Assembly: GCA_963705165.1 (NCBI GenBank)
Contig: CAVPJD010000025.1
Coordinates: 845 to 64,844, forward strand
Direction: 5' to 3'
Source: an uncultured delta proteobacterium
GTDB lineage: Bacteria > Desulfobacterota > Syntrophia > Syntrophales > UBA2192
DNA length: 64,000 nt
Shown here: piece by piece, positions 1 through 64,000 of the stretch
Position numbering within the stretch: the stretch's first letter is position 1
Layout of the letters: each line of letters starts with the position of its first letter
Made by a program: the position numbers and the translations under genes
Notes under the pieces: generated by a model
What the model saw: only the letters and a program-made list of their open reading frames with translations
The model's database searches: none
Told to the model about the DNA's origin: nothing

Positions 1-2113
1 AGGCCTGGGCCTTCGGCTCTTCCACGGGCGCTTCCCGGGTCTCCATGGCCTCCCAGACGATCTCGGCGACGTCCTTGGCGACGACCTTGTCCTCGGCGTT
101 GCGGGCCTTGAGGCCGTCCATGACCATGGTGTTGCAGAAGGGGCACGCCGTGGCGATGGCCGTGGCGTTCACCTTGAGGGCCATATCGGTGCGATAGTTG
201 TTGATCCGCTCGCCGATGTGCTCTTCCATCCACATGCGGCCGCCGCCTGCGCCGCAGCAGAAGCCGTGGTCGTGGTGCTTCTCCATCTCCACGAGCTTGA
301 GACCGGGCACGGACTGCAGGATCTTTCTCGGCTGCTCGTAGACATTGTTGTAGCGGCCCAGGAAGCACGAGTCGTGGTAGGTGAAGAGCCCTTCGGTGGC
401 CTTCGTCGGCTTGATCTTTCCCTTGGCGATGAGATCGGCGATGATCTCCGTGTGGTGATAGACCTCGTAGGTGCCGCCCAGCTGGGGGTAGTCCTTCTTG
501 ATCGTGTTGTAGCCGTGGGGGCAGGTGGTGATGACCTTCTTGACCCCGTAGCCGTTCATCACCTCGATGTTGGCCTGGGCGAGCGCCTGGTAGAGGTACT
601 CGTTGCCGCCGCGCATGGCCGAGTCGCCGCAGCAGCTCTCCTCGGTGCCGAGGATGGCGAAGCTGACACCCGCGGCCTGCAGGATCTTCGCGAAGGCCGC
701 CGAGACCTTCTTGCCGCGGTCTTCCAAGCCGCCCGCGCAGCCCACGTACCAGAGGTACTCCGCCTCGGGGTACTCGGCCATGGTCTTGACTCCCAGCTCC
801 TTGGCCCAGTCGCCGCGCATGTGGGCGCCGATGCCCCAGGGGTTGGAGTTGTTTTCCATGTTGCGGTAGGTCAGCTGGAGCTCGGGGGCGAAGTCGGCCT
901 CCGTGAGGACCTTGTAGCGCCGCATGTCGACGATCTTGGGCACGTGCTCGATCAGGACGGGGCAGTGCTCCATGCAGTGCATGCAGTTCGTGCAGTCCCA
1001 GACGGAGTTCACACCCACGGCGTCGTTGATGAGGTTCTTCTCGCTCTCGGGGATCTCGGGGGCCGCGGCGTCGGGTCCCGCCGTCTTGGCGGCCTTGGCG
1101 GCGGTGGCGTAGAGCGGCGCGCGCGTCAGCCAGTGGTCCTTGATGTCCTGGACGAGCTTCTTGGGCGAGAGCTCCTTGCCTGTGAGATAGGCCGGGCAGC
1201 CGTTCTGGCAGCGGCCGCAGCGCGTGCAGGCATCACTGTCGAAGATCTGCTTCCAGGTGAACTCCTCGAGCTTGCCCACGCCGAAGCTCTCGGCGTTCTC
1301 GAAGTCGCGGATGGGCTCGAGTTGGCCCGTGGGCTTCAGGGTGGCCATGAACTGGTTGGCCGGCGAGGTCACGATGTGCAGCAGCCTCGAGAAGGGGATG
1401 TAGGCGATGAAGCCGAAGGCCAGGAAGGCATGGCCCCACCACATGAGCTTGTGGGAGGTCTTCAGGGTGTCCATGCTCATCCCGACGAAGAACTGGCCCA
1501 CCATGTAGCCGATGAAGGACCACTTCTCGAAGTCGGAGTTGCCGGTGGCGATGATGCGCAGGCCCTCGACGATGTAGCCCGTCACCATGATGGCGAGGAT
1601 GAGCCCCAGCACGATGGCGTCCTCGGGCCGGTTGTCCGGCGTGCCCTTGTAGCCCAGGCGGTCGGGTTTCTTGATGTAGCGCCGGTCGATCGCCAGGATG
1701 CAGCCCACGATGGCAAAGAGGCCGAATAGATCCATGATGAAGGAAAAGGCCAGATACCCTTTGCCGGGCAGGTGCATGCCCGTGTAGAACGAGGTGGCGT
1801 CGATGGCAGCGCCCCAGATCAGGACGAAAAATGCAAAGAAGATGAGACCGTGAATCAGGCCGGGATAGAAGTCCCGCCAGACGGAAAGCTGCAGGATGCC
1901 GTTTCTGAAAAGATTCTTGAAGCGCTCGCCTCTGTTGTCATCGCGGAGCTCGGCCTTCCCCATGGCCCGCCAGAGTTCGGAGCGCTTATAAAGACCCCAG
2001 CCCATGATGGCCAGGGCGATCAGCGCGAAGACATCGAGGGGGATCTGATAATTGACGGTATTCCAGAATACCTCCCTCCCCTCGTTGCCGGGTCCAAATG
2101 CCACGTTTTGCAT
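1..2113 (-). CDS. EtfAB-associated membrane Fe-S oxidoreductase (HdrD/DsrK-like with CCG cysteine-rich domains and an N-terminal multi-TM domain); 3' end cut by window edge
   Basis: Absent from the ORF track because it has no stop in the window. Manual minus-strand translation from ATG 2113 (GGAGGA 8 nt upstream) gives MQNVAFGPGNEGREVFWNTV... It has a hydrophobic N-terminal third, ferredoxin-type motifs CTRCGRCQNGCP and CTNCMHCMEHCP, and CCG-type motifs CCGDSAMRGG and FCCGAGGG...CPFC. The frame stays open to position 2. It lies directly downstream of etfBA. Confidence 0.85.
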   Translation of the reverse strand, partial: MQNVAFGPGNEGREVFWNTVNYQIPLDVFALIALAIMGWGLYKRSELWRAMGKAELRDDNRGERFKNLFRNGILQLSVWRDFYPGLIHGLIFFAFFVLIWGAAIDATSFYTGMHLPGKGYLAFSFIMDLFGLFAIVGCILAIDRRYIKKPDRLGYKGTPDNRPEDAIVLGLILAIMVTGYIVEGLRIIATGNSDFEKWSFIGYMVGQFFVGMSMDTLKTSHKLMWWGHAFLAFGFIAYIPFSRLLHIVTSPANQFMATLKPTGQLEPIRDFENAESFGVGKLEEFTWKQIFDSDACTRCGRCQNGCPAYLTGKELSPKKLVQDIKDHWLTRAPLYATAAKAAKTAGPDAAAPEIPESEKNLINDAVGVNSVWDCTNCMHCMEHCPVLIEHVPKIVDMRRYKVLTEADFAPELQLTYRNMENNSNPWGIGAHMRGDWAKELGVKTMAEYPEAEYLWYVGCAGGLEDRGKKVSAAFAKILQAAGVSFAILGTEESCCGDSAMRGGNEYLYQALAQANIEVMNGYGVKKVITTCPHGYNTIKKDYPQLGGTYEVYHHTEIIADLIAKGKIKPTKATEGLFTYHDSCFLGRYNNVYEQPRKILQSVPGLKLVEMEKHHDHGFCCGAGGGRMWMEEHIGERINNYRTDMALKVNATAIATACPFCNTMVMDGLKARNAEDKVVAKDVAEIVWEAMETREAPVEEPKAQA

Positions 2114-2561
2114 ATGCCACGTCCTCCATTCCACTGTTCTGGTTGCAAAGCCCCCTGATCAAAAGGGGCTTCCCGGTCAGGAAGGAGCCGGACAGGCTTG
2201 CGCACCGTCGTGCGCGTCCAGGGCCTCTGCCCCGTGCCGGTTCTCTGCCTCTCCCTCTCTCCTCTCATCTCATCCCGCTGCCGTGTGCTGTGACCCCGGT
2301 TGCGGCTTTCATCCAACGATTCCTTTTTCCGTGCCTGCCGGCTGCTGACCTGTTGCCGCCCTTTTCGCTCTCTCCGTGCGAAGGGGGACGAACGTTTGCG
2401 GGGCGCTTCCGTTGGGGTGCATCCTGCGGAGATGGCTTTATCTTGCGCAAGAAGAGAATCCGCGCAAACGGAGGCGCCCGGGGTGGCCGGGCAGGAAAAT
2501 TTCCTGTCCAAATGATGGAGCGGGGCCGGCCCCCGAGGGAGGCCGGCCCCGCTTTTCAACC

Positions 2562-3539
2562 TTATGCGAGAATCTTCTTCGCCGCTGCCGTCACTTCCGG
2601 CACGACCTTGAAGAGGTCGTCGATGATCCCGTAGTCCGCCCTCTGGAAGATGGGGGCCTCGGGGTCCTTGTTGATGGCGACGATGAACTTCGAGGAGCTC
2701 ATGCCCGCCAGATGCTGAATGGCGCCGGAAATACCGCAGGCAATGTAGAGGTTCGGCGACACGGTTTTGCCCGTCTGGCCGACCTGGTCCGTGGCGGGGC
2801 GCCAGCCCGCGTCCACAGCCGCGCGCGACGCGCCGACGGCTGCGCCCAGAACCTTCGCCAGCTCTTCGATCATGGGGAAGTTCTCGGGGCCTTTCATGCC
2901 GCGGCCGCCGGAAACGATGATGTTGGCCTCGGTGAGCTCGATCTTGCCGCTTGTGTCCTTGGCAATCTCGGCAACCTTCGTCTTGAGCTGGCCCGCATCG
3001 AGTGCCGGGTCGAACTTCTCGACGGCGCCGGCCTTCGCGTTCTCCACGATGGCGAACACGTTGGGGCGCAGCGACGCCATGGCGGGAGCAGCCTCAAATG
3101 CCACTTCGCCGAAGCACTTGCCTGCGTACATGGGCCGCACGGCGATCAGCTTGCCGCCCTCGATCTTGAGGTCGGTGCAGTCCGTGGCCAGCCCGGTGGC
3201 CAGTTTCCCCACGAGCCTCGCCGCGAGGTCCTTGCCCTGGACCGATGCGCCGAGCAGCAGGATTGCGGGATCCTTCTCCTTCACGATCTTGGCCACCGCA
3301 GCCGCGTGAGCGTCCGTCGTGTAGGGCTCGAGGGCTGCGTTGTCGGCCACGTAAACCTTGTCAACACCGTACTTGCCCAGCTCGGCGGCCTTGCCTTCGA
3401 TGCCGGAGCCGCACAGGACGGCGCAAACCTCGTCACCCAGCTGGTCGGCCAGTTTGCGGGCCGCGCTGGCTATCTCAAAGCTCACCTTGCGGTAAGCTCC
3501 GTCTCTCGCTTCTGCAACAATCCATACACCTTTTGCCAT
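2562..3539 (-). CDS. etfA: electron transfer flavoprotein alpha subunit
   Basis: 325-aa ORF MAKGVWIVAEARDG... with a C-terminal FAD-binding region (PNLYIACGISGAIQHLAGM). Begins 23 nt after etfB. Confidence 0.95.
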   Translation of the reverse strand: MAKGVWIVAEARDGAYRKVSFEIASAARKLADQLGDEVCAVLCGSGIEGKAAELGKYGVDKVYVADNAALEPYTTDAHAAAVAKIVKEKDPAILLLGASVQGKDLAARLVGKLATGLATDCTDLKIEGGKLIAVRPMYAGKCFGEVAFEAAPAMASLRPNVFAIVENAKAGAVEKFDPALDAGQLKTKVAEIAKDTSGKIELTEANIIVSGGRGMKGPENFPMIEELAKVLGAAVGASRAAVDAGWRPATDQVGQTGKTVSPNLYIACGISGAIQHLAGMSSSKFIVAINKDPEAPIFQRADYGIIDDLFKVVPEVTAAAKKILA

Positions 3540-3562
3540 GATTCGTAACCTCCTCCTTATCC

Positions 3563-4333
3563 TTAGATCACTTTCGCCTCTTCCCGCAGCAGCTTCACAA
3601 GCTCCTGTGCCTTCAGTGCCGGATCATCGCCCTGGAGGATCTTTCCGGGAGCTCTTGCCGGAGGCGGTACGGTCTTGGCAACCTTTGCCTTGGCGGCGGC
3701 GGTAATGCCGATGGCCGCCGCGTTCTTCACGTCGACGGGCTTCTTCTTGGCCTTCATGATGCCGGGCAGCGACGCGTAGCGCGGCTCGTTGAGCCCCTTC
3801 TGCGCCGTGATGACACAGGGCAGGCTCGTCTCGATCGTCACCGTGGCGCCCTCGATGGCATTCTGGGCCTTCACGGCCGTGCCGGCGATCTCGAGCTTCG
3901 TCACGAACGTGACCGAGGGGATCCCCAGCAGATCGGCCAGAACGGAGCCGACCTGGCCGGCATCGCCGTCAATGGCCCGCTGGCCGCAAAAGATGATGTC
4001 GTGGGGGAGCGTCTTGATGACGGCGGCCAGTGCCGAGGCCGTCGTGTAGGCATCGGCGCCGTTGAGGGACGGGTCGTCGACGTGGACGCCCTTGTCGGCC
4101 CCCATGGCCAGCGCCGTGCGGATCGTTTCCATGGTCCTGGCGGGACCGACGGAGACGATGGTCACATCGCCGCCCAGCTTTTCCTTCAGCTTCAGCGCCT
4201 CTTCCACGCCGTACTCGTCATAGGGGTTCATGACCCACTTGATCCCGTCCTCTACGATTCCTGATCCGTCGGGTTTAACCTTGATCAGGGTTTCCGTGTC
4301 CGGAACCTGCTTCACACATGCAATAATGTTCAC
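3563..4333 (-). CDS. etfB: electron transfer flavoprotein beta subunit
   Basis: ORF 3563..4402 trimmed to GTG 4333 (AGGAGG 5 nt upstream). VNIIACVKQVPDTE... is the canonical EtfB N-terminus. Confidence 0.9.
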   Translation of the reverse strand: MNIIACVKQVPDTETLIKVKPDGSGIVEDGIKWVMNPYDEYGVEEALKLKEKLGGDVTIVSVGPARTMETIRTALAMGADKGVHVDDPSLNGADAYTTASALAAVIKTLPHDIIFCGQRAIDGDAGQVGSVLADLLGIPSVTFVTKLEIAGTAVKAQNAIEGATVTIETSLPCVITAQKGLNEPRYASLPGIMKAKKKPVDVKNAAAIGITAAAKAKVAKTVPPPARAPGKILQGDDPALKAQELVKLLREEAKVI

Positions 4334-4512
4334 AGCTGCCTCCTTTCTTCGGACGCAAACCGCCGGGCTGCCCTCCGGCAGCCCGACGGTCCACGAACCC
4401 ACATATGTTGATATACTTTTGGCCCCGGGCTGCGGACCTCCGGCGCAGAATAACCGAATCCCTCTCTCCCTCTGCGCCTTGAGCCTTTTGCCTTAAGCCT
4501 TATGCCTGCTTC

Positions 4513-6474
<1,962 letters not shown>

Positions 6475-6717
6475 CTGCACTCCACCTCCATTTGAACTTT
6501 TTTCAGTCTTATTATTCCAGGGAGAACCTTCCCGGTATCGAAACACCCTGCCCGCGGGCCGGGTCTTCTGGCCGGGTAGCGCCCGGAAGAAGCCCCCCGT
6601 CCGCACGGGACAGGAAGGGAATCCGGCAGAAGCGCCTCCGGGTTGGCGAGTGCGCCCTCCCGAATGGAAAAGGCGCATGAAGTCACTCCCTTGTACCCCT
6701 CTCTGAAAAGCCGCCGG

Positions 6718-6747
6718 AGTATAAGATTAGAGGTCTTTTTTTGTCAA
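6718..6747 (-). promoter_or_regulatory. candidate sigma70-type promoter for acs
   Basis: Minus strand reads TTGACA (6747..6742), an 18-nt spacer, then TATACT (6723..6718). This would give a leader of about 235 nt before ATG 6474. Confidence 0.4.
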
Positions 6748-7301
6748 GTAAAAAGTGGGTTATTTTACCGGATTTTACAGGCTAAAGCGTTGCAAAAAAA
6801 CCTCGGTCCGGGACGTGTGTGTATTTTTCAACACAGCTTCAGCGATCTTCAGGGGGTTCAGCTTACAGGCCCGGGAGGGATAAAACATTAAATAATCACA
6901 ATATATCATATAGTTACAATCATTATGGGCCCATAAAACAACGGTGGTATGGGAATTGCTCAATGGGGAAGCATCCGTTCCGCTTCGGAGCGGGAAGATT
7001 GTGCGTCATGTGTGTGTCATGAAGGCCGCGCAAGGCGCCCCGGGCATGAAGCCCGCGGCAGGGGCGGCAGAAAATGCTTGACATGGGTTTATGGCGATGC
7101 TAGTTCTTTTTGCAAAAAACAGGGGGGGCACTATGCCCCATGAAAGGGGGTGACGGGCAAACGCTGTTGCGGCGTCGGGGAGGGTGAGCGAATCCATCCC
7201 GAAACCGGCGGCTTGAAGCCGCAAGATCCATAGGATCTCCACCGGGAAATTCCCGGGGATGTCCCAAAATCCTTAAAAAATTATGAGGAGGAGAAGAAAA
7301 A

Positions 7302-8707
7302 ATGAAGAAGCTTTTAATCGGTTTCCTCGCTGTCGGCCTGATCATGAGCTTTGCCATGACGGCCTCCGCTCAGCCCAACATCAAGGCGAGCGGCCAGTTG
7401 TACATGTACGGCTCCTATAACGACAACATGAGCCTGCGCAATGGCGGCGACTCCCGCGCCAACGTGGCCAACCGCATGAGGATCCAGTTCGAGATCCAGG
7501 TGCAGGAAGGCCTCAAGCTGACGACCCGCTTCGACGCCCTGGAAAGGGCCTGGGGCCAGTCGCCCGCCACGAAGACCCAAGCTTTCTACGACGTGCGCGC
7601 TGAGAACAACATCAGCTGGGAGCGCGCCTATGTGACCTTCAACGCGCTCTACGGCATTTTTGATGTCGGCTACAAGCAGTCCCGCGTGTGGGGCACCTGC
7701 GCATTCTGCGACGACTACGATTCCGACCCCGGCATCCAGTACCGCTACCTGATGGGCCCCTGGACCTTCGGTCTGAACTGGGACAAGAGGGCCGGCACGG
7801 ACACCTCCTTCGCCAACGGCCTCTACCCCAATCAGCAGGGTGAAGGCTCCGCGACTCAGGGCGGCACAGAGCCTGCCCGGCACGGACAACGACCATGACG
7901 TCTACCAGATCTTCGCGATCTACCGCTGGGCCACGGGCCAGGCGGGTCTGCGCTTCGAGTATGACTACGATGCGGCTGCCGGCAACCTGAACGGCACGTA
8001 CACGGCCGGTTTCGCTCGGGACGCCTCCCCAACAACCGGCGATCACCTCGCCCTTCGGCACCGTTGCCCTGGGCAGCTACACCTCGACGTTCTATGAAAT
8101 CGCCCCCTACGTGCAGTGGAAGTTCGGTCCCTTCGACATGGAAGGCGAGCTCCGTTATGTGTGGGGCACGATCGACACCGAGGCCCGCTCTGACATCGAC
8201 CGCGACGGCTACTCCTTATACCTGATGGGCAAATACACGATGGGCGCCTTCTACGGCGGTCTCGAGTTTGCCTACATCACCGGTGACGATCCCAACACGA
8301 CGGACAAGTGGGAAGCCGGCCAGCCTGGCGGCCAGGCCTGGGATCCGCTCCTCATGTTCGGCAACTACTGGTTCACCAAGTATCACGGCGCCATGGGCGG
8401 CGCGATCGGTCCCAACGAGTCCAACCTGATCATGTTCAAGCCCTTCGTCGGCTGGAAGGTCAATCCCCAGCTCGAAGTGGTCCTGCAGTACGCCTGGCTG
8501 AAGGCTGACGAGAAGCCGGCGGGATTCGTCGACGACGCCTACGGCTCTGAAATCGACCTCTATGCAACCTACAAGCTCTACAACAACCTGAGCTACACGG
8601 TGGGCTTCGGCTACTTCATGACCGGCGATTACTTCAAGGGCACGAACGCCAACACCAACCTGGATGACAACTACCTGATCATGAACGCCCTGAACTTCAC
8701 GTTCTAA
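7302..8707 (+). pseudogene. outer-membrane beta-barrel porin, interrupted by two apparent frameshifts
   Basis: N-terminal ORF 7302..7898 has a signal peptide (MKKLLIGFLAVGLIMSFAMTASA). The middle piece is in the frame of 7840..8097 (DNDHDVYQIFAIYRWATGQAGLRFEYDYD). The C-terminal piece is in the frame of 8111..8707 and ends ...MNALNFTF, a terminal Phe typical of OMPs. Frame changes lie near 7860 and 8030. Confidence 0.7.
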
Positions 8708-8734
8708 GCTTCCTTTTCAGAGTTGCCTGAGAAC

Positions 8735-8773
8735 AAAGACCCCCGGGGGTAAGCCCCCGGGGGTCTTTCATTT
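8735..8773 (+). terminator. intrinsic terminator after the porin gene
   Basis: AAAGACCCCCGGGGG-taag-CCCCCGGGGGTCTTT followed by a CATTT tail. Confidence 0.6.
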
Positions 8774-8817
8774 GCCGGTCCTTGCTACGGTCGCTCCCAA
8801 GAAACAACCCATCGTTT

Positions 8818-8889
8818 GTCACTGCGAGCAAAGCGAAGCAGTCTCAAGACGGGATTGCCGCGTCGGCCTGACGGCCTCCTCGCAATGAC
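8818..8889. repeat. GTCAYTGCGAG...CTCGCAATGAC palindromic intergenic element (REP/MITE-like, subfamily B)
   Basis: gtcactgcgagcaaagcgaagcagtctcaagacgggattgccgcgtcggcctgacggcctcctcgcaatgac. The termini are inverted repeats. A further right-end copy (ctcgcaatgac) lies at 8943..8953. Confidence 0.55.
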
Positions 8890-9061
8890 GGACCAACGCT
8901 GTTTCTTCCATCGATAACCCCGGACGGAGCCGGGCTCTGTTGCTCGCAATGACCGAAGAGCTCGATCCCGCGGCATTCGTCAGGGAGGATTTTCGGCCAT
9001 CAAACGGCTTGACAAGAGCCGAGGGGTGAGACATATTTACGCAAAGCAGGCATTGGGCATG

Positions 9062-9139
9062 AGGCAATAGGCGTCAGGTACAGGAACCAAGAATTCATTC
9101 CTTATCCCTGGTGCCTAATGCCTGGTGCCTTATGCCCGG
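9062..9139. repeat. opposed heptamer arrays (GGCNNNN / NNNNGCC family)
   Basis: aggcaat aggcgtc aggtaca gg, a 13-nt spacer, then ttcctta tccctgg tgcctaa tgcctgg tgcctta tgcccgg. Confidence 0.7.
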
Positions 9140-9160
9140 ATATAACGACGGAGGCGTTTC

Positions 9161-9364
9161 ATGCCCTTATACGATTACGAATGTGCAAAGTGCGCCCACG
9201 TCTTCGAGGTCTTCCACAAGATCGACGAAGTGATCGATGACCTGGCCTGCCCGAAATGCAAGGCAAAAAAGCCCAGAAAGCTCGTCTCCCAGTTCAAGAC
9301 CAACCAGTGGTCGCAGTTTCTGGACACGATGGAGCGCAAGATCAGCCCGCACAAATTCAAGTGA
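9161..9364 (+). CDS. FmdB-family zinc-ribbon protein
   Basis: 67 aa, MPLYDYECAKCAHVFEVFHKI...CPKCKAKK. Two CxxC pairs and the typical MPxYxYxC start. Confidence 0.8.
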   Translation: MPLYDYECAKCAHVFEVFHKIDEVIDDLACPKCKAKKPRKLVSQFKTNQWSQFLDTMERKISPHKFK

Positions 9365-9379
9365 GACCTTCGGTCTCAC
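9361..9379 (+). terminator. short hairpin overlapping the stop codon of the zinc-ribbon gene (weak terminator)
   Basis: GTGAGAC-cttcg-GTCTCAC followed by GGGTTTCGGG. The U-tract is poor. Confidence 0.35.
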
Positions 9380-9452
9380 GGGTTTCGGGTATAGGACTTT
9401 ATGAAGAAATCCCTTTCATTCCCTGAACCCTTTACCCTGGACCCTGTACCCT
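9379..9452. repeat. heptamer arrays (GGGNNNN / CCCTNNN family)
   Basis: cgggttt cgggtat agg, a spacer, then ccctttc attccct gaaccct ttaccct ggaccct gtaccct. Confidence 0.7.
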
Positions 9453-9503
9453 TTTGCAGGGCGTTGACAGAGCGCGCCGCAGTGTCGTAACGGAGGTCGA
9501 AGC

Positions 9504-11255
9504 ATCAACAGACTTTATGGCAACGTCGCCGGCCTGAAGGCCGGCCAGATCCGGCGCATCCAGCAGCTATACCGCCGCAAAATCCCGATTGACCGGGTTC
9601 TCACCCTCGAGCTTGCCCGGACCCTCTGCGAGATTTCCCGAGAGACCAACCGGCAGATCGGCGTCCTCATCAGCCGCAAGGGAGAGATCCACTTCGTCGT
9701 CGTGGGGGATCACCGCCAGATCATGATCCCGAGCCTCGACGAGTTCCGCTCCGGCGAAAGCCGTCTCAAGGGGCTGCGACTCGTCCACACCCACCTCAAC
9801 GGGGAGGCGCTCACCCGGGATGACCTGACGGACCTGGCCCTTCTGCGGCTCGACTTCATCTGCGCCGTGACGGCGGAGGAAAACGGGCAGCCCGGCAAGG
9901 CCCACTCGGCCCACCTGATCCCGGAGAACCCCGACGGCCGCTACTGGCTCCAGCTCGACCCCCTTCACCCCGCCCGGATGGATCTCGATTTCTCAGGGTT
10001 CATCCAGGACCTGGAGGACCAGATCACACGCAGGCAGCGCACCCGCAGGGTCAGCTCGCGGGAGCGGGCCATCCTCATCCGCGTCGAGACGGATCCCCGA
10101 AACCGCCAGAACACGATGGGCGAGCTCAAGGAACTCGCCGAATCGTGCGGCGTCGAGGTCTTCGACGCCATCACCCAGCACCGCCAGGAGATCGACCCGA
10201 AATCTCTCATGGGAAAGGGGAAGCTCTCGGACGTGGTGATCCGCGCCCTGCAGATCGGCGCGAACCTGCTCATTTTCGACCACGAACTCACGCCGGCCCA
10301 GGTCCGCTCGATCACGGACTTCACGGAACTGAAGGTCATCGACCGCACCCAGGTGATCCTGGACATCTTCGCCCAGCGCGCCCACAGCCGCGACGGCAAG
10401 ATCCAGGTGGAGCTCGCGCAGCTCAAGTACCTGCTGCCCCGGCTCATCGAGAAGAACACGGCCATGTCGCGGCTCACCGGCGGGATCGGCGGCACCGGGC
10501 CCGGCGAGACGAAGCTCGAGATCAACCGCAGGCGGGTGAGGGACAAGATCCACCGGCTCGAGGAGGGCATGAAGAACATCCAGAAGGGCCGCAACACGCG
10601 CCGGTCGAGCCGCGAGAGGGCGGGGCTGCCCGTCGTCTCCATCGTGGGCTACACCAATGCGGGAAAATCGACGCTGCTCAATGCCCTCACGAACAGCAGC
10701 GTCCTTGTCGAAGACAGGCTTTTCGCCACGCTGGACCCGAAGAGCTCGCGGCTGCGCTTCCCGCGGGACACGGAGGCCGTCATCACCGACACGGTGGGTT
10801 TCATCCGCAACCTGCCGAAGGAGCTCTTTGCCGCCTTCCGCGCCACCCTCGAGGAGCTTCGCGAGGCCGACGTGCTGCTGCACCTCATCGACGTGAGCAA
10901 CCCGGATTTCGATGAACACATCGTCGCGGTGGAGAAGATCCTCGGGGAGCTGGGCATCGCCGCAAAGCCGACCATCCGCGTCTTCAACAAGGAGGACCGC
11001 ATCGCCGACAAGGAGCTTCTCGCCGCCCTGTGCCGCCGGTTCGACGCCATCGCCGTCTCGGCCCTGAACCCGCCGACGTTTCAGCTCCCTCCTGGACAAG
11101 CTGGAGTGGCTGATCCACAACCGCGCCGCGTCGAATCCGGCATCGACGGCGGAGGATCCCTCACCGGAAGCGGAACCCTCCGCTACGGCACGATGAAAGA
11201 CGTCGATCAGACAATGAGCATTGGCAGCAAGGTCATTGCGAGCACCCACAGGTGA
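9504..11255 (+). CDS. hflX: GTPase HflX, with an apparent non-canonical ATC start and an apparent C-terminal frameshift
   Basis: ORF 9702..11255 contains the GTPase motifs (GYTNAGKSTLLNAL, DTVGF, NKED). The same frame is open back to 9468 and encodes a conserved-looking HflX N-domain (INRLYGNVAGLKAGQIRRIQQLYRR...) with no ATG/GTG/TTG. GGAGG 9492..9496 sits 7 nt before ATC 9504. After about 11070 the plausible C-terminus (RRFSSLLDKLEWLIHNR...) is in the +1 frame and ends at TGA 11196. Confidence 0.8.
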   Translation: MNRLYGNVAGLKAGQIRRIQQLYRRKIPIDRVLTLELARTLCEISRETNRQIGVLISRKGEIHFVVVGDHRQIMIPSLDEFRSGESRLKGLRLVHTHLNGEALTRDDLTDLALLRLDFICAVTAEENGQPGKAHSAHLIPENPDGRYWLQLDPLHPARMDLDFSGFIQDLEDQITRRQRTRRVSSRERAILIRVETDPRNRQNTMGELKELAESCGVEVFDAITQHRQEIDPKSLMGKGKLSDVVIRALQIGANLLIFDHELTPAQVRSITDFTELKVIDRTQVILDIFAQRAHSRDGKIQVELAQLKYLLPRLIEKNTAMSRLTGGIGGTGPGETKLEINRRRVRDKIHRLEEGMKNIQKGRNTRRSSRERAGLPVVSIVGYTNAGKSTLLNALTNSSVLVEDRLFATLDPKSSRLRFPRDTEAVITDTVGFIRNLPKELFAAFRATLEELREADVLLHLIDVSNPDFDEHIVAVEKILGELGIAAKPTIRVFNKEDRIADKELLAALCRRFDAIAVSALNPPTFQLPPGQAGVADPQPRRVESGIDGGGSLTGSGTLRYGTMKDVDQTMSIGSKVIASTHR

Positions 11256-11289
11256 AACATCGAGATCGCTTCACTTCGTTCGCGATGAC
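11232..11289. repeat. GTCATTGCGAG...CGCGATGAC palindromic element (subfamily B)
   Basis: gtcattgcgagcacccacaggtgaaacatcgagatcgcttcacttcgttcgcgatgac. Confidence 0.5.
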
Positions 11290-11305
11290 AAGAAGAGGTT
11301 GAGAA

Positions 11306-11350
11306 GCAAAGAGGGCACCGGAGACACCCCGTCCCCGATGCCCTCTTTGC
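11306..11350 (+). terminator. hairpin terminator after hflX
   Basis: GCAAAGAGGGCA (11306..11317) pairs perfectly with TGCCCTCTTTGC (11339..11350). Followed by TTGTATTCC. Confidence 0.5.
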
Positions 11351-11422
11351 TTGTATTCCCCGATACCCTGTGCCCGATAGCCCGCTCCGGTGTGCACACC
11401 TTTGCGCTTCAGCAAATAATCC

Positions 11423-11452
11423 TTGACGAAATCGGCAGTCAGCTTCTAGATA
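11423..11452 (+). promoter_or_regulatory. candidate sigma70-type promoter for the TPR glycosyltransferase gene
   Basis: TTGACG (11423..11428), an 18-nt spacer, then TAGATA (11447..11452). Lies 47 nt before ATG 11499. Confidence 0.3.
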
Positions 11453-11498
11453 TCAGGACCTGACCGGCAGGAGCTGAATAACCAGGAAGGCGAAGCGT

Positions 11499-13599
11499 AT
11501 GAAGAATGAGATGAAAATGTGCCGTTATGACTATGTGGTCCTGATCGCCCTGGTGATCCTGACGGCTGCGCGTTTACGGGCAAGTCCTGAACCACGATTT
11601 CATTAATTACGATGATCCGGGCTACGTTACGACGAATCCCGTCGTCCAGGGCGGCCTTACCTGGAAAGGATTCCTCTGGGCCTTCACGACATTAACCGGG
11701 GCCAACTGGCACCCTCTCACGTGGCTCTCCCATATGCTGGATGTCGAGTTGTTCGGCCTGAAGCCGGGGCTGCATCACCTCGTGAACGTTTTTTTCCACA
11801 TCCTGAACACAGCCCTGCTCTTCCTGGTTCTCAGGCAGATGACCGGGGCCCTCTGGCGAAGCGCCCTCGTGGCCGCCCTTTTCGCCCTGCATCCGCTGCA
11901 CGTCGAGTCCGTCGCCTGGGTTTCGGAGCGCAAGGACGTGCTGAGCACCCTTTTCTGGCTTCTCACCCTGTGGGCTTATGCGCGGTACGCGAAGAACCCG
12001 GGGCTGCCAAGGTACTGGCCTGTGCTCCTCTTCTTTGCCCTTGGCCTGCTCGCCAAACCCATGCTGGTCACCCTTCCGCTGGTGTTGCTCCTGATGGATT
12101 ACTGGCCCCTGGGGCGGCTGAGATGGCAGCAGGCATCACCGGCAGCGCCTTTGACGTCATCGGCAACACCGGAGAAGCAGGGCAAGAAGCAAAAAAAGCG
12201 TTTCCGCGAGCAGAAAAAGCCCACCGCCCCGAAGGACGCCGGCAAATGGAGAGTTGTTCTTCCCCTGGTCTATGAGAAACTACCCCTTTTCGCACTCTCC
12301 GCCGCATCGAGTCTGATCACGTTCTACGCGCAGCAGAAAGGAGGGGCCGTCGCGCCCATGGACCTTTTTCCGCTGCCCGACAGGCTCGCGACGGCGATTA
12401 CGGCCTATGTCGCCTATTTATGGAAGATGCTCTGGCCCTCGGGCCTGTCGATTTTCTATCCCCTCGAGGTCGTGTCTCCCGTTGTGGTTGCGGCATGCGC
12501 ATCCTTGCTGCTGGCCTTGACCTTCGCAGCGGTGAGATGGGCCGGTAAACGCCCTTATATCCTGGTGGGCTGGCTCTGGTATCTGATCACCCTCTTGCCG
12601 GTCATCGGAATCATCAAGGTCGGCGATGCCTCAATGGCCGACCGCTATACGTATGTCTCGCTCATCGGCCCGTTCGTCGCCCTTGCCTGGGGCTCTTTTG
12701 ATTTTTCCCAGGCCTTGCGCATACCAAAGGCGGCCCTTGGGGCGACTTCGGCCCTGTTGATCGGCGCGCTGATGTTCACGACGTACATTCAACTCGGCTA
12801 CTGGAGAGACACGGTCTCCGTGTTCCGCCATGCATTGGACGTAAACCGCTCGAACCACGTTGCCCATTACAGTCTTGCCGTAGAATATGCGCACAAAAGA
12901 AACTATGAGGAAGCCTCGTCCCATCTCAAAGCGGCATTGGCGATCCACCCGCGCTACGACCAGGCTTACCTGAACCTGGGGATTGTCTGTCATCATACAG
13001 GAAGGAATGACGAGGCCATCGAAAACCTGAAAAAGGCATTGAACGTAAACGCCAATCTGCCTCTGGCCCATGAATGGCTGGGGAAGATCTACCTGGCGAG
13101 AGGTCAAGTCGACATAGCGGTGCAACACTATCACCGCGCCATTCAGGACGATCGAGACAATTCCGTGTCCTATGCCGGATTGGGAGAGGCCCTCACATTC
13201 CAGAACAGGCTCGACGAGGCCCTGCGATATACGCTCCTGGCCATCGAGGGACAGCCAATGAATGAAAAGCTATACAACAATGCCGGATTCACTCTTATTC
13301 GGCAGGGAAAGTTCGACGAAGCCATTCCTCGGTTGCAGGAGGCACTCAGGCTGGCGCCGGATTATGCCAAGGCGCACAGCAACCTGGGCGGGGCCCTGCT
13401 CCTGACGGGGACCAACAGGATCGATGAGGCGATTCATCATTTCAGGGAGGCCGTCCGGTTGGAGCCGGGCAATCAATCTGCCCGTGAAAACCTGAACTAC
13501 GCTCTGGCACAGAAAAAGAAGTTGGGAAGAGTGGAAGATAGGAACAGCAAGTCGGGCACAGGGGCCAGGGTTCAGGGTACAGGGAAGAAAAGACGGTAA
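11499..13599 (+). CDS. GT-C fold (ArnT/PMT-like, DUF1736/TMTC-type) membrane glycosyltransferase with C-terminal TPR repeats; apparent N-terminal frameshift
   Basis: ORF 11734..13599 is TM-rich, carries the motif LHPLHVESVAWVSERKDVLSTLFWLL, and has several C-terminal TPR units. Its frame is open back to 11563 (RVYGQVLNHDFINYDDPGYVTTNPVVQGGL...). ATG 11499 (MKNEMKMCRYDYVVLIALVILTAA) is in another frame, so the shift is near 11565. Confidence 0.75.
13554..13588. repeat. heptamer array GGGNNNN x5 (G-tract strand = plus)
   Basis: gggcaca ggggcca gggttca gggtaca gggaaga. Encodes the last residues (GTGARVQGTGKKRR) of the glycosyltransferase ORF. Confidence 0.7.
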
Positions 13600-13605
13600 A
13601 AGACA

Positions 13606-13660
13606 AAAAGGGCATCGGTGGTAACGTTCACTGCCGATGCCCTTTCACTATTGTTTTCTT
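13606..13660 (+). terminator. intrinsic terminator after the TPR glycosyltransferase gene
   Basis: AAAAGGGCATCGG ... CCGATGCCCTTTC stem, followed by the T-rich tail ACTATTGTTTTCTTTTT. Confidence 0.55.
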
Positions 13661-13663
13661 TTT

Positions 13664-13698
13664 CCTGCCTGGACCCTGGACCCGGTACCCTGAACCCT
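13664..13698. repeat. heptamer array CCCTNNN family x5
   Basis: cctgcct ggaccct ggacccg gtaccct gaaccct. Ends 5 nt from the SDR stop codon. Confidence 0.7.
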
Positions 13699-13702
13699 GT
13701 CT

Positions 13703-14494
13703 TTACATGATTCCCTTATACCATCCCCCGTCGATCTGGATGGCCGCGCCGGTGATGTAGCCTGCCCGCTCCGAGGCGAGGTAGACGACGAGGCTGGCAA
13801 ACTCCTCGGGCGTGCCGATCCGCTTCATGGGGATCTCCGCCTCCCACCTGCCGATGATCGCCTCGGGAGTCGTGTTCTGCTTCTGGGCCAGCACGATCGC
13901 CAGGTTGCGGACGCGGTCCGTCATCGTGTAGCCCGGGCAGACACTGTTGACGGTGACGTTGAAGGAGGCCAGCTCGTTGGAGAGCGACTTGGCAAAACCG
14001 ATCACACCCGAGCGAACCGTATTGGAAAGGATCAGCCCGTCGATGGGCTGTTTGACGGCAATCGAGGTCATGTTGATAATCCGTCCCCAGCGCTTCTCCT
14101 TCATGATCGGGACGGCCTCGCGCGTCATCACGATTGTGGAGAGCAGGTTGAGGCGGAACCCGCGGTGCCAGAGCTCGTCGTCGATCTCGAGAAAGCTCAT
14201 CGAGGGCGGGCCGCCGGCGTTGTTCACCAGGATGTCCACCGTCCCGAAACGGGCCGCCGATTTCCGGACGAAGTTTTTCGCCTGCTCCATGTCCGTCACG
14301 TCGGCCGGTATGGCATAGACCTCGCCGCCCGTTGCTTTCTTGATCGCCTCGGCCGCCTCGGGCAGATGGGGGTCGTCGAGGGCGCAGATGGCAACCTTTG
14401 CCCCTTCCCGGGCAAAGTCCATCGCCACGGCGAGCCCGAGCCCCTGGCTCCCGCCGGCCACCAGTGCCACCTTCCCTTTCAATCCGAGATCCAT
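13703..14494 (-). CDS. SDR-family oxidoreductase (FabG-like)
   Basis: 263 aa, MDLGLKGKVALVAGGSQGLGLAVA... (TGxxxGxG-type fold), NNAG motif. AGGAGGG lies 6 nt upstream of ATG 14494. Confidence 0.85.
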   Translation of the reverse strand: MDLGLKGKVALVAGGSQGLGLAVAMDFAREGAKVAICALDDPHLPEAAEAIKKATGGEVYAIPADVTDMEQAKNFVRKSAARFGTVDILVNNAGGPPSMSFLEIDDELWHRGFRLNLLSTIVMTREAVPIMKEKRWGRIINMTSIAVKQPIDGLILSNTVRSGVIGFAKSLSNELASFNVTVNSVCPGYTMTDRVRNLAIVLAQKQNTTPEAIIGRWEAEIPMKRIGTPEEFASLVVYLASERAGYITGAAIQIDGGWYKGIM

Positions 14495-14510
14495 CTTTTT
14501 CCCTCCTGAT

Positions 14511-14556
14511 CTGGTCTATTCCGTCTGTTCCGTCTATTCGGTCTGTCTCCGTCAGC
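14511..14556. repeat. nonamer array TCCGTCTNT (sense-strand AGACGGA), immediately 5' of the SDR gene
   Basis: ctggtctat tccgtctgt tccgtctat tcggtctgtc tccgtcagc. Confidence 0.7.
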
Positions 14557-14560
14557 ACGA

Positions 14561-14649
14561 GGGGTACAGGTTCGGGTCTCGGGTATCGGCGAAAGATAGA
14601 TTCCTGACCTTTCTTCCCTATACCCTATACCCTATACCCTGTTACCTAT
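14561..14649. repeat. opposed heptamer arrays (GGGNNNN / CCCTNNN)
   Basis: ggggtac aggttcg ggtctcg ggtatcg, a spacer, then cctttct tccctat accctat accctat accctgt tacctat. The right array overlaps the porB stop. Confidence 0.7.
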
Positions 14650-15551
14650 TTCGATTCCGCCGCCTTCCGCTTGTACTCCTCCCAGCGATCGTCCACCCAG
14701 TCCTGGAGCTGGCTGAGCTGCTCGATGCTCATTTTCTTGAACCGTCCCTGCTTCTCCACGTAGTGCACCACGGGGAGCTTGTTGCCCTTCTCGGCGAGCG
14801 TCTTGCTGCGGCCGGTGAAGCGGAACTTTCCGTTCTCCATCTCGAAGAGCACGCACAGGCCCGTGTCGACGGCAAGCCGGCCGATGCGGACCGTGTCCTT
14901 CGTGGGGTACTGCCACCCCGGGGGGCAGGGCGTGTGGATGTGGATGAACCGCGTGCCCTTGATCCGCTTGGCCCGCACGAACTTGTCGTAGAGATCGAGC
15001 GGGTAGGCCGGCGTCGTCGTGGCGATGTAGGCGATCTGATGGGCCTCCATGATCTTGAGGAAGTCCTTCTTGTGCTGCTGCTTCGTGAGGACGGGGGTCG
15101 TCGTCGTGAGGGCCCCCATGGGGGTTGCGCTCGATCGCTGGGTGCCCGTGTTCATGTAGCCCTCGTTGTCGTAGGCCACGTAGATGAAGTCCGTCCCGCG
15201 CTCGGCAGCGCCCGAGAGGGCCTGGATGCCCATGTCGAAGGTGCCCCCGTCGCCGGCGAAGGCCACGACGGTCGTGTCCGTCCGGTTCAGGGCGGCAAGC
15301 CCCGCCACGAGCCCCGAGGCCGAGGCGGCCGTGCTCGCGAAGGTGCAGTTCACGCTGGGCACCATGACCGGCGTCAGGGGGTAGAGCCCGTGAAGGACGC
15401 ACAGGCAGCAGGCGGGCAGCGTCACGATCGTGTTTTCCCTCAGCGCCTTCAGGGCGAAGCGGTAGGCGATGGAGAGCCCGCAGCCCTGGCAGGCCCGCGT
15501 GCCGGGAAGGATGTATTCTTTCTCGTGGATCTTGAAAAGATTCTGCGGCAT
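14646..15551 (-). CDS. porB: 2-oxoacid (pyruvate-type):ferredoxin oxidoreductase beta subunit (TPP-binding)
   Basis: 301 aa, MPQNLFKIHEKEYILPGTRACQGCG... and the GDGGTFDMG TPP motif. Last gene of a gamma-delta-alpha-beta operon. Confidence 0.85.
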   Translation of the reverse strand: MPQNLFKIHEKEYILPGTRACQGCGLSIAYRFALKALRENTIVTLPACCLCVLHGLYPLTPVMVPSVNCTFASTAASASGLVAGLAALNRTDTTVVAFAGDGGTFDMGIQALSGAAERGTDFIYVAYDNEGYMNTGTQRSSATPMGALTTTTPVLTKQQHKKDFLKIMEAHQIAYIATTTPAYPLDLYDKFVRAKRIKGTRFIHIHTPCPPGWQYPTKDTVRIGRLAVDTGLCVLFEMENGKFRFTGRSKTLAEKGNKLPVVHYVEKQGRFKKMSIEQLSQLQDWVDDRWEEYKRKAAESK

Positions 15552-15555
15552 AGCT

Positions 15556-16764
15556 CTACTCCGTCTGGCAGTTCAGCCAAGTGGTTACCAGCTCCCGTTC
15601 GCCGGCCTGGATCCGGGCAAGCGACGCCTTGACGGCCTCGACAAGCTCCCTTGCCTTCACGTCACGGCCGCCGAGGCCCGCCACGTGATCGTGGATGGCC
15701 GCATGGATGCCGCTTCCGTAGAAGGCGGCCTTGAGATCCGAGCACAGCCCCCCTTCGTAGCCGTAGCTGATGCTCTTTTCGAAGAGGATGATGGCCTTGG
15801 CATTGCGGTAGGCCTCGATGACGTCCTGTTTCGGGAAGGGCCGGAATACGCGGATCCCTACCACACCCGCCTTGATCCCCTCCTCGCGCAGGGCGTCGGC
15901 GGCCACCGTCGCCTCGGCGGCCAGCGACCCCATGCTCGTGAGGATGACATCGGCATCCTCCGTCCGGTACTTCCAGAGCATCCCGCCGTGGTCGCGCCCG
16001 AAGGCCTCCGCATACTGGCGGCTCACCTCGCGGATCGTCTCCGGGGTCCTGTCGAGGGCACTCTGCAGCTTGCAGCGCATCTCCATATAGCCGTCGCAGA
16101 GCACCCCTTCGCTGTTGGGACGCCTGTTGGGAAGCAGCACCGAGTTGATGGTCATCGGGTTTTCCGAATCGAGGATCGTGTGGGGTTTGTAGGGCGGGAG
16201 AAATTTCCTCACCGCCGCAGGAGTTGGGGAAACAACGGGCATCATCGTGTGGGAGAGCACGAAGCCGTCGTAGCAGACCATGACGGGCGCATAGACCGTC
16301 TCGGCGATCTTGTAGGCCTGGATCACCGTGTCGAGGATTTCCTGGTTGTCGCGGCAATAGATCTGGATCCAGCCCGTGTCGCGCTGGGCGAGCGAGTCCT
16401 GCTGGTCGTTGAAGATGGACCAGGGGGCCCCCACGCCGCGGTTGACGCAGCACATGACGATGGGGAGCCTCGATCCCGCCGCCCAGTGCAGCTGCTCGTG
16501 CATGTAGAGAAGCCCGTTTGCGCTGGTGGCCGTGAAGACCCGGGCGCCCACGGTAGAGGCCGAAATGCAGACCGTCATGGCCGAGTGCTCGCTTTCGACC
16601 CGCACGTACTCGGCGCGCAGCTGACCGCTTTCCACGTACAGGGAGAGCATCTCGGCAAGCTGCGACTGGGGGGTGATCGGGTAGGCGGCGATGACCTGGA
16701 CGTCGCAGAGCCTTGCCGCCAGCGCCGCAGCCTGGTTTCCGGTGATGATGCGCGCGTCAGTCAT
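15556..16764 (-). CDS. porA: 2-oxoacid:ferredoxin oxidoreductase alpha subunit
   Basis: 402 aa, MTDARIITGNQAAALAARLCDVQVIAAYPITPQS..., a typical PorA/VorA N-terminus. Confidence 0.85.
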   Translation of the reverse strand: MTDARIITGNQAAALAARLCDVQVIAAYPITPQSQLAEMLSLYVESGQLRAEYVRVESEHSAMTVCISASTVGARVFTATSANGLLYMHEQLHWAAGSRLPIVMCCVNRGVGAPWSIFNDQQDSLAQRDTGWIQIYCRDNQEILDTVIQAYKIAETVYAPVMVCYDGFVLSHTMMPVVSPTPAAVRKFLPPYKPHTILDSENPMTINSVLLPNRRPNSEGVLCDGYMEMRCKLQSALDRTPETIREVSRQYAEAFGRDHGGMLWKYRTEDADVILTSMGSLAAEATVAADALREEGIKAGVVGIRVFRPFPKQDVIEAYRNAKAIILFEKSISYGYEGGLCSDLKAAFYGSGIHAAIHDHVAGLGGRDVKARELVEAVKASLARIQAGERELVTTWLNCQTE

Positions 16765-17050
16765 TGCACTTGTCCTCCCTCACCATGCTGATGGCCCTCG
16801 ACGGGCACTCCTCGGCACAGATCCCGCAGCCCTTGCAGTAATCGAGGTCGATCTCGACGGGAATCCCCGCCTTGACAATCCCCTCGGGACAGTAGAGCCA
16901 GCACAGGTAGCAGGCGGCCTTCTTCTTGACGAAGGGCGTGCACTTGCTGTTGTCGATAATGGGCCGAAGGTCTCGCCAGTCGCCGGTCCTTCCCGCCTCG
17001 CCGACGGCGGGCTTGCACATGGCCGAGATGTTCTCGTCTTTTTTCTTCAT
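16757..17050 (-). CDS. porD: 2-oxoacid:ferredoxin oxidoreductase delta subunit (2x[4Fe-4S] ferredoxin)
   Basis: 97 aa with CxxCxxCxxCP-type motifs (CYLCWLYCP, CKGCGICAEECP). Overlaps the porA start by 8 nt. Confidence 0.85.
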   Translation of the reverse strand: MKKKDENISAMCKPAVGEAGRTGDWRDLRPIIDNSKCTPFVKKKAACYLCWLYCPEGIVKAGIPVEIDLDYCKGCGICAEECPSRAISMVREDKCND

Positions 17051-17091
17051 GATGGGTCCCTCTACCTCTTCGTGGTCGATTCTGACTTCAC

Positions 17092-17233
17092 GGCATAAGG
17101 CTTAAGGCTAAGGGCTTAAGGTAAAAGGAAGGAGATGACCCTCGTTCTATTCTGTTCTTCACCATAAGCCATAAGCCTTATGCCCTATGCCATTCCTTAC
17201 TCGCCTTTTGCCTTAAGCCCCAAGCCTTACGCC
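17092..17233. repeat. opposed heptamer arrays filling the porG-porD spacer
   Basis: ggcataa ggcttaa ggctaag ggcttaa ggtaaaa ggaagga (17092..17133), a 30-nt spacer, then ten NNNNGCC units ataagcc ataagcc ttatgcc ctatgcc ... ttaagcc ccaagcc ttacgcc (17164..17233). Confidence 0.75.
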
Positions 17234-17793
17234 TTTCTATTTATGATCGTTCCCTCGTAGGCCGCGCGCACCGTCTCGAAGTTCTGCGATGCCACCGCCG
17301 CGGGGAGCTTGCTGCGAAGGGCCTTCTCGATGTTCTCCAGGGAGACGATCCCTGTGGCCTTCGCGAAGGCGCCCAGCAGCGGTGTGTTGATCACGGGGGC
17401 GCCTTCCTTCGTGAGACGAAGCTTGAGGGCAACGCCGGTGGCATCAACGGTGGCCACATCGAAATCGCCGCTGATGCCCGCGTCTTCCGGCTTGCAGGCG
17501 GTATTGATGATGATCGTCCCGCCCTTTCGGACCCGCCCCTTCACGTCGACGACGCCGAGGAGCGTGTCGTCCAGGACAATGGCGATATCGGCCATCTCGA
17601 CCTGGGAAAACATCCGGATGGGGTCCTTCGAAATCCGCGTCGATGCCGTGACGGGCGCCCCGCGCCTCTCAGGGCCGAAGGTCGGCGCCGAGGTGACGCC
17701 CTTGAAGCCCTCCAGGTATGCCGACTCCGCCAGGATCTGGGCTGCAACCACGGCGCCCTGACCGCCACGACCGAACCAGATGACTTCTTTCAT
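17227..17793 (-). CDS. porG: 2-oxoacid:ferredoxin oxidoreductase gamma subunit
   Basis: ORF trimmed to ATG 17793 (GGGAGGAG upstream): MKEVIWFGRGGQGAVVAAQILAE..., a typical gamma subunit. Confidence 0.8.
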   Translation of the reverse strand: MKEVIWFGRGGQGAVVAAQILAESAYLEGFKGVTSAPTFGPERRGAPVTASTRISKDPIRMFSQVEMADIAIVLDDTLLGVVDVKGRVRKGGTIIINTACKPEDAGISGDFDVATVDATGVALKLRLTKEGAPVINTPLLGAFAKATGIVSLENIEKALRSKLPAAVASQNFETVRAAYEGTIINRKA

Positions 17794-17823
17794 CGCTCCT
17801 CCCGTTACGCCTGTTGCCAGAAG

Positions 17824-17862
17824 GCACAAAAAAAGGCCATGAGCTTTTTGCCCATGGCCTTT
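17824..17862 (-). terminator. strong intrinsic terminator 31 nt upstream of the porG start codon (attenuator or sRNA terminator)
   Basis: Minus strand reads AAAGGCCATGGGC-aaaaa-GCTCATGGCCTTT then TTTTGTG. That is a 13-bp stem (one G-U pair) with a 7-T run. Confidence 0.7.
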
Positions 17863-18022
17863 AGAATTTCGTCTTCGAGTCCCTAAATTCTAAAAACGAC
17901 GGGCGATCGGTATGCCAGTAGAAGCAGGAGCAGAGCGAGTCGCAACAACCCGTTCAGGTTCAAAAGCTCACTTCTTGCACCGATCGTCGTCATTCTCGGG
18001 GTAACCCTCACAAAGTAGAACT

Positions 18023-18051
18023 TAAATATCGGAAAGGATTCGGATTGTCAA
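18023..18051 (-). promoter_or_regulatory. candidate sigma70-type promoter driving the por leader RNA
   Basis: Minus strand reads TTGACA (18051..18046), a 17-nt spacer, then TATTTA (18028..18023). Confidence 0.5.
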
Positions 18052-18061
18052 TAACAAAATA

Positions 18062-18285
18062 GGCATCAGGCATCAGGCGTCAGGAAAGGAAAAGCACTCT
18101 GCTTTCCGATGCCGGGAGGCCTCCTGCGCCGAACCCGTCGAGTTCAGGACAGGCATCGCGTACCCGTTGTTTATGCAAGCATCAGGCCTGTTCGGGATGA
18201 ACGATACCCGGCAGAAGGCCGACAGTTCACCTTTCGGGGCCGTCTTGCCTTTTGCCTGATGCCTTTTGCCTGATGCCCAGTGCCC
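18062..18285. repeat. opposed heptamer arrays about 160 nt apart (GGCATCA / TGATGCC)
   Basis: ggcatca ggcatca ggcgtca gg (18062..18084) and cttgccttttgcctgatgccttttgcctgatgcccagtgcc (18244..18285). The latter encodes the waaA C-terminal tail. Confidence 0.65.
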
Positions 18286-19585
18286 GGACGATCATCCCCG
18301 CATAGCGCTCTGCGGCGCCGCGGCTCGCCAGGACGCGCTTCTGGCCTTCCATTCCTCGGCGCCTGAGCTCTGCGGGATCGCAGAGCATCGCTTTCATGCC
18401 CGCAAGGAGTTCCTCGGCGTTTCGGACCGGGATGCCCGCGCCGGCCTCTTCCAGGAGGGCCTTCTCGTCGAGGAAGTCCTCCATGGATGGCCCGTAAAAG
18501 ACGACCTTCCCCCAGGCGGCCGGTTCCAGGATATTCTGCCCTCCCTTTGCCACAAGGCTTCCCCCGCAATAGACGACGGTGGCCAGGCTGTACAGACCGA
18601 ACAACTCGCCGATCACATCGACGACGACGACGCCCCGGTCGGGCGGCCCCCCCTCAAGGATCTCGCTCATTAGGACACCGGTAAGCCCCTGGGCCGCCAC
18701 CAGGTCGCGCACGGCCTTTCCCCTCTCGGGGTGACGGGGCACGATGATGAGCCGCAAATCGGGCCACTCCTGCAGCAGCGCCCGGTACACCTCGAGGACA
18801 ATGGCCTCCTCCCCTTCGTGCGTGCTGCCCGCCACGAACACCCGGGTGTCCGGCGTCATCTTCATCTGGGCGGCTTTCCGGGACCAGACCTCGCCGCTCA
18901 CCCTCGAGGCGAGGCTGTCGTACTTGGCGTTCCCCATGACCTTCACGTTCGCCGCGGGAGCGCCAATGGCCAGGATGCGTTCCCTGTCCACCGCGGAGAT
19001 CACCCCGATTTCGAGGACTGACGCCAGGACTTTTTTCCAGAAGAACGCCGTCCGTGAGTAACGACGGAACGACCGGGGTGAAATCCGGCCGTTCACCATG
19101 ACGGCGGGGATGCGGCGCTTCATGCAGTGCCGGAGAAAGTTGGGCCAGAGCTCCGTTTCCGTCAGGACGACGATATCGGGGGCGATCCGGTCGATCACTT
19201 TTTTCACGACCGGAAAGAGGTCGAGGGGAAAATACATGAATGCCGTGGCCTGGGGGATCAACTTGCGCGCCATGGCCTGGCCCGTCTCCGTGCCGGTGGA
19301 AAGGACGATACTGGCCTGGGGGAGCTTCCCCCACAGGGCGGCAACGATGGGGGCCGCCGCCGTGACCTCGCCCACGGAGACGGCATGGACCCAGATCCGC
19401 GGATGGCCCTTGAGAGCGGAAATCGTTTCGTCGGGTATGTCCCCCAGCTTCTGCCAGATGCTCTGACGGTACTTTCCCGCCACAAGGATCTTGAATGCGT
19501 AATACGGCGCCAGGAGCAGGAAGCCCAAGAGAGCGGTGATGTTGTAAAGTACGTGAAGCACCGCCCGACGATAATGCGGTTTCAA
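18227..19585 (-). CDS. waaA: 3-deoxy-D-manno-octulosonic acid (Kdo) transferase
   Basis: 452 aa. N-terminal membrane anchor, then RIWVHAVSVGEVTAAAPIV and a GSTHEGEE-type motif. The last ~15 residues are translated heptamer repeats. Confidence 0.85.
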   Translation of the reverse strand: MKPHYRRAVLHVLYNITALLGFLLLAPYYAFKILVAGKYRQSIWQKLGDIPDETISALKGHPRIWVHAVSVGEVTAAAPIVAALWGKLPQASIVLSTGTETGQAMARKLIPQATAFMYFPLDLFPVVKKVIDRIAPDIVVLTETELWPNFLRHCMKRRIPAVMVNGRISPRSFRRYSRTAFFWKKVLASVLEIGVISAVDRERILAIGAPAANVKVMGNAKYDSLASRVSGEVWSRKAAQMKMTPDTRVFVAGSTHEGEEAIVLEVYRALLQEWPDLRLIIVPRHPERGKAVRDLVAAQGLTGVLMSEILEGGPPDRGVVVVDVIGELFGLYSLATVVYCGGSLVAKGGQNILEPAAWGKVVFYGPSMEDFLDEKALLEEAGAGIPVRNAEELLAGMKAMLCDPAELRRRGMEGQKRVLASRGAAERYAGMIVRALGIRQKASGKRQDGPER

Positions 19586-19662
19586 TACACTGTCAAGTTT
19601 GCATTATCAATTTTTCAAGCCTGGCGAGTCAACGGACGCACAGGGTCATGGGTTTGCACTAC

Positions 19663-19758
19663 GGCATAAGGCTTAGGGCATATGGCTCAGGGTAAGAATG
19701 GATTTTGCCTTTTGCCATGAGCCTTCTGCCCTAAGCCGTTTGGTTCGCCTTAAGCCAT
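19663..19758. repeat. opposed heptamer arrays in the waaA / lipoprotein divergent spacer
   Basis: ggcataa ggcttag ggcatat ggctcag ggtaaga, a 7-nt spacer, then ttgcctt ttgccat gagcctt ctgccct aagccgt ...gccttaagcc. Confidence 0.7.
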
Positions 19759-19864
19759 CTGTTGTAATTGACATCGCCCCGGTAATATTGTAGGTTGGGT
19801 TCGCTCCCCAAAGAGCCTGAAATCACGGAAGAATAACCATCGATGAGAACGGAGAGCGCATTTC

Positions 19865-20602
19865 ATGACTTACAGAAAAGCGATCGTGTCGACGATGACC
19901 GTCCTGCTTGTCGTCGTGCTCCTTGCCTCCTGCGCACGCTATCAGCAGCAGGTCGTTCCCTTCAAAATGCCCCAGGCATATCCCAATTCAACGACGGTGG
20001 GTGGCGCGATCGTCGCCTCCAAGTCCTGGGATGACCAGAAAGAGGCAGAGGCGGCTTTTGGTTTTGACATCCGGCCGGAGATTCTTCCCGTCCAGGTAAT
20101 CTTCGACAACAAGGGAAGCCACCCTCTCGAGATCGTATCCGAGCAGACGTTTCTCATCGACGTCGATAACAACGCGTGGCCGGTCATGGATGCGAAAATG
20201 GCCTACGATCGAATCGCCAGGAAGACCGAACTGGGCGAAGTGGCGCCGAATGCGGCCAAGTACGGTGCTCTGGGCGCCGTCGCAGGCGGCATCATCGGCG
20301 CGGCCATCGGAATAGTCGGCGGCTCCGGCGTGGGCGACGCGGCCATGAAAGGCGCGGCGGCCGGTGCCGCGACAGGCGCCGTCCTCGGGGGTTCTCAAGG
20401 GATGTCGGACACCGATGTCCAGAGGCAGATCCGGGAAGATCTCCGGAAGCGATCCCTGGAGCAAAGAGCCGTCGCGCCCCAGGAGATAGCCTACGGGTTC
20501 ATTTTCTACCCGGGGGAGGCAAAAAAGCCCCAGGAACTGAGGCTCCGACTGCGCGAGGCCGACACGGGGCGGGTTTACCCGCCTGTCGTCCTGCGCTATT
20601 AA
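19865..20602 (+). CDS. lipoprotein with a C-terminal glycine-zipper segment, function unknown
   Basis: 245 aa. Signal peptide plus lipobox (VVLLASC). Gly-rich stretch GALGAVAGGIIGAAIGIVGGSGVGDAAMKGAAAGAATGAVLGG. Confidence 0.7.
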   Translation: MTYRKAIVSTMTVLLVVVLLASCARYQQQVVPFKMPQAYPNSTTVGGAIVASKSWDDQKEAEAAFGFDIRPEILPVQVIFDNKGSHPLEIVSEQTFLIDVDNNAWPVMDAKMAYDRIARKTELGEVAPNAAKYGALGAVAGGIIGAAIGIVGGSGVGDAAMKGAAAGAATGAVLGGSQGMSDTDVQRQIREDLRKRSLEQRAVAPQEIAYGFIFYPGEAKKPQELRLRLREADTGRVYPPVVLRY

Positions 20603-20722
20603 CAGATGGGCCTGCAAAGGCCCTTTCCATATCGTCTCCCTCTCCCTTGAGGGGAGAGGGTCGGGGTGAGGGTGACAATCCCTTTCCTAGTTAAGGAAAG
20701 GCGAAAGGAAAAAGGGAAACGG

Positions 20723-21385
20723 ATGAAAAAGCAGATCGCACCCTCCATCCTCTCAGCCGATTTCAGCCGGCTGGGGGAGGAAATCAAGGCGGTGGAGAAG
20801 GCCGGCGCGGACCTGATCCACGTGGACGTCATGGACGGCCACTACGTGCCGAACATCACGATCGGCCCCGGTGTCGTCTCGTCCCTGAGAAAAACGACAG
20901 GCCTGCCCTTCGACGTGCATCTCATGATCGAAGACCCGGATCGCTACATCGATGCCTTTGTCGATGCGGGAAGCAACATCATCACGGTCCACGCCGAGGC
21001 GGTCATCCACCTGCACCGGACGGTACAATACATCAAGGGAAAAGGGGTCAAGGCCGGGGTGTCTCTGAACCCCTCGACACCACTTGCCTGCATCGAGGAG
21101 ATCCTGCCCGATATCGACCTGCTGCTGATCATGACGGTGAACCCGGGCTTCGGCGGACAGAAGTTCATCTCCGGCATGCTCCCCAAGATCCGCAAGGCCA
21201 GGGAACTCGCACGAACACGCGGCCTCAAGATGGCCATCGAAGTCGACGGGGGCGTCACGGCCGAGAACATCGGCACCCTCGCCGAGGCCGGGGCGGACAT
21301 CTTTGTGGCCGGGGCCGCCATCTTCGGCAGCCCGTCGTATGTTGAGACCATCGGAAAGATGAAGGGGATTCTGGCTAAGTTCTAG
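20723..21385 (+). CDS. rpe: ribulose-phosphate 3-epimerase
   Basis: ORF trimmed to ATG 20723: MKKQIAPSILSADFSRLGEEIKAVEKAGADLIHVDVMDGHYVPNIT... Confidence 0.95.
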   Translation: MKKQIAPSILSADFSRLGEEIKAVEKAGADLIHVDVMDGHYVPNITIGPGVVSSLRKTTGLPFDVHLMIEDPDRYIDAFVDAGSNIITVHAEAVIHLHRTVQYIKGKGVKAGVSLNPSTPLACIEEILPDIDLLLIMTVNPGFGGQKFISGMLPKIRKARELARTRGLKMAIEVDGGVTAENIGTLAEAGADIFVAGAAIFGSPSYVETIGKMKGILAKF

Positions 21386-21400
21386 AGATGCGTCTACGAA

Positions 21401-21500
21401 CGTGAGAGGGTAAGAAGGTAAGAGGGTGAGAAAAGAGAATGGATGTTCTTCTTCCATTCGTTCTTACCTTCTCACGTTCTTACCCTCCCACCTTCTTCTC
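21401..21500. repeat. opposed heptamer arrays (GGTAAGA / TCTTACC family) between convergent rpe and the DHH gene
   Basis: cgtgagagggtaagaaggtaagagggtgagaaaagagaatgg, a spacer, then ttcttcttccattcgttcttaccttctcacgttcttaccctcccaccttcttctc. The right arm overlaps the DHH gene 3' end. Confidence 0.7.
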
Positions 21501-22595
21501 ATCAACGGGCGTCTCGACCGCTTCCGGCTTGCGCGGGCCGGCCGCTTCCTGGCTGAACGACAGCAGGTTCTGCGCCTTCATATCCTTTCGCTTGAGCGCC
21601 TTCAGAAACCTCGACACAAGGATGTCCGTCAGCTCCTGGTGGGAGTGGCGAGGATTCTCGCTCGAGGGGGCCTTCCCGCCGGCCATCATCTCATGTCCGC
21701 CTCCCGCCCCCAAGTCCGCTACCATCTTCTGGGCGATCCGGTCCGCCGACCCCCGCCTCTTCTTCGTCCGCAGCGAGAAATAGACATCCCCGACAAATTC
21801 GCCCAGCGACAGGACCCACTTGACGCCCTCCGTGCGGACGATGAGATCGGCCATCTCGGCGATGATCTCCAGGTGCTCCACGTGGCCCAGATCCAGTGTG
21901 ACCACGTCCTTGTAGAGCCGTGCGCTGCTGATAGCTTTCTGAAGCATGCTCAGGTAGTCCCGCGGGACCTCCGGGTACTCGATCTGCGATAGCAGCCGGA
22001 AGAGCACCCTGTTGTAGAAGTACATGCAGGCATCGATGTCCTTCGGGCTCACCCCGCGTCCCAGGTCGCGCGTGTCGGACCGGACCCCGTAGAGAAGTGC
22101 CGTGGCCACCTTGCGGTCTACCTCCACAATCCCGGCATCCCTCAAATACTCGGCGAGAATCGTCGAGGTGCTCCCATAATCGGTGCGGACGTCGTAAAAC
22201 TGGGCGAGGCGGGTCTTTGCCCGGAAAGGCAAGTGGTGATCGATGACGATGTCGGGGATGATGGATCTCGGAAGGGAGTTGTTCCCGGCGCCCGGTTGCG
22301 TGTCTACTAGGGCGATGACGCTGTAATTGTTGATGTTGATCTCGGAAAGGGCGCGGAGGTCGATCTTCAGGTGGCGGATCATGGCCCTGTTTTCGGCCCG
22401 CCCCACGACACCGCTGGATGCAATGATGCTTCCGACTTTCCACTTCGTCTGGAATAGGTATTTGAGGGCGAAAGCCGCGGCAAGCGCATCGGGATCGGGG
22501 TGATTGTGCGTGACAATCAGGACTTTCCGCTTTCCCCGGATGAGCTCGTGGAGTTTCTCGAGGCGGGTCTTGTTGTTTGTGTCGTTCTGACCCAT
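21480..22595 (-). CDS. DHH/DHHA1-family phosphoesterase
   Basis: 371 aa. VTHNHPDPDALAAAFAL, VIDHH motif, GGGHEMMAGG (DHHA1). Confidence 0.8.
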   Translation of the reverse strand: MGQNDTNNKTRLEKLHELIRGKRKVLIVTHNHPDPDALAAAFALKYLFQTKWKVGSIIASSGVVGRAENRAMIRHLKIDLRALSEININNYSVIALVDTQPGAGNNSLPRSIIPDIVIDHHLPFRAKTRLAQFYDVRTDYGSTSTILAEYLRDAGIVEVDRKVATALLYGVRSDTRDLGRGVSPKDIDACMYFYNRVLFRLLSQIEYPEVPRDYLSMLQKAISSARLYKDVVTLDLGHVEHLEIIAEMADLIVRTEGVKWVLSLGEFVGDVYFSLRTKKRRGSADRIAQKMVADLGAGGGHEMMAGGKAPSSENPRHSHQELTDILVSRFLKALKRKDMKAQNLLSFSQEAAGPRKPEAVETPVDEKKVGG

Positions 22596-22860
22596 GATTC
22601 CAGGGTGCCGTCAAAATATCAAAGCACCGGCCAATGAATCCTGTTTCCCCGATCCCGCAGGGAACGGCCCGAGGAGTTCATGCTTCGCCCCCGGTCCGCA
22701 TCCTTCGGGCCTCGAACCTGCGGCCTCGGCCGCCAAAGCGTAGGGGCGATTATAGGACTTCGGTTAGGAATGTCCACAACTATTTTATCGCCGCCGGAAC
22801 GGGTAAACTCTACATTTCAATCGCCTTGTAGCCACCGCTCAAGTGGGGTATTATAAATAT

Positions 22861-23025
22861 GGCATACGGCATATGGCTTAAGGAAACGGAAGAAAGAAAA
22901 GATCCGTTTTCCACTTTACGCCATTAGCCCTTTGCCCTCAGCCGATACAGTTGACAACGGGCGTAAGGCTAAAGGTAAGAAAGAAATATCCTGCCCTTTG
23001 CCTTTAGCCCTTAGCCCTAAGCCGG
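22861..23025. repeat. two successive opposed heptamer array pairs upstream of the NYN gene
   Basis: ggcatac ggcatat ggcttaa, then hairpin GGAAACGGA...TCCGTTTTCC, then gccatta gcccttt gccctca gcc. Then gcgtaaggctaaaggtaaga followed by ctgccct ttgcctt tagccct tagccct aagcc. Confidence 0.7.
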
Positions 23026-23032
23026 TTTTTAT

Positions 23033-23563
23033 ATGCACATCATCATCGACGGTTACAACCTCATCAGGCAGTCCGATGTGCTGCGCCTGCATGAACGCCA
23101 GGGGCTGGAAGCCGGGCGCAAGGCCCTGGTTCACCTGCTGGCCGGCTACCGGAGGGACAGGGGACACCGTATCACCGTCGTATTCGACGGGTGGCTCGGC
23201 GGCTCTCCCCAGGAGGAGCGCGACCGGGAAGCGGGCATCGACATCATCTATTCACGGCGGGGGGAGAAAGCCGATGAGGTCATCAAGCGGCTTGCCCGCC
23301 AGCACGCCTATGAGACGCTCGTCGTCACATCGGACCGTCCCGTCATGGACGCAGCCATCCGCGCGGGGGTCACGGCAGTCCCTTCCGGGGAATTCGAGGC
23401 CCGGATCCGTCAAAGCCGGAGCGCCCCCGCACAGGGCCCTGCCGCTGCCGACAAGGACAATGACGACGACAACCCCTCCTGCCGCGGGACAAAGAAAAAA
23501 GGCCCCTCCCACCGGACATCCAAGCGAGAGAGGCTCAAACAAAGGGGCATGGACAAGCTGTAG
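23033..23563 (+). CDS. NYN-domain (YacP-like, PIN-related) putative RNase
   Basis: 176 aa, MHIIIDGYNLIRQSD...VVFDGW...VVTSDR, with a charged C-terminal tail. Confidence 0.75.
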   Translation: MHIIIDGYNLIRQSDVLRLHERQGLEAGRKALVHLLAGYRRDRGHRITVVFDGWLGGSPQEERDREAGIDIIYSRRGEKADEVIKRLARQHAYETLVVTSDRPVMDAAIRAGVTAVPSGEFEARIRQSRSAPAQGPAAADKDNDDDNPSCRGTKKKGPSHRTSKRERLKQRGMDKL

Positions 23564-23570
23564 CCAAAAG

Positions 23571-23681
23571 CAGTCTACAGTCCACAGCCGACAGCCCACA
23601 GCAAACATTTACGATTCTTTGATGACTGTTGACTGTCGGCTGTCGGCTTCTTCTGTTACCTGTTACCTGTTACCTGTTACC
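23571..23681. repeat. opposed heptamer arrays (CAGNCNA / CTGTNGN), then 4x TGTTACC
   Basis: cagtcta cagtcca cagccga cagccca cagcaaa, a spacer, then ctgttga ctgtcgg ctgtcgg cttcttc tgttacc x4. The last units encode the holA tail (GEVTGNR). Confidence 0.75.
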
Positions 23682-25075
23682 TCTCCTTTCGTCCCCGCCT
23701 GCCCGCAGAGTTCTATGAGCAATCTCTCCAACAAAAGCCGCGGGTCCTGCCCCGTCGATTTCATGGCGGTATCGACGGCGAGCACCCGTTCCAGGTGCCC
23801 CATCAATTCCCCGTAGGAAAAGCGCGTCGAGTTACGAAGCGCATTGAAGACCACATAGGGGTGTTGGCTTGCGAGGGATTTCCCTTTCCCCAGCTCGACC
23901 TCGAGCCCCTTCACCGCAGGGTAGACGGCCCGCTGGAACGGGCCGAAGTCCATGTCGGCGCGAAAGCCGGCGATCCGGCCCGCATCGAGAAACAGCTTTC
24001 CGTGGAAGAGGAAACGGACCTCCCGGGTGATCATGGCGAGAATGACGAGGTGATGGACGCCCTGGTACAGCAGATCGCCGAGGCTCGCCAGGGCCTTGCG
24101 GAGGTCTTTTCCCACGAGCGCTTCCGTGAGGTCGAAAACGGTGTCGTCACGGGTACGGCCGATGACCGTCTCCACGTCGGCAGGTTCGATCGCCGTCCGG
24201 TCCCCCGTGTAGGTGATCAGCTGATCGAGGGCTTCGGCGGAATCCCGCAGGCGAAATCCCGTTTTTCTCCCCAGGACGACCCAGGCTTCGGGGCTGAGCG
24301 TCTTGCCTCTCCGGGAGAGCTTCTCGCGGAGATTTTCCATCATGAGGCTGCGCTGCCTTGCCTCGCCCCGGGTTCGGATGAAGGACAGAACGACGCCCTG
24401 CTCGGTGAGCACCTTGAAGAGCTTCTTTCTCCGATCGACGGAATCGGCCGTCATGACCAGGCAGTGCCCCTCGGGAAGCCCCGATGCGAGGAGCTCCTCC
24501 AGGACTTCCGTTCCGCCGGTACGGTGCCGTCCGGCCATCATCCCCTGCCCTGCACAGTACTCCAGCACCCGGGGGAACCACTTCTCCCGACCCTCGCCCC
24601 CCTCGCCCCCTGCGGCGTCGTGCCACTGCTCGTCGGTGATCCTTCTCCACCCGTCGTCGCGGAGCTCATCGATAGACCAGCCCGCCAGATCCAGAAAGAT
24701 CATGAAGGCCCGGGCCGCCGCCGGGAGGTCCGACTCGGCGCTGTCGGCGATTTTTCTGACCAGCTCGGGCAGGGATGTCTTCGAATAGAAAAGGCGGGTC
24801 TTGGGCAGGAGCACAACCTTGGAGCCCGGGATGAGAGGCGGCGTCAGAAGGGCCTCGCAGACGGGATCGACTCCTCCCGACTCGTTGTCCATGACAAAGA
24901 GGTTCAGGTCCCTGTCCTGTGCCGGGATCAGGGCGTCGACAAGCTTCCCCAGGGCCTCTTCCACAAGGAAGTCCTCATCCCCGTACAGGAGGTAACAGGG
25001 CGCTCTTCGGCCCTTCGAGATGTCCTTCAGGACGCTCTCGAGACTCTTTTCTGCGCTCGGTTCTTTCTGGCTCAT
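23663..25075 (-). CDS. holA: DNA polymerase III delta subunit (long form)
   Basis: ORF trimmed to ATG 25075: MSQKEPSAEKSLESVLKDISKGRRAPCYLLYGDEDFLVEEAL..., a typical HolA N-domain, plus the C-terminal domain. About 470 aa, which I believe is longer than usual. Confidence 0.75.
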   Translation of the reverse strand: MSQKEPSAEKSLESVLKDISKGRRAPCYLLYGDEDFLVEEALGKLVDALIPAQDRDLNLFVMDNESGGVDPVCEALLTPPLIPGSKVVLLPKTRLFYSKTSLPELVRKIADSAESDLPAAARAFMIFLDLAGWSIDELRDDGWRRITDEQWHDAAGGEGGEGREKWFPRVLEYCAGQGMMAGRHRTGGTEVLEELLASGLPEGHCLVMTADSVDRRKKLFKVLTEQGVVLSFIRTRGEARQRSLMMENLREKLSRRGKTLSPEAWVVLGRKTGFRLRDSAEALDQLITYTGDRTAIEPADVETVIGRTRDDTVFDLTEALVGKDLRKALASLGDLLYQGVHHLVILAMITREVRFLFHGKLFLDAGRIAGFRADMDFGPFQRAVYPAVKGLEVELGKGKSLASQHPYVVFNALRNSTRFSYGELMGHLERVLAVDTAMKSTGQDPRLLLERLLIELCGQAGTKGEVTGNR

Positions 25076-25223
25076 TCCTCTGTTTCCGTTGACGAGAAAA
25101 ATCCTCCGCCGGCCACGAATCAACCGGCAGACCGTGACTGATATACATCAATTAGGGGAAAAACGGGAGAGCTGATATTCGGGAAACGTAAGCGGGAAAA
25201 ATCTTCAGGAAAGGAAATCGCGT

Positions 25224-25267
25224 CTTGCGTCTTTTGCCCTGGACCCTGGACCCTATACCCTGTACCC
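25224..25267. repeat. heptamer array, CCCTNNN family
   Basis: cttgcgt cttttgc cctggac cctggac cctatac cctgtac cc. Confidence 0.7.
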
Positions 25268-25282
25268 GCGGCTGCCAAGCCG

Positions 25283-25936
25283 CTACGTGATGACGAATTT
25301 ACGGATGTAATTCACCACCTCTTCGGGCTCGTCCATGACGCGGATCAAATCCATGTCCTCCCGGGTGATCATCCCCTGGGCGAGCATGGTAGCCTTCAGC
25401 CAGTCGAGAAGCCCCTGCCAGTACTCGCTTCCCATCAGAATGACGGGGAAACTCTTGATCCGTTTGGTCTGGATCAGGGTGAGCGCTTCAAAGAGTTCAT
25501 CCAGGGTCCCGAACCCCCCGGGCATGATGACATAAGCCATGGCGAACTTGACGAACATGACCTTCCGGATGAAAAAGTACTTGTGGTAGAGCTTGACGTT
25601 GGCAAACTCGTTGGGGGTCTGCTCAAAGGGCAGGCGGATGTTCATGCCGACCGACGTGCCGCCCGCTTCGGCGGCGCCCTTGTTGGCTGCCTCCATGATG
25701 CCGGGGCCACCGCCCGTGATGACGGCGAATCCCTGCTGGGCCAGCAGCCGCGACAGGTGCTCTGCCTTCTGATAGTATTTGTTGGCGGGGGTGGTCCGGG
25801 CGGACCCGAAGATGGTAACGGCTCGCCCGAGATCGGAGAGTTCTTCTATGGCTTCGACGAACTCCGCCATGATGCGGAACATTCGCCAGGATTCGTTAAC
25901 GGAAAGGGCATCGACGAGATATTGTTTTTCTTCCAT
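25283..25936 (-). CDS. LOG-family (TIGR00730) nucleotide phosphoribohydrolase
   Basis: ORF trimmed to ATG 25936: MEEKQYLVDAL...TIFGSARTTP...ITGGGPGIMEAANKGA...PGGFGTLDELFE. Confidence 0.85.
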   Translation of the reverse strand: MEEKQYLVDALSVNESWRMFRIMAEFVEAIEELSDLGRAVTIFGSARTTPANKYYQKAEHLSRLLAQQGFAVITGGGPGIMEAANKGAAEAGGTSVGMNIRLPFEQTPNEFANVKLYHKYFFIRKVMFVKFAMAYVIMPGGFGTLDELFEALTLIQTKRIKSFPVILMGSEYWQGLLDWLKATMLAQGMITREDMDLIRVMDEPEEVVNYIRKFVIT

Positions 25937-26033
25937 CAGACACAGTACAGGGATCGGGGCAGAAACCCTTCGGTGAGATTCCTGCCCCCGTCCCCGGTGA
26001 AGGTTGTCTGTGAAAATTCGTCCATCCGGCCGA

Positions 26034-26225
26034 TTACGTGTGACGCCGTCTCTGGATCTTGGCAAGCCGCCGTCTCGCCTCGAGCGCTTTTCTCTTGCGC
26101 TTGACGGAAGGCTTTTCGTAGGCACGACGCAGCTTCAGTTCCTTGAACAGGCCGTTCTTCGACAGCTTGTTCTTCAGAACCTTCAATGCCTTGTCGACAT
26201 CGTTGTCGAAAACCTTGACTTCCAA
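26034..26225 (-). CDS. rpsU: 30S ribosomal protein S21
   Basis: 63 aa, MEVKVFDNDVDKALKVLKNKLSKNGLFKELKLRRAYEKPSVKRKRK... Confidence 0.95.
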   Translation of the reverse strand: MEVKVFDNDVDKALKVLKNKLSKNGLFKELKLRRAYEKPSVKRKRKALEARRRLAKIQRRRHT

Positions 26226-26431
26226 ATATGATCGCTCCCTTCCTATTAAATTCGTATGTCCGGATCAGGGAAAAGCAAACATAACCGCAGCGGAATCAAA
26301 GGCGATTTCATAGGACGTGCGAGCACATGAAATGATCGATGAATCCGATTTTCCCCGCGAAACTGTTGAATATTATTGGAAAACAATATTATTGTCAATC
26401 AAAACTTTGCGTTAGATGACGATTTCAGTCA

Positions 26432-27262
26432 TCACGACGGCTCCCCTTCCCCGCCGGGGGTGCTTTTCCCCTCCAGATTCCACCGGTCCGTGCCGTACTT
26501 CCCGGCCAGCAGCTGTTCTTTCAAGGCCTCTTCCGCAGCCGTCAGGCCCTCCTCGGCCAGGGTGATGCCGAGCGTGTCCTCGAAGGCCCCCCGGAGGACC
26601 CGGGCGAGCTCGTCGGCCCCGATGACCCTGCCGAGCTGCTCCCGGAGGGTCGTCGTGGAACTCGAGATCCCGGCTGCGGGGACCCGCATGACCGCCGCAG
26701 CACGGGCGGGATCGACGTCGATCAAAAGCGACCCGTGCTGGAGGAAGGCGCCGCCTGCCCTCACCTGGGCGCTGCCGCAGATCTTGCGCCCCCCCACGAG
26801 AAGCTCGTATTTTGACGGGGCGGCAAAACAGTATGCCTCCAGGGGCGTTCCCGCGGCCGAGCGTCCCTCGGACACCATCTCCGGCGTGAGGCCAAGCCGC
26901 TTGAGGGCTTCCACGATACAGGCACTGATAACCCGGTAGGTCTCGAGGATATCACCGGCGAACAGGGGGTGATCCATGGCCGCCACGAGCGAGTAGGTCA
27001 GCTCGTGTTCGTGCAGGACGGCCTTGCCCCCCGTGGGCCGGCGCACGATGTCGATCCCCTCGCGCCGGCAGGTTTCGACATCGATCTCCCGGGAGGTTTT
27101 CTGGAAGTAACCGAGCGAGACGGCAGGGGGCTGCCAGCCGAAGAATCGCAGCGTGGGGGGCAGGGCCTCACGGCGGTTCAAGCGGAAGACGGCCTCGTCG
27201 ACGGCCATGTTCTCGGCGGCGCGCAATACCCGGCAGGGCAGCAGGCGCCAGGAAGTTTTCAT
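26432..27262 (-). CDS. lipoate-protein ligase / octanoyltransferase family protein (BPL/LplA/LipB catalytic domain)
   Basis: 276 aa, ...AENMAVDEAVF...TLRFFGWQPPAVSLGYFQ...RRPTGGKAVLHEHELTYS...KICGSAQ. Overlaps the gcvH stop by 4 nt. Confidence 0.8.
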   Translation of the reverse strand: MKTSWRLLPCRVLRAAENMAVDEAVFRLNRREALPPTLRFFGWQPPAVSLGYFQKTSREIDVETCRREGIDIVRRPTGGKAVLHEHELTYSLVAAMDHPLFAGDILETYRVISACIVEALKRLGLTPEMVSEGRSAAGTPLEAYCFAAPSKYELLVGGRKICGSAQVRAGGAFLQHGSLLIDVDPARAAAVMRVPAAGISSSTTTLREQLGRVIGADELARVLRGAFEDTLGITLAEEGLTAAEEALKEQLLAGKYGTDRWNLEGKSTPGGEGEPS

Positions 27263-27660
27263 TCCTCGATCCCGGCTTCCTCGCCGACATACTCCCTGTA
27301 TTCCTCTGCATCGAGGAGGTTGTTGAGCTCATCGAGATCGCGCAACTCCACCATGATCAGCCAGCCGGCCCCATAGGGATCGCTGTTGATCACGCCGATG
27401 TCGTCCTCGATGTCCTCGTTGACACTGATGACCTCGCCGCTGACCGGCGATATGAGCTCCGCAACCGATTTGGACGACTCGATGACGCCAAAGGGTTCAT
27501 CCTGCTCGACTTCCGCATCCGTCCCGGGCAGCTCGATGGAATAAAGCTCCCCGAGTTTCTCCTGGGCATAGTCGGAGACCCCGACGGTGGCCATGTTCCC
27601 ATCCACCCTCACCCAGGTGTGCTCGCGGCTGTAGAATAGATCCTCCTGGAAAACGGACAT
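27259..27660 (-). CDS. gcvH: glycine cleavage system H protein (lipoyl carrier)
   Basis: 133 aa, ...YSREHTWVRVDGNMATVGVSDYAQEKLGELYSIELP...VIESSKSVAELISPVSGEV (lipoyl-Lys motif). Confidence 0.9.
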   Translation of the reverse strand: MSVFQEDLFYSREHTWVRVDGNMATVGVSDYAQEKLGELYSIELPGTDAEVEQDEPFGVIESSKSVAELISPVSGEVISVNEDIEDDIGVINSDPYGAGWLIMVELRDLDELNNLLDAEEYREYVGEEAGIEE

Positions 27661-27731
27661 GACTCCCTCACAGCATAAGAAGAAGGTAAGAAGGTTTCAC
27701 CCGATAATCTGCAACTCTTTCGGAAACTCTG

Positions 27732-28751
27732 TCAGCACACGTCCCCCCCCTTCTCGACGAGAACCGTGTCCTCGATACGGACCCCGCCGAAGCCGGGCAG
27801 ATAGATCCCCGGTTCGATGGTGATCACCATCCCCTGCTCAAGAACGGCATCGGAGAGGGTCGAGAGCCTGGGGGCCTCGTGGACGTCGAGTCCCACACCG
27901 TGCCCCGTCCCATGGGAAAAGAGAGGACCGTAACCGGCCTTCTCGATGACGCCACGGGCTGCGGCATCCACGTCGCGGCAGGCAACGCCGGGCCTCACCG
28001 CCTCCAGGGCCCTGTCGTGGGCTTCCTTGACAACGCCGTATATTTTCTCATGCCGCCTTCCCGCCACGCCGACGACAAAGGTGCAGGTCTCGTCCGAGTG
28101 GTACCCGCGCCAGACGGCCCCGTAATCGATGACCACGAAGTCCCCCGGCCGGATCTTCCGTCTTCCCGGCCGGGCATGGGGAAGTGCGCTGTTGGCTCCT
28201 GACGCAATGATCGTGTCAAAGGAGGGGGCTTCAGCACCCATGCTGCGCATGGCATACTCGAGCTCGATGGCAATGTCGCGCTCGCACACCCCGGGCCGGA
28301 TGCGCTCCAGGGTTGACCTCAGGGCACCTGCGGCGATGCGGATCGCCCTGCGGATCAGCTTGATTTCTTCGGCATCCTTGACGGCACGAATGGCGCCGAG
28401 TTCCCTCTGAAGAGGCTTCCAGCGCACCTTTTTCGACTTCCGGCGCAGGGAGCTCAGCAGCTCCACCGTCGCGACGGCAGGCTCGAAGCCGACTTGTTCA
28501 ACCCCCCCTGCGGAAAGGGCCTCGGCGACCCCGGAGACTTTGTCGCGGTAAAGGACCACCCGGACCCCCGGGGCCTGCTCCGCGGCCTGGGTCACGTAGC
28601 GGCCGTCCACGAGGAGAGCCGGTTTGCCCGCCCCCACGACGAGAGCCCCGTCACTGCCGGTAAAGCCTGTCAGGTAGCGGATGTTCTTGAGATCGAGGAT
28701 GAGAAAAGCCTCCAGGCCCGAGCGCCGCAGGAGCGCCCGCAGCCGGGACAT
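27732..28751 (-). CDS. M24-family Xaa-Pro aminopeptidase
   Basis: ORF trimmed to ATG 28751: MSRLRALLRRSGLEAFLILDLKNIRYLTGF... with the metal-ligand context HGTGHGVGLDVHE...ITIEPG. Confidence 0.85.
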   Translation of the reverse strand: MSRLRALLRRSGLEAFLILDLKNIRYLTGFTGSDGALVVGAGKPALLVDGRYVTQAAEQAPGVRVVLYRDKVSGVAEALSAGGVEQVGFEPAVATVELLSSLRRKSKKVRWKPLQRELGAIRAVKDAEEIKLIRRAIRIAAGALRSTLERIRPGVCERDIAIELEYAMRSMGAEAPSFDTIIASGANSALPHARPGRRKIRPGDFVVIDYGAVWRGYHSDETCTFVVGVAGRRHEKIYGVVKEAHDRALEAVRPGVACRDVDAAARGVIEKAGYGPLFSHGTGHGVGLDVHEAPRLSTLSDAVLEQGMVITIEPGIYLPGFGGVRIEDTVLVEKGGDVC

Positions 28752-28773
28752 CCTCGGGGCGGTGGCAGGCCGT

Positions 28774-29655
28774 TCAGGCATTCCCTTGCATCCTGTCGAG
28801 AGAGACAAGCCACCGGTTCAGCTCTCCGATGACCCGCTCGCGGTGATCCGGGAGGGCGGGTTCCTGCCGGCCTCCGGCGGCTGCATCTGTTGCCGGTTCG
28901 TCGGGCTCGGGCAACTCCGTCCCGATCGTGCGGCCAAACAGGCTATGGAAGGGCGGCGCCACCGGCTCCCCGAAAAAGAGATCCTTGCGTTCTTCGTCCG
29001 GAGCCCCCTCGCCGGGAACGGTTGGTTTCTCATCCTCCCGGGCCTGCGGCCGGAGTTTCCGGAGTCTCTCCAGGGCATCCTGGTTCTGGGGATCCGTGGC
29101 GAGGATTTCCTTGAGGAGAGCCTCGGCCAGTTCCCGGTATCCCTGCCGCGCATAGAGATCGGCCAGCGTCAGGGTTTTGAAATCGGCGGCCCGGGGCAAT
29201 CCGACATCCTCGTCGGGCTTTTCCGCCCCCGTCTCCGGGTAAGTCCGGCTCTCCCTCCGCAGCCTGTCCTCCAGGTTCGCAATGGCCTCCGGGGATTCGG
29301 GATTCATGGACATGTAGATGCGGGAGGCCCGTTCGGCCTCCTCATCGAGCCCTTGGTCCCGGCAGAGTTCGGAAAGAATGCCGAAGACCGGCGACCAGCG
29401 GATCACGTCTTCGGAGAGTCCCCTCAGCACATCGAGGGCAGGCTCCCTTTCCCCTTTCCGATACCAGCCGATGCCGAGAATGATCTTGGCTTCCGTGTCA
29501 TCGGGGTAGATCCGCAGACGCTCGAGCGCCAGATCGACGGCGAGGGCCGGGTCCTGTTCGAGGCAGGCCTCGGCCCGGGCGATGAACTCCTTGCGGTCCA
29601 CAACCTCGCTGAGACTCACCATCTCGTAGCCGCCCCTTGTGTCGCCCTTTTCCAT
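28774..29655 (-). CDS. TPR-repeat protein downstream of the pil operon terminator
   Basis: 293 aa. TPR-like helical repeats at both ends (...DTEAKIILGIGWYRKGE...; ...LADLYARQGYRELAEALLKEILATDPQNQDALERL). Confidence 0.6.
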   Translation of the reverse strand: MEKGDTRGGYEMVSLSEVVDRKEFIARAEACLEQDPALAVDLALERLRIYPDDTEAKIILGIGWYRKGEREPALDVLRGLSEDVIRWSPVFGILSELCRDQGLDEEAERASRIYMSMNPESPEAIANLEDRLRRESRTYPETGAEKPDEDVGLPRAADFKTLTLADLYARQGYRELAEALLKEILATDPQNQDALERLRKLRPQAREDEKPTVPGEGAPDEERKDLFFGEPVAPPFHSLFGRTIGTELPEPDEPATDAAAGGRQEPALPDHRERVIGELNRWLVSLDRMQGNA

Positions 29656-29769
29656 TAGCCAGCTTTCCCGGTCTCTTTCCGATACGTTCTTGTCCGATCT
29701 TCCTCGCTTCCGCTCTTCCGATCTTCGCGTTCAGTCGGGGGACTAACACAGCCCTCTTTGTGTGTCAAG

Positions 29770-29805
29770 ATTGAAAAGACCCCGCCGCGTCGTCGCGGCG
29801 GGGTC
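29770..29805 (-). terminator. intrinsic terminator of the pilMNOPQ operon
   Basis: Minus strand reads GACCCCGCCGCG-acga-CGCGGCGGGGTC then TTTTCAATCTT. 12-bp GC stem. Confidence 0.7.
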
Positions 29806-29810
29806 TCTGA

Positions 29811-29850
29811 TCTTGCCTTTCGCCTTTACCCGTTAGCCTTTTGCATTTCT
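29811..29850. repeat. heptamer array NNGCCTT family between the pilQ stop and its terminator
   Basis: tcttgcc tttcgcc tttaccc gttagcc ttttgca tttct. Confidence 0.6.
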
Positions 29851-29857
29851 CCCGGGA

Positions 29858-31543
29858 TCAGTTGCCCCTGCTGTCCGGCACAACTCTCGGCGTGATGAAG
29901 ATGAGGATTTCACGCTTGGTCCTCTGTTCTTCCTCCGCTTTGAAGAGCCAGCCGAGCACGGGAACCTTGTAGACGCCGGGCACGCCGCTGGTCCCCTTGA
30001 GGTCATTGGACTTGTAAATGCCGCCGATGACGATCGTGTCGCCGTCATGGACCACGACGGTGGAGTCGACCTCGTTTTTGATGATGGGCGGGTTGCCCTG
30101 GATCGACCGTGTATAGTCGGGATAGTCGTTGGTGGCCTTGATCTCCATGGAGATCTTTCCCTCGGGGGTGATGGTCGGCTTCACGTCGAGCTTGAGCACC
30201 GCTTCCTTGAACATGACGGTCCGGGTGACGACGCCGCCCGAGGTGGATTCGGTCACGTAGGGGACTTCCTCGCCCTGCTTGATCACCGCCTTGACGTTGT
30301 CGAGCGTCGTGACCTTCGGGGAGGAGATGATCTTACCCTCGGCCGAGCTCTCCAGCGCATTGATCTGGGCGCTGAGAACGAAGTTGGCCCCGCCGATCAG
30401 GATGCCCAGACCCGGCGTCCCCGCCCAGGAAAAGGGGAAGTTCACCGCCTGGTTGCTGCCGGTAAAGCCGACGCCGTTCGGGAAAGCCTGCGGGACCGTC
30501 GTGGCGCCCGTCGAGCCTTGCGTCAGGCCCGAGGCGTACCCTGCCGAGCCGGCCAATCCGCCGATCGTTGTGTTGCCGGCGTTGGTCAGGAGCCCGCCGC
30601 CCCACTGGACACCAAGCCTCCTGAGAAAGGTATCAACGGCCTCGACGATCTGGGCCTCGATGGAGATCTGCTTCAACTTGCCGCGGGAGACGTCCTCCTT
30701 GAGACGCTGTTCCTCGGCCTTCTTGAGCTTGTCCGCGGGCATGACGACGATCACGTTGCCCTGCACCTTCGTCCCCAGCTGCTGGACGTCCATAATCGTC
30801 TCGAGCGCCTGGTCCCAGGGAACCTCTGTGAGCTTCATCGTGACGAGCCCCTTCACGTCCTCGCCGGCCACGATATTGAGGCCGCTCACCTCGGCGATGA
30901 GGCGGAAGACGCTCCGGATGTTGGCATCCTGGAAATCGGCCGTGATCTTCTGGCCCTTGTACTCCTTGCCTTCCTTCTTCTCGACCTTGATCTCCCTGGG
31001 TTTCGGCTCCGGCTGCGTCGCCCGGATCCGATCCACGTCCTTCGCCATGCTGGGGCTCTGGGGCATGTTGGCAATGTCCACATCGACGATGAGCTGGTTG
31101 CCCTCCTCGCGCACCAGGTGGGGCACGGCGTCCTTCAGGACGATCTTGACGGCTGTCACGGGACGCTCACCCGATTTCGTCTGGCTCGAGTAGACGCCCT
31201 CGATGACCTTGAAGCTGCCGTCGGGGCTCTTCGTCTTCAGATCATCGGGCACATACATCTTGTCCAGGGTGATCACGAGCGTCCGGGCCGAATCCCTGGA
31301 AGCGGTGTATCCCATGAGCTTGGAGGCGGAGACGATCACCCTCTCCTTGTCCGCCGTCTTGTCGAAGGCGATCTTCTCGACGTAGCCGACGTTGGCCAAC
31401 GCAGGACTTTTTGCGGCCGCGGCCGCATCGGCCGGTGCCGTCGCCGGGTCGGATGACGCGGGCCCGGCGTTCATCGTTGCGCAGCCGGCAACCAGCAACC
31501 CACAGAATGAAATCGTCAGTGCCCACATGCTCAGCTTCTTCAT
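29858..31543 (-). CDS. pilQ: type IV pilus secretin PilQ
   Basis: 561 aa. Signal/lipobox (LLVAGC), AMIN-like N-domain, secretin C-domain (...VPVLGWLFK...ILIFITPRVV). Confidence 0.9.
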   Translation of the reverse strand: MKKLSMWALTISFCGLLVAGCATMNAGPASSDPATAPADAAAAAKSPALANVGYVEKIAFDKTADKERVIVSASKLMGYTASRDSARTLVITLDKMYVPDDLKTKSPDGSFKVIEGVYSSQTKSGERPVTAVKIVLKDAVPHLVREEGNQLIVDVDIANMPQSPSMAKDVDRIRATQPEPKPREIKVEKKEGKEYKGQKITADFQDANIRSVFRLIAEVSGLNIVAGEDVKGLVTMKLTEVPWDQALETIMDVQQLGTKVQGNVIVVMPADKLKKAEEQRLKEDVSRGKLKQISIEAQIVEAVDTFLRRLGVQWGGGLLTNAGNTTIGGLAGSAGYASGLTQGSTGATTVPQAFPNGVGFTGSNQAVNFPFSWAGTPGLGILIGGANFVLSAQINALESSAEGKIISSPKVTTLDNVKAVIKQGEEVPYVTESTSGGVVTRTVMFKEAVLKLDVKPTITPEGKISMEIKATNDYPDYTRSIQGNPPIIKNEVDSTVVVHDGDTIVIGGIYKSNDLKGTSGVPGVYKVPVLGWLFKAEEEQRTKREILIFITPRVVPDSRGN

Positions 31544-32115
31544 GGTCTTCCCTCGCCTTCTTCTTTATGGAGCTTCAGCGCCACGCGATGCATTTTTTCC
31601 TTGCCCTTGCTCTCTCCGAGTTTCTCTTCCACGATGACCCGGTCGGGAAGGATCTGGATCACCTTGCCGCCGTTCTCCCCGATGAGAGTCCCCACATAAA
31701 CGAGATACCCTTTTCCCCCGCCGCCGCCGTCTTCGACCATGGCCACGCGCTTCGACGATGACCCGGCGATGCCCGTCACCCGGACCTTGTCCAGGGCAAC
31801 CCGCTGCAGCGGCGTGAGATGGCCCGTGAGTTTCTTTATCTCCGGCCCCTTTTTCGAGGGGGTGGGCAGCTCGAGCCTCACGAAGGGCTTGAAGGGGTCG
31901 ATTTTCCCCTTCGGGTCGTACCGATAGTCCGGCATTTCAAGGGGTGGCGCCTCTTGCCGGGCTTCCTGCTGGACCGCCGGTTTCACCTCCGCGGGCTTTG
32001 CCGCAGGGGGTGTGGCCGCCGGGGCAGCCGTCACGAAACCCGCAAGCAGCAAGACGAGGGCCAGGCTTCTCGCCAGGAGCTTATTTCTTTTGAGCCGCTT
32101 TCTTGTCCGTTCCAT
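31540..32115 (-). CDS. pilP: type IV pilus assembly protein PilP
   Basis: ORF 31540..32151 begins with TTG; ATG 32115 (MERTRKRLKRNKLLARSLALVLLLAG...) is preferred. Stop overlaps the pilQ start (ATGA). Start position uncertain. Confidence 0.75.
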   Translation of the reverse strand: MERTRKRLKRNKLLARSLALVLLLAGFVTAAPAATPPAAKPAEVKPAVQQEARQEAPPLEMPDYRYDPKGKIDPFKPFVRLELPTPSKKGPEIKKLTGHLTPLQRVALDKVRVTGIAGSSSKRVAMVEDGGGGGKGYLVYVGTLIGENGGKVIQILPDRVIVEEKLGESKGKEKMHRVALKLHKEEGEGRP

Positions 32116-32722
32116 CAGCCTTCTTGCTCCCTTCAACGGGCTTTTCGACAAACATGTAGGTCTTGATCAGGAAACTCGTTGCCAGGACGGGGCCCTTGAG
32201 GCCGTTTGTGTCCTTGGTGCCTTCCCGCCTTTCCATGGAGATATCCGACACGTTGACGATGCGGGGCAGCTTCGCCACTTTCTCGAAGAAGATGGCCGTG
32301 TCGTGGTAGACCCCGGTGAGCGAGATCTTCACGGGCAGCTCGGCGTAGAACTCCTTCTCCACGGGAGCCAGGGGCTCAAAGAGCTGGAACTCGACCCCGC
32401 CCAGTCCCTCGGCCTCCGACATGGAGATCAGCAGCCCCGGGATCTCCTTCTGCTCGGGCAGCTTCGCCATGGCCACCTTCAGCTGCTCCTGCAGCTGGGC
32501 GATCTCCTTCTCGAACCGGAGCTTCTCCTCCATCAGCTTCTGCTTCTGGGCGAGCTCCATCTGGACGGCCGAGAGGTCCTGCTGGAGTTTCTCCTCCCGT
32601 TGCATGGCATCCTGGTAGTAGATCGAGTAGTAGGAGAATCCCAGCAGGATGAAGAGCACGACCAGCGCCAGGACCTTCTGCCGCACGGGCATTCTTTTGA
32701 TATCGTCAACGCTCAGTGCCAT
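32081..32722 (-). CDS. pilO: type IV pilus assembly protein PilO
   Basis: 213 aa. One TM segment (VLALVVLFILLGFSYYSIYY), a coiled coil, and position between pilN and pilP. Confidence 0.8.
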   Translation of the reverse strand: MALSVDDIKRMPVRQKVLALVVLFILLGFSYYSIYYQDAMQREEKLQQDLSAVQMELAQKQKLMEEKLRFEKEIAQLQEQLKVAMAKLPEQKEIPGLLISMSEAEGLGGVEFQLFEPLAPVEKEFYAELPVKISLTGVYHDTAIFFEKVAKLPRIVNVSDISMERREGTKDTNGLKGPVLATSFLIKTYMFVEKPVEGSKKADGTDKKAAQKK

Positions 32723-32724
32723 GC

Positions 32725-33273
32725 TCAGATCCCCTTCTTGAGACCGCAGGACAGGGTGAACTGCTTCAGCTTGTTGCCCGCGATTTCCGTTTGTTTCGAA
32801 GAGACCAGGTCGACGGAGATGAGTTGCTTGGATTTTTCCAGGTTCCTCATGAATTTCGCGATGGCGATGTTGTCCTTCGCGAAGCCGTCGATCTTCACGT
32901 CCGTTTCGGATTCTTTCATCGATTTGATCCAGACCTGGCTGGCCGGGACCATGGAGGTCAGCTCATCCAGAAAGGAGACCTTGGCGAACCGGTTCTTCTC
33001 GAGGTAGCTGATGACGTTGAGCCGTTTTTCCAGGATCTCTTTCGCTTTCTTGTACTGGTTGATGTCGCCAATGCTCGACTTGAGCTGCTCGAGCCTCTGC
33101 TGCGCGCTCTGGACGTCATTCTCGAGGTCGTTGAGCTTCATCACGGTGAAGATGTGGAACCCGAGCAGCAGGACCGCGAAGGCGACTCCCAGGGAACCGA
33201 GGATGACGACCTGGTTCTTCGACTGGACTTCCTTTTTCTTTTCCCGATAGGGAAGCAGGTTGACCTTGATCAT
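32725..33273 (-). CDS. pilN: type IV pilus assembly protein PilN
   Basis: 182 aa, MIKVNLLPYREKKKE... followed by a TM segment, the canonical PilN start. Confidence 0.85.
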   Translation of the reverse strand: MIKVNLLPYREKKKEVQSKNQVVILGSLGVAFAVLLLGFHIFTVMKLNDLENDVQSAQQRLEQLKSSIGDINQYKKAKEILEKRLNVISYLEKNRFAKVSFLDELTSMVPASQVWIKSMKESETDVKIDGFAKDNIAIAKFMRNLEKSKQLISVDLVSSKQTEIAGNKLKQFTLSCGLKKGI

Positions 33274-34340
33274 TTGTCCCCGATCCTCCTCATGGCGAGC
33301 CCGACACCGACAGAGGCCTGCGGCCCGATTTCTTTCAGGTCTTCGGCAGAGAACGATTTCTTGTCGAAGGCCACCTTCCGGAAGGGGTTGGCGATCTCGA
33401 CTTCCACGTTGAGACGCTGGAGAAGGGCCTCACCGATGCCGGGCATCCTGGCCGTCCCGCCGCACAGCAGGATCTGCTTGATGAACTTTCCGGGATAGGT
33501 CGAGCGGAAGTAGTCGACGGAACGCTCGATCTCCAGCAGCAGGGGGTCGGCATAATTGAGGAGTTCCTCCTTGCTCTGCTCGTCGCCGGAAAGCGCCTTC
33601 TCCAGCTTCGCGCGCTCGGCCTCCTCGAAGGAAACCCCCGTCTTGTCCTGGAGGTTTTCCGTGATCGAGTATCCCCCCAAGGGGAAGTCGCGGATGAAGA
33701 TGGAGGCGCCCCCTTTGACGACGTTGATGTTGGTCATGCTGGCCCCGATGCTCACGAGGATGCAGACATCCTCGTGCCCGTAGTCGTAGTTTTCCTCGTA
33801 CATCGTCTCCAGGGCGAAGGAGTCCACATCCATGATGGCCACTTCGAGCCCCGCCTTCCGGAAGGTGTCGATGTAGCTCTGGACGACATCCTTCTTGGCG
33901 GCAACGAGGAAGACCTCCATCTGGCCGGTGCTCATCTCGCTGGGGCCCAGGATCTGGAAGTCGAAGTTGACGTCCTTCATGTCGCCGAAGGGAAGGTATT
34001 TCTCGATCTCGTCGCTGATCAGCTCCCTCAGCGATTCCTCATCCATGGAGGGGAAGCTGATCTTCTTGGCAATGACGGAGTATCCGGACAGGGAAGTGAC
34101 GACCGCCCGGGCCTTGCAGCGGGAGATCTTGAGGAGTTCCTTGATGCGCTCGACCAGGGCGTTGGGATTGACGATGAGGCCGTCGGTGATAATGCCCTTT
34201 GCGAGGGGAACGCTGGCGTAGTTCTGGAGTACGTACCCTTCGGGCCCCTCGGCGATCTCGGCAATCTTGATGGAACTGGATCCGATGTCGAGTCCCGCAA
34301 TCTGTTTCTTGCTTGCAAACAGGCCGTTCAGTTTGAGCAT
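33270..34340 (-). CDS. pilM: type IV pilus assembly ATPase-like protein PilM
   Basis: 356 aa, ...IAGLDIGSSSIKIAEI... actin-like fold. Stop overlaps the pilN start. Confidence 0.9.
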   Translation of the reverse strand: MLKLNGLFASKKQIAGLDIGSSSIKIAEIAEGPEGYVLQNYASVPLAKGIITDGLIVNPNALVERIKELLKISRCKARAVVTSLSGYSVIAKKISFPSMDEESLRELISDEIEKYLPFGDMKDVNFDFQILGPSEMSTGQMEVFLVAAKKDVVQSYIDTFRKAGLEVAIMDVDSFALETMYEENYDYGHEDVCILVSIGASMTNINVVKGGASIFIRDFPLGGYSITENLQDKTGVSFEEAERAKLEKALSGDEQSKEELLNYADPLLLEIERSVDYFRSTYPGKFIKQILLCGGTARMPGIGEALLQRLNVEVEIANPFRKVAFDKKSFSAEDLKEIGPQASVGVGLAMRRIGDK

Positions 34341-34726
34341 GGGGTCCTCTGTGTTTTGCGGTCTCGCCCGGCCTGAAAACCGGAACGGACGGAGTTGGTT
34401 AGGACTGGTTCACTTCGCACCACTACGGGCAATACGTTAAGCAAGCACTATGCCACGGGCAGGCTCTGGGACCGGGTGCGGCCCGGTTGAGCCGGCTGTA
34501 ACCCCGGAAGGCCCCGATTTTGAGGCCTTTTCACCCGGGCATCCCCCGGGGAGGTTCTCCCGCGGGGCGATCCGGCAGGGGAAAAACCCTAATTTCTATA
34601 ATCGGCACTGATCGGGCTTGACTTAAATAAAAGAATACGGCAGGCGGTTTTTGAATTGGCAGGAGATCGCGAGAACGCGCTGCATGAGAGCGTTTTCGGG
34701 GGAGTGTAAAGGTTTTTGACACCCCG

Positions 34727-34888
34727 GGAGGAGGGGAGGAAGTTAAGAGGTTAAGAGGGTAAGAAGGTAAGAAGGTCGAAGAAGAGGAGGGAAAGAAGCT
34801 GAGAGGGTGAGAAGGTCGGACAGGCAGGGGGCCAGCGATTGACTGCCGGCTGATCCAACCTTCTTACCCTCTTACCCTCTCAACCTCT
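34727..34888. repeat. long purine-rich heptamer array (GGTAAGA family) with an opposed partner
   Basis: gggaggaggggaggaagttaagaggttaagagggtaagaaggtaagaaggtcgaagaagaggagggaaagaagctgagagggtgagaaggtcgg, a spacer, then ccaaccttcttaccctcttaccctctcaacctc. Confidence 0.7.
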
Positions 34889-34900
34889 GAATTGAAAGGA

Positions 34901-35167
34901 TCAGTCGACGTGCCGGTAGACCCTGTCGTTTCGTCTGACCATCCCCAACTCGTCACGGGCCACCTTTTCGATGTAGCGCATGTCGTTGCGGAGCAGGAGG
35001 ATCTCCTTCTTGAGGGCGTCGTTCTTCACGACGAGCTCCCCGTTGCTGTTCTGAATGTCGAGGAGCTTCTGGTTCAGGCGGTAGTTGTCCAGGACTCCCC
35101 TGTTGCCGAAGAGGATGACCGACCCCATCAGGATCAGGAAGAGCAGAAGAACTTTCCCCACCTTCAT
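34901..35167 (-). CDS. ftsB: cell division protein FtsB/DivIC (septum formation initiator)
   Basis: 88 aa. N-terminal TM segment, coiled coil, ...EKVARDELGMVR motif. Confidence 0.85.
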   Translation of the reverse strand: MKVGKVLLLFLILMGSVILFGNRGVLDNYRLNQKLLDIQNSNGELVVKNDALKKEILLLRNDMRYIEKVARDELGMVRRNDRVYRHVD

Positions 35168-35191
35168 CCGCTATCCCCCCGCAACCGAGTC

Positions 35192-36397
35192 CTATCGTTT
35201 TCGGCGACCCTCCGGCGGCTCAGGGCTCACCGAGGGAAGGAGCATCTGGGGCTCGCCCAGCAGGAACTCCCCTTTTTCGATCCAGCTCTTGAGCGTCTCG
35301 GCGATCTGCCTCGCCCGGTAGTAGCTCGACATGGAGGCCGTGGCCACTTCCTTGCCGTTGAGGACGATCCGGCCGCTCCGAAGCTCCTTGTACGTCACCT
35401 CTCCGAGGCTCTTCATCTCGCCGCCGCCGGGATAGTCCATGCTGTAGTCATAAATCTGGGTCTGGATGTCTTCGTCCTTCACGGCGGTGAAGCGGGCCAT
35501 CTGCTCGTCGAGGATCGGGATGGGGATCCCGATGCCGACATAGAGGGAGACGCCGTATCCCAGGAAGCTGGCTCCCACCAGCCACTCCGGGGACATCTCC
35601 TTCAAATCGCCGATGACGGCAAGCGTCCCTGCCCCGCCCGTCGGGACCCCGCCGGGCCCCCGGGGCGTATTCGGGTGGTGCTGCGTGCCGTGCCAGGCCA
35701 CGTAGCCCTGGGCCCCGCCGAGAAAAATGCGGGTCCCGATGCCGATCGTCCGGTAGTAGGGGTCGTTGAAGAGCGGGCTGAGCTGGCCCGACGTGGAGTA
35801 ATTGGCATTGGCCATCCGCGGGCGCAGGACCCCCATATAGGTGTAGATCGTCTTGTCGGACATGTTCACGGCGCAGTTGTAGTTCTGGTAGCAGTTGCGC
35901 GGGTTGAAGAGCATGGCATCCCGCAGGTCGTGCAGCAGGATGTTCTTCTCCTGCTTGCGCGAGGGGTAGCAGTCCGTGCCGTAGCCCTCCAGGCGCAGGC
36001 GGATCACGTTGCCGGCGACGAGGTCCTCGATGACGTGGCCGCCGCCGTAGTTGAACTCGCCCGGGAAGACGCTGTTGAGGGGGTCGCCTTCGGCTACTTC
36101 GGTGACCCCGATGTAGCAATCGACCGCCGCAATCCCGCCGTAGGCCGCAACGTCATTGAGCCAGACCTTGTGGGCCTTGATGCGGGGGGAGGTGTGGCCG
36201 AAGTTCAGGAAGGCCCCCGAGGAGCACATGGGTCCGAAGGTTCCCGTGGTCACCACGTCGACCCGCCGTGCGGCCTCGATATCGCCGTGGCGCTCGACGA
36301 TGTCGATCATCTCCTCGGCCGTCACGACGACGGCCTTGCCCTGCCGGATCTTCTCGTTGATCTCGGCGATCGTCTTTTTGACTTTAAAACTTTTCAA
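35192..36397 (-). CDS. DUF39 / COG1900 homocysteine-biosynthesis protein
   Basis: ORF 35192..36490. The conserved part starts near KTIAEINEKIRQGKAVVVTAEEM...VDVVTTGTFGPMCSSGA. Upstream residues are translated nonamer repeats, so I place the start at TTG 36397 (uncertain). Confidence 0.8.
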   Translation of the reverse strand: MKSFKVKKTIAEINEKIRQGKAVVVTAEEMIDIVERHGDIEAARRVDVVTTGTFGPMCSSGAFLNFGHTSPRIKAHKVWLNDVAAYGGIAAVDCYIGVTEVAEGDPLNSVFPGEFNYGGGHVIEDLVAGNVIRLRLEGYGTDCYPSRKQEKNILLHDLRDAMLFNPRNCYQNYNCAVNMSDKTIYTYMGVLRPRMANANYSTSGQLSPLFNDPYYRTIGIGTRIFLGGAQGYVAWHGTQHHPNTPRGPGGVPTGGAGTLAVIGDLKEMSPEWLVGASFLGYGVSLYVGIGIPIPILDEQMARFTAVKDEDIQTQIYDYSMDYPGGGEMKSLGEVTYKELRSGRIVLNGKEVATASMSSYYRARQIAETLKSWIEKGEFLLGEPQMLLPSVSPEPPEGRRKR

Positions 36398-36474
36398 GAG
36401 TCTGTTCCGTCTATTCGGTCTGTTCCGTCTTAGTCTTTCCGGTCTATCCCGTCTATCAGTCTGTTCCGCCTGTA
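36398..36474. repeat. nonamer array TCCGTCTNT abutting the DUF39 start
   Basis: gagtctgt tccgtctat tcggtctgt tccgtctta gtctttcc ggtctatc ccgtctatc agtctgt tccgcctgt. Confidence 0.7.
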
Positions 36475-36506
36475 AGAGCCGGAATGCCATTCATGTACCG
36501 TTTCCA

Positions 36507-36538
36507 AACTTCCTATCTTCTTAACTTCCTAACTTCAC
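36507..36538. repeat. heptamer array (TCTTACC / CTTCCTA family)
   Basis: aacttcc tatcttc ttaactt cctaact tcacg. Confidence 0.55.
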
Positions 36539-36599
36539 GTATTTCCCGCTTTATTAGACTATTTTAAAACCAGTTGTCCAACAGAAATGCGGGAAATAC
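36539..36599. promoter_or_regulatory. perfect 11-bp inverted repeat enclosing a 39-nt AT-rich segment (dut / DUF39 spacer)
   Basis: GTATTTCCCGC (36539..36549) and GCGGGAAATAC (36589..36599). The loop is tttattagactattttaaaaccagttgtccaacagaaat. Confidence 0.5.
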
Positions 36600-36616
36600 A
36601 AGGTCGCGAGGCGGCC

Positions 36617-37067
36617 TTATTGGCCCGTGTGGCCGAAACCGCCGCTTCCGCGGGCCGTGTCCGACAAGCCCTGCCTGAAGTCCCAGATGACCCGGGAGAA
36701 GGGCGCCACGACCATCTGGGCGATCCGGTCGCCCCGCCGCACCACGAAAGGCTCGGTACCATGATTGATCAGGATGATCCGGATTTCACCGCGGTAATCG
36801 GCGTCGATCGTGCCCGGCGTGTTCACGAGCGTCACCCCGTTTTTCAGGGCCAGGCCGCTCCTGAGGCCGGATCTGGGCCTCGTAGCCCTCCGGCAGGGCG
36901 ATGGCGATTCCCGTGGGGACGAGGGCCCGCTCACCCGGGGCGATGACGATTTGAGCCTCTACGGCGGCAACGATGTCCATCCCCGCCGCATGCTCCGTCA
37001 TGTAGCGTGGAAGGGGAAGATCCTCCGACCCGCCCAACCGCTCAATGGCCACACGTACCGATTCCAT
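36617..37067 (-). CDS. dut: dUTP diphosphatase, apparent single-base frameshift
   Basis: N-terminal part from ORF 36786..37070 ([11 protein letters not shown]...[17 protein letters not shown]...). C-terminal part from ORF 36617..36934 ([35 protein letters not shown]...GSGGFGHTG). They join at [17 protein letters not shown] and need one base removed near 36862. Confidence 0.85.
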
Positions 37068-37071
37068 CAAA

Positions 37072-37123
37072 CTCGTCTGTTTCGTTCTTTTCGTTTATTT
37101 CGTTGGTTTCGTCAGTCGCTGAT
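37072..37123. repeat. nonamer array (T-rich variant TTCGTNNNT) just 5' of dut
   Basis: ctcgtctgt ttcgttctt ttcgtttat ttcgttggt ttcgtcagt cgc. Confidence 0.6.
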
Positions 37124-37140
37124 GCGACAGGCCAAAGGCT

Positions 37141-37222
37141 GCAGTCCACAGGCTACAGGCTAAAAAAATGAAAAACGGAATTTCTGCCGTCTGCGGCCTG
37201 TTGCCTGTTGCCTGTTGCCTTA
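37141..37222. repeat. opposed heptamer arrays (CAGGCTA / CTGTTGC)
   Basis: gcagtcca caggcta caggcta, a spacer, then ctgcggc ctgttgc ctgttgc ctgttgc ctta. The right arm touches the M16 peptidase stop. Confidence 0.7.
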
Positions 37223-38491
37223 GAGTTCGACATCCCCCGTGGGCATTTCCGATTCCGTCATCTCCCCGAGGAAGACCATGGAAAGGTTGGGGCGGGTGAA
37301 CATCTGCTCCGAGAGGGCCAGGATGTCCTCGCCGGTCACGGCCTCGATCTTCGCGACGATCTCCTCGGGAAGAATATTGCGGCCGAAATAGATCTCGTTG
37401 GTCGCCAGTTTCTGCATGCGGTTGTCGGTGCTCTCCATGCTGAGGAGCAGGTTCCCCTTGATCAGCTCTTTCGCCGATTGGAGCTCCTTGTCCGTGAAGA
37501 GCTCCGTTTTCATGCGCCTCATCTCGGCCAGGATGATATCGATGACCTCCTGCGTCTTGTCCTTGGAGGTCCCCACGTAGATGTTGAGCATCCCCGTGTC
37601 GCGGTAGGAAACGATGTAGGAGCGCACGGCATAGGCAAGCCCCCTTTTCTCGCGGATCTCCTGGAAGAGCCGCGAGCTCATGGAACCGCCGAAGACGGAA
37701 TTCATGAGGATGCCGGCAAATCGGTTGTTGTCCAGGGTCGCCGGGGCCGGCGTGCCCACGACGAGGTGGAGCTGCTCGAGTTCTTTCTCGATGCAGGTAA
37801 GGCGGGCCGTGGTTTGCGGTTTCTTTTCTTCGGATTTCACGTGAATGGCCGGGAGCGTCCCGAAGAGCTTCGCGACGAGATCGACGAGGCGCTCGTGTTC
37901 CATGTTCCCCACGGCGGCAATGACCAGGTTGTCCCCCCGGTAGCGCTCCTCGAAGAACTGCAGAACCTTTGCGCGCTCGAATGCGTCGACGGAGTCCCTC
38001 GTCCCGAGGACGGGCATGCCCAGGGAGTGCCCCTCCCAGAAATGCTTCTCGAAGATGTCGTGGATGTACTCGTCGGGCGTGTCCTCCACCATGCTGATCT
38101 CCTGGAGGACGACGGATTTCTCCTTGTCGATGTCATCGAGGTTGAACAGCGAGTTGATGAAGATGTCGGCCAGCAGGTCGATGGCCAGCGGAAGGTGGTA
38201 GTCGGGCACCTTGACGTAGAACGCCGTCAGCTCCTTGCCGGTGAAGGCGTTCATCACGCCCCCGACGGAATCGATGTCGGAGGCGATGTCAAAGGCCGAC
38301 CGCCCGGCCGTCCCCTTGAAAAGCATGTGCTCGATGAAGTGGGCCGTCCCGTTGATCCGCTCGTCCTCGTGGCGCGAGCCGCAGGGAATCCAGGCGCCGA
38401 TCGAGACGGAGCGGACGTGACGGATCTCTTCCGTGATGACCTTGATCCCGTTAGAAAGGACTGTTTTTCGGTACGTCTGCACCCAGGGCAT
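37220..38491 (-). CDS. M16-family (pitrilysin/insulinase) zinc peptidase
   Basis: 423 aa, ...GSRHEDERINGTAHFIEHMLFKGT... (inverted HxxEH zinc motif). Confidence 0.9.
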   Translation of the reverse strand: MPWVQTYRKTVLSNGIKVITEEIRHVRSVSIGAWIPCGSRHEDERINGTAHFIEHMLFKGTAGRSAFDIASDIDSVGGVMNAFTGKELTAFYVKVPDYHLPLAIDLLADIFINSLFNLDDIDKEKSVVLQEISMVEDTPDEYIHDIFEKHFWEGHSLGMPVLGTRDSVDAFERAKVLQFFEERYRGDNLVIAAVGNMEHERLVDLVAKLFGTLPAIHVKSEEKKPQTTARLTCIEKELEQLHLVVGTPAPATLDNNRFAGILMNSVFGGSMSSRLFQEIREKRGLAYAVRSYIVSYRDTGMLNIYVGTSKDKTQEVIDIILAEMRRMKTELFTDKELQSAKELIKGNLLLSMESTDNRMQKLATNEIYFGRNILPEEIVAKIEAVTGEDILALSEQMFTRPNLSMVFLGEMTESEMPTGDVEL

Positions 38492-40580
38492 CCTTCCTGC
38501 TCAGGCGGATCTTCCCGTTCGAGTCGATCTCGATGACCTTCACGGGGATCTTGTCGCCCTCATTGACCACGTCGGTCACCTTGGCGACACGCTTCGTGTC
38601 GAGCTGCGAGATGTGGACGAGCCCCTCGGTGCCGGGCAGGATCTCCACGAAGGCGCCGAAATCGACGACCTTCTTCACCGTGCCCATGTAAATCCTCCCG
38701 ATCTCGGCCTCCTCGGTGAGCCACTTCACCATGGCGATGGCCCGGTCGGCGGCCTCGAGGTCGGTGGAGGCGATGAGCACCGTACCGTCATCTTCCACGT
38801 CGATGTTTACTCCCGTTTCGGCGACGATCTGGCGGATGTTCTTGCCGCCCGTGCCGATGAGGTCGCGGATCCGGTCGGGCCGGATCTTCATGGTGATGAT
38901 CCGGGGGGCGTACTGGGAGAGCTCCTTGCGGGGCTCGGCAAGCGTCTCCTTCATCTTGTCGATGATGTGGAACCTGCCGTCTTTGGCCTGCTGGAGCGCC
39001 TTGCGGAGGATCTGCTCGTTGATGCCGTCGATCTTGATGTCCATCTGCAGGGCCGTGATGCCCTTCTTGGTGCCGCAGACCTTGAAGTCCATGTCGCCGG
39101 CGTGATCCTCGTCACCGAGGATGTCGGAGAGAACGGCCACGTTGTCGCCTTCCTTGAGCAGCCCCATGGCGATGCCCGCCACGACGTCCTTCAAGGGCAC
39201 GCCCGCATCCATCAGCGAGAGGGCCCCGCCGCAGACGCTGGCCATGGAGGAGGAGCCGTTCGAGGCGACGATGTCCGACACGGTGCGGATCGTGTAGGGG
39301 AACTCCTCCTGGCTCGGGATGACGGGAAGGAGCGCCCTTCTGGCCAGGGCCCCGTGGCCGACCTCCCGGCGCCCCGGGCTTCCCATGCGCTTGACCTCAC
39401 CCACGCTGAAAGGCGGAAAGTTGTAGTGCAGCATGAACGATCGCCTCTCCTCGCCCGTGATGTAATCCATTCTCTGCTCGTCCCTGGAGGTCCCCAGGGT
39501 GATCGTCACCAGGGCCTGGGTCTCGCCCCGCGTGAAGAGGGCCGAGCCGTGCGTTCGGGGCAGCAGTCCCACTTCGCAGTTGATCTGACGGATCTCGTCG
39601 TAGGCGCGCCCGCCGACGCGTCGCTTCTGCGACAGGATCATTTCCCTGAGGATGCCGCGGTCGATCTTCTCGACGACGTGTTCGACGATGGGTTTGAGCG
39701 ACGCATCTTCCTTGCAGAGGGTCTCGATGGCCTTCTCCCGGACGTCCCTCAGCTTGCCGTAACGGTCGAGCTTCTCCGAGATCCCGTAGGCCTCTTTGAA
39801 CCCTTCCGTCACCAGACCGGAAATCTTCTGATAAAGCGCCTCGTCGATGACGGGCGGCGTGAATGCCCGCTTGGCCTTCCCGATGGCCTTCTGCATCTCG
39901 TCCTGCAGCTCCATGACGGGCCGCATGGACTCCAGGGCAAGATTGATCCCCTGGACGATCTCCTCCTCGCCCAATTCCTTTGCGCCGCCCTCGAGCATGA
40001 CGAGGTTGACGTCATAGGGCTTGCCGCCCGTCCCCGGGACCACCTTGCGCCCCACGATGAACATGTCCAGATCGCTGTCCTGCATCGAGGTGGGGTTGGC
40101 GACGAGCTTGCCGTCGATGCGCCCGATCCGCACGCCGGCAATCGGCCCGTTGAAGGGGATGTTGGAGATCTGGAGGGCCGCCGAGGCGCCCAGGAGGGCC
40201 ACCACATCGGGGTCGTGCTCCCCGTCCACGGAGAGCACCGAGGCGATGAGCTGCGTCTCGAAGTTGTAGCCCTTGGGGAAAAGCGGCCGGATGGAGCGGT
40301 CAATGATCCGGCAGATGAGGATCTCCCGCTCGTTGGGCCGCCCCTCGCGCTTGAAGAACCCGCCGGGGATCTTCCCGGCGGCAAAGGTCATTTCCTGGTA
40401 ATCCACGGTGAGGGGAAGGAAGTCGAGACCTTCCCTCTGGCTCCGGGCCGAAACGATGGTGACAAGCACGACGGTCTCCCCGTAGGTCACGAGGACGGCC
40501 CCGTCAGCCTGCCCGGCAATGTAATGTACCTTGATGCTGAGATCGCTTCCTGCGAACGCTTTCTTGAATATCTGACTCAT
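38451..40580 (-). CDS. pnp: polyribonucleotide nucleotidyltransferase (PNPase)
   Basis: ORF trimmed to ATG 40580 (GGAGAAAG upstream): MSQIFKKAFAGSDLSIKVHYIAGQADGAVLVTYGETVV... Two RNase PH domains, KH and S1 (IYMGTVKKVVDFGAFVEILPGTEGLVHISQL). Confidence 0.95.
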   Translation of the reverse strand: MSQIFKKAFAGSDLSIKVHYIAGQADGAVLVTYGETVVLVTIVSARSQREGLDFLPLTVDYQEMTFAAGKIPGGFFKREGRPNEREILICRIIDRSIRPLFPKGYNFETQLIASVLSVDGEHDPDVVALLGASAALQISNIPFNGPIAGVRIGRIDGKLVANPTSMQDSDLDMFIVGRKVVPGTGGKPYDVNLVMLEGGAKELGEEEIVQGINLALESMRPVMELQDEMQKAIGKAKRAFTPPVIDEALYQKISGLVTEGFKEAYGISEKLDRYGKLRDVREKAIETLCKEDASLKPIVEHVVEKIDRGILREMILSQKRRVGGRAYDEIRQINCEVGLLPRTHGSALFTRGETQALVTITLGTSRDEQRMDYITGEERRSFMLHYNFPPFSVGEVKRMGSPGRREVGHGALARRALLPVIPSQEEFPYTIRTVSDIVASNGSSSMASVCGGALSLMDAGVPLKDVVAGIAMGLLKEGDNVAVLSDILGDEDHAGDMDFKVCGTKKGITALQMDIKIDGINEQILRKALQQAKDGRFHIIDKMKETLAEPRKELSQYAPRIITMKIRPDRIRDLIGTGGKNIRQIVAETGVNIDVEDDGTVLIASTDLEAADRAIAMVKWLTEEAEIGRIYMGTVKKVVDFGAFVEILPGTEGLVHISQLDTKRVAKVTDVVNEGDKIPVKVIEIDSNGKIRLSRKDALGADVPKNSPF

Positions 40581-40763
40581 ACTTTCTTCTTTCTCCTTAC
40601 TGATGACGATAGGGTTCAGAACGTGTCCCGGCAGCGACCGAAAGGCAAACGGCTCCCCTGTCCTGAAAGAACCCTTTTCCGAAGTTGCGGACGAAACCAC
40701 CATTCCAGGAGCCTGAACCCGGGAGTTCGAATGGCTCGACGGGTGCGATCGTTGCCCTAGCCT

Positions 40764-41030
40764 CTACTTCCTCAGACCGAGCCGCTCGATGATCTTGCGG
40801 TAACGGCTCACTTCCTTGTTCTTGAGGTACTCCAAAAGGCGTCGGCGCTGACCGACGAGTTTCAGAAGTCCCCGGCGGGAGTGATGATCCTTCTTGTGAG
40901 TCTTGAAATGCTCGGTCAGGTACTGGATCCGGGCGCTCAGCAGTGCGATCTGCACTTCGGGAGAGCCCGTGTCGCCCTCGTGGGTTTTGAAGCCGGCAAT
41001 GATTTCTTTCCTTTTTTCTGCGTCAAGCAC
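40764..41030 (-). CDS. rpsO: 30S ribosomal protein S15
   Basis: 88 aa, ...[48 protein letters not shown]. Confidence 0.95.
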
Positions 41031-41082
41031 GTCTGTTACTCCTCCCTTTGAAAAACTCTTGATCTATTTCCATGTTATTCCG

Positions 41083-42015
41083 TTACTCGTTAAAAACTCT
41101 CAGGATGCGGGCGGCCTGCGCGCCGGGCGGAAGCGACGGGATCTCCCCCGCCGAAACGAGCATCCTGGCCAGCGCCACGAGGCGCCCTTCCCCGGAGATG
41201 AACTTTACCACATCTGCCGCCGCAAGAGAAGGAATTTGCAGGGCTGCAAGGCCCTCGACATCGGGCTGATGGCCCTTCACCAGCTTCTGCTCCAAAAGCG
41301 GCGGGATCACGATGTCCCGCAGGCCCGGAAGGGCCCGGTTCATGGGGATCAGGCCCTGCTCGAGCTTGGCCCGGATCCCGTCGTCGCTGTCCCCGTCGAG
41401 GCGGACGGCGTCCTCTTCCCGGAAGATGCCGCTTCGCGTCCTGCGCAATTGCTCGAGGGCGGCCCCGCAGCCGAGGCGATCGCCCATGTCGGCGCAGAGT
41501 GTCCGGATGTAGGTTCCCTTGGAGCAGGTCACGGTGAACCTCACCCCGGGCAGCTCGATGCCCTGCAGGAGGATCTCCCGGATCTCCACCTCGCGCGCCG
41601 GGGCCTCCACGCGGATGCCCTTGCGGGCCCACTTGTAAAGCGCCTTGCCCCGGACCTTGACGGCCGAATACTGCGGCGGGACCTGGGTGATCGTCCCGGC
41701 AAAGGCCGCGAGCACCGCCTTCACATCCGCATCGGTTGCCCGGGGTTGCTGCTCCGCGAGCACCTGCCCGGTCATGTCCAGGGTGTCCGTCCGGACACCG
41801 AGGCGCATCGTGGCCTCGTAGACCTTGTCGTCGCCCGTGAGGAAGGAGGCGATCTTCGTTGCCTCGCCGACACAGACGGCAAGCACACCCGTCGCCATGG
41901 GGTCCAGGGTTCCCGTGTGGCCTGCTTTGCGCTCGCCGAGGAGTTTCCTCACCCTGTCGACGGCATCATGGGATGTGATTCCCGCGGGCTTGTCGACGAT
42001 GACGACGCCCTTCAT
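41083..42015 (-). CDS. truB: tRNA pseudouridine(55) synthase
   Basis: 310 aa, MKGVVIVDKPAGITSHDAVDRVRKLLGERKAGHTGTLDPMATGVL. Confidence 0.95.
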   Translation of the reverse strand: MKGVVIVDKPAGITSHDAVDRVRKLLGERKAGHTGTLDPMATGVLAVCVGEATKIASFLTGDDKVYEATMRLGVRTDTLDMTGQVLAEQQPRATDADVKAVLAAFAGTITQVPPQYSAVKVRGKALYKWARKGIRVEAPAREVEIREILLQGIELPGVRFTVTCSKGTYIRTLCADMGDRLGCGAALEQLRRTRSGIFREEDAVRLDGDSDDGIRAKLEQGLIPMNRALPGLRDIVIPPLLEQKLVKGHQPDVEGLAALQIPSLAAADVVKFISGEGRLVALARMLVSAGEIPSLPPGAQAARILRVFNE

Positions 42016-42969
42016 CGGCCACCGTTTTTGATTGCATCAAAGAGCTTTCTCTTCACCGTGTCGCCGTCTCCCTGGATCCGGCAGGCCGCGGCATTGATGT
42101 GACCGCCGCCCCCGAACTTGCCGGCCACCTGTTCGACGTTGAACCGCCCCTTGGAGCGAAGGCTCACCTTGTAGAGGCCTTCGGTGATCTCGCTGAAGAA
42201 GACGGCCACCTGCACGCCCTCGATGGAGCGCGGGTACTCGACAAACCCTTCCGTGTGCTCCCACTGGGCGCCCGCTTCGTCGAGCATCCTCTTCGACACG
42301 GTGAGCGGCCGCAATCCGGCCCTGCCAGTCGAACTCCAGGGTCGAGAGCGCCCGGGACAGCAGACGGATCTTCGCGGCCGGAAAGGTCTCGTAGACCATC
42401 TGGGCGATCCATGCGGGATCGGCCCCTTTCTCCAGCAGCCGGCCGGCGACGGCAAAGGTTTGCGGCCCCGTGTTCGAATACCGGAAGGCCCCCGTGTCGG
42501 TCAGGATCGCCGTGTAGAGGTTGACGGCCATATCCTTTGTGATCTCGAGGCCCATCCCGTCGACGAGGCGGAAGATCATCTCGCCGGTGGAGCTTGCCTC
42601 GGGGTCGGTGAGCGTCAGGTTCCCGTAGTGGTCGTTCGAGATATGATGATCGATGTTGATGATCTGCCGGATCCCGGCGATCCGCGAGGCCTCTTCCCCC
42701 GCGCGCTCGATCTCGCTGCAGTCGAGGACAAAGACGGCGTCAAAGCCATCCAGCGGGCCCAGCCGGTTCACGATGACCCCCGCGTCGGGCAGAAACGAAT
42801 ACATCTGCGGCGTCCGGTCCTGGTTGTAAACCACGACTTCCTTCCCCAGGCCCCGGAGCGCCTCGTAGAGGGCGAGCTCCGAGCCCACGGCATCGCCGTC
42901 GAGCCTCATGTGGGAGGTCACGAGGAAGGTGCGGCCCTTCTTGATGATTTCAGCGATCTGTTGGATCAT
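42012..42969 (-). CDS. nrnA: DHH-family oligoribonuclease/pAp phosphatase NrnA-like, apparent frameshift
   Basis: N-terminal part from ORF 42037..42969 (...FLVTSHMRLDGDAVGSELAL...INIDHHISN...). C-terminal DHHA1 part from ORF 42012..42455 (...FGGGGHINAAACRI...). The junction LEFDWQGRIAA/LTVSKRMLDEAG lies near 42308, inside a GCGGCCGC context. Stop overlaps the truB start. Confidence 0.8.
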
Positions 42970-43327
42970 CCGTTTCGTCTTTTTCGTCTTTTCGTACTTC
43001 TTTCAGCAGCTTCTCGATCCGCGACCCGTATTCGAAGGAGGGGTCGTAGAAGAAGGCAAGCTCCGGGATGTAGCGAAGCTGCAGCCTCTTGCCCAGCTCC
43101 CGCTTGAGAAACCCCTTGGCCTTCGAGAGCCCCTTCTCGACATCGGCGCTCAGGCTGTCCTTGCCGAGCTCGACGAAGTAGATGCGGGCGGAGCGAAGGT
43201 CGTCGGTGAGCTTGACGTCCGTCACGGTGATATTGGCAATCCTCGGGTCGCCGACCTCCCGCCGCAGGATGTTGGAAATCTCCTGCTTGATCAGATCCGC
43301 AACCCGGTCAGCTCTCTTGAAATCCAT
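42950..43327 (-). CDS. rbfA: ribosome-binding factor A
   Basis: 125 aa, ...RADRVADLIKQEISNILRREVGDPRI...VKLTDDLRSARIYF. Confidence 0.9.
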   Translation of the reverse strand: MDFKRADRVADLIKQEISNILRREVGDPRIANITVTDVKLTDDLRSARIYFVELGKDSLSADVEKGLSKAKGFLKRELGKRLQLRYIPELAFFYDPSFEYGSRIEKLLKEVRKDEKDETDDPTDR

Positions 43328-43652
43328 CGGGCAGCGCCCCCCCGTCGTAACGGCCCGCCAGGTCGGAGTAGTTCGTGATCTCCCTGCGGACGTTGACGAC
43401 CTCGGCCAAGTGGAGATTGTCGACGAAATTCAGGATCATTTCCATCTTCGAGTCCACGAAACTCCGGTCGTTTCCCACGACGGCAAACCCGATGATGCCC
43501 TGTTTCAAGTTGTCGTGCCCGTCGACCTCGGCAATCGAGACATTGAACTCGTTCTGCGTGCGCCGGATCAGGCTCTTCATCACACCCCGCTTCTCCTTCA
43601 GGGAGCGGCTCTCGTGGATGTACACCTCGATGATCCCGACACCTACAACCAT
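43308..43652 (-). CDS. DUF503-family protein (YlxP-like)
   Basis: 114 aa, MVVGVGIIEVYIHESRSLKEKRGVMKSLIRR... In the conserved position between infB and rbfA. Confidence 0.8.
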   Translation of the reverse strand: MVVGVGIIEVYIHESRSLKEKRGVMKSLIRRTQNEFNVSIAEVDGHDNLKQGIIGFAVVGNDRSFVDSKMEMILNFVDNLHLAEVVNVRREITNYSDLAGRYDGGALPDGFQES

Positions 43653-43752
43653 GGTCTATCCCGTCTGTCCGGTCCATCCGGTCTATCCCGTCCCTCCGGT
43701 TCTTTTCTTCGACCGAATAGACTGGATAGACGGGACGACTGGATAGACGTCT
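43653..43752. repeat. opposed nonamer arrays filling the infB / DUF503 spacer
   Basis: ggtctatc ccgtctgtc cggtccatc cggtctatc ccgtccctc cggttc, a spacer, then gaccgaatagac tggatagac gggacgac tggatagac gtctg. Confidence 0.75.
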
Positions 43753-43753
43753 G

Positions 43754-46368
43754 TTAGAGCTTTCTCTCGATCTGCTCCATGATGTACGCCTCAATCACAT
43801 CGCCCACCCGGATGTCGTTGTAGCCCTCGATGCCGAGGCCGCAGTCCATGCCGGCGGCCACTTCCTTCGCGTCGTCCTTGAAGCGCTTGAGCGATGCGAT
43901 CTTGCCGTCGTAGAGGACCACCCCGTCGCGCACCAGCTTGACCTTGGCGCTGCGGGGGATCTTTCCGTCCGTCACGTGGCAGCCCGCCACGGTGCCGACC
44001 TTGATGATGCGGAAGGTTTCCCGCACCTCGGCGCGCCCCTGGACGACTTCCTTGAACTCGGGTTCCAGCAGGCCTTCCATGGCATCGTGGATGTCGTTGA
44101 TGGCGTTGTAGATGACGTCGTAGAGCTTGATCTCGACGCCTTCCTTCTCGGCGATCTCGACGACGCGGGCATCGGGCCTCACCTTGAAGCCCAGGATGAT
44201 GGCGTCGGAGGCCGAGGCCAGCATGACGTCCGTCTCGGTGACGGCGCCCGTGGAGCTGTGGATGAGCTTCAGCTTGATCTCGTCGGTGGAGAGCTTGTTG
44301 AGGGCCTCGCTCAGGGCCTCGAGGGATCCCTGGACGTCGGCCTTGAGGATCACGTTGAGATCCTTGGCGCCTTCCTTGATCCGCTGGTAGAGCTGCTCCA
44401 GGGTGATCTTGGAGGAGGCCGCCAGCTCCTTCTCGCGCTCCTTGCGGACCCAGTACTCGCTGATGTTCTTGGCCTTTTTCTCGTCCTCGACGCCGATGAA
44501 CTCGGAGCCCGCCTGGGGAACGCTGGAGAAGCCGATGACCTCCACGGGCATGGAGGGGCCGGCCTCCTTGACGCGCTGCCCCTGGTCGTTGATCATGGCG
44601 CGCACGCGGCCGTACTCCGTCTTCGCGGAGAAGGCATCTCCCTCGCGCAGGGTCCCTTCCTGGATGAGGACGGTTGCCACGGGGCCCCGTCCCTTGTCGA
44701 GCTTGGCCTCGATGATGATGCCGCGGGCCGGACGGTCCGGGTCGGCCTTCAGCTCGAGGACGTCGGCCTGCAGGAGGATGAGCTCCAGCAGGTTCTCGAT
44801 GCCGATCTTCTTCTTCGCCGAGATGTCGGCAAAGAGCGAATCGCCGCCCCAGTCCTCCGACGTGAGGTTGTGCTGGGCCAGTTCCTGCTTGATCCGGTCG
44901 GGGGTGGCGTTGGGCTTGTCGATCTTGTTGACGGCCACGATGATGGGCACGCCGGCCGAGCGCGAGTGGTTGATGGCCTCCACGGTCTGTTCCATGACGC
45001 CGTCGTCGGCGGCCACGACGAGGATGACGATGTCCGTCACCTTGGCGCCGCGGGCGCGCATGGCCGTAAAGGCCTCGTGTCCCGGCGTGTCCAGGAAGAC
45101 GATGTCGCGGTCCTTGACGTGGACGTGGTAGGCGCCGATGGCCTGCGTGATGCCGCCGGCCTCGCCGTCGATGACGTTGGTCTGGCGGATGGCATCCAGC
45201 AGCGACGTCTTGCCGTGGTCGACGTGGCCCATGACGGTGACAACGGGCGCCCTGGGCTTCAGGTTGCGGGGCTCCGCCTCGGTGCGCTGCAGCATCTCGT
45301 CGTACTCGGCCGTCACGGCCTCCACCTGGTAGCCGAACTCGGCGGCGATGAGGCTTGCGGCATCGATATCGATGGACTGGTTGATGGTGGCCATCGTGCC
45401 CAGGCCGAGAAGCTTGTTGATGACGTCGCTTGCGCGCACGCCCATCTGCTTGGCCAGCTCGCCCACCCGGATGGCCTCCGAGATCCGGATCCGCCGCTTG
45501 CTCGCCTTGGGGACCGTGATCTCCGTCTTCTTCATCTTGACGACGGCGGCCTTCTTGTCGCCCCTCCAGCGTGCGGCCTCCTCCTCCTCGATCTCCCGGA
45601 GCCGGCCCTCTCTTGTCTTTCTTGTCGATGACCCGCTTGATCATCGTTCTCTTCTTGGTGGCCACCCCGTCCATGACCACCTCGACGCCGCGCTTGCCTT
45701 TCCTGTCGGCCGTGGGTGCGGCTCCCCTCGATTGGCGTCGGCACCGGCAGGCGGGGCCGCCTGGCCACGGGGCTGCGCGGGCTGCCCCGCGGCCGGTTTC
45801 CGGATCTGCGTCTGCGGGATTGTGGCGGCAGGGGGCCTTGGCCCTTCCTTCTTCTCGACGGGTTCGGGCCGGCGAATGATCTGGGCCTGGCGGGAAAGAT
45901 CGGGCTCCTTCTTCGGCGCCGGCTCGGGTTTCACGGGCGCCTTTTCGGAAGCGGGAGGCGCCGCAGCAGCCGGCGGTTCTTCCGCCCTCGGCTCGAGCGG
46001 CTTCTCCGGTTTCTCGACTTTCTCGACTTTTACTTCCTTTTCTACTTTCTCTTCCTTTTCGACTTTCTCGACTTCGGCGCGGCTTCGGGGGCGGCGGCTT
46101 CCTCGGGCTCGGCGGCTTCCTCGGCCTCGGCGGCCTCCTCGGGCAGACGGACGGCCCTTCTGCGAATGACCGTCGATTTGACGCGCTTCTCGACGACCTC
46201 CTTTTCGCCCTTGGCGGATAACTCGCGGCGGACCCGCTCGACCTCGCTGTCCTCAAGAGTGCTGGAGTGGGATTTGACGGCAATGCCAAGGTTTTTCAGC
46301 TTCGCGATGAACTCCTTGTTCTCGATCCCGAACTCCTTGGCCAGTTCGTATACTCTCATCTTGGACAT
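43754..46368 (-). CDS. infB: translation initiation factor IF-2, with at least 3 apparent frameshifts in the N-terminal low-complexity linker
   Basis: The G-domain to the C-terminus is intact in ORF 43754..45535 ([26 protein letters not shown]). The N-terminus is in ORF 46042..46368 ([29 protein letters not shown]...). The linker continues in the frame of 45641..45934 ([17 protein letters not shown]...[10 protein letters not shown]...), then in a further frame ([33 protein letters not shown]). Shifts lie near 46075, 45700-45740 and 45600-45640. Confidence 0.9.
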
Positions 46369-46416
46369 TCTTGAAACCCCCGAATGTTTTGGTCCAGCCA
46401 GGGCCTGCGCTTATCC

Positions 46417-47688
46417 TTAAGGCTCAGGCGCGTTGTCGCCCGCTTCCTTTTCCATTTCCATGACCTGCGCGGCCCTCTCGATGATCCCCTGCGCCTTCTC
46501 GGCGTCCAACCCCTCGATGGCCTTCAGGGCCTCGGGGTCGGCCGACGACAGGGCGGACACACTTTTGTAGCCCTCTTTGAACAGAAGCTCCGCCGAGGCC
46601 TCGTCGAGGTCCGGAATCTTCATGAGGGCCTTGGGCCCTTCCTCGGACTGCTTCTGGAGCATGGACTCGTTCTTCACGTCGATCTTCCAGCCCGTGAGCC
46701 GCACGGCGAGCCGCACGTTCTGCCCGCTCCTGCCGATGGCCAGAGAGAGCTGGTCATCGGGCACGATGACCTCCATGGACCTCTCGTCCTCGTACATGAA
46801 GACCTTGCTCACCTTGGCCGGCGAAAGGGCCGAACAGATGTATTTCACGGAGTCTTCGGAGAAGGGAACGATATCGATCTTCTCGCCCTTCAATTCCTGG
46901 ACGACGCTCTGCACGCGCGAGCCCCGCATCCCGACGCAGGCCCCGACAGGGTCGATGTCCTTGTCGAGGGTGCGGACGGAGATCTTGGAGCGGTTGCCCG
47001 GCTCGCGGGCCACGTTGACGATTTCGATGAATCCCTCGGAGATCTCCGGCACCTCAATCTCGAAGAGGGCCCGCAAAAACCCCGGATGCGTGCGGGACAA
47101 GACGATCTGGGGGCCCTTGGAGATCTTCTTGACGTCCACGATATAGGCCCGAATCCGATCGCCCCGCTTGTAGGTCTCGCGGTGGACCTGCTCGGAGGGA
47201 GGGATGACGGCCTCGGCGCGGCCCAGGTTCACGACGATGCTGCCGCCCTCGAAGCGCTGGACGAAGCCGCTTGCGATCTGGCTTTTCTTGTCCTTGTACT
47301 CGTCGTAGATCTTGTCGCGCTCGGCATCCTTCACTTTCTGGATGATGATCTGCTTGGCCGTCTGGACGGCAATGCGCCCGAAGCTTGCCGCATCGACCCT
47401 CATGCCCAGGCTGTCGCCCGGCTCGGCCTCCTCGTCGAGCTCGCGCCTGGCCTGTTCCAGGGAGATCTGTGTTTCGGGGTCGACCACCTTTTCGACAACC
47501 GTCTTGAACTGGAAGACTTCCAGTTCGCCCGCCTCTTCGCTGTACTTGGACTCGAGCTCCACCTTCGCCCCCAGCTTTTTTCTCGCCGCGGTGAGGATGG
47601 CCGACTCCAGGGCCTCGATGATGACTTCCTTCTCGATTCCCTTGTCCTTGCCCATCTGCTCGATGAGACGTTTCAACTCCGGAAACAT
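46417..47688 (-). CDS. nusA: transcription termination/antitermination factor NusA
   Basis: ORF trimmed to ATG 47688 (AGGAGG 6 nt upstream): MFPELKRLIEQMGKDKGIEKEVIIEALESAI... S1 and KH domains. Confidence 0.95.
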   Translation of the reverse strand: MFPELKRLIEQMGKDKGIEKEVIIEALESAILTAARKKLGAKVELESKYSEEAGELEVFQFKTVVEKVVDPETQISLEQARRELDEEAEPGDSLGMRVDAASFGRIAVQTAKQIIIQKVKDAERDKIYDEYKDKKSQIASGFVQRFEGGSIVVNLGRAEAVIPPSEQVHRETYKRGDRIRAYIVDVKKISKGPQIVLSRTHPGFLRALFEIEVPEISEGFIEIVNVAREPGNRSKISVRTLDKDIDPVGACVGMRGSRVQSVVQELKGEKIDIVPFSEDSVKYICSALSPAKVSKVFMYEDERSMEVIVPDDQLSLAIGRSGQNVRLAVRLTGWKIDVKNESMLQKQSEEGPKALMKIPDLDEASAELLFKEGYKSVSALSSADPEALKAIEGLDAEKAQGIIERAAQVMEMEKEAGDNAPEP

Positions 47689-47710
47689 GCTTAACCTCCT
47701 AGATCTGATA

Positions 47711-47792
47711 GGCACTAGGCTTTAGGAATTCAACCGGAAGGTTTCTTTTTCCCTTTGCCTGAAGCCTGTTGCCTGTTGCCTATTGCCTGCAG
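47711..47792. repeat. opposed heptamer arrays spanning the nusA-rimP junction
   Basis: ggcacta ggcttta gg, a spacer, then ccctttg cctgaag cctgttg cctgttg cctattg cctgcag. The right arm encodes the rimP tail (LQAIGNRQQASGKGKKKPSG). Confidence 0.7.
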
Positions 47793-48230
47793 TTCATATT
47801 CCAGATTCGCCTTCTGGATGTTGTCCCGGTCGATGCGGACAATCCTGCCGTCCACGTCGACGGTGACGATCCTGCGGCCGTCCTCCATCAAATAGTCGAC
47901 GAAGGTGCCCAGGAAATTCCTCGACCCGTCGATGGGCTCCCGCGTCCGGACCCGGATCCTGCCGCCGCGGTACTTCTCGAAATCCTTGTCCCGGGTGAGG
48001 GGCCGGTCGAGCCCCGGGGACGACACTTCCAGGGTATAGGGACCCGGGGGCAGATCGTGCACGTTGAGCAGATCGCCCACCTGGTGGCTGATGGCCGTGC
48101 AGTCCGCGAGGGACGCACCGCCCTCGCGGTCGATGAAGATCCGAATGAGCCACCGGGTCTGCATCCTGAGGCACTCGAGTTCCACGAGCTCCAGGCCTTC
48201 GGACTCGATCACCGGTTCGATCAGTCCGAT
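47730..48230 (-). CDS. rimP: ribosome maturation factor RimP, start uncertain (SD-positioned ATC 48230, or GTG 48212)
   Basis: ORF 47730..48212 (VIESEGLELVELECLRMQTRWLIRIFIDREGG...). The frame is open upstream and encodes IIGLIEP, which fits RimP N-termini. GGGAGGAG (48242..48235) precedes ATC ATC (48233, 48230). No SD precedes GTG 48212. Confidence 0.8.
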   Translation of the reverse strand: MGLIEPVIESEGLELVELECLRMQTRWLIRIFIDREGGASLADCTAISHQVGDLLNVHDLPPGPYTLEVSSPGLDRPLTRDKDFEKYRGGRIRVRTREPIDGSRNFLGTFVDYLMEDGRRIVTVDVDGRIVRIDRDNIQKANLEYELQAIGNRQQASGKGKKKPSG

Positions 48231-48259
48231 GATTCTCCTCCCGGTATGTGGACTGTTCT

Positions 48260-48343
48260 GGCATAGGGCTAATGGCTTATGGCTTATGGCAAGGGTGTTG
48301 CGGCTTTCTCTTCCTTAAGCCTTTAGCCCTGCGCCTTAAGCCC
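48260..48343. repeat. opposed heptamer arrays (GGCTTAT / CTTAAGC)
   Basis: ggcatag ggctaat ggcttat ggcttat ggcaagg, a 19-nt spacer, then cttaagc ctttagc cctgcgc cttaagc cc. Confidence 0.75.
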
Positions 48344-48344
48344 G

Positions 48345-48379
48345 TCTTTAAAATAAAAAAGTGGGCAAACAGGCCCACT
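48345..48379 (-). terminator. intrinsic terminator after the tartrate dehydrogenase-like gene
   Basis: Minus strand reads AGTGGGC-ctgttt-GCCCACT then TTTTTTATTTTAAAG. Confidence 0.6.
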
Positions 48380-48462
48380 CGAATAGAAACCATTCGAATT
48401 TCAGGTACTTTTCTAGCACAGAAAAAGCGCTCTTGCAAGCAAAAAACGAGGCCGAATCCCGG

Positions 48463-49518
48463 TCACAGGGCCCCGGCAATCGCCTTGCCAAGCTCCTGCG
48501 TGCTGGCCCGGCCGCCGATGTCCCGCGTGCGCGGTCCCTCGGTGAGCACCGCTTCGATGGCGCGCACGATCGCGTCGGCCGCGGCCTTGTGTCCCAGGTG
48601 CTCCAGCATCAGTGCGCCGGACCAGATCTGGCCGATGGGGTTGGCGATGTTGCGCCCGTAGATGTCGGGCGCCGATCCGTGGACGGGCTCGAAGAGCGAC
48701 GGGTACTCGCGCTCCGGGTTGAGGTTGGCCGAGGGCGCTATGGCGATCGTACCGGTACAGGCCGGCCCGAGATCCGAGAGGATATCACCGAAGAGATTCG
48801 TGCCCACCACCACGTCAAACCAGTCGGGGTTCTGGACGAACTGGGCCGTGAGGATGTCAATGTGGTAGTAATCCGCCCGCACATCGGGGTACTGCGCGGC
48901 CATCGCCCGGGCCCGCTCGTCCCAGTAAGGCATCGAAATGTAGATCCCGTTCGATTTGGTCGCCCAGGTCAGGTGCTTCTTGGGCCTGCTGCGTGCAACC
49001 TCGAAGGCATAGCGCAGGATGCGGTCCACCCCGCGGCGGGTAAAGAGGCTCTCCTGCACCACCACCTCGCGATCGGTGCCTTCGAAGCTCCGCCCGCCGA
49101 TGGCGGAATACTCCCCTTCGGTGTTTTCGCGCACGACGACGAAGTCGATGTCGCCCGCCTCACGGCCGCGCAGGGGCGACTGGATCCCGGGCATCAGCCG
49201 CACCGGACGGACGTTGGCGTACTGCTGGAAGCCGCGTCGGATCGGGAGCAGCAGCCCCCATACGGAGATGTGATCCGGCACCCCCGGAAATCCCACGGCG
49301 CCCAGGTAGACGGCGTCGTGGTTGCGGATCTGATCGAGTCCGTCTTCGGGCATCATGCGACCGGTCTTTGCATAGTACTCACAGCTCCAGGGCAACTCAT
49401 CCCACTGAAACCCGATGTCGAATTTGGCCCCTGCGGCCTCCAGCACCCGGATGCCCTCCGGCATGACCTCTTTTCCGATCCCGTCGCCGGGAATGACTGC
49501 GATTTTATGTTTGATCAT
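48463..49518 (-). CDS. ttuC: tartrate dehydrogenase/decarboxylase (D-malate dehydrogenase) of the isocitrate/isopropylmalate dehydrogenase family
   Basis: ORF trimmed to ATG 49518: MIKHKIAVIPGDGIGKEVMPEGIRVLEAAG...WSCEYYAKTGRMMPEDGL...VPDHISVWGLLLPIRR...NLFGDILSD. Confidence 0.8.
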   Translation of the reverse strand: MIKHKIAVIPGDGIGKEVMPEGIRVLEAAGAKFDIGFQWDELPWSCEYYAKTGRMMPEDGLDQIRNHDAVYLGAVGFPGVPDHISVWGLLLPIRRGFQQYANVRPVRLMPGIQSPLRGREAGDIDFVVVRENTEGEYSAIGGRSFEGTDREVVVQESLFTRRGVDRILRYAFEVARSRPKKHLTWATKSNGIYISMPYWDERARAMAAQYPDVRADYYHIDILTAQFVQNPDWFDVVVGTNLFGDILSDLGPACTGTIAIAPSANLNPEREYPSLFEPVHGSAPDIYGRNIANPIGQIWSGALMLEHLGHKAAADAIVRAIEAVLTEGPRTRDIGGRASTQELGKAIAGAL

Positions 49519-49773
49519 CGGTTTGCTCCCGAAAGCGCGCCGCCCCGTTGCAATCAACCCGGAGCGATGGTTACCCGGGCCCGAACGATTGCGGAGACGG
49601 CGTGGAATGCTGGAAGTTTACAGCAGACGAAGAGAATTGGCAACCTGCAGATGATCTTGCACAAACGAGAGGCCTGATGCAGGATCAGGCCTTCTCGCTT
49701 TTGACAATGGAATAGGACCCGGGGATGCTCAATGAACTACCCCGCAGCGAGCGACGGGGTATCAAACAAGAAT

Positions 49774-49828
49774 GTCATGCCCGTGAAAACGGGCATCCAT
49801 CTTGGATTCCCTCATTCGAGGAAATGAC
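49774..49828. repeat. GTCAT...ATGAC double-hairpin palindromic element (subfamily A)
   Basis: gtcatgcccgtgaaaacgggcatccatcttggattccctcattcgaggaaatgac. Confidence 0.6.
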
Positions 49829-49916
49829 AAATTCGAAGCAAGCTTCGGGGAGTTGCACCCGTAGTGATTAAAAACAGGGACAAGGAGCAATACAGGCTCG
49901 GCGGGAAAGAGATCCT

Positions 49917-50753
49917 TTACCGGTCCGCCGGCTGGGTGTGCGCGGCGATGGCCCTGCGCAGCCCCTGGCCCAGGGCGTCGATCAGCGGCTCATGCAGGAT
50001 GCCGTTGTGCTCGTCCATGTAGACTTTGGCGATCTCCGTGGGAAGAACCAGGATACGTGAATCCCACCCTGTCAGGCGGCGGCAGAGCTCCCCTGCGCCC
50101 GAGAAAACCCTGTTTTCCTCCACGGTGGTGGCGATCCCCGGGATCTCGATCCTGCCCAGCTGATGCAGCCATGCATCGATGAGGCTGCCCCAGTGCGACC
50201 GATCGAGCAGCGCCGTTCCGAGATTGAACAGGGGAGGATTCGCGATTCCCTTTTCGACCTGGCGCGAAATATTGTACGAGTGGATGTCGTAGACGACGCA
50301 GAAACCGAAACGCTCCAGCAGAAAACAAATACAGCTGCCGGCAAATCGGTAAAACGCCTCGTGCTTCGCCAGCGATCGACGTTTCATGTCTTCCGGTAGG
50401 GCGGTGCGGTAGACCTGCACGCCCCAGAACTGCCCCGGTTTCAGCGGCAGGGCCTCCTCGGCCGGGCGATTCAGATCGTACTCGGCCCTCGAGTCCAGCC
50501 CCCAGATTGCGTTTGCATTCCCCCGGATCATCCGGTCGGTCGCCGGGTCCTCTTCGAAAAGGCGCTCTTTTTCCGGGATCTGCATCAGGGGAAGCAGTTC
50601 CTCGCGGACGCTGTGCCCGGCATGGATGGCCACAACGAGCGCCGGCGTCGACAGATCCAGATCGAAGGCGAACCCGCCGGTCGCACTTCTCCCCTGGAGC
50701 CGCTTCGCGCTCCGGAGCTTTTCAATGATTTCGGGATCGCATGGAATGCTCAT
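49917..50753 (-). CDS. N-formylglutamate amidohydrolase (FGase)-family hydrolase
   Basis: 278 aa. ...ALVVAIHAGHSV..., SRAEYDLNRP (the SRxxxDxNR signature) and VVYDIHSY (DxHS). Confidence 0.7.
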   Translation of the reverse strand: MSIPCDPEIIEKLRSAKRLQGRSATGGFAFDLDLSTPALVVAIHAGHSVREELLPLMQIPEKERLFEEDPATDRMIRGNANAIWGLDSRAEYDLNRPAEEALPLKPGQFWGVQVYRTALPEDMKRRSLAKHEAFYRFAGSCICFLLERFGFCVVYDIHSYNISRQVEKGIANPPLFNLGTALLDRSHWGSLIDAWLHQLGRIEIPGIATTVEENRVFSGAGELCRRLTGWDSRILVLPTEIAKVYMDEHNGILHEPLIDALGQGLRRAIAAHTQPADR

Positions 50754-50842
50754 AAGGATTGTCGGGTTTGCTGAACTCTTATTACGGGAAGCAACAAATA
50801 ACGCGCCTGTCGGACATGAAGAATGGTCACCCTTGACACGAT

Positions 50843-50904
50843 GTCATTCCCGCGAAGGCGGGAATCCATATTAGTGCTGGATTCCGGGTCAAGCCCGGAA
50901 TGAC
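50843..50904. repeat. GTCAT...ATGAC double-hairpin palindromic element (subfamily A)
   Basis: gtcattcccgcgaaggcgggaatccatattagtgctggattccgggtcaagcccggaatgac. Confidence 0.65.
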
Positions 50905-50962
50905 AAATGTCCTTTTACAAGACCATCATTACACGGCCTGAGCAATGACCACCTGAGCAACA

Positions 50963-51958
50963 CTATGTGCGTTCGTGGATCCCGTACCGCTCGAGTGCGG
51001 AATGCACGATCAGGTGGAGCATGTTCCGGTATTCCTCCATGGGTCCGCCCGCGGCAGGGTGATAGAGCGAATAGATCTGGGGGCTCCAGCTCTTCACGGG
51101 CTTGAGGCCCGGAATCCCGTTGACCTCCATGACCCGCAAGCGTCCTTGCGCGTCCACGCGCATGTCGACCCGGACGTGGTCCCAGCACTTCAGGGCATCG
51201 GTTGCCTTCCTGGTCAGCTCCTTGGCCTCCTCCGCCCTGTCCGTCGGGATGCTGATCTTGGTCAGCCCCACTCCACGGAGATCGCTGCGCAGGATCTGAT
51301 GCCTGCCGAAATGGTTCTTGTCGACGGTGACAAGCCCGGGCAGGATTTCCTGCAGCCTCCCGTTGCCCAGCATCAGGACCGTGTATTCCTCTCCGGGAAG
51401 AAACTCCTCGATGAGTGCGGCCTGCTCGAGCTTTTCGTGCACGTACCGGACGCGCTGCGCCATCTCCTCCCGGTTGTGGACCACGCTGTCGTCGCTGATG
51501 CCGACGGAGCGCGATTCGCAGTTGGGCTTGACGAAGGCCGGGTACGCCACTTCCGGCAGCGCATCGCCTGCGGCCACAAGGGTGAAGGCCGGCACCAGCA
51601 CCCCGTTTTCATGCATGATCCGGTGCGTCTCGTATTTCTGAATCAGCTGCTTCATCGTCAGGGCGTTTGGGCCGATGTACGGGATGCCCTTCTCGTCGAG
51701 AATATCGGCGACCCATTCAATGTCGTTGCCGAGACCGATGATGTCCTCGCGGTATGAAAAATAGTACAGGGCGCTCCAGACGATATCGTAGCTGCGGCTC
51801 GAGAGTGCCTTCATGAAGTCTTCCGTGGTCACGCAATAGGCAATCTCGGCCGCCAGATCCCCGCCATTGAGGGTCTCGCACATCGTCTCGGTCACCTTCA
51901 TGTCGCCCCACCCCTGGGCATCGCCGCCGGGGCCCGTTACGATCAACACCTTCCTCAT
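50963..51958 (-). CDS. ATP-grasp ligase of the D-alanine--D-alanine ligase family
   Basis: ORF trimmed to ATG 51958 (AAGGAGAG upstream): MRKVLIVTGPGGD...GIPYIGPNALTM...YPAFVKPNCESRSVGIS...EEFLPGEEYTV...MEVNGIPGL. Confidence 0.75.
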   Translation of the reverse strand: MRKVLIVTGPGGDAQGWGDMKVTETMCETLNGGDLAAEIAYCVTTEDFMKALSSRSYDIVWSALYYFSYREDIIGLGNDIEWVADILDEKGIPYIGPNALTMKQLIQKYETHRIMHENGVLVPAFTLVAAGDALPEVAYPAFVKPNCESRSVGISDDSVVHNREEMAQRVRYVHEKLEQAALIEEFLPGEEYTVLMLGNGRLQEILPGLVTVDKNHFGRHQILRSDLRGVGLTKISIPTDRAEEAKELTRKATDALKCWDHVRVDMRVDAQGRLRVMEVNGIPGLKPVKSWSPQIYSLYHPAAGGPMEEYRNMLHLIVHSALERYGIHERT

Positions 51959-51975
51959 CCCGTCTCTCCTTGCCG

Positions 51976-52881
51976 TCAAAAAGTGAACAAATCCGGATCG
52001 TGCCGGTACTGTCTCAATGCGCTGGCCGTAAGGGGTGATTTAGCTTCCAGAAGCCGGGCGATCGCCTCGATCTTTTCATCGCTCCAGACGATGCGCGAGA
52101 CAACCTCCAGGTCGATCCGGACGCCCTGATACCCCTGGGGGCACTCGGTAAGCAGCGCGGCACTCATCGCCTTGTTGGGATCGAGAATCGTGATCGGGCC
52201 CTCGAAGACGGACTGCAGAGCGGCCTCGAAGATGCGCTGACTGTACCCGTAATGCGTACAACACAGAGCCGCCGCAACGGGCCGACACCTGTCCGGAACA
52301 CGCTCGGCTGCCTGGCGGATGCAGCTCTCGATCATCGTCCGGACGGTTGCACCTTCCGGTGCCTTCTCGATTTCGCCCGCCAGTCGATCGCAGGGCTGGC
52401 AGATGATGCGTTCCGCGGCAATGCCCCGCCCGACAAGGCGCGTTCGATGGGTATCAGCTTCGATGGTGGTGGGTGTGCCGAGAATGATGACGAGGCTGTC
52501 CGCCCGGGTGCTTAAATACGCGTGTATCAGGTCGACGCCGGAATCGATGATGCCGACCACCGGCACGGGGGCCTGCTTGCTGAACGGCGTGTGGGCATAG
52601 AGCGCCGACAGGGTATTGCAGGCGATCAGGATCAGATCGGGCTGAAAGCGAAGCATGGCGGCAAGCGCCCGGTCGAAGACGCGGATCCGCTCGGCCATGC
52701 CGGACAGAAGATTGTAGCCGCGGTCCTGCTCCGGCCAGGCGTTGAAGTAGGTCACCGCCACGGACCGGCACGTCCGGCGTTCCTGCAGGCCGCTGACGAT
52801 GTCTGCGCAAATGGAGAGGCCGCCCATGCCCGAGTCGGCGATGACAATCGACAGCGTGTCCTTGGAGCCCGCTGCGTTCAT
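51976..52881 (-). CDS. glutamate racemase-like (Asp/Glu racemase family) protein
   Basis: 301 aa. SIVIADSGMGGLS, and both catalytic Cys contexts LIACNTLSA and LCCTHYGY. Confidence 0.8.
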   Translation of the reverse strand: MNAAGSKDTLSIVIADSGMGGLSICADIVSGLQERRTCRSVAVTYFNAWPEQDRGYNLLSGMAERIRVFDRALAAMLRFQPDLILIACNTLSALYAHTPFSKQAPVPVVGIIDSGVDLIHAYLSTRADSLVIILGTPTTIEADTHRTRLVGRGIAAERIICQPCDRLAGEIEKAPEGATVRTMIESCIRQAAERVPDRCRPVAAALCCTHYGYSQRIFEAALQSVFEGPITILDPNKAMSAALLTECPQGYQGVRIDLEVVSRIVWSDEKIEAIARLLEAKSPLTASALRQYRHDPDLFTF

Positions 52882-52882
52882 C

Positions 52883-54190
52883 TCACCGCACTCCCCCCGC
52901 TGGCCGCTTTCGCGTCAGCCATTCGGCGGCCAGGTCGAGGGCCCATTGCGGCGAGGCATCGATGGTCCCGTCCATGATCCGGGTCATGGCATCGATCCAG
53001 TGCTCCCGGTGCTGCATGGTCGCGATGCGATTGCGCAGCATGGCGGCGCCCTTGGCCGGCTCCTGATCCATCTTTGCCAGGATCATCGCGATCTCGTCGC
53101 GAAAACCCTTGAGCCCGTAATACCGCAGAAATCCGTGCCAGGCATCGGCAATGCCCTCCGGTTGAGCCAGCGGCAGGGAGACCTTCTTCAGGGACTCGAA
53201 GAACAGCGCCGATTCATCCCCATGGAGCAGACGGAGACATTCGGAGCCGATTTCATAAGGAATGAGTTCGATGTGCGCAAGGCCCGCCCGCGAGACCCCG
53301 GCCTTCACGAGATATCCCAGCTTGCGGTAGTAGAGGTCGGTCTCCTGGTAGAAGACGAAGTTCCCCAGGCTGTAGCAGATCGGCACTCCGTTGCAGATCT
53401 CGACGCCCTGCGGAACGTGGGCGTGATGTCCGACGATCAGATCGGCCCCGGCATCGGCGATGCGCCGGAAGGCCTCTGCCAGGTAGGGCGGCGGAAAGGG
53501 GATGTATTCGACCCCTCCGTGAAAGATCACGAGGATGACGTCAACCTCCGGCCTGATCGCACGGACGCTGTCCACGACGGCGTCGACGTCCCATCCGAAT
53601 ACCCCGGGCCCGGAGACGGCGGCAGTCAAATCCTCGCCTTCGCTGAAATTGATGATGCCGATGCGGACCCCCTTGAGATCGAGGATCAGGGGCCGGCGGG
53701 CCTCCTCGGCAGACATGCCCGCCCCGACGGAACGGATGGAGTTCTCGCTCAGCAGATTCAGGGTCTGGCGGAAGGCCTCCGGTCCGTAATCGAAGACATG
53801 ATTGTTTGCCAGTATGACGACCTCGAAAGGCACCGAGGTCAACCCGTTGATATGCTCAGGACGTCCTTTAAAGACCGAGCCGCTCTTCCATACCGGGGAT
53901 GCGTCTCCGGAAAGCGCGCATTCCAGATTGACGATGCGAAGATCATTCTGGCGCAGGAGCGGCAACACGTCGCCGTAGACCGCCTCGGGAGAATGCGCAA
54001 CGATCTCGTCGAAGGCCCGGATGGGCGCCCAGTCGGAGGCGATTACGATTTCGGCCTGGGCCCGGGGAACCGCTGCGTTCACCCATCGGCCCCTGCTCCA
54101 GTCAAACCCTTCCAGTCCGGTTTTTTTCATCCTCGTGCTCTCGGATCTGAACTCTGTTTCTCGCCCCGCACTCCCGGGAACCCCCTTCAT
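52883..54190 (-). CDS. CapA/PgsA-family (PGA_cap metallophosphatase-fold) protein
   Basis: 435 aa. ...LRIVNLECALSG..., VDVILVIFHGGVEY, GADLIVGHHAHVPQG, YSLGNFVF. The stop is 1 nt from the racemase start. Start uncertain (ATG 54190 or 54130). Confidence 0.8.
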   Translation of the reverse strand: MKGVPGSAGRETEFRSESTRMKKTGLEGFDWSRGRWVNAAVPRAQAEIVIASDWAPIRAFDEIVAHSPEAVYGDVLPLLRQNDLRIVNLECALSGDASPVWKSGSVFKGRPEHINGLTSVPFEVVILANNHVFDYGPEAFRQTLNLLSENSIRSVGAGMSAEEARRPLILDLKGVRIGIINFSEGEDLTAAVSGPGVFGWDVDAVVDSVRAIRPEVDVILVIFHGGVEYIPFPPPYLAEAFRRIADAGADLIVGHHAHVPQGVEICNGVPICYSLGNFVFYQETDLYYRKLGYLVKAGVSRAGLAHIELIPYEIGSECLRLLHGDESALFFESLKKVSLPLAQPEGIADAWHGFLRYYGLKGFRDEIAMILAKMDQEPAKGAAMLRNRIATMQHREHWIDAMTRIMDGTIDASPQWALDLAAEWLTRKRPAGGVR

Positions 54191-54553
54191 CGAAGCCGGA
54201 TGAATGCTGAAAAGACACCGCTTTTTGACGTGCGGAGTATAGGATGCACATTCGCACGTGTCAACGGAACAATTGCCGCGAATCCGCCGGGATCAGGCCG
54301 GATTCTCCCTGGACGCTCATCCGGAGCGGAATGCAGACACCACCGAAGACATGGGCTTCCGCATGTCGTCACTACGAGGGCATCCACCCATATCCGACGA
54401 CATCTGGGCACAGTCGTTAACGAATCCTGCCACGCGCATCCATCCGCAGGAAAAATGTTAAGGCAACGGTATGGTCGCCGTGAACTGGAGATCGACGATG
54501 AGGCTAAGCGTAGATTCTATTGGGGTTCCGCCTGGGGGTGGGTTGTTCGGTAC

Positions 54554-54599
54554 TTGACGCACACGCGCGAAACACATAAATATAGACGGGTTATGTGTT
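54554..54599 (+). promoter_or_regulatory. candidate abiE promoter with an overlapping inverted repeat (possible operator)
   Basis: TTGACG (54554..54559), a 17-nt spacer, then TAAATA (54577..54582). Inverted repeat AACACATAA (54571..54579) / TTATGTGTT (54591..54599). A second TTGACA lies at 54623..54628. Confidence 0.4.
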
Positions 54600-54682
54600 A
54601 TTTCGTCAAGCAAGCATTATACTTGACATAAAATCACAATATACATAACAATACTATGTGTAATGAGCGCTAGTGTCAAGGG

Positions 54683-55499
54683 ATGTCTTCGATGAAGCAT
54701 GATGAGTTTTTCCGCAAACACCCTGTTTTCACCGGCGAGGAGTTGGCCGCGCATTTGGCGGCCCTCGGTGAGGTCGGCAAAAGGGGGCAGGAGGCGCTCC
54801 TGGCCTACTACCAGAAGGACCGGGCGGGTTGTTCGGGTGCGGCGCGGATTGTATGCAGTCATACCGGCAGGAGCCAGCCCCGGTTCCTATCCGGTCGACC
54901 CCTTCCTCATAGCCGCAAAACTGACCACGGATGCGTTCCTGTCGCACCATACGGCGCTCGAGTTTCACGGGCGGGCTTATTCGGTTCAGGAACGCTTCAT
55001 ATACACGGCTTCCCGCCCGCTGGGACGCCTGATGTTCCGCACTCATGTTTTCCGGGGAGCAAAGTTTCCACAGGTGCTTCACCGCGCGGGAAAAGAGAGT
55101 TTCGGTGTTTTGACCGCCGAGCGCGCCGGCATGGAGCTACGGGTCACCAGTCTGGAGCGGACCTTGGTGGACGTCCTGAATCGCCCGGACCTTTCGGGAA
55201 GCTGGGAGGAAATCTGGCGGTCGCTGGAATCCGTCGAATTCTTCGATCTCGACAAGGTCGTGGAGTACGCGCTCCTGCTTGAAAATTCGACCACCGGGGC
55301 AAAGGTGGGATTCTTTCTCGAACAGCACCGGGAACCTTTGATGGTGGAGGACCGTCATCTCAAGGCGCTTCACGATCTGCGGCCTCGGCAACCTCATTAT
55401 CTGGACCGCGCCAAGCGAATATCCGGCCGTCTTGTGTCGGAATGGAACCTGGTGGTTCCCAGGGAAGTGCTCGAGCGGGCGTGGGGGGAAGTATTATGA
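54683..55499 (+). pseudogene. abiEi: type IV toxin-antitoxin AbiEi-family antitoxin, apparent frameshift near codon 48
   Basis: N-terminus in ORF 54683.. (MSSMKHDEFFRKHPVFTGEELAAHLAALGEVGKRGQEALLAYYQK). The rest is in ORF 54699..55499 (GRVVRVRRGLYAVIP...DPFLIAAKL...AFLSHHTALEFHG...). An extra G near 54826 separates the frames. Confidence 0.75.
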
Positions 55500-56467
55500 A
55501 AATCTCCCTTGAAAAGCTGACAGCCGAAGCGGAGGCGACCGGATTCAGACTGGACGTGCTCGAAAAGGTCGCCCACTTGCTTCGATTGCTCGATGCCATT
55601 CAAAGCCACCCCTTTCTCAAAGGAAAGCTGGTCCTCAAGGGAGGGACGGCTTTGAACCTTTTCGTCTTCGATGTCCCGCGGCTCTCTGTTGACATCGATC
55701 TGAACTACGTGGGAGCCGCAGATCGTGAAACCATGCTCGCCGAGCGTCCCAAGTTGGAGCAGGCCGTTCAGGCGGTCTTTGCGCGGGAGGGCTTCAAGGT
55801 CAGGCGGATGCCAGAGGAACACGCCGGAGGCAAGTGGTCGCTGCGATATGAGAGCGCACCCGGCCGAACCGGGAACCTCGAAGTGGATCTCAACTTCATG
55901 TTCCGCGTCCCGTTGTGGCCGGTAACAACTTCCGACTCTCATCCCGTCGGGGCGTGGCAGGCCAAAGGGATTTCGGTGTTGGATCGCCATGAACTGGCAG
56001 CCGGAAAACTTGCTGCTCTACTGGGGCGCCGACAGGCAAGGGACGTATTCGACAGTCATCGGATCCTCCGGATGGACAACCTCGATCCTCATTTGCTACG
56101 AATCGGATTTGTCGTCTACGGCGCCATGAACAGGAAAGATTGGAGGACGGTCTCTGCCGAAGATGTTGATATCGACGGCGCGGAGCTGGCCAGGCAGTTG
56201 ATCCCCACGTTGCGCATCAACGCGACAGAGGTCCATGCGAAATCGGTAGAATACGGGGGGCGCCTCGTAAGAGAGTGCCGGGAGGGTCTATCCGCGGTGC
56301 TGCCCTTCACGGACTCCGAACGGGCATTCCTGGATATGCTTTTGGACCGGGGGGTGATCGACTCGACTATCCTGACTGCCGATGCATCCCTCCAGAAGCG
56401 CATACAGGACCAGCCGCTTCTCGAATGGAAAGCCCTCAATGTGCGGCGTCATAAGGGATTGTCCTGA
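55496..56467 (+). CDS. abiEii: AbiEii/AbiGii-family nucleotidyltransferase toxin (DUF1814)
   Basis: ORF trimmed to ATG 55496, which overlaps the abiEi stop (ATGA): MKISLEKLTAEAEATGFRLDVLEKVAHLLRLLDAIQSHPFLKGKLVLKGGTALNLF...SVDIDLNY. Confidence 0.85.
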   Translation: MKISLEKLTAEAEATGFRLDVLEKVAHLLRLLDAIQSHPFLKGKLVLKGGTALNLFVFDVPRLSVDIDLNYVGAADRETMLAERPKLEQAVQAVFAREGFKVRRMPEEHAGGKWSLRYESAPGRTGNLEVDLNFMFRVPLWPVTTSDSHPVGAWQAKGISVLDRHELAAGKLAALLGRRQARDVFDSHRILRMDNLDPHLLRIGFVVYGAMNRKDWRTVSAEDVDIDGAELARQLIPTLRINATEVHAKSVEYGGRLVRECREGLSAVLPFTDSERAFLDMLLDRGVIDSTILTADASLQKRIQDQPLLEWKALNVRRHKGLS

Positions 56468-56840
56468 CGAAACCCGCACGTGATTCCGATCAAAGAACTG
56501 GAACCGGATTGGGTGCAGAAGAAAACCAAGCCCGGCATCTTCAGTCAACCCGACGAGTCACATACTGAAGACTGGCATCCTTTTAATGGGTCTATACGAT
56601 CCGCGTATTGGTTTGCCCACCGAAGCCATTTGTCGAGTTCGCTGCCGGCTTTTTTCAAGACCGTCTCCAGTGACCATGGGATGTGTATGGTGCGGACATG
56701 TCCGGCCCTCTTCCTTGCAATTATGCATTTGAAATGCATGATTGCAGGGAATATTGGCGGCTGCGTTCCTCGCATTCGGGACACTCAGAATCTATTTTCA
56801 TCAGGCGGCGGGCGATGCCGTGCGGACCATGCTGCGGCAA

Positions 56841-56880
56841 TAAAAAAGGGGCCCTGCAAGCTGCGGGGTCCCTTTGTTTG
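56841..56880 (-). terminator. hairpin terminator after tRNA-Gly (U-tracts on both strands)
   Basis: GGGGCCCTGCA-agc-TGCGGGGTCCC, an 11-bp stem with 2 G-U pairs. Flanked by AATAAAAAA and TTTGTTTG. Confidence 0.6.
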
Positions 56881-56893
56881 ATCCGGATAAAAA

Positions 56894-56968
56894 TGGAGCG
56901 GGCGATGGGATTCGAACCCACGACTTTCAGCTTGGGAAGCTGACATTCTGCCACTGAATTACGCCCGC
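56894..56968 (-). tRNA. tRNA-Gly (anticodon CCC) with encoded CCA
   Basis: Minus strand reads gcgggcg ta attc agtggca gaat g tcagc ttCCCaa gctga aagtc gtggg ttcgaat cccat cgcccgc t cca. Full cloverleaf, 75 nt. Confidence 0.9.
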
Positions 56969-57015
56969 TCTTCTCATCTGTCTCGTCTATTTCGTCGTCT
57001 GTCGTTTCGTCTCCC
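56969..57015. repeat. nonamer array (TCGTCTNT variant) abutting the 5' end of tRNA-Gly
   Basis: tcttctcatc tgtctcgtc tatttcgtc gtctgtcgt ttcgtctcc cc. Confidence 0.6.
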
Positions 57016-57092
57016 CGGCTGTCGCCGGGACCTTGAAGACGACATCAAAGAACTTGAAGGAAGCAGAGTTTAATAACTCCAGGCAAAATTTG

Positions 57093-58388
57093 TCAAGATT
57101 TTTTTGCCCTTAGCCTCGCCAGGATGGACTTTCCGTGGGCGTCGAGCCCTTCCATCGCGGCAAACTCCGCCGCAGCTTTCCCGTATTTCGCGAGCGATTC
57201 CCCGTCGAAGGAAAGCACGCTGATGCGCTTCACGAAATCGTAGACCCCCAGCGGCGAGGAAAATCGTGCCGTGCCCCCCGTGGGAAGGATGTGGTTGGGG
57301 CCCGCCAGGTAGTCGCCCAGGGCCTCGGGGGTGTAGTGCCCGAGGAAGACGGCTCCGGCGTTTCGGATCCCGGCGAGGAGCTTCTTCGGGTCCTTCACGA
57401 GAAGCTCCAGGTGCTCCGGCGCAAAGCGGTTTGCCACCTCGACGGCCTCCGCCAGGTCCTGCGTCACGACAACGAGCCCGTAATCTCTTATCGCCTTCAC
57501 GGCGATGGACTCCCTCGAGAGAAGCTTGAGCTGTGCCTTGATCTCGGCCGACACCCGTTTCGCGAGGTCCTCGTCGGGCGTGAGCAAAACGGAGCTTGCC
57601 AGCTCGTCGTGCTCGGCCTGGGAGAGCAGATCGGCCGCTGCAACAGCGGGATCGGCTGTCCTGTCCGCGATGATGAGGATCTCGCTGGGGCCCGCGATCA
57701 TGTCGATCCCCGTGCGTCCGAAGACGAGCTTCTTGGCCGTGGCCACCCAGGCGTTGCCCGGCCCCACGATCTTGTCGACGGCCGGGACGGACTGCGTCCC
57801 ATAGGCCATGGCCGCCACGGCCTGGGCGCCGCCCACCTTGAAGATCCGGTCGACGCCGGCGATCTGCGCCGCTGCGACGATGATGGGATTGAGGCCTCCT
57901 CTACCCACGGGGCTTGTCATGATGATCTCCCGGACCCCGGCGATCCTCGCGGGAATGGCCGCCATGAGAACCGTCGAGGGATAGGACGCAAGCCCCCCCG
58001 GGGCGTAGACCCCCACCCGGGAAAGGGGAACGATCTTCTGCCCCAGTTCGACGCCCCCTTCCCGGTAGGACCAGGAGGCAAGGCGCTGACGCTTGTGGTA
58101 TCGGTCTATGCGCCTGGCCGCAAGGGTCAGAACAGCCCGTTCCTTCTTCGTGACACTGCACAGGGCCTCCCGGATCTCGAGGGGCGAAACCTCGACGGTC
58201 TTTGCCGTCAGCGTCACGCCATCGAAGCGCTTCGTGTAGCCGAAAAGGGCCCTGTCGCCTCTTTTCTCCACGTCCTGGAGAATGGCTGAAACCTTCTTCT
58301 CGAAGGCCGGGTCGAAGGACTTCCCACGGTTGACGATCCTCTTGAATTCCTTTTCGAACCCCTTGTCCGCTGTCCTTATGATTTTCAT
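57093..58388 (-). CDS. hisD: histidinol dehydrogenase
   Basis: 431 aa, ...VGVYAPGGLASYPSTVLM...SQAEHDELA...APEHLEL... Confidence 0.95.
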   Translation of the reverse strand: MKIIRTADKGFEKEFKRIVNRGKSFDPAFEKKVSAILQDVEKRGDRALFGYTKRFDGVTLTAKTVEVSPLEIREALCSVTKKERAVLTLAARRIDRYHKRQRLASWSYREGGVELGQKIVPLSRVGVYAPGGLASYPSTVLMAAIPARIAGVREIIMTSPVGRGGLNPIIVAAAQIAGVDRIFKVGGAQAVAAMAYGTQSVPAVDKIVGPGNAWVATAKKLVFGRTGIDMIAGPSEILIIADRTADPAVAAADLLSQAEHDELASSVLLTPDEDLAKRVSAEIKAQLKLLSRESIAVKAIRDYGLVVVTQDLAEAVEVANRFAPEHLELLVKDPKKLLAGIRNAGAVFLGHYTPEALGDYLAGPNHILPTGGTARFSSPLGVYDFVKRISVLSFDGESLAKYGKAAAEFAAMEGLDAHGKSILARLRAKKS

Positions 58389-58392
58389 CTTC

Positions 58393-58418
58393 CGGCCCTT
58401 TGCCTTTTGCCCTGCGCC

Positions 58419-58427
<9 letters not shown>
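58393..58427. repeat. heptamer array NNGCCYT x5 in the murA-hisD junction
   Basis: cggccct ttgcctt ttgccct gcgccct aagcctt. Overlaps the murA stop. Confidence 0.7.
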
Positions 58428-59672
<1,245 letters not shown>

Positions 59673-59728
59673 GAGAATTATCTCCTGAAAAGTTGAAAAT
59701 TATTTCAGCGACAGAATGCCTCAGTGTG

Positions 59729-59810
59729 GTCATTCCCGCGAAGCTTGTCCTCGCGAAGGCGGGGAGCGGGAATCCAGAAAGACTGGATGCCGGATCAGGT
59801 CCGGCATGAC
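59729..59810. repeat. GTCAT...ATGAC double-hairpin palindromic element (subfamily A, with an internal insertion)
   Basis: gtcattcccgcgaagcttgtcctcgcgaaggcggggagcgggaatccagaaagactggatgccggatcaggtccggcatgac. Confidence 0.6.
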
Positions 59811-59847
59811 ATCCGTATAATCTCATCAATATAAAGAATCTCAAACG

Positions 59848-59885
59848 TGGATCGCCACGCCTCGCAAGGTTCGGCTCGCGATGAC
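59848..59885. repeat. right-half copy of the subfamily B palindromic element
   Basis: tggatcgccacgcctcgcaaggttcggctcgcgatgac. Confidence 0.45.
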
Positions 59886-59977
59886 TATTTTGTTAATACG
59901 GCCGCGGCGAAGTGAGTGTTAAAACGTCGAAAAGCGCTTTTGAGCCGGCAAAATCTTTGCCTCGTTCTTCAACATTA

Positions 59978-60858
59978 TTATAATAAATTTTTCCGCCGCG
60001 CAATCACCACCCGATCGAGGCCGGCGTAGTCGGCCCGGAAACGGATGTCATCGAAGATCTTTGTCTCTTCCAGAATCATTGTGAGGGCCAAACGCTGCTC
60101 CGCCCCCATCTCCATGAGGAGCCACCCGCCGGGCTTGAGCCTCTCCCGCGCCCCTTCAGCGATGCGGCGGTGGAACTCGGTCCCCTCGGGCCCCGCCACA
60201 AGGGCCTGACGCGGCTCGTAGAGCGTCACCTCGCGGGCCAGTGTCGCGTACTCGGCCTCGCTGATGTAGGGCGGGTTGGAGCAGACCATGTCGAAGCCCC
60301 CTCGACACCCTCGTAGAGATCGCCCTGCAGAAAGGTGATTCTTGTGTCCGGGCCGAGGAGTCTCTTGGCATTTTCGCGGGCCACCTCGAGGGCGGCTGCC
60401 GAAAGTTCCGTTGCCGCTATATCGCAGTCGGGCCATTCCGACGCCACGGCAATGCAGACGGCGCCCGAGCCCGCCCCGATGTCCAGGATCCGGGGGCTCG
60501 AGCCGCGGAACAAGTCACGGAGCCTCAGCACTTCCTCGACAAGGCACTCTGTCTCGGGTCTCGGAACGAGCACGGCAGGGGTTACGGTGAAATCGAGGGA
60601 CCAGAACTCGCGCCAGCCCCGGATGTAGGCCATGGGCTCACGGCGCTTGCGCCTCCCGGTCAGCACGAGGACCCGGTTGATCTGCTCGTCGTCAAGCTCG
60701 AGCGAGAGGTCCCGGTACAGATCGGCGCGTTCCTTGCCAAGGCAGAAACCGAGCAGGACCTCGGCATCGAGCCGCGGGGTTTCGATGCCCGCCCTTTCGA
60801 ATACCTCGGTGAGGCGGGAGAGAATCCGGGCGATGGAGCGTTTGTCTTCCCCTGACAT
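59978..60858 (-). CDS. prmC: release-factor glutamine N5-methyltransferase PrmC, apparent frameshift in a G/C homopolymer
   Basis: N-terminal part from ORF 60226..60885 (start probably ATG 60858; ...ILDIGAGSGAVCIAVA...). C-terminal part from ORF 59978..60436 (FDMVCSNPPYI...). The junction GDLYEGVEG/FDMVCSNPPY lies at the C5 run 60297..60301. Confidence 0.85.
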
Positions 60859-60938
60859 TCCCTGATCCTTTCGAGCACCTGACACCGGTTGTACACGGGG
60901 TTATCGATGGAAGATACCGTCTGCCCAGGAAAACTAAT

Positions 60939-60969
60939 GTCATCGCGAGGGCGAAGCCCGTGGCGACCT
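60939..60969. repeat. left-half copy of the subfamily B palindromic element
   Basis: gtcatcgcgagggcgaagcccgtggcgacct. Confidence 0.4.
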
Positions 60970-61020
60970 GCGGTTAGATGATTGTCGAGCACGCTATCAA
61001 GAATACTCTACGGAAGATCC

Positions 61021-62163
61021 TCACCCACAACCTCTCTCCCCTCGAAAGGTAGAGACAGGCGACTGGACTCGCCAAGTGAGAAGGAACTCTTTTTCAGGCG
61101 CCGTATTTTTCAACGCCTCCGTCTGGTAATAATTCGTGAGCGCGTCGATGATCGGCTGGATATCCCCGTCCAGGATGGACTGGAAATTGTAGAGGGTGAG
61201 CCCGATGCGGTGGTCCGTCATGCGGCCCTGGGGAAAGTTGTAGGTCCGGATGCGCTCGCTGCGGTCGCCTGATCCCACCTGCTTGCGGCGGGCCTCGGAC
61301 ATCTGGGCGTCGCTTTCGGCCTGCATCTTGTCCAGGAGCCTCGCCCGCAGGACCTTCATGCCCTTGTTCTTGTTCTTGAGCTGGGACTTCTCGTCCTGGC
61401 AGCTCACGACGAGGCCCGTGGGGATGTGGGTCAGCCGCACGGCCGAGTCCGTCGTGTTCACGCTCTGGCCGCCGTGGCCGCCCGAGCGGAAGACATCCAC
61501 CCGGATCTCGTTGGGGTCGATATGGACCTCCACATCTTCGGCCTCGGGAAGCACGGCCACCGTGACGGCCGAGGTGTGGATCCGGCCCTGGGCCTCGGTG
61601 ACGGGCACGCGCTGGACCCGGTGCACGCCGCTTTCGTACTTGAGGCGGCTGTAGGCGCCCCGGCCCTCGATCATGGCAATGACTTCCTTGAAGCCGCCCA
61701 TACCCGATGCCGCGCTGGAACTCAGGACATCCACCCTCCAGCCCGACATCTCGGCAAAGCGCGCGTACATGCGGAAAAGATCGGCGGCAAAAAGTCCCGC
61801 CTCGTCTCCACCGGTTCCTGCCCGGATCTCCAGGATCACGTTTTTGTCGTCGTTTGGATCTTTCGGCAGCAGCAGGACGGTGATACGCCGCTCGAGCTCC
61901 TCGACCCTCGCCTTGAGCTGGGGGATCTCCTCCTTGGCCATCTCCCGGAGCTCCTCGTCGCCGTCGCGCAGCATCTGCTGGGCCTCGTCGAGCTGACGGC
62001 CCGTTATTTCGTAGTCCCTGAAGGCCTCGATAAGCGACGTGAGATCAGAGTGCTCCTTGGCCAGCTTCTGGTACTCGGAGCGGTTGGCGATCACGGCGGG
62101 ATCGCTCAAGAGCCTCTCCAGCTCCTCGTATCGCTTTTCAATGTCTTTGATACGCTGAAACAT
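61021..62163 (-). CDS. prfA: peptide chain release factor 1
   Basis: 380 aa, [22 protein letters not shown]...RVQRVPVTE...[12 protein letters not shown] (GGQ)... The C-terminus looks about 15-20 aa longer than I would expect for RF1. Confidence 0.95.
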
Positions 62164-62372
62164 GTCACTCGTTTCCGTTTTTTCGTTATGGCTGATGAAG
62201 GGGGTGCCGCTTTCGGGGCGGCCAGGGCGCGGAAAGACACCGTTTCAGTGCGCTAGAGGAAATGGCACCTCAGGTGAGGGGAAACCATCGGGCGAAGCAT
62301 CGATGTCATGGCGGTTCGTTTCGGGATGATGAGAAGGAATCGCCCCGCTGCGATCGGCAACGGGGCGTCCTG

Positions 62373-62615
62373 TTATTTCTTGGCCTTCTCTTCCTTGGCG
62401 GCTTCCTTTGAGGCTTCCTGGGCGGCGTATCTCTTCTTGAATCGATCGACGCGCCCGGCCGTGTCGATGATCTTTTGCTTGCCCGTCATGAAGGGGTGAC
62501 ACTTGGAGCAGATTTCGGTCTTGATGTCCTTCCGCGTCGAGCGTGTCTGGATGACGGTGCCGCAGGCACAGGTGATGGTCGTCTCTGCGTAGTTGGGGTG
62601 GATGCCTTCTTTCAT
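62373..62615 (-). CDS. rpmE: 50S ribosomal protein L31
   Basis: ORF trimmed to ATG 62615: [48 protein letters not shown]... Confidence 0.9.
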
Positions 62616-62724
62616 AAAACCCTTTATCCTCCTTGCCATGGGCCCGATTTCCGACCGGACCGGCGTGTGAAGCATGGAAGTATAGTCAATTTTTCAACAA
62701 ATTCAAGCAAAAAAATGAGGTCTT

Positions 62725-62818
62725 CCGGATTCAGGATTCCGGATTCGGGCTTTGGAAGAATTCTTCGCTCCTTCTGCCCCTGTACCCTGGACCCTTAACC
62801 CTTTACCCTGGCCCCTCC
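62725..62818. repeat. opposed heptamer arrays directly 3' of the rho stop; the right arm has six C-tracts (G-tracts on the sense strand)
   Basis: ccggatt caggatt ccggatt cgggctt tgg, palindrome GAAGAATTCTTC, then ccttctg cccctgt accctgg accctta acccttt accctgg cccctcc. Confidence 0.75.
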
Positions 62819-62822
62819 GGGG

Positions 62823-64000
62823 CTATTGGCTCATCAAGTCAAAAAAGTCCTTGTTCGTCTGGGTTTTGCGCATCTTGTCGATGATGAACTCGATGGCATC
62901 GACGGGATTCATCTCCTGCAGGAGCCGGCGCAGGATCCAGACGCGGTTCAGGTGCTCCTTCGGGGTGAGGAGCTCTTCCTTGCGCGTGCCGGAGCGGATC
63001 AGGTCGAAGGCCGGGAAGACTCTCCGGTCGGCGATCCGGCGGTCCAGGATGATTTCCATGTTGCCCGTGCCCTTGAATTCTTCGAAGATGACTTCGTCCA
63101 TGCGGCTCCCCGTGTCGATCAGGGCCGTGGCGATGATGGTGAGGCTGCCGCCGAACTCGATGTTGCGGGCGGCGCCGAAGAAGCGCTTGGGCTTGTGCAG
63201 GGCGTTGGAGTCCACGCCGCCCGAGAGGACCTTGCCGCTCGGCGGAACGACGGTGTTGTAGGCGCGGGCGAGTCTCGTGATGCTGTCCAGCAGGATGACT
63301 ACGTCCTTGCGGTGCTCCACGAGGCGCTTGGCCTTCTCGATGACCATTTCGGCCACCTGGACGTGGCGGGTCGCCGGTTCGTCAAAGGTCGAAGAGATGA
63401 CCTCGCCCTTGACGCTTCGCTCCATGTCCGTCACTTCCTCGGGGCGCTCGTCGATGAGCAGCACCATGAGGGTCACTTCCGGGTGGTTGGCTGCGATGCT
63501 GTTGGCGATGTCCTTGAGCAGGACCGTCTTTCCGGCCCGCGGCGGGGAGACGACCAGTGCGCGCTGACCCTTCCCGATGGGGACGAAGAGGTCCATGATC
63601 CGCGTGGAGAAGTTCTCCGGGTCGCTCTCGAGTTTCAATTTCTCGTTGGGGTACAGCGGGGTGAGGTTGTCGAAGAGGATCTTGTCCTTGATCTGGTCGG
63701 GCCCTTCGAGATTGACGGTGTCCACCTTCAGCAGGGCAAAGTACTTTTCCCCTTCCTTGGGCGGCCTCACCTCTCCCGAAACGGTATCCCCGGTTCTCAG
63801 GCTGAAGCGCCGGATCTGCGAGGGGGAGACGTAGATGTCATCGGGCCCGGGCAGATAGTTGTAATCGACGGCACGCAGGAAACCGAATCCGTCGGGCAGG
63901 GTCTCCAGCACCCCTTCGCCGTGGATGGCCCCGTTCTTCTCGGCCTGGGTTTGTAAGATAGAGAAGATGAGGTCCTGGCGGCGCATGCCGCTTGCGCCGG
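62823..64000 (-). CDS. rho: transcription termination factor Rho (N-terminus beyond the window edge)
   Basis: ORF 62823..63986 (...LPDGFGFLR...[11 protein letters not shown]...[24 protein letters not shown]...). The frame is still open at 64000. Confidence 0.95.

Follow-up and report, generated by a model that had tools for sequence, protein, structure and literature searches.

Tandem TAACTGA heptamers of marine Beggiatoaceae occur in 2–6 copies at about 170 loci (MacGregor 2015, PMC4679880). They stop 1 nt short of the start codon, and a ribosome-binding site is lacking in 132 of the 170 sets; S1, Csp, and CsrA have been proposed as their readers, with the function unproven (PMC4679880). The GGGNATC heptamers of Xanthomonas and Nostoc, together with the cyanobacterial STRR, are ORF-polar intergenic repeats (Rehm et al. 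2015, PMC4692102). On one strand, GGGNATC is found no more than 50 bp ahead of an ORF, on the other no more than 50 bp past the stop codon, and it is mostly transcribed (PMC4692102). In Geobacter metallireducens, three classes (1–3) of multicopy nucleotide sequences have been described, of which class 2 has the consensus TCTCCGTS[Y]; one species has them and its sister species lacks them, and binding of IHF/HU was proposed (Aklujkar et al. 2009, PMC2700814).

The nonamer arrays analyzed here, in the genome of an uncultured delta proteobacterium, are oriented tandem repeats of intergenic regions, about 60 in this genome, and form a family that is restricted to the lineage and evolves fast. They are a new case of a bacterial repeat type that is known but unexplained. 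Like TAACTGA, they are direct tandem repeats, mostly in forward orientation, that end a few nucleotides from the start codon over the ribosome-binding position, usually without a Shine–Dalgarno sequence (SD). Both adjoin housekeeping genes with no common function and have a patchy phylogenetic distribution. However, the nonamer unit is 9 nt rather than 7 nt long, has another sequence, is degenerate at four of its nine positions, and occurs in a different phylum. Unlike the TAACTGA loci, the nonamer spacers also hold 7- and 8-nt hairpin arrays. The minority of TAACTGA sets directed toward a stop codon (12/170) is much smaller than the corresponding stop-abutting nonamer class (15/38). The likeness is one of kind and not of homology.

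Strict polarity to the nearest ORF, regardless of ORF orientation, and rarity between divergent ORFs are shared with GGGNATC. That repeat is G-rich, quadruplex-forming, and prefers four units, whereas the AGAC units have no G-runs; moreover, its G-rich strand points away from the gene, while the purine-rich strand of the nonamers points toward it. No abutment of start codons is reported for the G. metallireducens classes (PMC2700814), in contrast to the nonamers. These classes come from the same phylum and have three to five tandem units of 7–9 nt, but they mostly form opposite-strand pairs at variable distance and differ in unit sequence, whereas about 55 of the 58 nonamer arrays are solitary.

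A further comparison is with ribosome standby sites, or unstructured 5′ leader enhancers, a concept reportedly introduced by de Smit and van Duin. Such sites are likewise single-stranded and free of structure, and immediately precede a ribosome-binding region that has stable structure on its flanks; for the nonamers, this property is a computed one. Standby sites are not known to form tandem-repeat families, to extend over a whole lineage, or to share a conserved core motif.

Repeat unit and polarity of the arrays

The 9-nt unit is A-Y-A-G/A-A-C-B-R-R and is present in 3–9 copies per array. A position-weight scan combined with a period-9 chain rule detected 58 nonamer arrays across the 2.71-Mb genome studied (G000, 84% complete). 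The same chain rule at other periods gave just 0–4 arrays, and locally shuffled sequence gave one. The literal consensus of the initial annotation, TCCGTCTNT, was by itself not enriched (4 matches vs. 3.2 expected). The conserved portion of the unit is GTCT(R)T / A-Y-A-G-A-C together with the 9-nt register; five core positions are near-invariant and the other four are saturated. The AGAC core and the register are conserved even across distant families. Units of the AACGAAA type and of the AGACCGG type both occur at orthologous dut sites, and they therefore represent one family.

In the window (the whole 64,000-nucleotide stretch that was analyzed), the genome-wide scan returned 14511–14546, 36406–36464 (two chains), 37072–37116, and 43651–43704. 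The period-9 repeats that had been reported there are present. Seven arrays had been claimed, four of which (SDR, DUF39, dut, and DUF503) are strong and one (tRNA-Gly) is degenerate, but the nrnA and prfA loci are not arrays (Table 1). All seven loci had been minus-sense, in part because 50 of the roughly 60 genes called on the window contig are minus-strand genes.

Polarity was evaluated over 54 arrays. In 34 arrays, no more than 25 nt separated the 3′ end of the AGAC strand (head) from an ORF boundary, compared to a single array for the 5′ end (tail), and the head was nearer than the tail to the boundary in 44 of the 54 (p = 3e-6). Heads and tails together thus place 35/54 arrays within this distance, vs. 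roughly 38% expected for random placement according to our own estimate. In the 38 boundary-abutting arrays, the boundary was either a co-directional start (23) or the stop of a convergent gene, to which the array is antisense (15; 15–18 such stop-abutting arrays were recognized in all). At least 12 of 16 ORFs on the stop side look like genuine genes, six of them with Pfam domains and six judged by eye only. The head-to-ORF rule was repeated in a genome of a distant family (G064), where 6/7 heads but only 1/7 tails adjoin an ORF end.

The initial annotation had stated that the arrays always abut the 5′ end of a gene in the sense orientation. This applies to ~60% of the boundary arrays, but not to the 15/38 at convergent stops. 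Its narrower element, the sense orientation of start-proximal arrays, holds nearly always, with 23 heads and one tail within 40 nt of a co-directional start. The genome-wide motif search that it had suggested confirmed that orientation and position are not random, but revealed the stop-abutting class as well.

About half of the start-proximal arrays run into the start without space for an SD. A co-directional gene precedes 21/23 start-abutting arrays, and divergent spacers are depleted among them (2/23 vs. 38% expected, p = 0.002); for all boundary-abutting arrays, the upstream gene is co-directional in 30/38 (79%, p = 1e-4). Transcription of the arrays within intercistronic spacers or leaders is inferred from the promoter-like sequences upstream of the DUF39 and tRNA-Gly arrays (Table 1).

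Two other assignments were rejected. A coding repeat or N-terminal extension is contradicted by an in-frame stop no more than 45 nt upstream of the start in 16/22 cases, and nonamer units are also seen past stop codons and ahead of a tRNA. A sigma-70 promoter or UP element, the latter also considered in the initial annotation, does not fit because the arrays are placed downstream of the spacer structures, reach the start codon or SD, and have a unit that, on our inspection, misfits the −35/−10 spacing. A sigma-70-like site was found in 1/24 array-led upstream regions, compared to 11% of all genes, and no promoter site was called in the SDR and dut spacers.

Array-bearing loci and their turnover

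Table 1. Repeat arrays and associated features in the window.
Feature	Coordinates	Strand	Description
SDR nonamer array	14511..14556	-	Strong; 4–5 units: ACAGACCGA ATAGACGGA ACAGACGGA ATAGACCAG; SDR ATG at 14494
HcyBio/DUF39 nonamer array	36398..36474	-	Strong; about 8 units, abutting TTG start (36397)
Octamer array	36502..36536	-	Sense GAAGTTAG x4; upstream of DUF39 nonamer array, presumed common leader
Promoter-like motif TTGGACA-N16-TCTAAT	36553..36581	-	By-eye alignment of 13 orthologous upstream regions
dut nonamer array	37072..37123	-	Strong; AACGAAA variant; 5 units, last 4 nt before ATG (37067)
nrnA locus	42967..42999	-	Not a member; rbfA coding 3′ end (…KEVRKDE…) overlapping nrnA start
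DUF503 nonamer array, AGAC arm	43653..43706	-	Strong; runs directly into DUF503 ATG (43652)
Inverted partner array	43717..43750	+	AGAC on + strand, GUCU in infB mRNA
tRNA-Gly leader array	56969..57015	-	Degenerate; GAGACGAAA CGACAGACGACGAA ATAGACGAG ACAGATGAG; tRNA-Gly at 56897–56968
Sigma-70-like promoter TTGACA-18-TAAACT	57067..57096	-	Upstream of tRNA-Gly array; 10/12 matches
prfA locus	62164..62192	-	Doubtful; two weak AACGRAAA-like units before prfA ATG

All 21 genomes of the family carry arrays, which hold their position at orthologous loci family-wide. Their copy number and unit variant, in contrast, change much more rapidly than coding DNA. The SDR array, which has a heptamer hairpin on one side and the SD GGAGGG on the other, is kept in 16/17 orthologous loci of both genera (81%–83% protein identity). 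At the DUF39 site (the gene is HcyBio by Pfam), an array of 3–8 units of the AGACSGR or AACGAAA type abuts the TTG/GTG start in 13/13 genomes of the genus and is absent from all four genomes of the sister genus. No canonical SD precedes the HcyBio/DUF39 start. The octamer array upstream belongs to a different repeat class and was found in most of the 13 genus genomes. The promoter-like motif at this locus is conserved genus-wide and placed in the loop of an inverted repeat, TATTTCCCGC...GCGGGAAATA, and was not called by the strict consensus promoter scan. If this motif is a promoter, both the nonamer and the octamer arrays would be located in the 5′ UTR. The dut array is found in about 8 of 10 genus genomes with readable upstream sequence, and is absent in G013, G012, and G016.

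The tRNA-Gly leader has two alleles among 18 relatives; 11 carry the array module, and the remaining 7 lack it. The TTGACA upstream is kept in 18/18, and from the position of the putative promoter, the array would be part of the transcribed pre-tRNA leader. The initial annotation had used this locus as an argument against a purely translational role; the argument is weak, as it rests on the sole array-bearing tRNA out of 34.

The nrnA candidate was rejected because it is rbfA coding sequence (the two genes carry the Pfam domains RBFA and DHH) with a 9-nt tandem duplication unique to G000; all 15 genus relatives have a single aaagacgaa. The prfA candidate was rejected because its two weak units fall below the array threshold and were not recovered by the genome-wide scan. 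The motif is kept in only four close relatives (G010, G011, G014, and partly G005), with unrelated sequence in the others.

The speed of turnover is apparent from the comparison of G000 with G013, where the repeat spacers are 30%–50% identical and the flanking coding DNA is mostly 97%–100% identical; the dut array is missing in G013 despite this similarity. Strict-pattern matches per congener range from 2 to 124, with 2 in the complete genome G009. In a sampling of the phylum, arrays were present in 26/400 genomes, with high abundance in two families, f34 and f44, and in a single genome of f51. Judging from the array-free dut locus in G013, the 7/18 array-free tRNA-Gly leaders, and the near-empty G009, the arrays are dispensable.

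Start accessibility and alternative explanations

The median fold energy of the −45..+15 region was −6.0 kcal/mol for array-led genes, compared to −11.4 kcal/mol for 1771 others (p = 4e-7). An SD was present in 33% of array-led genes and 55% of the others, but these values are approximate because the gene starts come from our own simple caller, which rewards an SD. The cost of opening the −18..+6 region was 6.1 kcal/mol with the native array, and increased to 9.9 kcal/mol when the array was reverse-complemented (p = 0.001) and to 9.7 kcal/mol when it was deleted (p = 0.0007), an effect that arises partly by construction, as the scored region contains the array itself. A composition-matched shuffle of the array gave 6.8 kcal/mol, which was not significantly different from native. 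Because the shuffled array is equally open, accessibility cannot explain the conserved AGAC core and the 9-nt register. A translational role is also inapplicable to the antisense arrays at stops and to the array before the tRNA.

The best reading of these data, which we put forward tentatively, is that the arrays are transcribed into leaders or intercistronic spacers rich in purines and poor in structure, which keep the start open and act as a ribosome standby platform. A standby site had been a secondary suggestion of the initial annotation, and it agrees with the accessibility computed here. When in the sense orientation, the repeat, being purine-rich and U-poor, would form a structure-free spacer between G+C-rich hairpins and the ribosome-binding region, keep the start region open, and give 30S subunits a landing (standby) platform; an OB-fold RNA binder, for instance S1, would probably mediate this. 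Selection would act against the reverse orientation beside a start.

This mechanism operates without CsrA. The initial annotation had favored CsrA/RsmA platforms with spaced GGA motifs in leaders, and indeed 28 of the 58 arrays contain at least two GGA, many of them overlapping the ribosome-binding region. However, GGA falls in the variable B-R-R positions, outside the conserved core, at 0.37 per unit, and is lacking in 20/58 arrays and in 9/23 start-abutting ones; furthermore, the arrays are predicted to be unstructured, unlike GGA in hairpin loops. The suggested check for csrA gave no PF02599 match in the 84% complete G000, and only 2/21 array-bearing family genomes matched, whereas control genomes were detected. 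The CsrA/RsmA reading is therefore close to refuted.

Somewhat unlikely, in our assessment, is a selfish or neutral hypervariable repeat with DNA-level turnover (slippage, or nick-and-realign that needs the AGAC/GTCT core) and no positive function. Its polarity would reflect a filter against harmful orientations, removing, for example, leaders with the pyrimidine-rich strand or purine-rich, SD-like sequence just past a stop. The divergence of the spacers described above, the replacement or loss of whole modules between close relatives, the exchange of unit type at the infB–DUF503 site in G019 and G020, the range of matches among congeners, the patchiness in the phylum, and the equal accessibility of shuffled and native arrays are all in line with such a repeat. 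It accounts less well for a position held over deep divergence, as at SDR in two genera, and for heads at ORF boundaries above random placement, and the five near-invariant positions beside four saturated ones need selection or a core-dependent mechanism. Quite unlikely is binding of the double-stranded arrays by a protein, lineage-specific or acquired horizontally, e.g., a nucleoid-associated or IHF/HU-type one, that marks or insulates ORF boundaries. Such binding has been hypothesized for the similar G. metallireducens arrays (PMC2700814) and would explain why polarity is alike at starts and stops and tied to the ORF boundary instead of the transcription direction of the abutted gene, why a sequence-specific core is conserved across unrelated families, and why the head-to-ORF rule recurs in G064. 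Yet no candidate protein was found, the DNA helix and the 9-bp register are out of phase, the co-directional upstream gene at 79% of arrays suggests a connection to transcription direction, and the covarying bulged hairpin described below is better explained at the single-strand level.

We consider it very unlikely that the arrays act through Rho polarity, with the GUCU strand as a rut-like Rho loading site for transcripts leaving a gene and the AGAC strand as an anti-rut leader. One rule would then cover both array classes, and the genome has a rho gene, which lies in the window. Pyrimidines make up about 70% of the GUCU strand, which is C>G and unstructured, with an invariant UC every 9 nt; in stop-abutting arrays, it contains 42% U, 27.5% C, and 20% G. 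Regularly spaced YC dimers describe Rho-dependent terminators, and those of E. coli Rho have 9–13-nt linkers, i.e., a period of 11–15 nt (PMC6144790), whereas UC every 9 nt leaves a shorter, 7-nt linker. In addition, the C>G skew is weak, ordinary intrinsic terminators follow several stop-abutting arrays, and the start-side arrays would be left with the stopping of antisense transcripts as their sole role.

It is also possible, although unlikely, that a putative dedicated, horizontally mobile factor, either an RNA- or ssDNA-binding protein or a repeat expansion/contraction enzyme, recognizes the AYAGAC nonamer as its unit. If so, the near-invariant core beside saturated positions, the patchiness over at least four unrelated families, and the extreme turnover would be explained together, and the arrays would represent a tunable, fast-evolving post-transcriptional control layer over about 60–100 housekeeping genes per genome. 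With such a factor, GUCU arrays in 3′ UTRs might pair in trans with AGAC arrays in 5′ leaders.

The predicted hairpin between infB and DUF503

The inverted partner of the DUF503 array, overlooked in the initial annotation, begins a few nucleotides past the infB stop codon (43754–43756). The GUCU partner after the stop and the AGAC array would fold into a long, bulged hairpin, drawing the infB stop and the DUF503 start together. REP/BIME-like palindromes or hairpin arms were rejected for the class as a whole, because a reverse-complement partner within 250 nt and above the control 95th percentile accompanies only about 3/58 arrays; the infB–DUF503 spacer is the clear exception. Its arms have a reverse-complement score of 41, compared to a control 99th percentile of 31. 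The order stop, GTCT arm, loop, AGAC arm, and ATG was found in 16/20 family genomes of both genera; among the exceptions, G014 is broken by Ns, G009 is degenerate, and in G019 and G020 the hairpin consists of another type of unit. All of these spacers fold (z from −2.5 to −10), and the unit types covary between the two arms. Arms from the same genome paired at −40.0 kcal/mol, compared to −30.5 kcal/mol for arms mixed between genomes (p = 0.002).

Repeat family and its orientation toward genes

The genome that contains the window (2.71 Mb, 59.8% G+C, 35 contigs, 84% complete) has Syntrophales-like MAGs (Smithella, Syntrophaceae) as its closest named relatives, with prfA 65-71% identical. Intergenic arrays of periods 7, 8, and 9 are unusually abundant in it, with 656, 310, and 436 Tandem Repeats Finder (TRF) rows, respectively, in the whole genome; the period-7 and period-8 rows are mostly intergenic. 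Period-9 repeats were found on the plus strand at all seven loci of the initial annotation, and most of them were also called by TRF. As a class, the nonamers stand apart: their sense unit is A-Y-A-G/A-A-C-B-R-R, in which positions 1, 3, 4, 5, and 6 are conserved at 80-95% and the other four are variable. Units of the AACGAAA type (dut) and of the AGACSGR type are variants of a single family, since a given orthologous site carries one type in some species and the other in others.

The literal consensus initially proposed as the signature (TCCGTCTNT) did not stand: a search of the genome for TCYGTCTNT revealed no enrichment, and conservation lies in the AGAC/GTCT core and its register, not in ACGGA. 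The literal search was replaced by a position-weight scan requiring a 9-nt chain, which detected 58 nonamer arrays genome-wide. The same rule yielded 0-4 arrays at other periods and 1 in locally shuffled sequence. These two controls replaced an earlier regex scan with a reversed-sequence control, which was contaminated, since AGAC also occurs within the unit read in reverse. The nonamer arrays are genuine and statistically robust, and they make up a repeat family with a lineage-restricted distribution.

Pfam confirmed the gene names around the seven loci (SDR, HcyBio (former DUF39), dUTPase, DHH/NrnA, RbfA, DUF503, PrfA, and HisD). As arrays, four of the loci are strong, whereas the others proved to be degenerate, coding, or made of two weak units (see table). 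A general association of the arrays with tRNAs was ruled out, and tRNA-Gly was also the sole Rfam match over the window.

Repeats and neighboring features, in window coordinates
Feature	Position	Strand	Remark
SDR array	14511		strong
DUF39 array	36398		strong
dut array	37072		strong
DUF503 array	43653		strong
Inverted partner array	43717-43750		abuts infB stop; overlooked in the initial annotation
infB-DUF503 hairpin	43653-43750		
nrnA "array"			coding 3' end of rbfA; 9-nt duplication there in this genome alone
tRNA-Gly array			degenerate; sole array among 34 tRNAs
tRNA-Gly leader	56969-57096		
prfA "array"			two weak units; kept in four close relatives only
prfA-upstream stretch	62193-62372		~100 nt conserved across the genus
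dut	36617-37070	-	two overlapping frames, 36786-37067 and 36617-36934
dut indel bin	36817-36876		1-nt indel against G013
Inverted repeat	36540-36599		
infB N-terminal repeat	46010-46144	-	~7 copies
Heptamer/octamer arrays	4476-62816		in nearly every spacer
Inverted heptamer/octamer pair	37127-37162 with 37196-37220		
Inverted heptamer/octamer pair	34744-34776 with 34858-34888		
rho	62823-64070	-	PF07497 match; two ORFs upstream of prfA
Heptamer arrays	62778-62816, 62723-62746		directly after the rho stop codon

ORFs were predicted with our own caller (codon-usage log-odds, greedy selection, starts refined by Shine-Dalgarno (SD) and start-codon weights), whose stops are unambiguous and whose starts are approximate. 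We define the head and tail of an array as the 3' and 5' end of its AGAC strand. An ORF boundary lay ≤25 nt from the head in 34 of 54 evaluable arrays and from the tail in 1. The head was the nearer end in 44/54 arrays (p = 3e-6); median distances were 16 nt (head) and 136 nt (tail). The boundary abutted was a co-directional start in 23 arrays and the stop codon of an opposite-strand gene in 15 (18 before filtering). The stop-side ORFs were mostly genuine, as Pfam identified an MBL-fold protein, DivIC, DUF2284, a radical SAM protein, PNPOx, and PyrF among them; PpiD-like, NtrC-like, DctP-like, and other ORFs were judged genuine by eye. The arrays had been described as always lying at the 5' end of a gene on its sense strand. 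This is correct for ~60% of the boundary-abutting arrays, but the rest adjoin opposite-strand stops; more generally, the AGAC strand of an array is directed into the ORF beside it. A co-directional gene lay upstream of 79% of arrays (p = 1e-4), and start-abutting arrays were depleted in divergent spacers (2/23, p = 0.002). Start-side and stop-side arrays did not differ in composition, except for slightly more T on the stop side.

Two gene-poor tracts (contig C9, 108100-112800, and contig C21, 22400-24120) harbor multiple long AGAC arrays, the longest of 9 units, remote from called ORFs. The arrays at C9:108162 and C9:109101 are near-identical copies.

Conservation, turnover, and the infB-DUF503 hairpin

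Every one of the family's 21 other genomes (from two genera) contained the strict pattern (AYAGACNNN)x2-AYAGAC, with counts of 2 to 124 among congeners; of the order's 19 other families, one had it. Within the order, we regard the nonamers as restricted to one of 20 families rather than common in Syntrophales, although they recur in several further groups of the phylum. The pattern occurred in 26 genomes of a 400-genome phylum sample, abundantly so in families f34 (3/3) and f44 (4/7, with three array-free congeners) and in a single f51 genome, a patchy distribution. In one f44 genome (G064), ORF ends were abutted by 6/7 heads and 1/7 tails. The arrays of an f34 genome (G131) were embedded in other repeats, and ORF ends were abutted by 3/12 heads and 0/12 tails.

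At orthologous loci, the position of the array was retained while its content changed. The SDR array was found at 16/17 loci across both genera, and the dut array in ~8 of 10 genomes with readable upstream sequence. The DUF39 array was present in 13/13 genomes of the genus, where its 3-8 units run up to a TTG/GTG start, whereas the sister genus has an ATG start and no array. The tRNA-Gly array was found in 11/18 relatives, with two distinct leader alleles behind a common TTGACA. One allele (11 genomes) is a ~90-nt leader that includes the AGAC array together with a GC hairpin, and the other (7 genomes) spans ~35 nt and carries neither; the alleles are interspersed among species (loci L241-L259). 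Between the genome under study and G013, coding DNA was mostly 97-100% identical, three repeat spacers were only 30-50% identical, and the dut spacer was replaced. Array turnover therefore far outpaces point substitution. Amid this turnover, the ORF-proximal unit tends to stay fixed, as judged by eye in the DUF39 and SDR/tRNA-Gly ortholog comparisons. The dut gene itself is split in the genome under study, which reflects a frameshift (pseudogene) or, alternatively, an error in the assembly.

The full form of the infB-DUF503 spacer (stop codon, 1-6 nt, GTCT-type arm, short loop, AGAC-type arm, and ATG) was found in 16/20 family genomes; exceptions include G014, where the site is interrupted by Ns, and G009, where it is degenerate. 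Two genomes carry a hairpin of a different, TGGAATA(A/T)-type unit at this site. The unit types of the two arms covary (TCCGGTC/GACCGGA, TTTGGTC/GACCAAA, and TTTCGTT/AACGAAA). All folded spacers formed long hairpins with a 1-nt bulge every ~9 nt (z -2.5 to -10), and arms from the same genome paired better than arms from different genomes (-40.0 vs -30.5 kcal/mol, p = 0.002). A hairpin arm as the explanation for all arrays was ruled out, with only ~3/58 paired. Across the orthologous loci (L110-L129), the hairpins consist of 8-pair stems separated by single bulges, with a 1-nt mismatch each ~9 nt, and the arms are complementary at 8/9 unit positions in nearly every genome.

Candidate functions

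The initial annotation suggested binding sites for CsrA/RsmA. However, csrA was not found in the genome and was found in only 2/21 family genomes, and GGA is not conserved; CsrA is effectively excluded as the mechanism. A promoter or UP element was likewise rejected: a promoter-like site was detected in only 1/24 array-led regions, compared with 11% of all genes. The spacing, by our own inspection, also speaks against it. The genome does use canonical promoters and terminators, e.g., at tRNAs, and the arrays lie downstream of both identifiable promoter-like motifs (DUF39 and tRNA-Gly). Pairing with 16S rRNA as an SD surrogate was rejected, as the genome has a canonical 16S 3' end (GGATCACCTCCTT), which lacks complementarity to AGAC. 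A coding N-terminal repeat was rejected as well, since in-frame stops occur just upstream of the start in 16/22 cases. The TAG-in-frame phase was in apparent excess (13/22, p = 0.04); this is probably an ascertainment effect of our own ORF caller, and we do not claim it.

Array-led start regions were much less structured (-6.0 vs -11.4 kcal/mol, p = 4e-7), and SD sequences were found at 33% of array-led genes (vs 55%). Inverting or deleting the array in silico raised the cost of opening positions -18 to +6 from 6.1 to ~9.8 kcal/mol (p ~0.001); in the same kind of calculation, a composition-matched shuffle opened the start region as well as the native array. These folding predictions support a role as an orientation-dependent, purine-rich, unstructured spacer. 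Such a role leaves the conserved core and the stop-side class unexplained.

The most likely mechanism, which we put forward tentatively, is one at the RNA level: the arrays would be transcribed as leaders or standby spacers that stay free of structure in an orientation-dependent manner and, at one conserved site (infB-DUF503), would supply an arm of an intercistronic hairpin. Among the main rivals, a selfish hypervariable repeat whose orientation is subject to a filter appears somewhat unlikely. We consider a platform for a DNA-binding protein less probable again; paired 7-9-nt tandem sites in G. metallireducens were proposed as IHF/HU sites (PMC2700814). Rho-related polarity, with the arrays as candidate rut sites, would account for the start-side and stop-side classes together, but published YC spacings exceed the 9-nt period and the arrays show a weak C>G skew; it seems improbable. 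Natural alleles with and without the array exist, e.g., in the two tRNA-Gly leaders and in the dut spacer of near-identical genomes, so reporter constructs can directly test translation tuning, factor binding, or selfishness.

Precedents and neighboring repeats

To our knowledge, gene-end oriented short tandem repeats have been reported in cyanobacteria, Xanthomonas, Beggiatoaceae, and Geobacter, none with a proven function. The AGAC nonamers are a further example of this known, functionally unexplained kind of repeat; a search of the accessible literature for the exact array sequences found no paper. They are a well-defined case: the 9-nt unit has a clear core, orthologous sites are traceable through >20 genomes, and the infB operon contributes a stop-to-start hairpin with covarying arms. 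Their nearest known counterpart is the TAACTGA repeats of Beggiatoaceae, which are in forward orientation, end 1 nt before start codons mostly lacking a ribosome-binding site, point "toward stop codon" in a minority, and are patchily distributed; S1, Csp, and CsrA were proposed as their readers (PMC4679880). The GGGNATC heptamers of Xanthomonas and Nostoc show polarity to the nearest ORF in either orientation and are depleted between divergent ORFs (PMC4692102), and in both respects the AGAC nonamers are alike. For annotation, the arrays are non-coding; open frames run through them and so inflate ORF predictions, and differences between assemblies concentrate there.

The infB N-terminal region contains period-9 and period-18 repeats (sense GTCGAGAAA...), a coding low-complexity repeat outside the AGAC family. 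The conserved stretch upstream of prfA (…CCATTTCCTCTAGCGCACTGA…GGCCGCCCCGAAAGCGGCACCCCCTTCATC…) includes a GC hairpin and had no Rfam match; it could be a leader or terminator structure.

Unlike the nonamers, heptamer and octamer arrays concentrate behind stop codons; there, in 96-97% of cases, their G/purine-rich strand runs out of the gene, a purine polarity opposite to that of the nonamers. They often look paired by eye, whereas ~55/58 nonamer arrays are solitary. In the window and genome-wide, they occupy nearly every spacer, often as inverted pairs flanking an AT-rich center. The inverted repeat at 36540 (TATTTCCCGC...GCGGGAAATA) holds a genus-conserved promoter-like TTGGACA-N16-TCTAAT in its loop. 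Similar AT-rich loops (…GGTACTAnAGAT..TTTTATnAnCGAAATC…) occur in several other heptamer hairpins of the genome, e.g., C23:4376 and C27:2829, which suggests that promoters may sit within hairpin loops.

Follow-up and report, generated by a model that had tools for sequence, protein, structure and literature searches.

Within the class of leader-peptide attenuators that includes trpL, hisL and pheL, leuL is the one that controls the enterobacterial leuABCD operon (Rfam Leu_leader, RF00512). In Staphylococcus aureus, a Leu-rich attenuator peptide precedes the ilv-leu operon (PMC5794164). A Leu T-box lies upstream of leuA in Geobacter (PMC2700814), and actinobacterial leuA and ilvB carry a LEU element together with leader ORFs; mutants of the Streptomyces coelicolor ilvB and leuA leaders behaved unlike classical attenuators (PMC1262725).

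Here we analyse an element on the minus strand of a 64,000-nt stretch of DNA (the window) from a Syntrophales metagenome-assembled genome (MAG; 2.7 Mb, 84% complete), directly upstream of an oxidoreductase operon. We consider it very likely that this element is a leucine-responsive leader-peptide attenuator, in which the ribosome mediates transcription attenuation of the operon. Switches of this kind are known, but the target here is unusual, and the family of the element is absent from Rfam 15; in our literature searches the family was also undescribed in Syntrophales or Deltaproteobacteria.

Rfam 15 returned nothing relevant at the gathering threshold over the whole window, nor at E up to 10 over positions 17700-18300, and in these same searches neither Leu_leader (RF00512) nor the T-box (RF00230) was matched. 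An earlier note on this DNA, made from the sequence alone, had recognised no known riboswitch class. The weak matches to DapZ and sot2652 reflect only the terminator. As in leuL, a short ORF in the leader carries a run of Leu codons and is followed by an intrinsic terminator before the first structural gene, the antiterminator strand is common to the terminator, and the position of the ribosome would be the sensor; a paralogous Syntrophales copy targets leuA itself. Unlike leuL, the Syntrophales leader gave no match to RF00512 in those searches, is longer, with 12 Leu codons over 17 codons, and in the query copy precedes a ferredoxin-dependent 2-oxoacid oxidoreductase rather than a leu gene. 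Its layout also departs from that of the leuL class, in that segment 1 contains the leader AUG and is separated from segment 2 by the control codons, which in trpL lie inside segment 1.

With the S. aureus leader the element shares a Leu-rich peptide and the attenuation of branched-chain amino acid biosynthesis genes, but the S. aureus peptide comes from another phylum, is unrelated in sequence and acts alongside CodY on canonical ilv/leu genes (PMC5794164). The Geobacter T-box, from the former Deltaproteobacteria, serves the same gene, leuA, with uncharged tRNA-Leu as the signal and antitermination as the output; it reads the tRNA directly and is untranslated, whereas the Syntrophales element has a leader ORF and no T-box match in the searches above (PMC2700814). 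We accordingly rejected a T-box as its identity. The actinobacterial leaders resemble it in that ORFs with runs of Leu codons, and RNA that can fold in alternative ways, precede leuA, but the LEU element is a pseudoknot in which the Leu codons pair with the leuA Shine-Dalgarno sequence, often without a terminator (PMC1262725). The Syntrophales element has instead a canonical terminator and antiterminator, and leaves the Shine-Dalgarno sequence of the structural gene free.

Results

Promoter and boundaries of the leader

The leader RNA measures ~190 nt, from the promoter to a 13-bp hairpin followed by a U7 tract (Table 1). Compared with dinucleotide shuffles, the fold of the 201-nt stretch has z = -3.9, none of 200 shuffles being equally good, and the structured leader of ~190 nt proposed in the earlier note is thereby upheld. 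The terminator it described, a 13-bp stem with U7, was likewise found, at 17862-17828. Both boxes of the promoter it had named (TTGACA, 17 nt, TATTTA) are present at that spacing; the -35 box is identical across all relatives, which carry TATnnn at equal spacing, and the -10 box is weak. A consensus promoter scan made no call for the TTGACA/TATTTA pair because the -10 box matches TATAAT at only 3/6 positions, and we retain the promoter as a plausible one, given where it lies and that the -35 box is conserved. Transcription would start near 18016, ~7 nt past the -10 box.

The first ATG of the oxidoreductase operon, at 17793, lies 34 nt past the last U of the U tract. On the other side, the stop codon of waaA (Kdo transferase) is at 18229-18227, ~365 nt upstream of the terminator, and DNA conservation among genomes of the same genus (16 of the 17 searched have the element) starts only at ~18059-18051 (query positions 172-180), that is, at the -35 box or just upstream. 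On both counts we rejected the waaA terminator as an explanation of the element; the earlier note had set it aside on the distance to the waaA stop.

Table 1. Positions of the leader elements and of the operon behind them, in window coordinates.
Feature	Positions	Strand	Basis or detail
-35 box TTGACA	18051-18046	minus	sequence read
Putative -10 box TATTTA	18028-18023	minus	17-nt spacer from -35; weak, TATAAT match 3/6
Leader peptide ORF, 36 codons + TAG, MTTIGARSELLNLNGLLRLALLLLLLAYRSPVVFRI	ATG 17993 to TAG 17883	minus	sequence read
Control codons, 12 Leu (codons 10, 11, 13, 16, 17, 19, 21-26)	17966-17916	minus	
Segment 1, 5' strand of long helix P1, includes leader AUG	17997-17966	minus	folding
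Segment 2	17916-17885	minus	P1-base 3' strand 17916-17892, overlaps antiterminator 5' arm GCCCGUCGUUUUUAGAAUUU 17904-17885
Segment 3, antiterminator 3' arm AAAUUCUAAAGGCCAUGGGC	17869-17850	minus	
Terminator hairpin	17862-17832	minus	13 pairs, 7 G-C, loop of 5 (17849-17845), dG -21.6 kcal/mol
Segment 4, terminator 3' arm GCUCAUGGCCUUU	17844-17832	minus	
U7 tract	17834-17828	minus	
Regulated operon, four-subunit POR/VOR-family 2-oxoacid:ferredoxin oxidoreductase	17793-14646	minus	Pfam + NCBIfam
Gamma subunit	17793-17227	minus	
Delta subunit	17050-16757	minus	
Alpha subunit	16764-15556	minus	
Beta subunit	15551-14646	minus	

A leucine-rich reading frame within the leader

The RNA contains a 36-codon ORF, overlooked in the earlier note, in which a third of the codons specify Leu, six of them consecutively at 17933-17916. 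A BLAST search, together with a single pattern scan across the genome collection, gave 105 distinct relatives of the element, of which 101 have an ATG-started ORF open in the Leu frame; the remaining 4 had no ATG start under simple criteria. Among the 101 leaders the mean Leu content is 30% in the Leu frame against 4-5% in the other two frames, the best 10-codon window holds 6-8 Leu in 94, and the Leu cluster lies 18-72 nt upstream of segment 2. Openness of the frame is a weak test of coding here, as the pyrimidine-rich tract leaves the +2 frame open as well in 62 of the 101 copies; coding was judged instead by the Leu content and by the frame-shifted C-termini.

These C-termini are informative on what is being conserved. 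Depending on the lineage, the conserved segment GCCCGUCGUUUUUAGG is read in one or another of the three frames, and the peptide ends as ..SPVVFRx* in 56 leaders, as ..RRPSFLGNP* in 32 (all the leuA copies) and as ..ARRF* in 13, with the Leu codons always in frame. Such a pattern agrees with segment 2 being constrained as RNA and the Leu run being constrained as codons, and, as far as the sequences can tell, does not fit a conserved small protein. Leu-rich peptides also look like membrane helices.

A Shine-Dalgarno-like GAGG stands ~12 nt from the leader AUG, a long spacing, and the AUG is itself paired within P1. These two features, and the location of the control codons between segments 1 and 2, are points against an attenuation model.

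Three mutually exclusive helices

Folding of the leader reproduced the long-range helix of the earlier note, P1, in which GAGAAUGACG (17997-17988) pairs with CGUCGUUUUU (17901-17892) and an inner CGAUCGGUGCA pairs with GCAUACCGAUCG. It had pictured a rod, a hairpin and a terminator; all these parts are present, and what had been missed is the antiterminator that links them. The hairpin TAGAATTT...AAATTCTA does exist, not as a separate hairpin but as the apical part of the antiterminator, a helix of 20 positions (17904-17885 with 17869-17850), 19 of them paired and one a C-C mismatch, with a dG of -21.6 kcal/mol. The last 13 nt of segment 3 (17862-17850) are at the same time the 5' arm of the terminator, so that antiterminator and terminator overlap by 13 nt, and the P1 base and the antiterminator overlap at 17904-17892. 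The leader can therefore form three mutually exclusive pairings (1:2, 2:3 and 3:4), with the Leu-rich ORF threaded through them.

Both the conservation and the covariation of the helices, on which the earlier note had made its case depend, are found among the relatives. In an alignment of 103 copies, whose sequences are mutually related, 97.5% of antiterminator cells are paired, where a slid register gives 41-65%, and the terminator reaches 96%; slid-register pairing across the helices ranged over 18-66%. A sequence pattern served to fetch most of the family, hence the invariance of the pattern letters is partly built in, and in the loci obtained this way CGTTTTTAG and AAGGCCATGGG could not vary. 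Compensatory changes occur at three antiterminator pairs (G-C/A-U, G-C/A-U and A-U/U-A), all outside the letters fixed by the pattern. The P1 base, including the leader AUG, is paired in 83% of cells across the 103 relatives against 33-51% in slid controls. In most other genera, a local hairpin stands just 5' of segment 2 (e.g. GAUGGG...CCCAUC or ACGCG...CGCGU) and covaries at all five pairs; in the query genus it is replaced by the long-range pairing to the start of the ORF.

Equilibrium folding was also applied to the leader with a ribosome represented by masking. In one run the full-length RNA went into the antiterminator, and did so only when the mask stood at the last Leu codon (Leu26); a repeat of this fold retained the terminator; in a transcript ending right after segment 3, the antiterminator forms even without a ribosome. 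As these folds give no clean switch, the decision must be kinetic, as it is in known attenuators. What the computed thermodynamics would support is a near-equal stability of antiterminator and terminator, and nothing beyond that.

Gene contexts across the order and relatives with other control codons across the phylum

The ~100 distinct Syntrophales relatives are consistently placed: every copy that could be classified stands directly before one of two genes and points the same way as that gene. The first encodes the oxidoreductase gamma subunit (motif M.E.IW[HF]GRGGQG), and the second is leuA, a protein of ~515 aa with IFDTTLRDGEQ. The query genome itself has a leuA copy of the element (G000:C14:66331-66460), and the gene behind it exceeds the cut-offs of LeuA equivalogs, with 763.6 and 708.3 bits. 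When 151 genomes sampled from the order were searched with a covariance model of the 3' half, 141 had the element, and each of the 62 genera was represented among them.

The same model gave weaker full-length matches elsewhere in the phylum, and also in the query genome. These keep the platform GCCC[GA]UCG ... GCCAUGGG ... CCCAUGGC-U-tract and carry other control codons. Aromatic-rich leaders such as FGFWFSTYYFY are found before DAHP synthase or ADH synthase: in the query genome a MERLKLRNFGFWFSTYYFYGQVCPSLRRT leader (G000:C24:40333-40462) stands before a DAHP synthase, a FNFNFWFYFYYYY leader precedes another DAHP synthase, and an RYYCFYYYD leader precedes the ADH synthase (2-amino-3,7-dideoxy-D-threo-hept-6-ulosonate synthase). 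Leaders with 4-8 Lys are found before dapA. The gene assignments pass the NCBIfam cut-off for one representative per type (two for the DAHP synthases). Control codons that track the downstream pathway argue for ribosome-mediated attenuation, and are hard to explain otherwise.

A model of leucine-responsive attenuation and its alternatives

Judged from sequence, every testable defining feature of a leader-peptide attenuator appears to be present. The leader ORF is translatable (36 codons, by predicted translation) and holds a cluster of cognate codons (12/36 Leu, six consecutive); an intrinsic terminator lies between it and the first structural gene; and the antiterminator excludes the terminator as the upstream pairing excludes the antiterminator. 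The placement of codons and stop agrees by distances alone, with ribosome footprints assumed. Across the family, the distance from the start of CGUUUUUAG to the stop codon is 6-22 nt, and 6-17 nt in nearly all leaders, so that a terminating ribosome, given the assumed footprint, would cover segment 2. The last Leu codon falls 11-30 nt before CGUUUUUAG (14-30 nt in all leaders but one), so that a ribosome stalled there or earlier would, on the same assumption, leave segment 2 free.

The observations above, on the reading frame and its Leu codons, on the three conserved helices and on the gene contexts, lead us to infer the following ribosome positions and read-through. Transcription would start ~7 nt after the -10 box, and a ribosome would translate the 36-codon leader behind the advancing RNA polymerase. 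Segment 2 (GCCCGUCGUUUUUAG...) could pair back with segment 1 around the leader AUG, forming P1, or forward with segment 3 (AAAGGCCAUGGGC), forming the 20-bp antiterminator; segment 3 would otherwise join segment 4 in the terminator. When charged tRNA-Leu is plentiful, the ribosome would reach the stop codon (17885-17883) and cover segment 2, whereupon segments 3 and 4 would form the terminator and transcription would end at the U7 tract. With charged tRNA-Leu in short supply, the ribosome would instead stall in the Leu codons at 17966-17916, with its footprint ending just before segment 2; having already melted the upper part of P1, it would let segment 2 pair with the newly made segment 3, and with the antiterminator formed there would be no terminator and the operon would be transcribed.

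The alternative that survives best keeps this anatomy and changes its action, to translation-coupled RNA stability, Rho, or a constitutive partial termination that does not sense leucine. It draws on the sequestration of the AUG in P1, on the poor Shine-Dalgarno spacing and on the equilibrium folds with their lack of a clean switch, and it has a precedent in S. coelicolor, where mutations of the ilvB/leuA leader peptides were inconsistent with classical attenuation (PMC1262725). We nevertheless regard it as very unlikely, as the leader lacks none of the parts of a classical attenuator, each part is where it should be, more than 100 copies conserve them, and the intrinsic terminator is strong.

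Somewhat less probable again is a riboregulator that needs no translation, be it a metabolite riboswitch, a protein-binding leader or a trans-acting sRNA of ~190 nt. The RNA is indeed structured (z = -3.9), its exclusive terminator and antiterminator helices resemble riboswitch expression platforms, and the terminated product would be a discrete RNA. But any sensor would have to lie in the most variable part, where an open Leu-rich frame is conserved rather than a structure; neither a metabolite riboswitch aptamer nor any other Rfam family was matched, even at E up to 10, which leaves a small chance of an aptamer of an undescribed type; the identity of the control codons follows the downstream pathway; and the element was never found apart from a co-oriented target gene. 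We rejected a riboswitch and an independent sRNA on these grounds, and 6S RNA, considered for the rod shape, on the constant gene linkage and the lack of an Rfam match. The earlier note had left a transcription attenuator, a riboswitch and an sRNA as options; the first of these was right, and the probable mechanism, sensing by a ribosome on a Leu-rich leader rather than by binding of a ligand, had gone unrecognised.

Least probable of all is that the ORF is the gene of a functional small membrane protein, transcribed as a unit from its own promoter to its own terminator, the helices being incidental or mRNA-stabilising. The peptide's basic N-terminus and Leu-rich hydrophobic stretch do resemble a single membrane helix, and it is conserved order-wide with a strong terminator of its own, but the conserved 3' nucleotides are read in three frames into unrelated C-termini, aromatic or Lys codons take the place of the Leu run in paralogous copies according to the downstream pathway, the element always lies directly upstream of and co-oriented with leuA or the oxidoreductase, and the antiterminator pairing is conserved.

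The downstream oxidoreductase and its probable link to leucine supply

The mechanism favoured here, leucine-responsive attenuation, is textbook, and its value lies in what the switch reports about the function of the enzyme behind it. The operon carries the Pfam domains POR, POR_N, PFOR_II and TPP_enzyme_C, and has the same gamma-delta-alpha-beta architecture as VOR and the four-subunit POR of anaerobes and archaea. Its subunits pass the corresponding NCBIfam subfamily models (TIGR02175 with 177.8 against a cut-off of 81.1, and TIGR02179 with 90 against 60). In contrast to VOR and POR, the query enzyme stays below every POR and VOR equivalog cut-off of NCBIfam: the best match of the beta subunit is VOR beta (370.5 against 405), and that of the alpha subunit is PorA (430 against 550).

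Six loci with a POR_N domain occur in the query genome, which thus has at least six such oxidoreductases that annotation does not distinguish. The control signal marks one of them as anabolic and leucine-linked, as an attenuator with Leu codons implies an oxidoreductase that is wanted when leucine is short. The earlier description of the operon as one of (general) central metabolism is probably not correct, since the leucine leader is common to this operon and leuA, which ties the enzyme to leucine supply. We infer that the oxidoreductase serves that supply and that it most likely does so by carboxylating a branched acyl-CoA reductively; candidate reactions are isovaleryl-CoA to 2-oxoisocaproate, or isobutyryl-CoA to 2-oxoisovalerate. 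Reductive carboxylation of branched short-chain acids in rumen anaerobes has been known since the 1960s and is poorly assigned to genes, and the operon offers a candidate gene set for this route to branched-chain amino acids.

The element also adds an order-wide RNA family to those in Rfam 15, and one expression platform reused with leucine, aromatic and lysine control codons makes a case for studying attenuator evolution. Taken jointly, two propositions appear to us possible, at somewhat less than even odds: that the enzyme is a dedicated 2-oxoisocaproate/2-oxoisovalerate synthase, with which syntrophic bacteria make leucine independently of leuA, from isovalerate or isobutyrate, through a reductive carboxylation driven by ferredoxin, and that the attenuator is a modular cassette whose platform was duplicated and re-coded (Leu, aromatic, Lys) across the phylum. 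The former, if true, would explain why lineages that lost leuA retain the switch.

That retention was seen directly. A LeuA match above cut-off is present in 87 of the 151 genomes of the order, and five leuA-less genomes that are 98-100% complete each have a single strong leader match, in 5/5 cases before the oxidoreductase. Retention of a Leu switch in leuA-less genomes hints at a source of leucine precursor that is independent of leuA; for this source, reductive carboxylation of isovaleryl-CoA to 2-oxoisocaproate is the most likely candidate, although we would give it hardly an even chance. Leucine-specific control and retention without leuA together suggest a putative anabolic, leucine-directed role for the enzyme. 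In G016, the one leuA-less genome checked in this respect, the sole leuA-like match is a citramalate synthase, with 721.5 bits to TIGR00977.

Leader copies on the same platform before other genes

The Leu leader preceding the oxidoreductase operon has a paralogue elsewhere in its own genome (Table), where the same terminator recurs and a true leuA lies directly downstream. A third attenuator built on this platform carries an aromatic-rich leader peptide and is followed by a DAHP synthase gene; here the first terminator hairpin is succeeded by a second terminator-like hairpin. Elsewhere in the phylum and the order, the platform stands before dapA (4-hydroxy-tetrahydrodipicolinate synthase), with 4–8 Lys codons per leader, an enrichment that is uneven, being clear in some leaders (KIKVDKKRKVKKRG) and modest in others.

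The distribution of true leuA across the order (G001, G004, G006, G009, G016, G017, G019–G021, G030, G039 and other genomes) is patchy: a LeuA match above the cut-off was found in only 87 of 151 genomes, and its presence varies even inside the own genus. In the remaining genomes the match scores lower, at about 250 bits, and the single one checked is a citramalate synthase.

Oxidoreductase loci and operon layout

The POR_N domain occurs at six loci of the own genome (two on contig C30 and one each on C31, C17, C25 and C26), which therefore encodes several 2-oxoacid:ferredoxin oxidoreductases. Among the POR_N loci examined, the Leu leader is found only at the oxidoreductase of the window. Within this operon the gamma and delta genes are separated by 176 nt, and the remaining subunit genes abut or overlap.

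Table. Leader copies, operon spacer and heptamer arrays
Feature	Location	Locus	Remarks
Paralogous Leu leader, MGLIMTGKNGTNELLTLLGLALLGLSSHNRRPSGLGSP	G000 (own genome), contig C14:66331-66460	L156/L003	outside the window
Third attenuator, aromatic-rich leader ..NFGFWFSTYYFYGQVCPSLRRT	G000, contig C24:40333-40462	L157	outside the window
dapA-linked leaders	other genomes, phylum and order	L171, L173, L186, L190, L192, L206	same platform
Gamma–delta gene spacer	window 17051-17226		
Heptamer arrays flanking the waaA–promoter spacer	window 18061-18084 and 18245-18284		
Array-encoded end of the Kdo transferase ORF	window 18227-18290		..GHQAKGIRQKARRPRKV
Further heptamer arrays	window 4476, 9107, 9421, 13668, 14616, 19663, 19707, 22993, 23653, 25237, 37196, 47755, 48259		

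Heptamer arrays in the window

The window is dotted with short tandem arrays of a 7-nt, GCCTGAT-like unit, most of them apparently in intergenic DNA. Two of them bound the 160-nt spacer on both sides: GCCTGATGCCTGATGCC, which lies shortly before the −35 box, and its reverse complement GGCATCAGGCAAAAGGCATCAGGC, at the 3' end of waaA. The two could pair with each other. Relatives likewise carry (AGCCTGT)n arrays immediately 5' of the TTGACA box, and the array stretch before this box has many further copies in related genomes. At the opposite edge of the spacer, the waaA array encodes the end of the Kdo transferase ORF, its final ~20 codons, and we interpret this C-terminal tail as probably repeat DNA into which the reading frame runs on, not as a conserved enzyme segment.

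Follow-up and report, generated by a model that had tools for sequence, protein, structure and literature searches.

A conserved operon of anaerobic bacteria encoding a Ddl-fold ATP-grasp ligase, a MurI-like racemase, a CapA-like protein and an FGase-family hydrolase

A cluster of four genes encoding a CapA-like protein, a MurI-like racemase, a Ddl-fold ATP-grasp ligase and an FGase-family amidohydrolase was analyzed in a 64,000-nt stretch of DNA (the window) from an uncultured member of the Syntrophales. The four genes constitute one operon rather than chance neighbours, and the operon is conserved in hundreds of species of anaerobic bacteria. No publication on this four-gene operon was found in the literature searched. 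Its gene families, folds, residue conservation, gene order and distribution form the established part of the description given here. The proteins may form a D-amino-acid-ligating module in the cytoplasm that makes and turns over a small D-Glu-containing peptide in the cell, a tentative reading whose chance is put at slightly less than even.

Organization of the gene cluster

All four open reading frames lie on the minus strand between 49917 and 54190, and the families, motifs and spacings given in the preliminary description were confirmed. The CapA-like (PGA_cap) gene occupies 52883-54190, and its stop codon is separated by 1 nt from the ATG of the gene for the two-cysteine racemase or epimerase (51976-52881). 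Another 17 nt, likewise read from the sequence, lead from the racemase stop to the ATG of the ligase gene (50963-51958). This ATG is preceded by AAGGAGAG, and an alternative TTG-extended form of the reading frame reaches 51979. The FGase-family gene (49917-50753) follows after a spacer that measures 209 nt in the sequence. The proteins scored above the Pfam cut-offs for PGA_cap, Asp_Glu_race, Dala_Dala_lig_C and FGase, respectively. Since the CapA-like ATG at 54190 is not conserved among relatives and the family has a median length of 416 aa, the true start is probably at 54130 (M21), which gives a protein of 415 aa.

A sigma-70-like promoter, TTGACA-17-TATACT, with 11 of 12 consensus matches is located on the minus strand at 54236-54264. 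Across eight Syntrophales genomes, in which the proteins differ by 10-25%, neither the -35 nor the -10 hexamer varies, and the spacer between them is largely invariant. A short palindrome inside the promoter spacer is a possible operator. Downstream, a terminator-like hairpin with a T-rich tail (49670-49692, minus strand; 9-pair stem with 5 GC pairs) probably ends the operon ahead of a gene of the tartrate-dehydrogenase family. An operon running from the promoter near 54264-54236 to the hairpin near 49692-49670 is the best explanation of this layout.

The palindromic element reported in the 209-nt spacer is a REP-like double hairpin at about 50843-50913. Its insertion between the ligase and FGase genes accounts for the length of the spacer; close relatives (locus L006) do not carry the element and have a gap of only about 20 nt at this position. 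A second, inverted copy lies 3' of the FGase gene at about 49775-49840. The inverted pair shares 27 nt with 85% complementarity, and the element matched Rfam only below threshold. The positions of the two copies show that they flank the FGase gene and not the whole cassette, so the earlier placement of the cassette between repeat elements does not hold. Its location beside a tRNA-linked AbiE islet was borne out: the genes encoding AbiEi and AbiEii, both strong PADLOC matches, are found upstream at 54699-56467 and tRNA-Gly(CCC) at 56894-56968. None of the four cassette proteins matched a PADLOC defence model.

The ATP-grasp ligase

The ligase matches PF07478 (Dala_Dala_lig_C) at 4.8e-21 and E. 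coli DdlB with an hhalign probability of 98%. In its AF2 model (pLDDT 90.7) it carries the complete three-domain Ddl ATP-grasp fold, and every one of the best 50 PDB fold matches of this model is a Ddl or VanA structure (TM-score 0.63-0.82 over about 335 columns). The DdlB residues K144, R255, D257, E270 and N272, which serve ATP, Mg and the transition state, correspond to K144, R263, D265, E278 and N280 of the ligase, all of which are invariant. The Ddl-type assignment made earlier is right for the fold and the catalytic residues. Neither the E15/S150/Y216 triad nor the second D-Ala site (S281/L282) of DdlB is retained. S150 is replaced by the invariant R150 and Y216 by the nearly invariant R224, L282 probably aligns with W291, and the E15 motif GGTSAEREVS is absent; in our reading of the alignment, PGGDAQGWGD stands in its place. 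K286 and K289 are also invariant. The best score against NCBIfam Ddl models was 91.6 bits (cut-off 243), and TIGR01205 gave 80 bits (cut-off 245.65). An ordinary Ddl is ruled out by arginine at two positions of the substrate triad together with these sub-cut-off scores.

The MurI-like racemase and a possible supply of D-glutamate

The racemase matches PF01177 (Asp_Glu_race) at 8.6e-10, and its PDB matches are glutamate racemases without exception. It carries the motifs DSGxGG (as DSGMGG), IACNT, GTxxT and CTHYG; DSGMGG and the two cysteine motifs IACNT and CTHYG, which the preliminary description had pointed out, are invariant across 56 family members. A canonical MurI is ruled out by scores of 48.4 bits against TIGR00067 (cut-off 146.65) and 44 bits against PRK00865 (cut-off 328). 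The enzyme is predicted from its motifs to invert L-Glu, or an amino acid closely similar to it, to the D-form; Glu is not certain as the substrate because the loop matching the MurI 'PYG' region differs.

The idea that the cassette supplies D-Glu was strengthened by related operons, which add a genuine alanine racemase (382 bits, equivalog cut-off 168) and a class IV aminotransferase. For producers of poly-gamma-glutamate (PGA), the enzymes named as suppliers of D-Glu are glutamate racemase and D-amino-acid aminotransferase (PMC3815933). An alanine dehydrogenase encoded in related loci also scores above its equivalog cut-off. The class IV aminotransferase is equally near archaeal branched-chain aminotransferases and D-amino-acid transaminases, an observation that does not favour a D-amino-acid-ligating module.

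The CapA-like protein

The CapA-like protein matches PF09587 at 1.6e-59 (201.9 bits, cut-off 27) over profile positions 7-255 of 255, and a calcineurin-like fold is assigned to it. Among characterized proteins, its best relative is MslH (PDB 8gq9), a lasso-peptide C-terminal epimerase. MslH epimerizes the C-terminal residue of a ribosomal peptide with two catalytic dyads, His88/Asp91 and His295/Asp11, and binds metal through Glu44, Asn87, His259 and His261 (PMC10406935). Seven of these eight residues (D11, E44, N87, H88, D91, H259 and H295) have conserved equivalents in the CapA-like protein, where the matching set is D53, E89, N130, H131, D134, H224 and H258. The position of H261 is occupied by Gly, with an invariant Glu two residues further on in the HxGxE motif of PGA_cap. 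The score against the NCBIfam MslH equivalog NF038314 is 67.6 bits, far under the cut-off of 700. No lasso-peptide gene or candidate precursor ORF was found in the neighbourhoods of related loci or in the search of small ORFs.

No membrane helix is predicted in any of the four cassette proteins. The CapA-like protein reaches a Kyte-Doolittle 19-residue mean of 1.33 at most, and the maxima of 45 family members go up to 1.72 with a median of 1.36; by hydropathy, the membrane anchor of the PgsA/CapA type is absent from the protein of the window. From its match to MslH and the residues shared with it, an epimerase of the MslH type is a better reading of the protein than a component of a capsule system.

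The FGase-family hydrolase

The FGase-like protein matches PF05013 at 1.2e-15 (58.7 bits, cut-off 28.9). The fold closest to its AF2 model (pLDDT 93.2) is that of the N-formylglutamate amidohydrolase 2q7s (TM 0.70), and the FGase fold has a distant kinship to zinc carboxypeptidases. There was no NCBIfam match, and no hut genes were found in the window or in related loci. The protein is predicted to be an N-acyl-glutamate-type amidase and an accessory member of the operon. The family and fold given in the preliminary description were confirmed; the trimming role suggested there would be optional, since the gene is present in about half of the loci (20 of 41). A ligase and a hydrolase acting on the same bond would run a futile cycle if they were neither regulated nor specific for different stereoisomers, which speaks against the proposed module.

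Distribution and gene neighbourhoods

The ATP-grasp family has 1175 database relatives, the best 120 of which are each at least 60% identical. Relatives of the ligase occur in 287 of 185,579 GTDB species genomes and represent at least five phyla of anaerobes living in sediment, digester and gut. Ligases of different phyla share 56% identity or more, which fits a specialized module that has probably spread horizontally.

Gene neighbourhoods were counted in 41 loci with enough flanking sequence, and recurrent neighbours were surveyed in 80 related loci. A lack of co-occurrence beyond this genome had been named as refuting in the preliminary description; the CapA-like and racemase genes, however, accompany the ligase gene in 40 of the 41 loci, which come from several phyla, and in 38 of them they share its strand and lie no more than 4 kb away. 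The FGase, alanine racemase and class IV aminotransferase genes are present in 20, 21 and 23 of these loci, respectively. The core of the cassette is the pair of racemase and ligase, usually with a CapA-like gene. A Kiritimatiellia locus contains the racemase and ligase genes only, and a Holophaga locus has just the CapA-like, racemase and ligase genes amid unrelated neighbours. Two loci from Spirochaetota retain six genes in permuted order. The Desulfobacterales operon is preceded by a HutC/PhnF-like GntR/UTRA regulator and includes an alanine dehydrogenase, a layout that looks catabolic and counts against the proposed module. Gut Lentisphaeria carry the ligase with neither a racemase nor a CapA-like gene within 10 kb, which likewise counts against it.

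Proposed function

We infer the substrates, the order of the reactions and the physiological role of the cytoplasmic module as follows. The MurI-like racemase would turn L-Glu or a close analogue into the D-form; in other lineages, alanine racemase would convert L-Ala to D-Ala, from which the class IV aminotransferase would form D-Glu with 2-oxoglutarate. The ligase would then phosphorylate a carboxylate and couple it to an amine, giving a small product, either an N-acyl-amino acid or a dipeptide, that contains one or more acidic D-residues, and the invariant R150 and near-invariant R224, which replace the Ser and Tyr of the triad, may bind the extra carboxylate or carboxylates. The CapA-like protein, as a metal-dependent enzyme of the MslH type, would epimerize the product residue that bears the free alpha-carboxylate. 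In the last step the FGase-like enzyme would cleave the amide bond, which is of the N-acyl-Glu type, so that the product is turned over or recycled. The core pair of racemase and ligase fits a racemase that feeds the ligase, as in the aslA-racD operon (PMC4155827). The product could be a compatible solute, a storage compound, a signal or a precursor.

Alternative readings

A PGA capsule locus was rejected because, as the preliminary description had stated for capB and capC, no such gene was detected among the window ORFs scanned (18-64 kb) or among the recurrent neighbours in the 80 related loci, and because membrane helices are predicted in none of the four proteins. Its suggestion of polymer or capsule synthesis found no support, the four proteins being soluble and no conserved exporter being found near the relatives of the cassette. 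An ATP-grasp synthetase of oligo- or poly-(gamma-)D-glutamate, in which the Ddl-like enzyme replaces PgsB, the CapA-like protein takes the role of PgsA by epimerizing chain residues and the FGase-like enzyme acts as depolymerase, is considered rather improbable. Polymers of this kind usually have paired synthetases and hydrolases (pgs with pgdS, cphA with cphB), and the cassette likewise pairs a synthetase-like gene with a hydrolase gene. Links to glutamate or PGA exist for three of the four families, enzymes for D-Glu supply are co-encoded, and R150, K286, K289 and R224 could hold a substrate with several carboxylates. To our knowledge, however, the characterized Ddl-fold enzymes form single amide or ester bonds and not polymers, and the best 50 structural matches of the ligase are all dipeptide ligases. 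PgsC, a membrane anchor on the CapA-like protein and an exporter are all missing, and some genomes carry the ligase without a CapA-like gene; on the other side, a review expects organisms that lack pgs/cap genes to have an as yet unidentified PGA synthetase of the ATP-grasp type (PMC3815933).

A serious rival, although an unlikely one, is a route in which ATP drives the stereoinversion or salvage of D-amino acids by derivatization, epimerization and hydrolysis. Free D-Glu, or a different D-amino acid taken up from debris of peptidoglycan, would be joined by the ligase to a carrier acid, for instance Ala. Inversion of the C-terminal residue by the CapA-like epimerase would follow, and the FGase-like amidase would then free L-Glu; alanine racemase, class IV aminotransferase and alanine dehydrogenase would channel the nitrogen and carbon of D-Ala and D-Glu into pyruvate and 2-oxoglutarate. 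FGase enzymes cleave N-acyl-Glu, which suits such a cycle, and E. coli recycles murein peptides with MpaA, YcjG and PepD. This pathway is one parallel, and the DgcN-DgcA route from D-Glu to L-Glu (mentioned in PMC10845958) is another; MslH, moreover, works on a C-terminal residue (PMC10406935). Sediment, digester and gut habitats supply D-amino acids from dead cells, and the regulator and alanine dehydrogenase of the Desulfobacterales operon are frequent in catabolic operons. Nevertheless, the required FGase gene is absent in about half of the loci and the CapA-like gene in some, and a racemase of free amino acids in the same operon would make the cycle redundant. The outlay of ATP on catabolism would be expensive for energy-limited syntrophs, and no conserved transporter or peptidase was found among the recurrent neighbours. 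Addition of the D-amino acid to a larger acceptor (a peptidoglycan precursor, or a protein or peptide at its terminus), whose terminus the CapA-like and FGase-like proteins would edit, appears distinctly improbable. The carriers of the cassette are diderm bacteria, which, so far as is known, cross-link directly via meso-diaminopimelate. No mur or other cell-wall genes recur among the neighbours in related loci, and the murA of the window is about 4 kb away on the upstream side, past the AbiE genes, tRNA-Gly and hisD. Tblastn of small ORFs upstream of the CapA-like gene matched close Syntrophales relatives alone, in which conservation extends to the DNA itself; no precursor candidate stands out, and the cassette genes are almost contiguous. 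Such addition does have a precedent in AslA-RacD, a racemase and ATP-grasp operon for the D-Asp cross-bridge (PMC4155827), and is also in keeping with epimerization of a ribosomal-peptide C-terminus by MslH (PMC10406935) and with the kinship of the FGase fold to carboxypeptidases. Finally, a divergent alr-murI-ddl operon that supplies ordinary peptidoglycan precursors is hardly credible, even though alanine racemase, MurI-like and Ddl-like genes are grouped in related loci and no canonical ddl or murI is present within the DNA examined. The ligase and racemase reach only 92 of 243 and 48 of 146.65 bits on the NCBIfam Ddl and MurI models, the ligase has Arg at two triad positions and no E15 motif, and the CapA-like and FGase-like genes would be left unexplained. 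The occurrence of the ligase in just 287 species genomes scattered over phyla, and its high identity across them, fit a specialized module better than housekeeping genes.

Comparison with known systems

The cassette shares with PgsBCA/CapBCA a protein of the PGA_cap (CapA/PgsA) family, a link to D-Glu supply via glutamate racemase, to which related loci add alanine racemase and class IV aminotransferase, and a co-encoded hydrolase. It differs in having no Mur-ligase-type PgsB/CapB and no PgsC/CapC, its sole ligase being the Ddl-fold ATP-grasp enzyme. In addition, its CapA-like protein is unanchored, there is no export function and all components are cytoplasmic. The FGase-like protein has the family, fold and conserved His, Asp and Glu motifs of HutG (PF05013; PDB 2q7s), whereas identity is about 20% and hutH, hutU and hutI are absent. 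Because its gene is an optional member of the ligase operon, the predicted substrate is the ligase product and not N-formyl-Glu.

If the cassette served salvage, D-Glu would be inverted while N-acylated and then hydrolyzed, as in DgcN-DgcA and MpaA-YcjG-PepD. Those systems use a GNAT protein with a racemase, or an enolase-superfamily epimerase, to which the cassette families are unrelated, and acylation in the cassette would cost ATP via the ATP-grasp enzyme. MslH, the only solved sequence relative of the CapA-like protein, has the same calcineurin-like fold, is also soluble and is of similar size (both about 415-440 aa). The match amounts to only 59-68 bits against the equivalog cut-off of 700, H261 is replaced by Gly, and the CapA-like protein is predicted to act on a small product of the ligase instead of a 42-residue peptide.

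The ligase shares its whole fold and the residues for ATP, Mg and the transition state with DdlB, VanA and VanC, and the operon follows the logic of racemase, ligase and hydrolase seen in VanC with VanT and VanXY. Identity to DdlB and the Van ligases is just 17-23%, the S150 and Y216 positions are occupied by Arg, and the operon stands outside the cell-division/cell-wall (dcw) context and has no link to resistance. From AslA-RacD (Aslfm-Racfm) the cassette differs in its Ddl-fold ATP-grasp subfamily, its MurI-like racemase, the extra CapA-like and FGase-like genes and its carriers, which are Gram-negative anaerobes. Both systems co-encode an Asp/Glu-family racemase with an ATP-grasp carboxylate-amine ligase, an arrangement by which an acidic D-residue would be made and ligated at once.

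Organization of the gene cassette

The cassette contains four genes on the minus strand of the window (49917-54190). These genes encode a CapA-like protein (52883-54190; PF09587, 1.6e-59), a racemase (51976-52881; PF01177, 8.6e-10), an ATP-grasp ligase (50963-51958; PF07478 Dala_Dala_lig_C, 4.8e-21) and an FGase (49917-50753; PF05013, 1.2e-15), respectively. All four proteins exceed the Pfam gathering scores, and the intergenic spacings of 1, 17 and 209 nt reported in the preliminary description are exact in the sequence. The 17-nt gap between the racemase and ligase genes carries a AAGGAGAG ribosome-binding site.

A palindromic REP-like double-hairpin element (~50843-50913) is located within the 209-nt ligase-FGase spacer, and a second copy, inverted and diverged, is located 3' of the FGase gene (~49775-49840). 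The cassette had been described as lying between repeats, but these bracket the FGase gene only, not the whole cassette. The ligase-FGase gap is only ~20 nt in close relatives (e.g., the related locus L006), so the 209-nt spacer results from an inserted element and is not an operon boundary. No upstream riboswitch or leader was found by Rfam. The sole match was sub-threshold and fell on the REP-like element (50833-50930, plus strand). It was to the Francisella sRNA FtrB, with 33 bits where the gathering score is 66, and is probably due to chance.

A near-consensus promoter (TTGACA-17-TATACT; 54264..54236, minus strand) is present 5' of the cassette. A terminator-like hairpin (49692..49670) is present 3' of it, between the cassette and a tartrate-dehydrogenase-family gene. 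The promoter hexamers and the spacer palindrome are invariant in an alignment of eight Syntrophales genomes. The promoter region as a whole (54236-54264) is almost invariant between the window and the related loci L001, L006, L007, L008, L010, L013 and L015. Its palindrome, of the GCGCA-N2-TGCGC type, is located between the two hexamers (-35 and -10) and may be an operator for a regulator. Because the CapA-like ATG at 54190 is not conserved in the same alignment and the median length of the family is 416 aa, the gene probably starts at 54130, giving a protein of 415 aa.

ATP-grasp ligase

The PDB sequence matches of the ligase are Ddl and Van ligases only. Its AF2 model (pLDDT 90.7) matches Ddl over the full length (TM 0.63-0.82), and the top 50 fold matches are all Ddl or VanA. 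The ligase was profile-aligned to E. coli DdlB, whose sequence was confirmed to be identical to PDB 1iov/2dln. The DdlB residues K144, R255, D257, E270 and N272 are kept in the ligase. The substrate site carries an invariant R150 at the position of DdlB S150 and a nearly invariant R224 at that of Y216. By motif reading, the N-terminal GGTSAEREVS of DdlB would correspond to an invariant PGGDAQGWGD and L282 to W291. The ligase reaches 92 bits with the NCBIfam Ddl model, whose cut-off is 243. From these features, the enzyme has the Ddl fold but a substrate site that differs from that of Ddl and is more basic, as would fit an acidic substrate. When E. coli DdlB was used as a tblastn query against the locus DNA examined, the only match was the cassette ligase (24-32% identity), and no canonical ddl was found.

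Racemase, CapA-like and FGase-like proteins

All PDB matches of the racemase are glutamate racemases. Its DSGxGG, ACNT, GTxxT and CTHY motifs are invariant, and the longer IACNT and CTHYG motifs noted previously are both present. The loop matching the PYG region of MurI differs, and the protein scores 48 bits on TIGR00067 against a cut-off of 146.65.

The only solved relative of the CapA-like protein by sequence is MslH, the lasso-peptide C-terminal Trp epimerase (PDB 8gq9). MslH is a Ca-dependent epimerase that acts on the C-terminal residue of its peptide, with D11, E44, N87, H88, D91, H259, H261 and H295 as key residues (PMC10406935). Seven of these eight residues have conserved equivalents in the CapA-like protein. 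The fold of the FGase-like protein is confirmed by its model (pLDDT 93.2), for which 2q7s is the best match (TM 0.70); zinc carboxypeptidases follow at TM <0.45 only. None of the four proteins contains a 19-residue stretch at the hydrophobicity level usual for a membrane helix.

Distribution and conservation of the cassette

The protein collection contains 1175 relatives of the ligase, the best 120 of which are all at least 60% identical. When a single genome of each GTDB species was scanned, ligase relatives were detected in 287 species, and the best 80 loci of this set were examined. Judged by record titles, about 54 of these are from Desulfobacterota-type genomes (Syntrophales, Desulfobacterales and Desulfomonilia), and the rest include 12 Lentisphaerae-type, four Holophagaceae, four Verrucomicrobiota/Kiritimatiellia and two Spirochaetota loci. 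One cultured carrier, Desulfosarcina alkanivorans PL12, is among the best 80 loci. Conservation of the operon is high, with ligase identities of 56-95% across phyla.

Partner genes were sought by tblastn in the 41 well-flanked loci, those having 5 kb or more on both sides. The CapA-like and racemase genes were each detected in 40 of the 41, and both were on the same strand as the ligase gene within 4 kb in 38. The examination of co-occurrence proposed in the preliminary description thus finds the cassette genes together far beyond this genome. The FGase gene was detected in 20/41 loci. According to stored Pfam annotations, the order PGA_cap, Asp_Glu_race, Dala_Dala_lig_C, FGase is repeated on independent contigs from Syntrophales, a Desulfomonilia-like lineage and Lentisphaerae. 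Smaller loci also occur: a Holophaga-type contig contains only the CapA-like, racemase and ligase genes among unrelated neighbours, a Kiritimatiellia contig contains only the racemase and ligase genes, and gut Lentisphaeria contain the ligase gene alone. From these minimal loci and the 41-locus counts, the core is racemase plus ligase, nearly always accompanied by the CapA-like gene and frequently by the FGase gene as an accessory. Apparent CapA-racemase fusions (e.g., a 1228-aa ORF in L039) were rejected as artefacts of stop-poor frames in GC-rich DNA, because the tblastn matches of the two genes fall in different frames.

Partner genes in other lineages

Recurrent partners were found by clustering the flanking ORFs of related loci. 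Two further genes, encoding an alanine racemase (21/41 well-flanked loci; TIGR00492, 382 bits against a cut-off of 168) and a class IV aminotransferase (23/41), are located directly upstream in many lineages; neither was found in the window. The classical indirect pathway to D-Glu uses alanine racemase and a D-amino-acid aminotransferase. For producers of poly-gamma-glutamate (PGA), a review names glutamate racemase and D-amino-acid aminotransferase as the enzymes that supply D-Glu (PMC3815933). The class IV aminotransferase is about equally similar to archaeal branched-chain aminotransferases and to D-amino-acid transaminases (NCBIfam, PDB), so its role as a D-Glu supplier should be viewed with caution. 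All six genes are present in permuted order (ligase, FGase, aminotransferase, alanine racemase, CapA-like, racemase) in two Spirochaetota loci, which argues for functional rather than inherited linkage.

Genes for a transketolase, a GntR/UTRA regulator, a transaldolase-like protein, an alanine dehydrogenase (above the equivalog cut-off) and a HisC-like aminotransferase are also present on the same strand in Desulfobacterales, where the intergenic gaps are short in the stretch running from the transaldolase-like gene to the FGase gene. In L088 (1-11862) and ~15 other Desulfobacterales loci, the transketolase gene is first and the cassette last on one tightly spaced strand, with the GntR/UTRA, transaldolase-like (atypical, 399 aa), alanine dehydrogenase, HisC-like, class IV aminotransferase and alanine racemase genes between them in this order. 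A CbiZ amidohydrolase was considered as a stand-in for the FGase and rejected, being part of a downstream TonB/BtuFCD-type uptake cluster in L088.

GNAT acetyltransferase domains are recurrent neighbours of the cassette in several lineages, either as fusions with a CoA-transferase or an NDP-forming acyl-CoA synthetase or as standalone domains (L024, 11052-12905; L020, 12345-13895; L004, 4666-5517; L034, L052, L067, L069, L073, L080 and L082). Their recurrence hints at N-acylation within the cassette pathway.

Genomic surroundings

An AbiEi/AbiEii pair (54699-56467; PADLOC 3.5e-105 and 1.1e-111) is located upstream, between the cassette and tRNA-Gly(CCC) (56894-56968). Beyond these are hisD and murA (read from ORF translations), a split prmC, prfA and rho. 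ORFs sized like AbiEi/AbiEii are also present upstream of the CapA-like gene in the relatives L008 and L010 (ORF clustering), and in other carriers the cassette adjoins a DUF4143 ATPase gene or HEPN/MNT genes. These neighbours indicate that the cassette tends to occupy variable regions. The window prmC (59978-60885, minus strand) apparently consists of two overlapping ORFs in different frames, one (60226-60885) encoding PrmC_N together with the first part of the methyltransferase domain and the other (59978-60436) the NPPY motif, owing to either a frameshift or a sequencing error.

The tartrate-dehydrogenase-family gene (48463-49557, minus strand; TIGR02089, 553 bits) is directly 3' of the cassette in the window and in close relatives, and Desulfomonilia-type loci have a homologue at a distance of a few genes (the related loci concerned are L001, L006, L002 and L016); a functional link to the cassette is possible. 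In the window, the gene is followed by rimP, nusA and infB (read from translations), in the same order in the close relative L001 (Pfam), and then by genes for a DHH protein, truB, pnp, an M16 peptidase, a homocysteine-biosynthesis gene and pilus-assembly genes.

Many intergenic regions of the window contain short arrays with a 7-nt period (GCCTTWW, ACCCTRK and GGTAAGA types), often as facing inverted pairs (9416-9451, 13662-13697, 14611-14656, 17090-17241, 19661-19745, 21389-21503, 22852-23031, 25232-25267, 34730-34891, 48258-48350 and 62779-62811). These look like a genome-wide repeat family.

Possible function

The reading that is tentatively favoured, at slightly short of an even chance, is that a small amide or dipeptide containing D-Glu is made in the cytoplasm by a pathway that also includes an epimerase and a hydrolase for recycling. 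In MslH-type catalysis, the alpha-proton adjoining a free terminal carboxylate is removed, and FGase enzymes hydrolyse N-acyl-glutamate. The ligase, CapA-like and FGase-like proteins would be expected to have one kind of compound in common, N-acylated amino acids whose alpha-carboxylate is free: Ddl-fold ligases make such compounds, and MslH types and FGases act on them. The D-amino acid would be supplied by the racemase, and additionally by the alanine racemase and aminotransferase in other lineages.

The GntR regulator and alanine dehydrogenase of related loci, together with an analogy to DgcN-DgcA, point instead to an ATP-driven stereoinversion or salvage cycle; the FGase gene is often absent and such a cycle would be redundant with the racemase, and this explanation is considered unlikely. 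An ATP-grasp oligo- or poly-glutamate synthetase has been predicted (PMC3815933), but the cassette is without membrane or export parts, which makes this alternative quite improbable. Ligation onto a larger acceptor is given slightly less weight still, and a housekeeping role in cell-wall supply is very improbable. A bolder proposal, regarded as doubtful, is a novel cytoplasmic machine for peptide stereochemistry, in which one small D-glutamyl compound would be acted on both by the Ddl-fold ligase and by a CapA/MslH-type metal epimerase. This could be either the ATP-grasp route to gamma-glutamyl oligomers that has long been predicted for organisms without PgsB/PgsC or a one-way ATP-driven L/D stereoinversion (ligate, epimerise, hydrolyse).

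Three other assignments were rejected. A capsule or PGA locus was rejected because capB, capC, membrane segments and an exporter are absent; among the ORFs of the window that were scanned, from 18 kb to 64 kb, none was capB- or capC-like. A RiPP cluster with an MslH-type epimerase was rejected for now: for the small ORFs 5' of the CapA-like gene, the only matches are in close relatives, in which the DNA itself is conserved, and the ligase is not of the RimK or graspetide ATP-grasp type. A defence system, considered because of the AbiE neighbours, was rejected since none of the four proteins had a PADLOC match.

Significance and comparison with known systems

In anaerobes, D-amino-acid metabolism other than that of the cell wall has been poorly charted, and the carriers (at least 287 species) include syntrophs, sulfate reducers, Holophagae, Lentisphaerae, Kiritimatiellia and spirochaetes. 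Identification of the product would give functions to four protein subfamilies currently labelled 'D-alanine-D-alanine ligase', 'CapA family', 'glutamate racemase', 'N-formylglutamate amidohydrolase' or hypothetical, and would test whether PGA_cap proteins are epimerases in general, as MslH suggests. The outcome could be a new D-glutamyl metabolite or a new route by which D-amino acids derived from peptidoglycan are recycled within the anoxic carbon and nitrogen cycles. If the proposal of a stereochemistry machine is true, the large PGA_cap family would be general N-acyl-amino-acid epimerases, and an unknown D-amino-acid metabolite would be common among anaerobic bacteria of sediments, digesters and guts. 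The cultured carrier D. alkanivorans PL12 renders the function testable.

No description of the cassette was found in the literature searched. It is a widespread combination of known kinds of enzymes in an arrangement not found described there. The nearest known principle is racemase-coupled ATP-grasp D-amino-acid ligation. The minimal loci containing racemase and ligase genes favour a racemase that feeds the ligase, as in the aslA-racD operon (PMC4155827).
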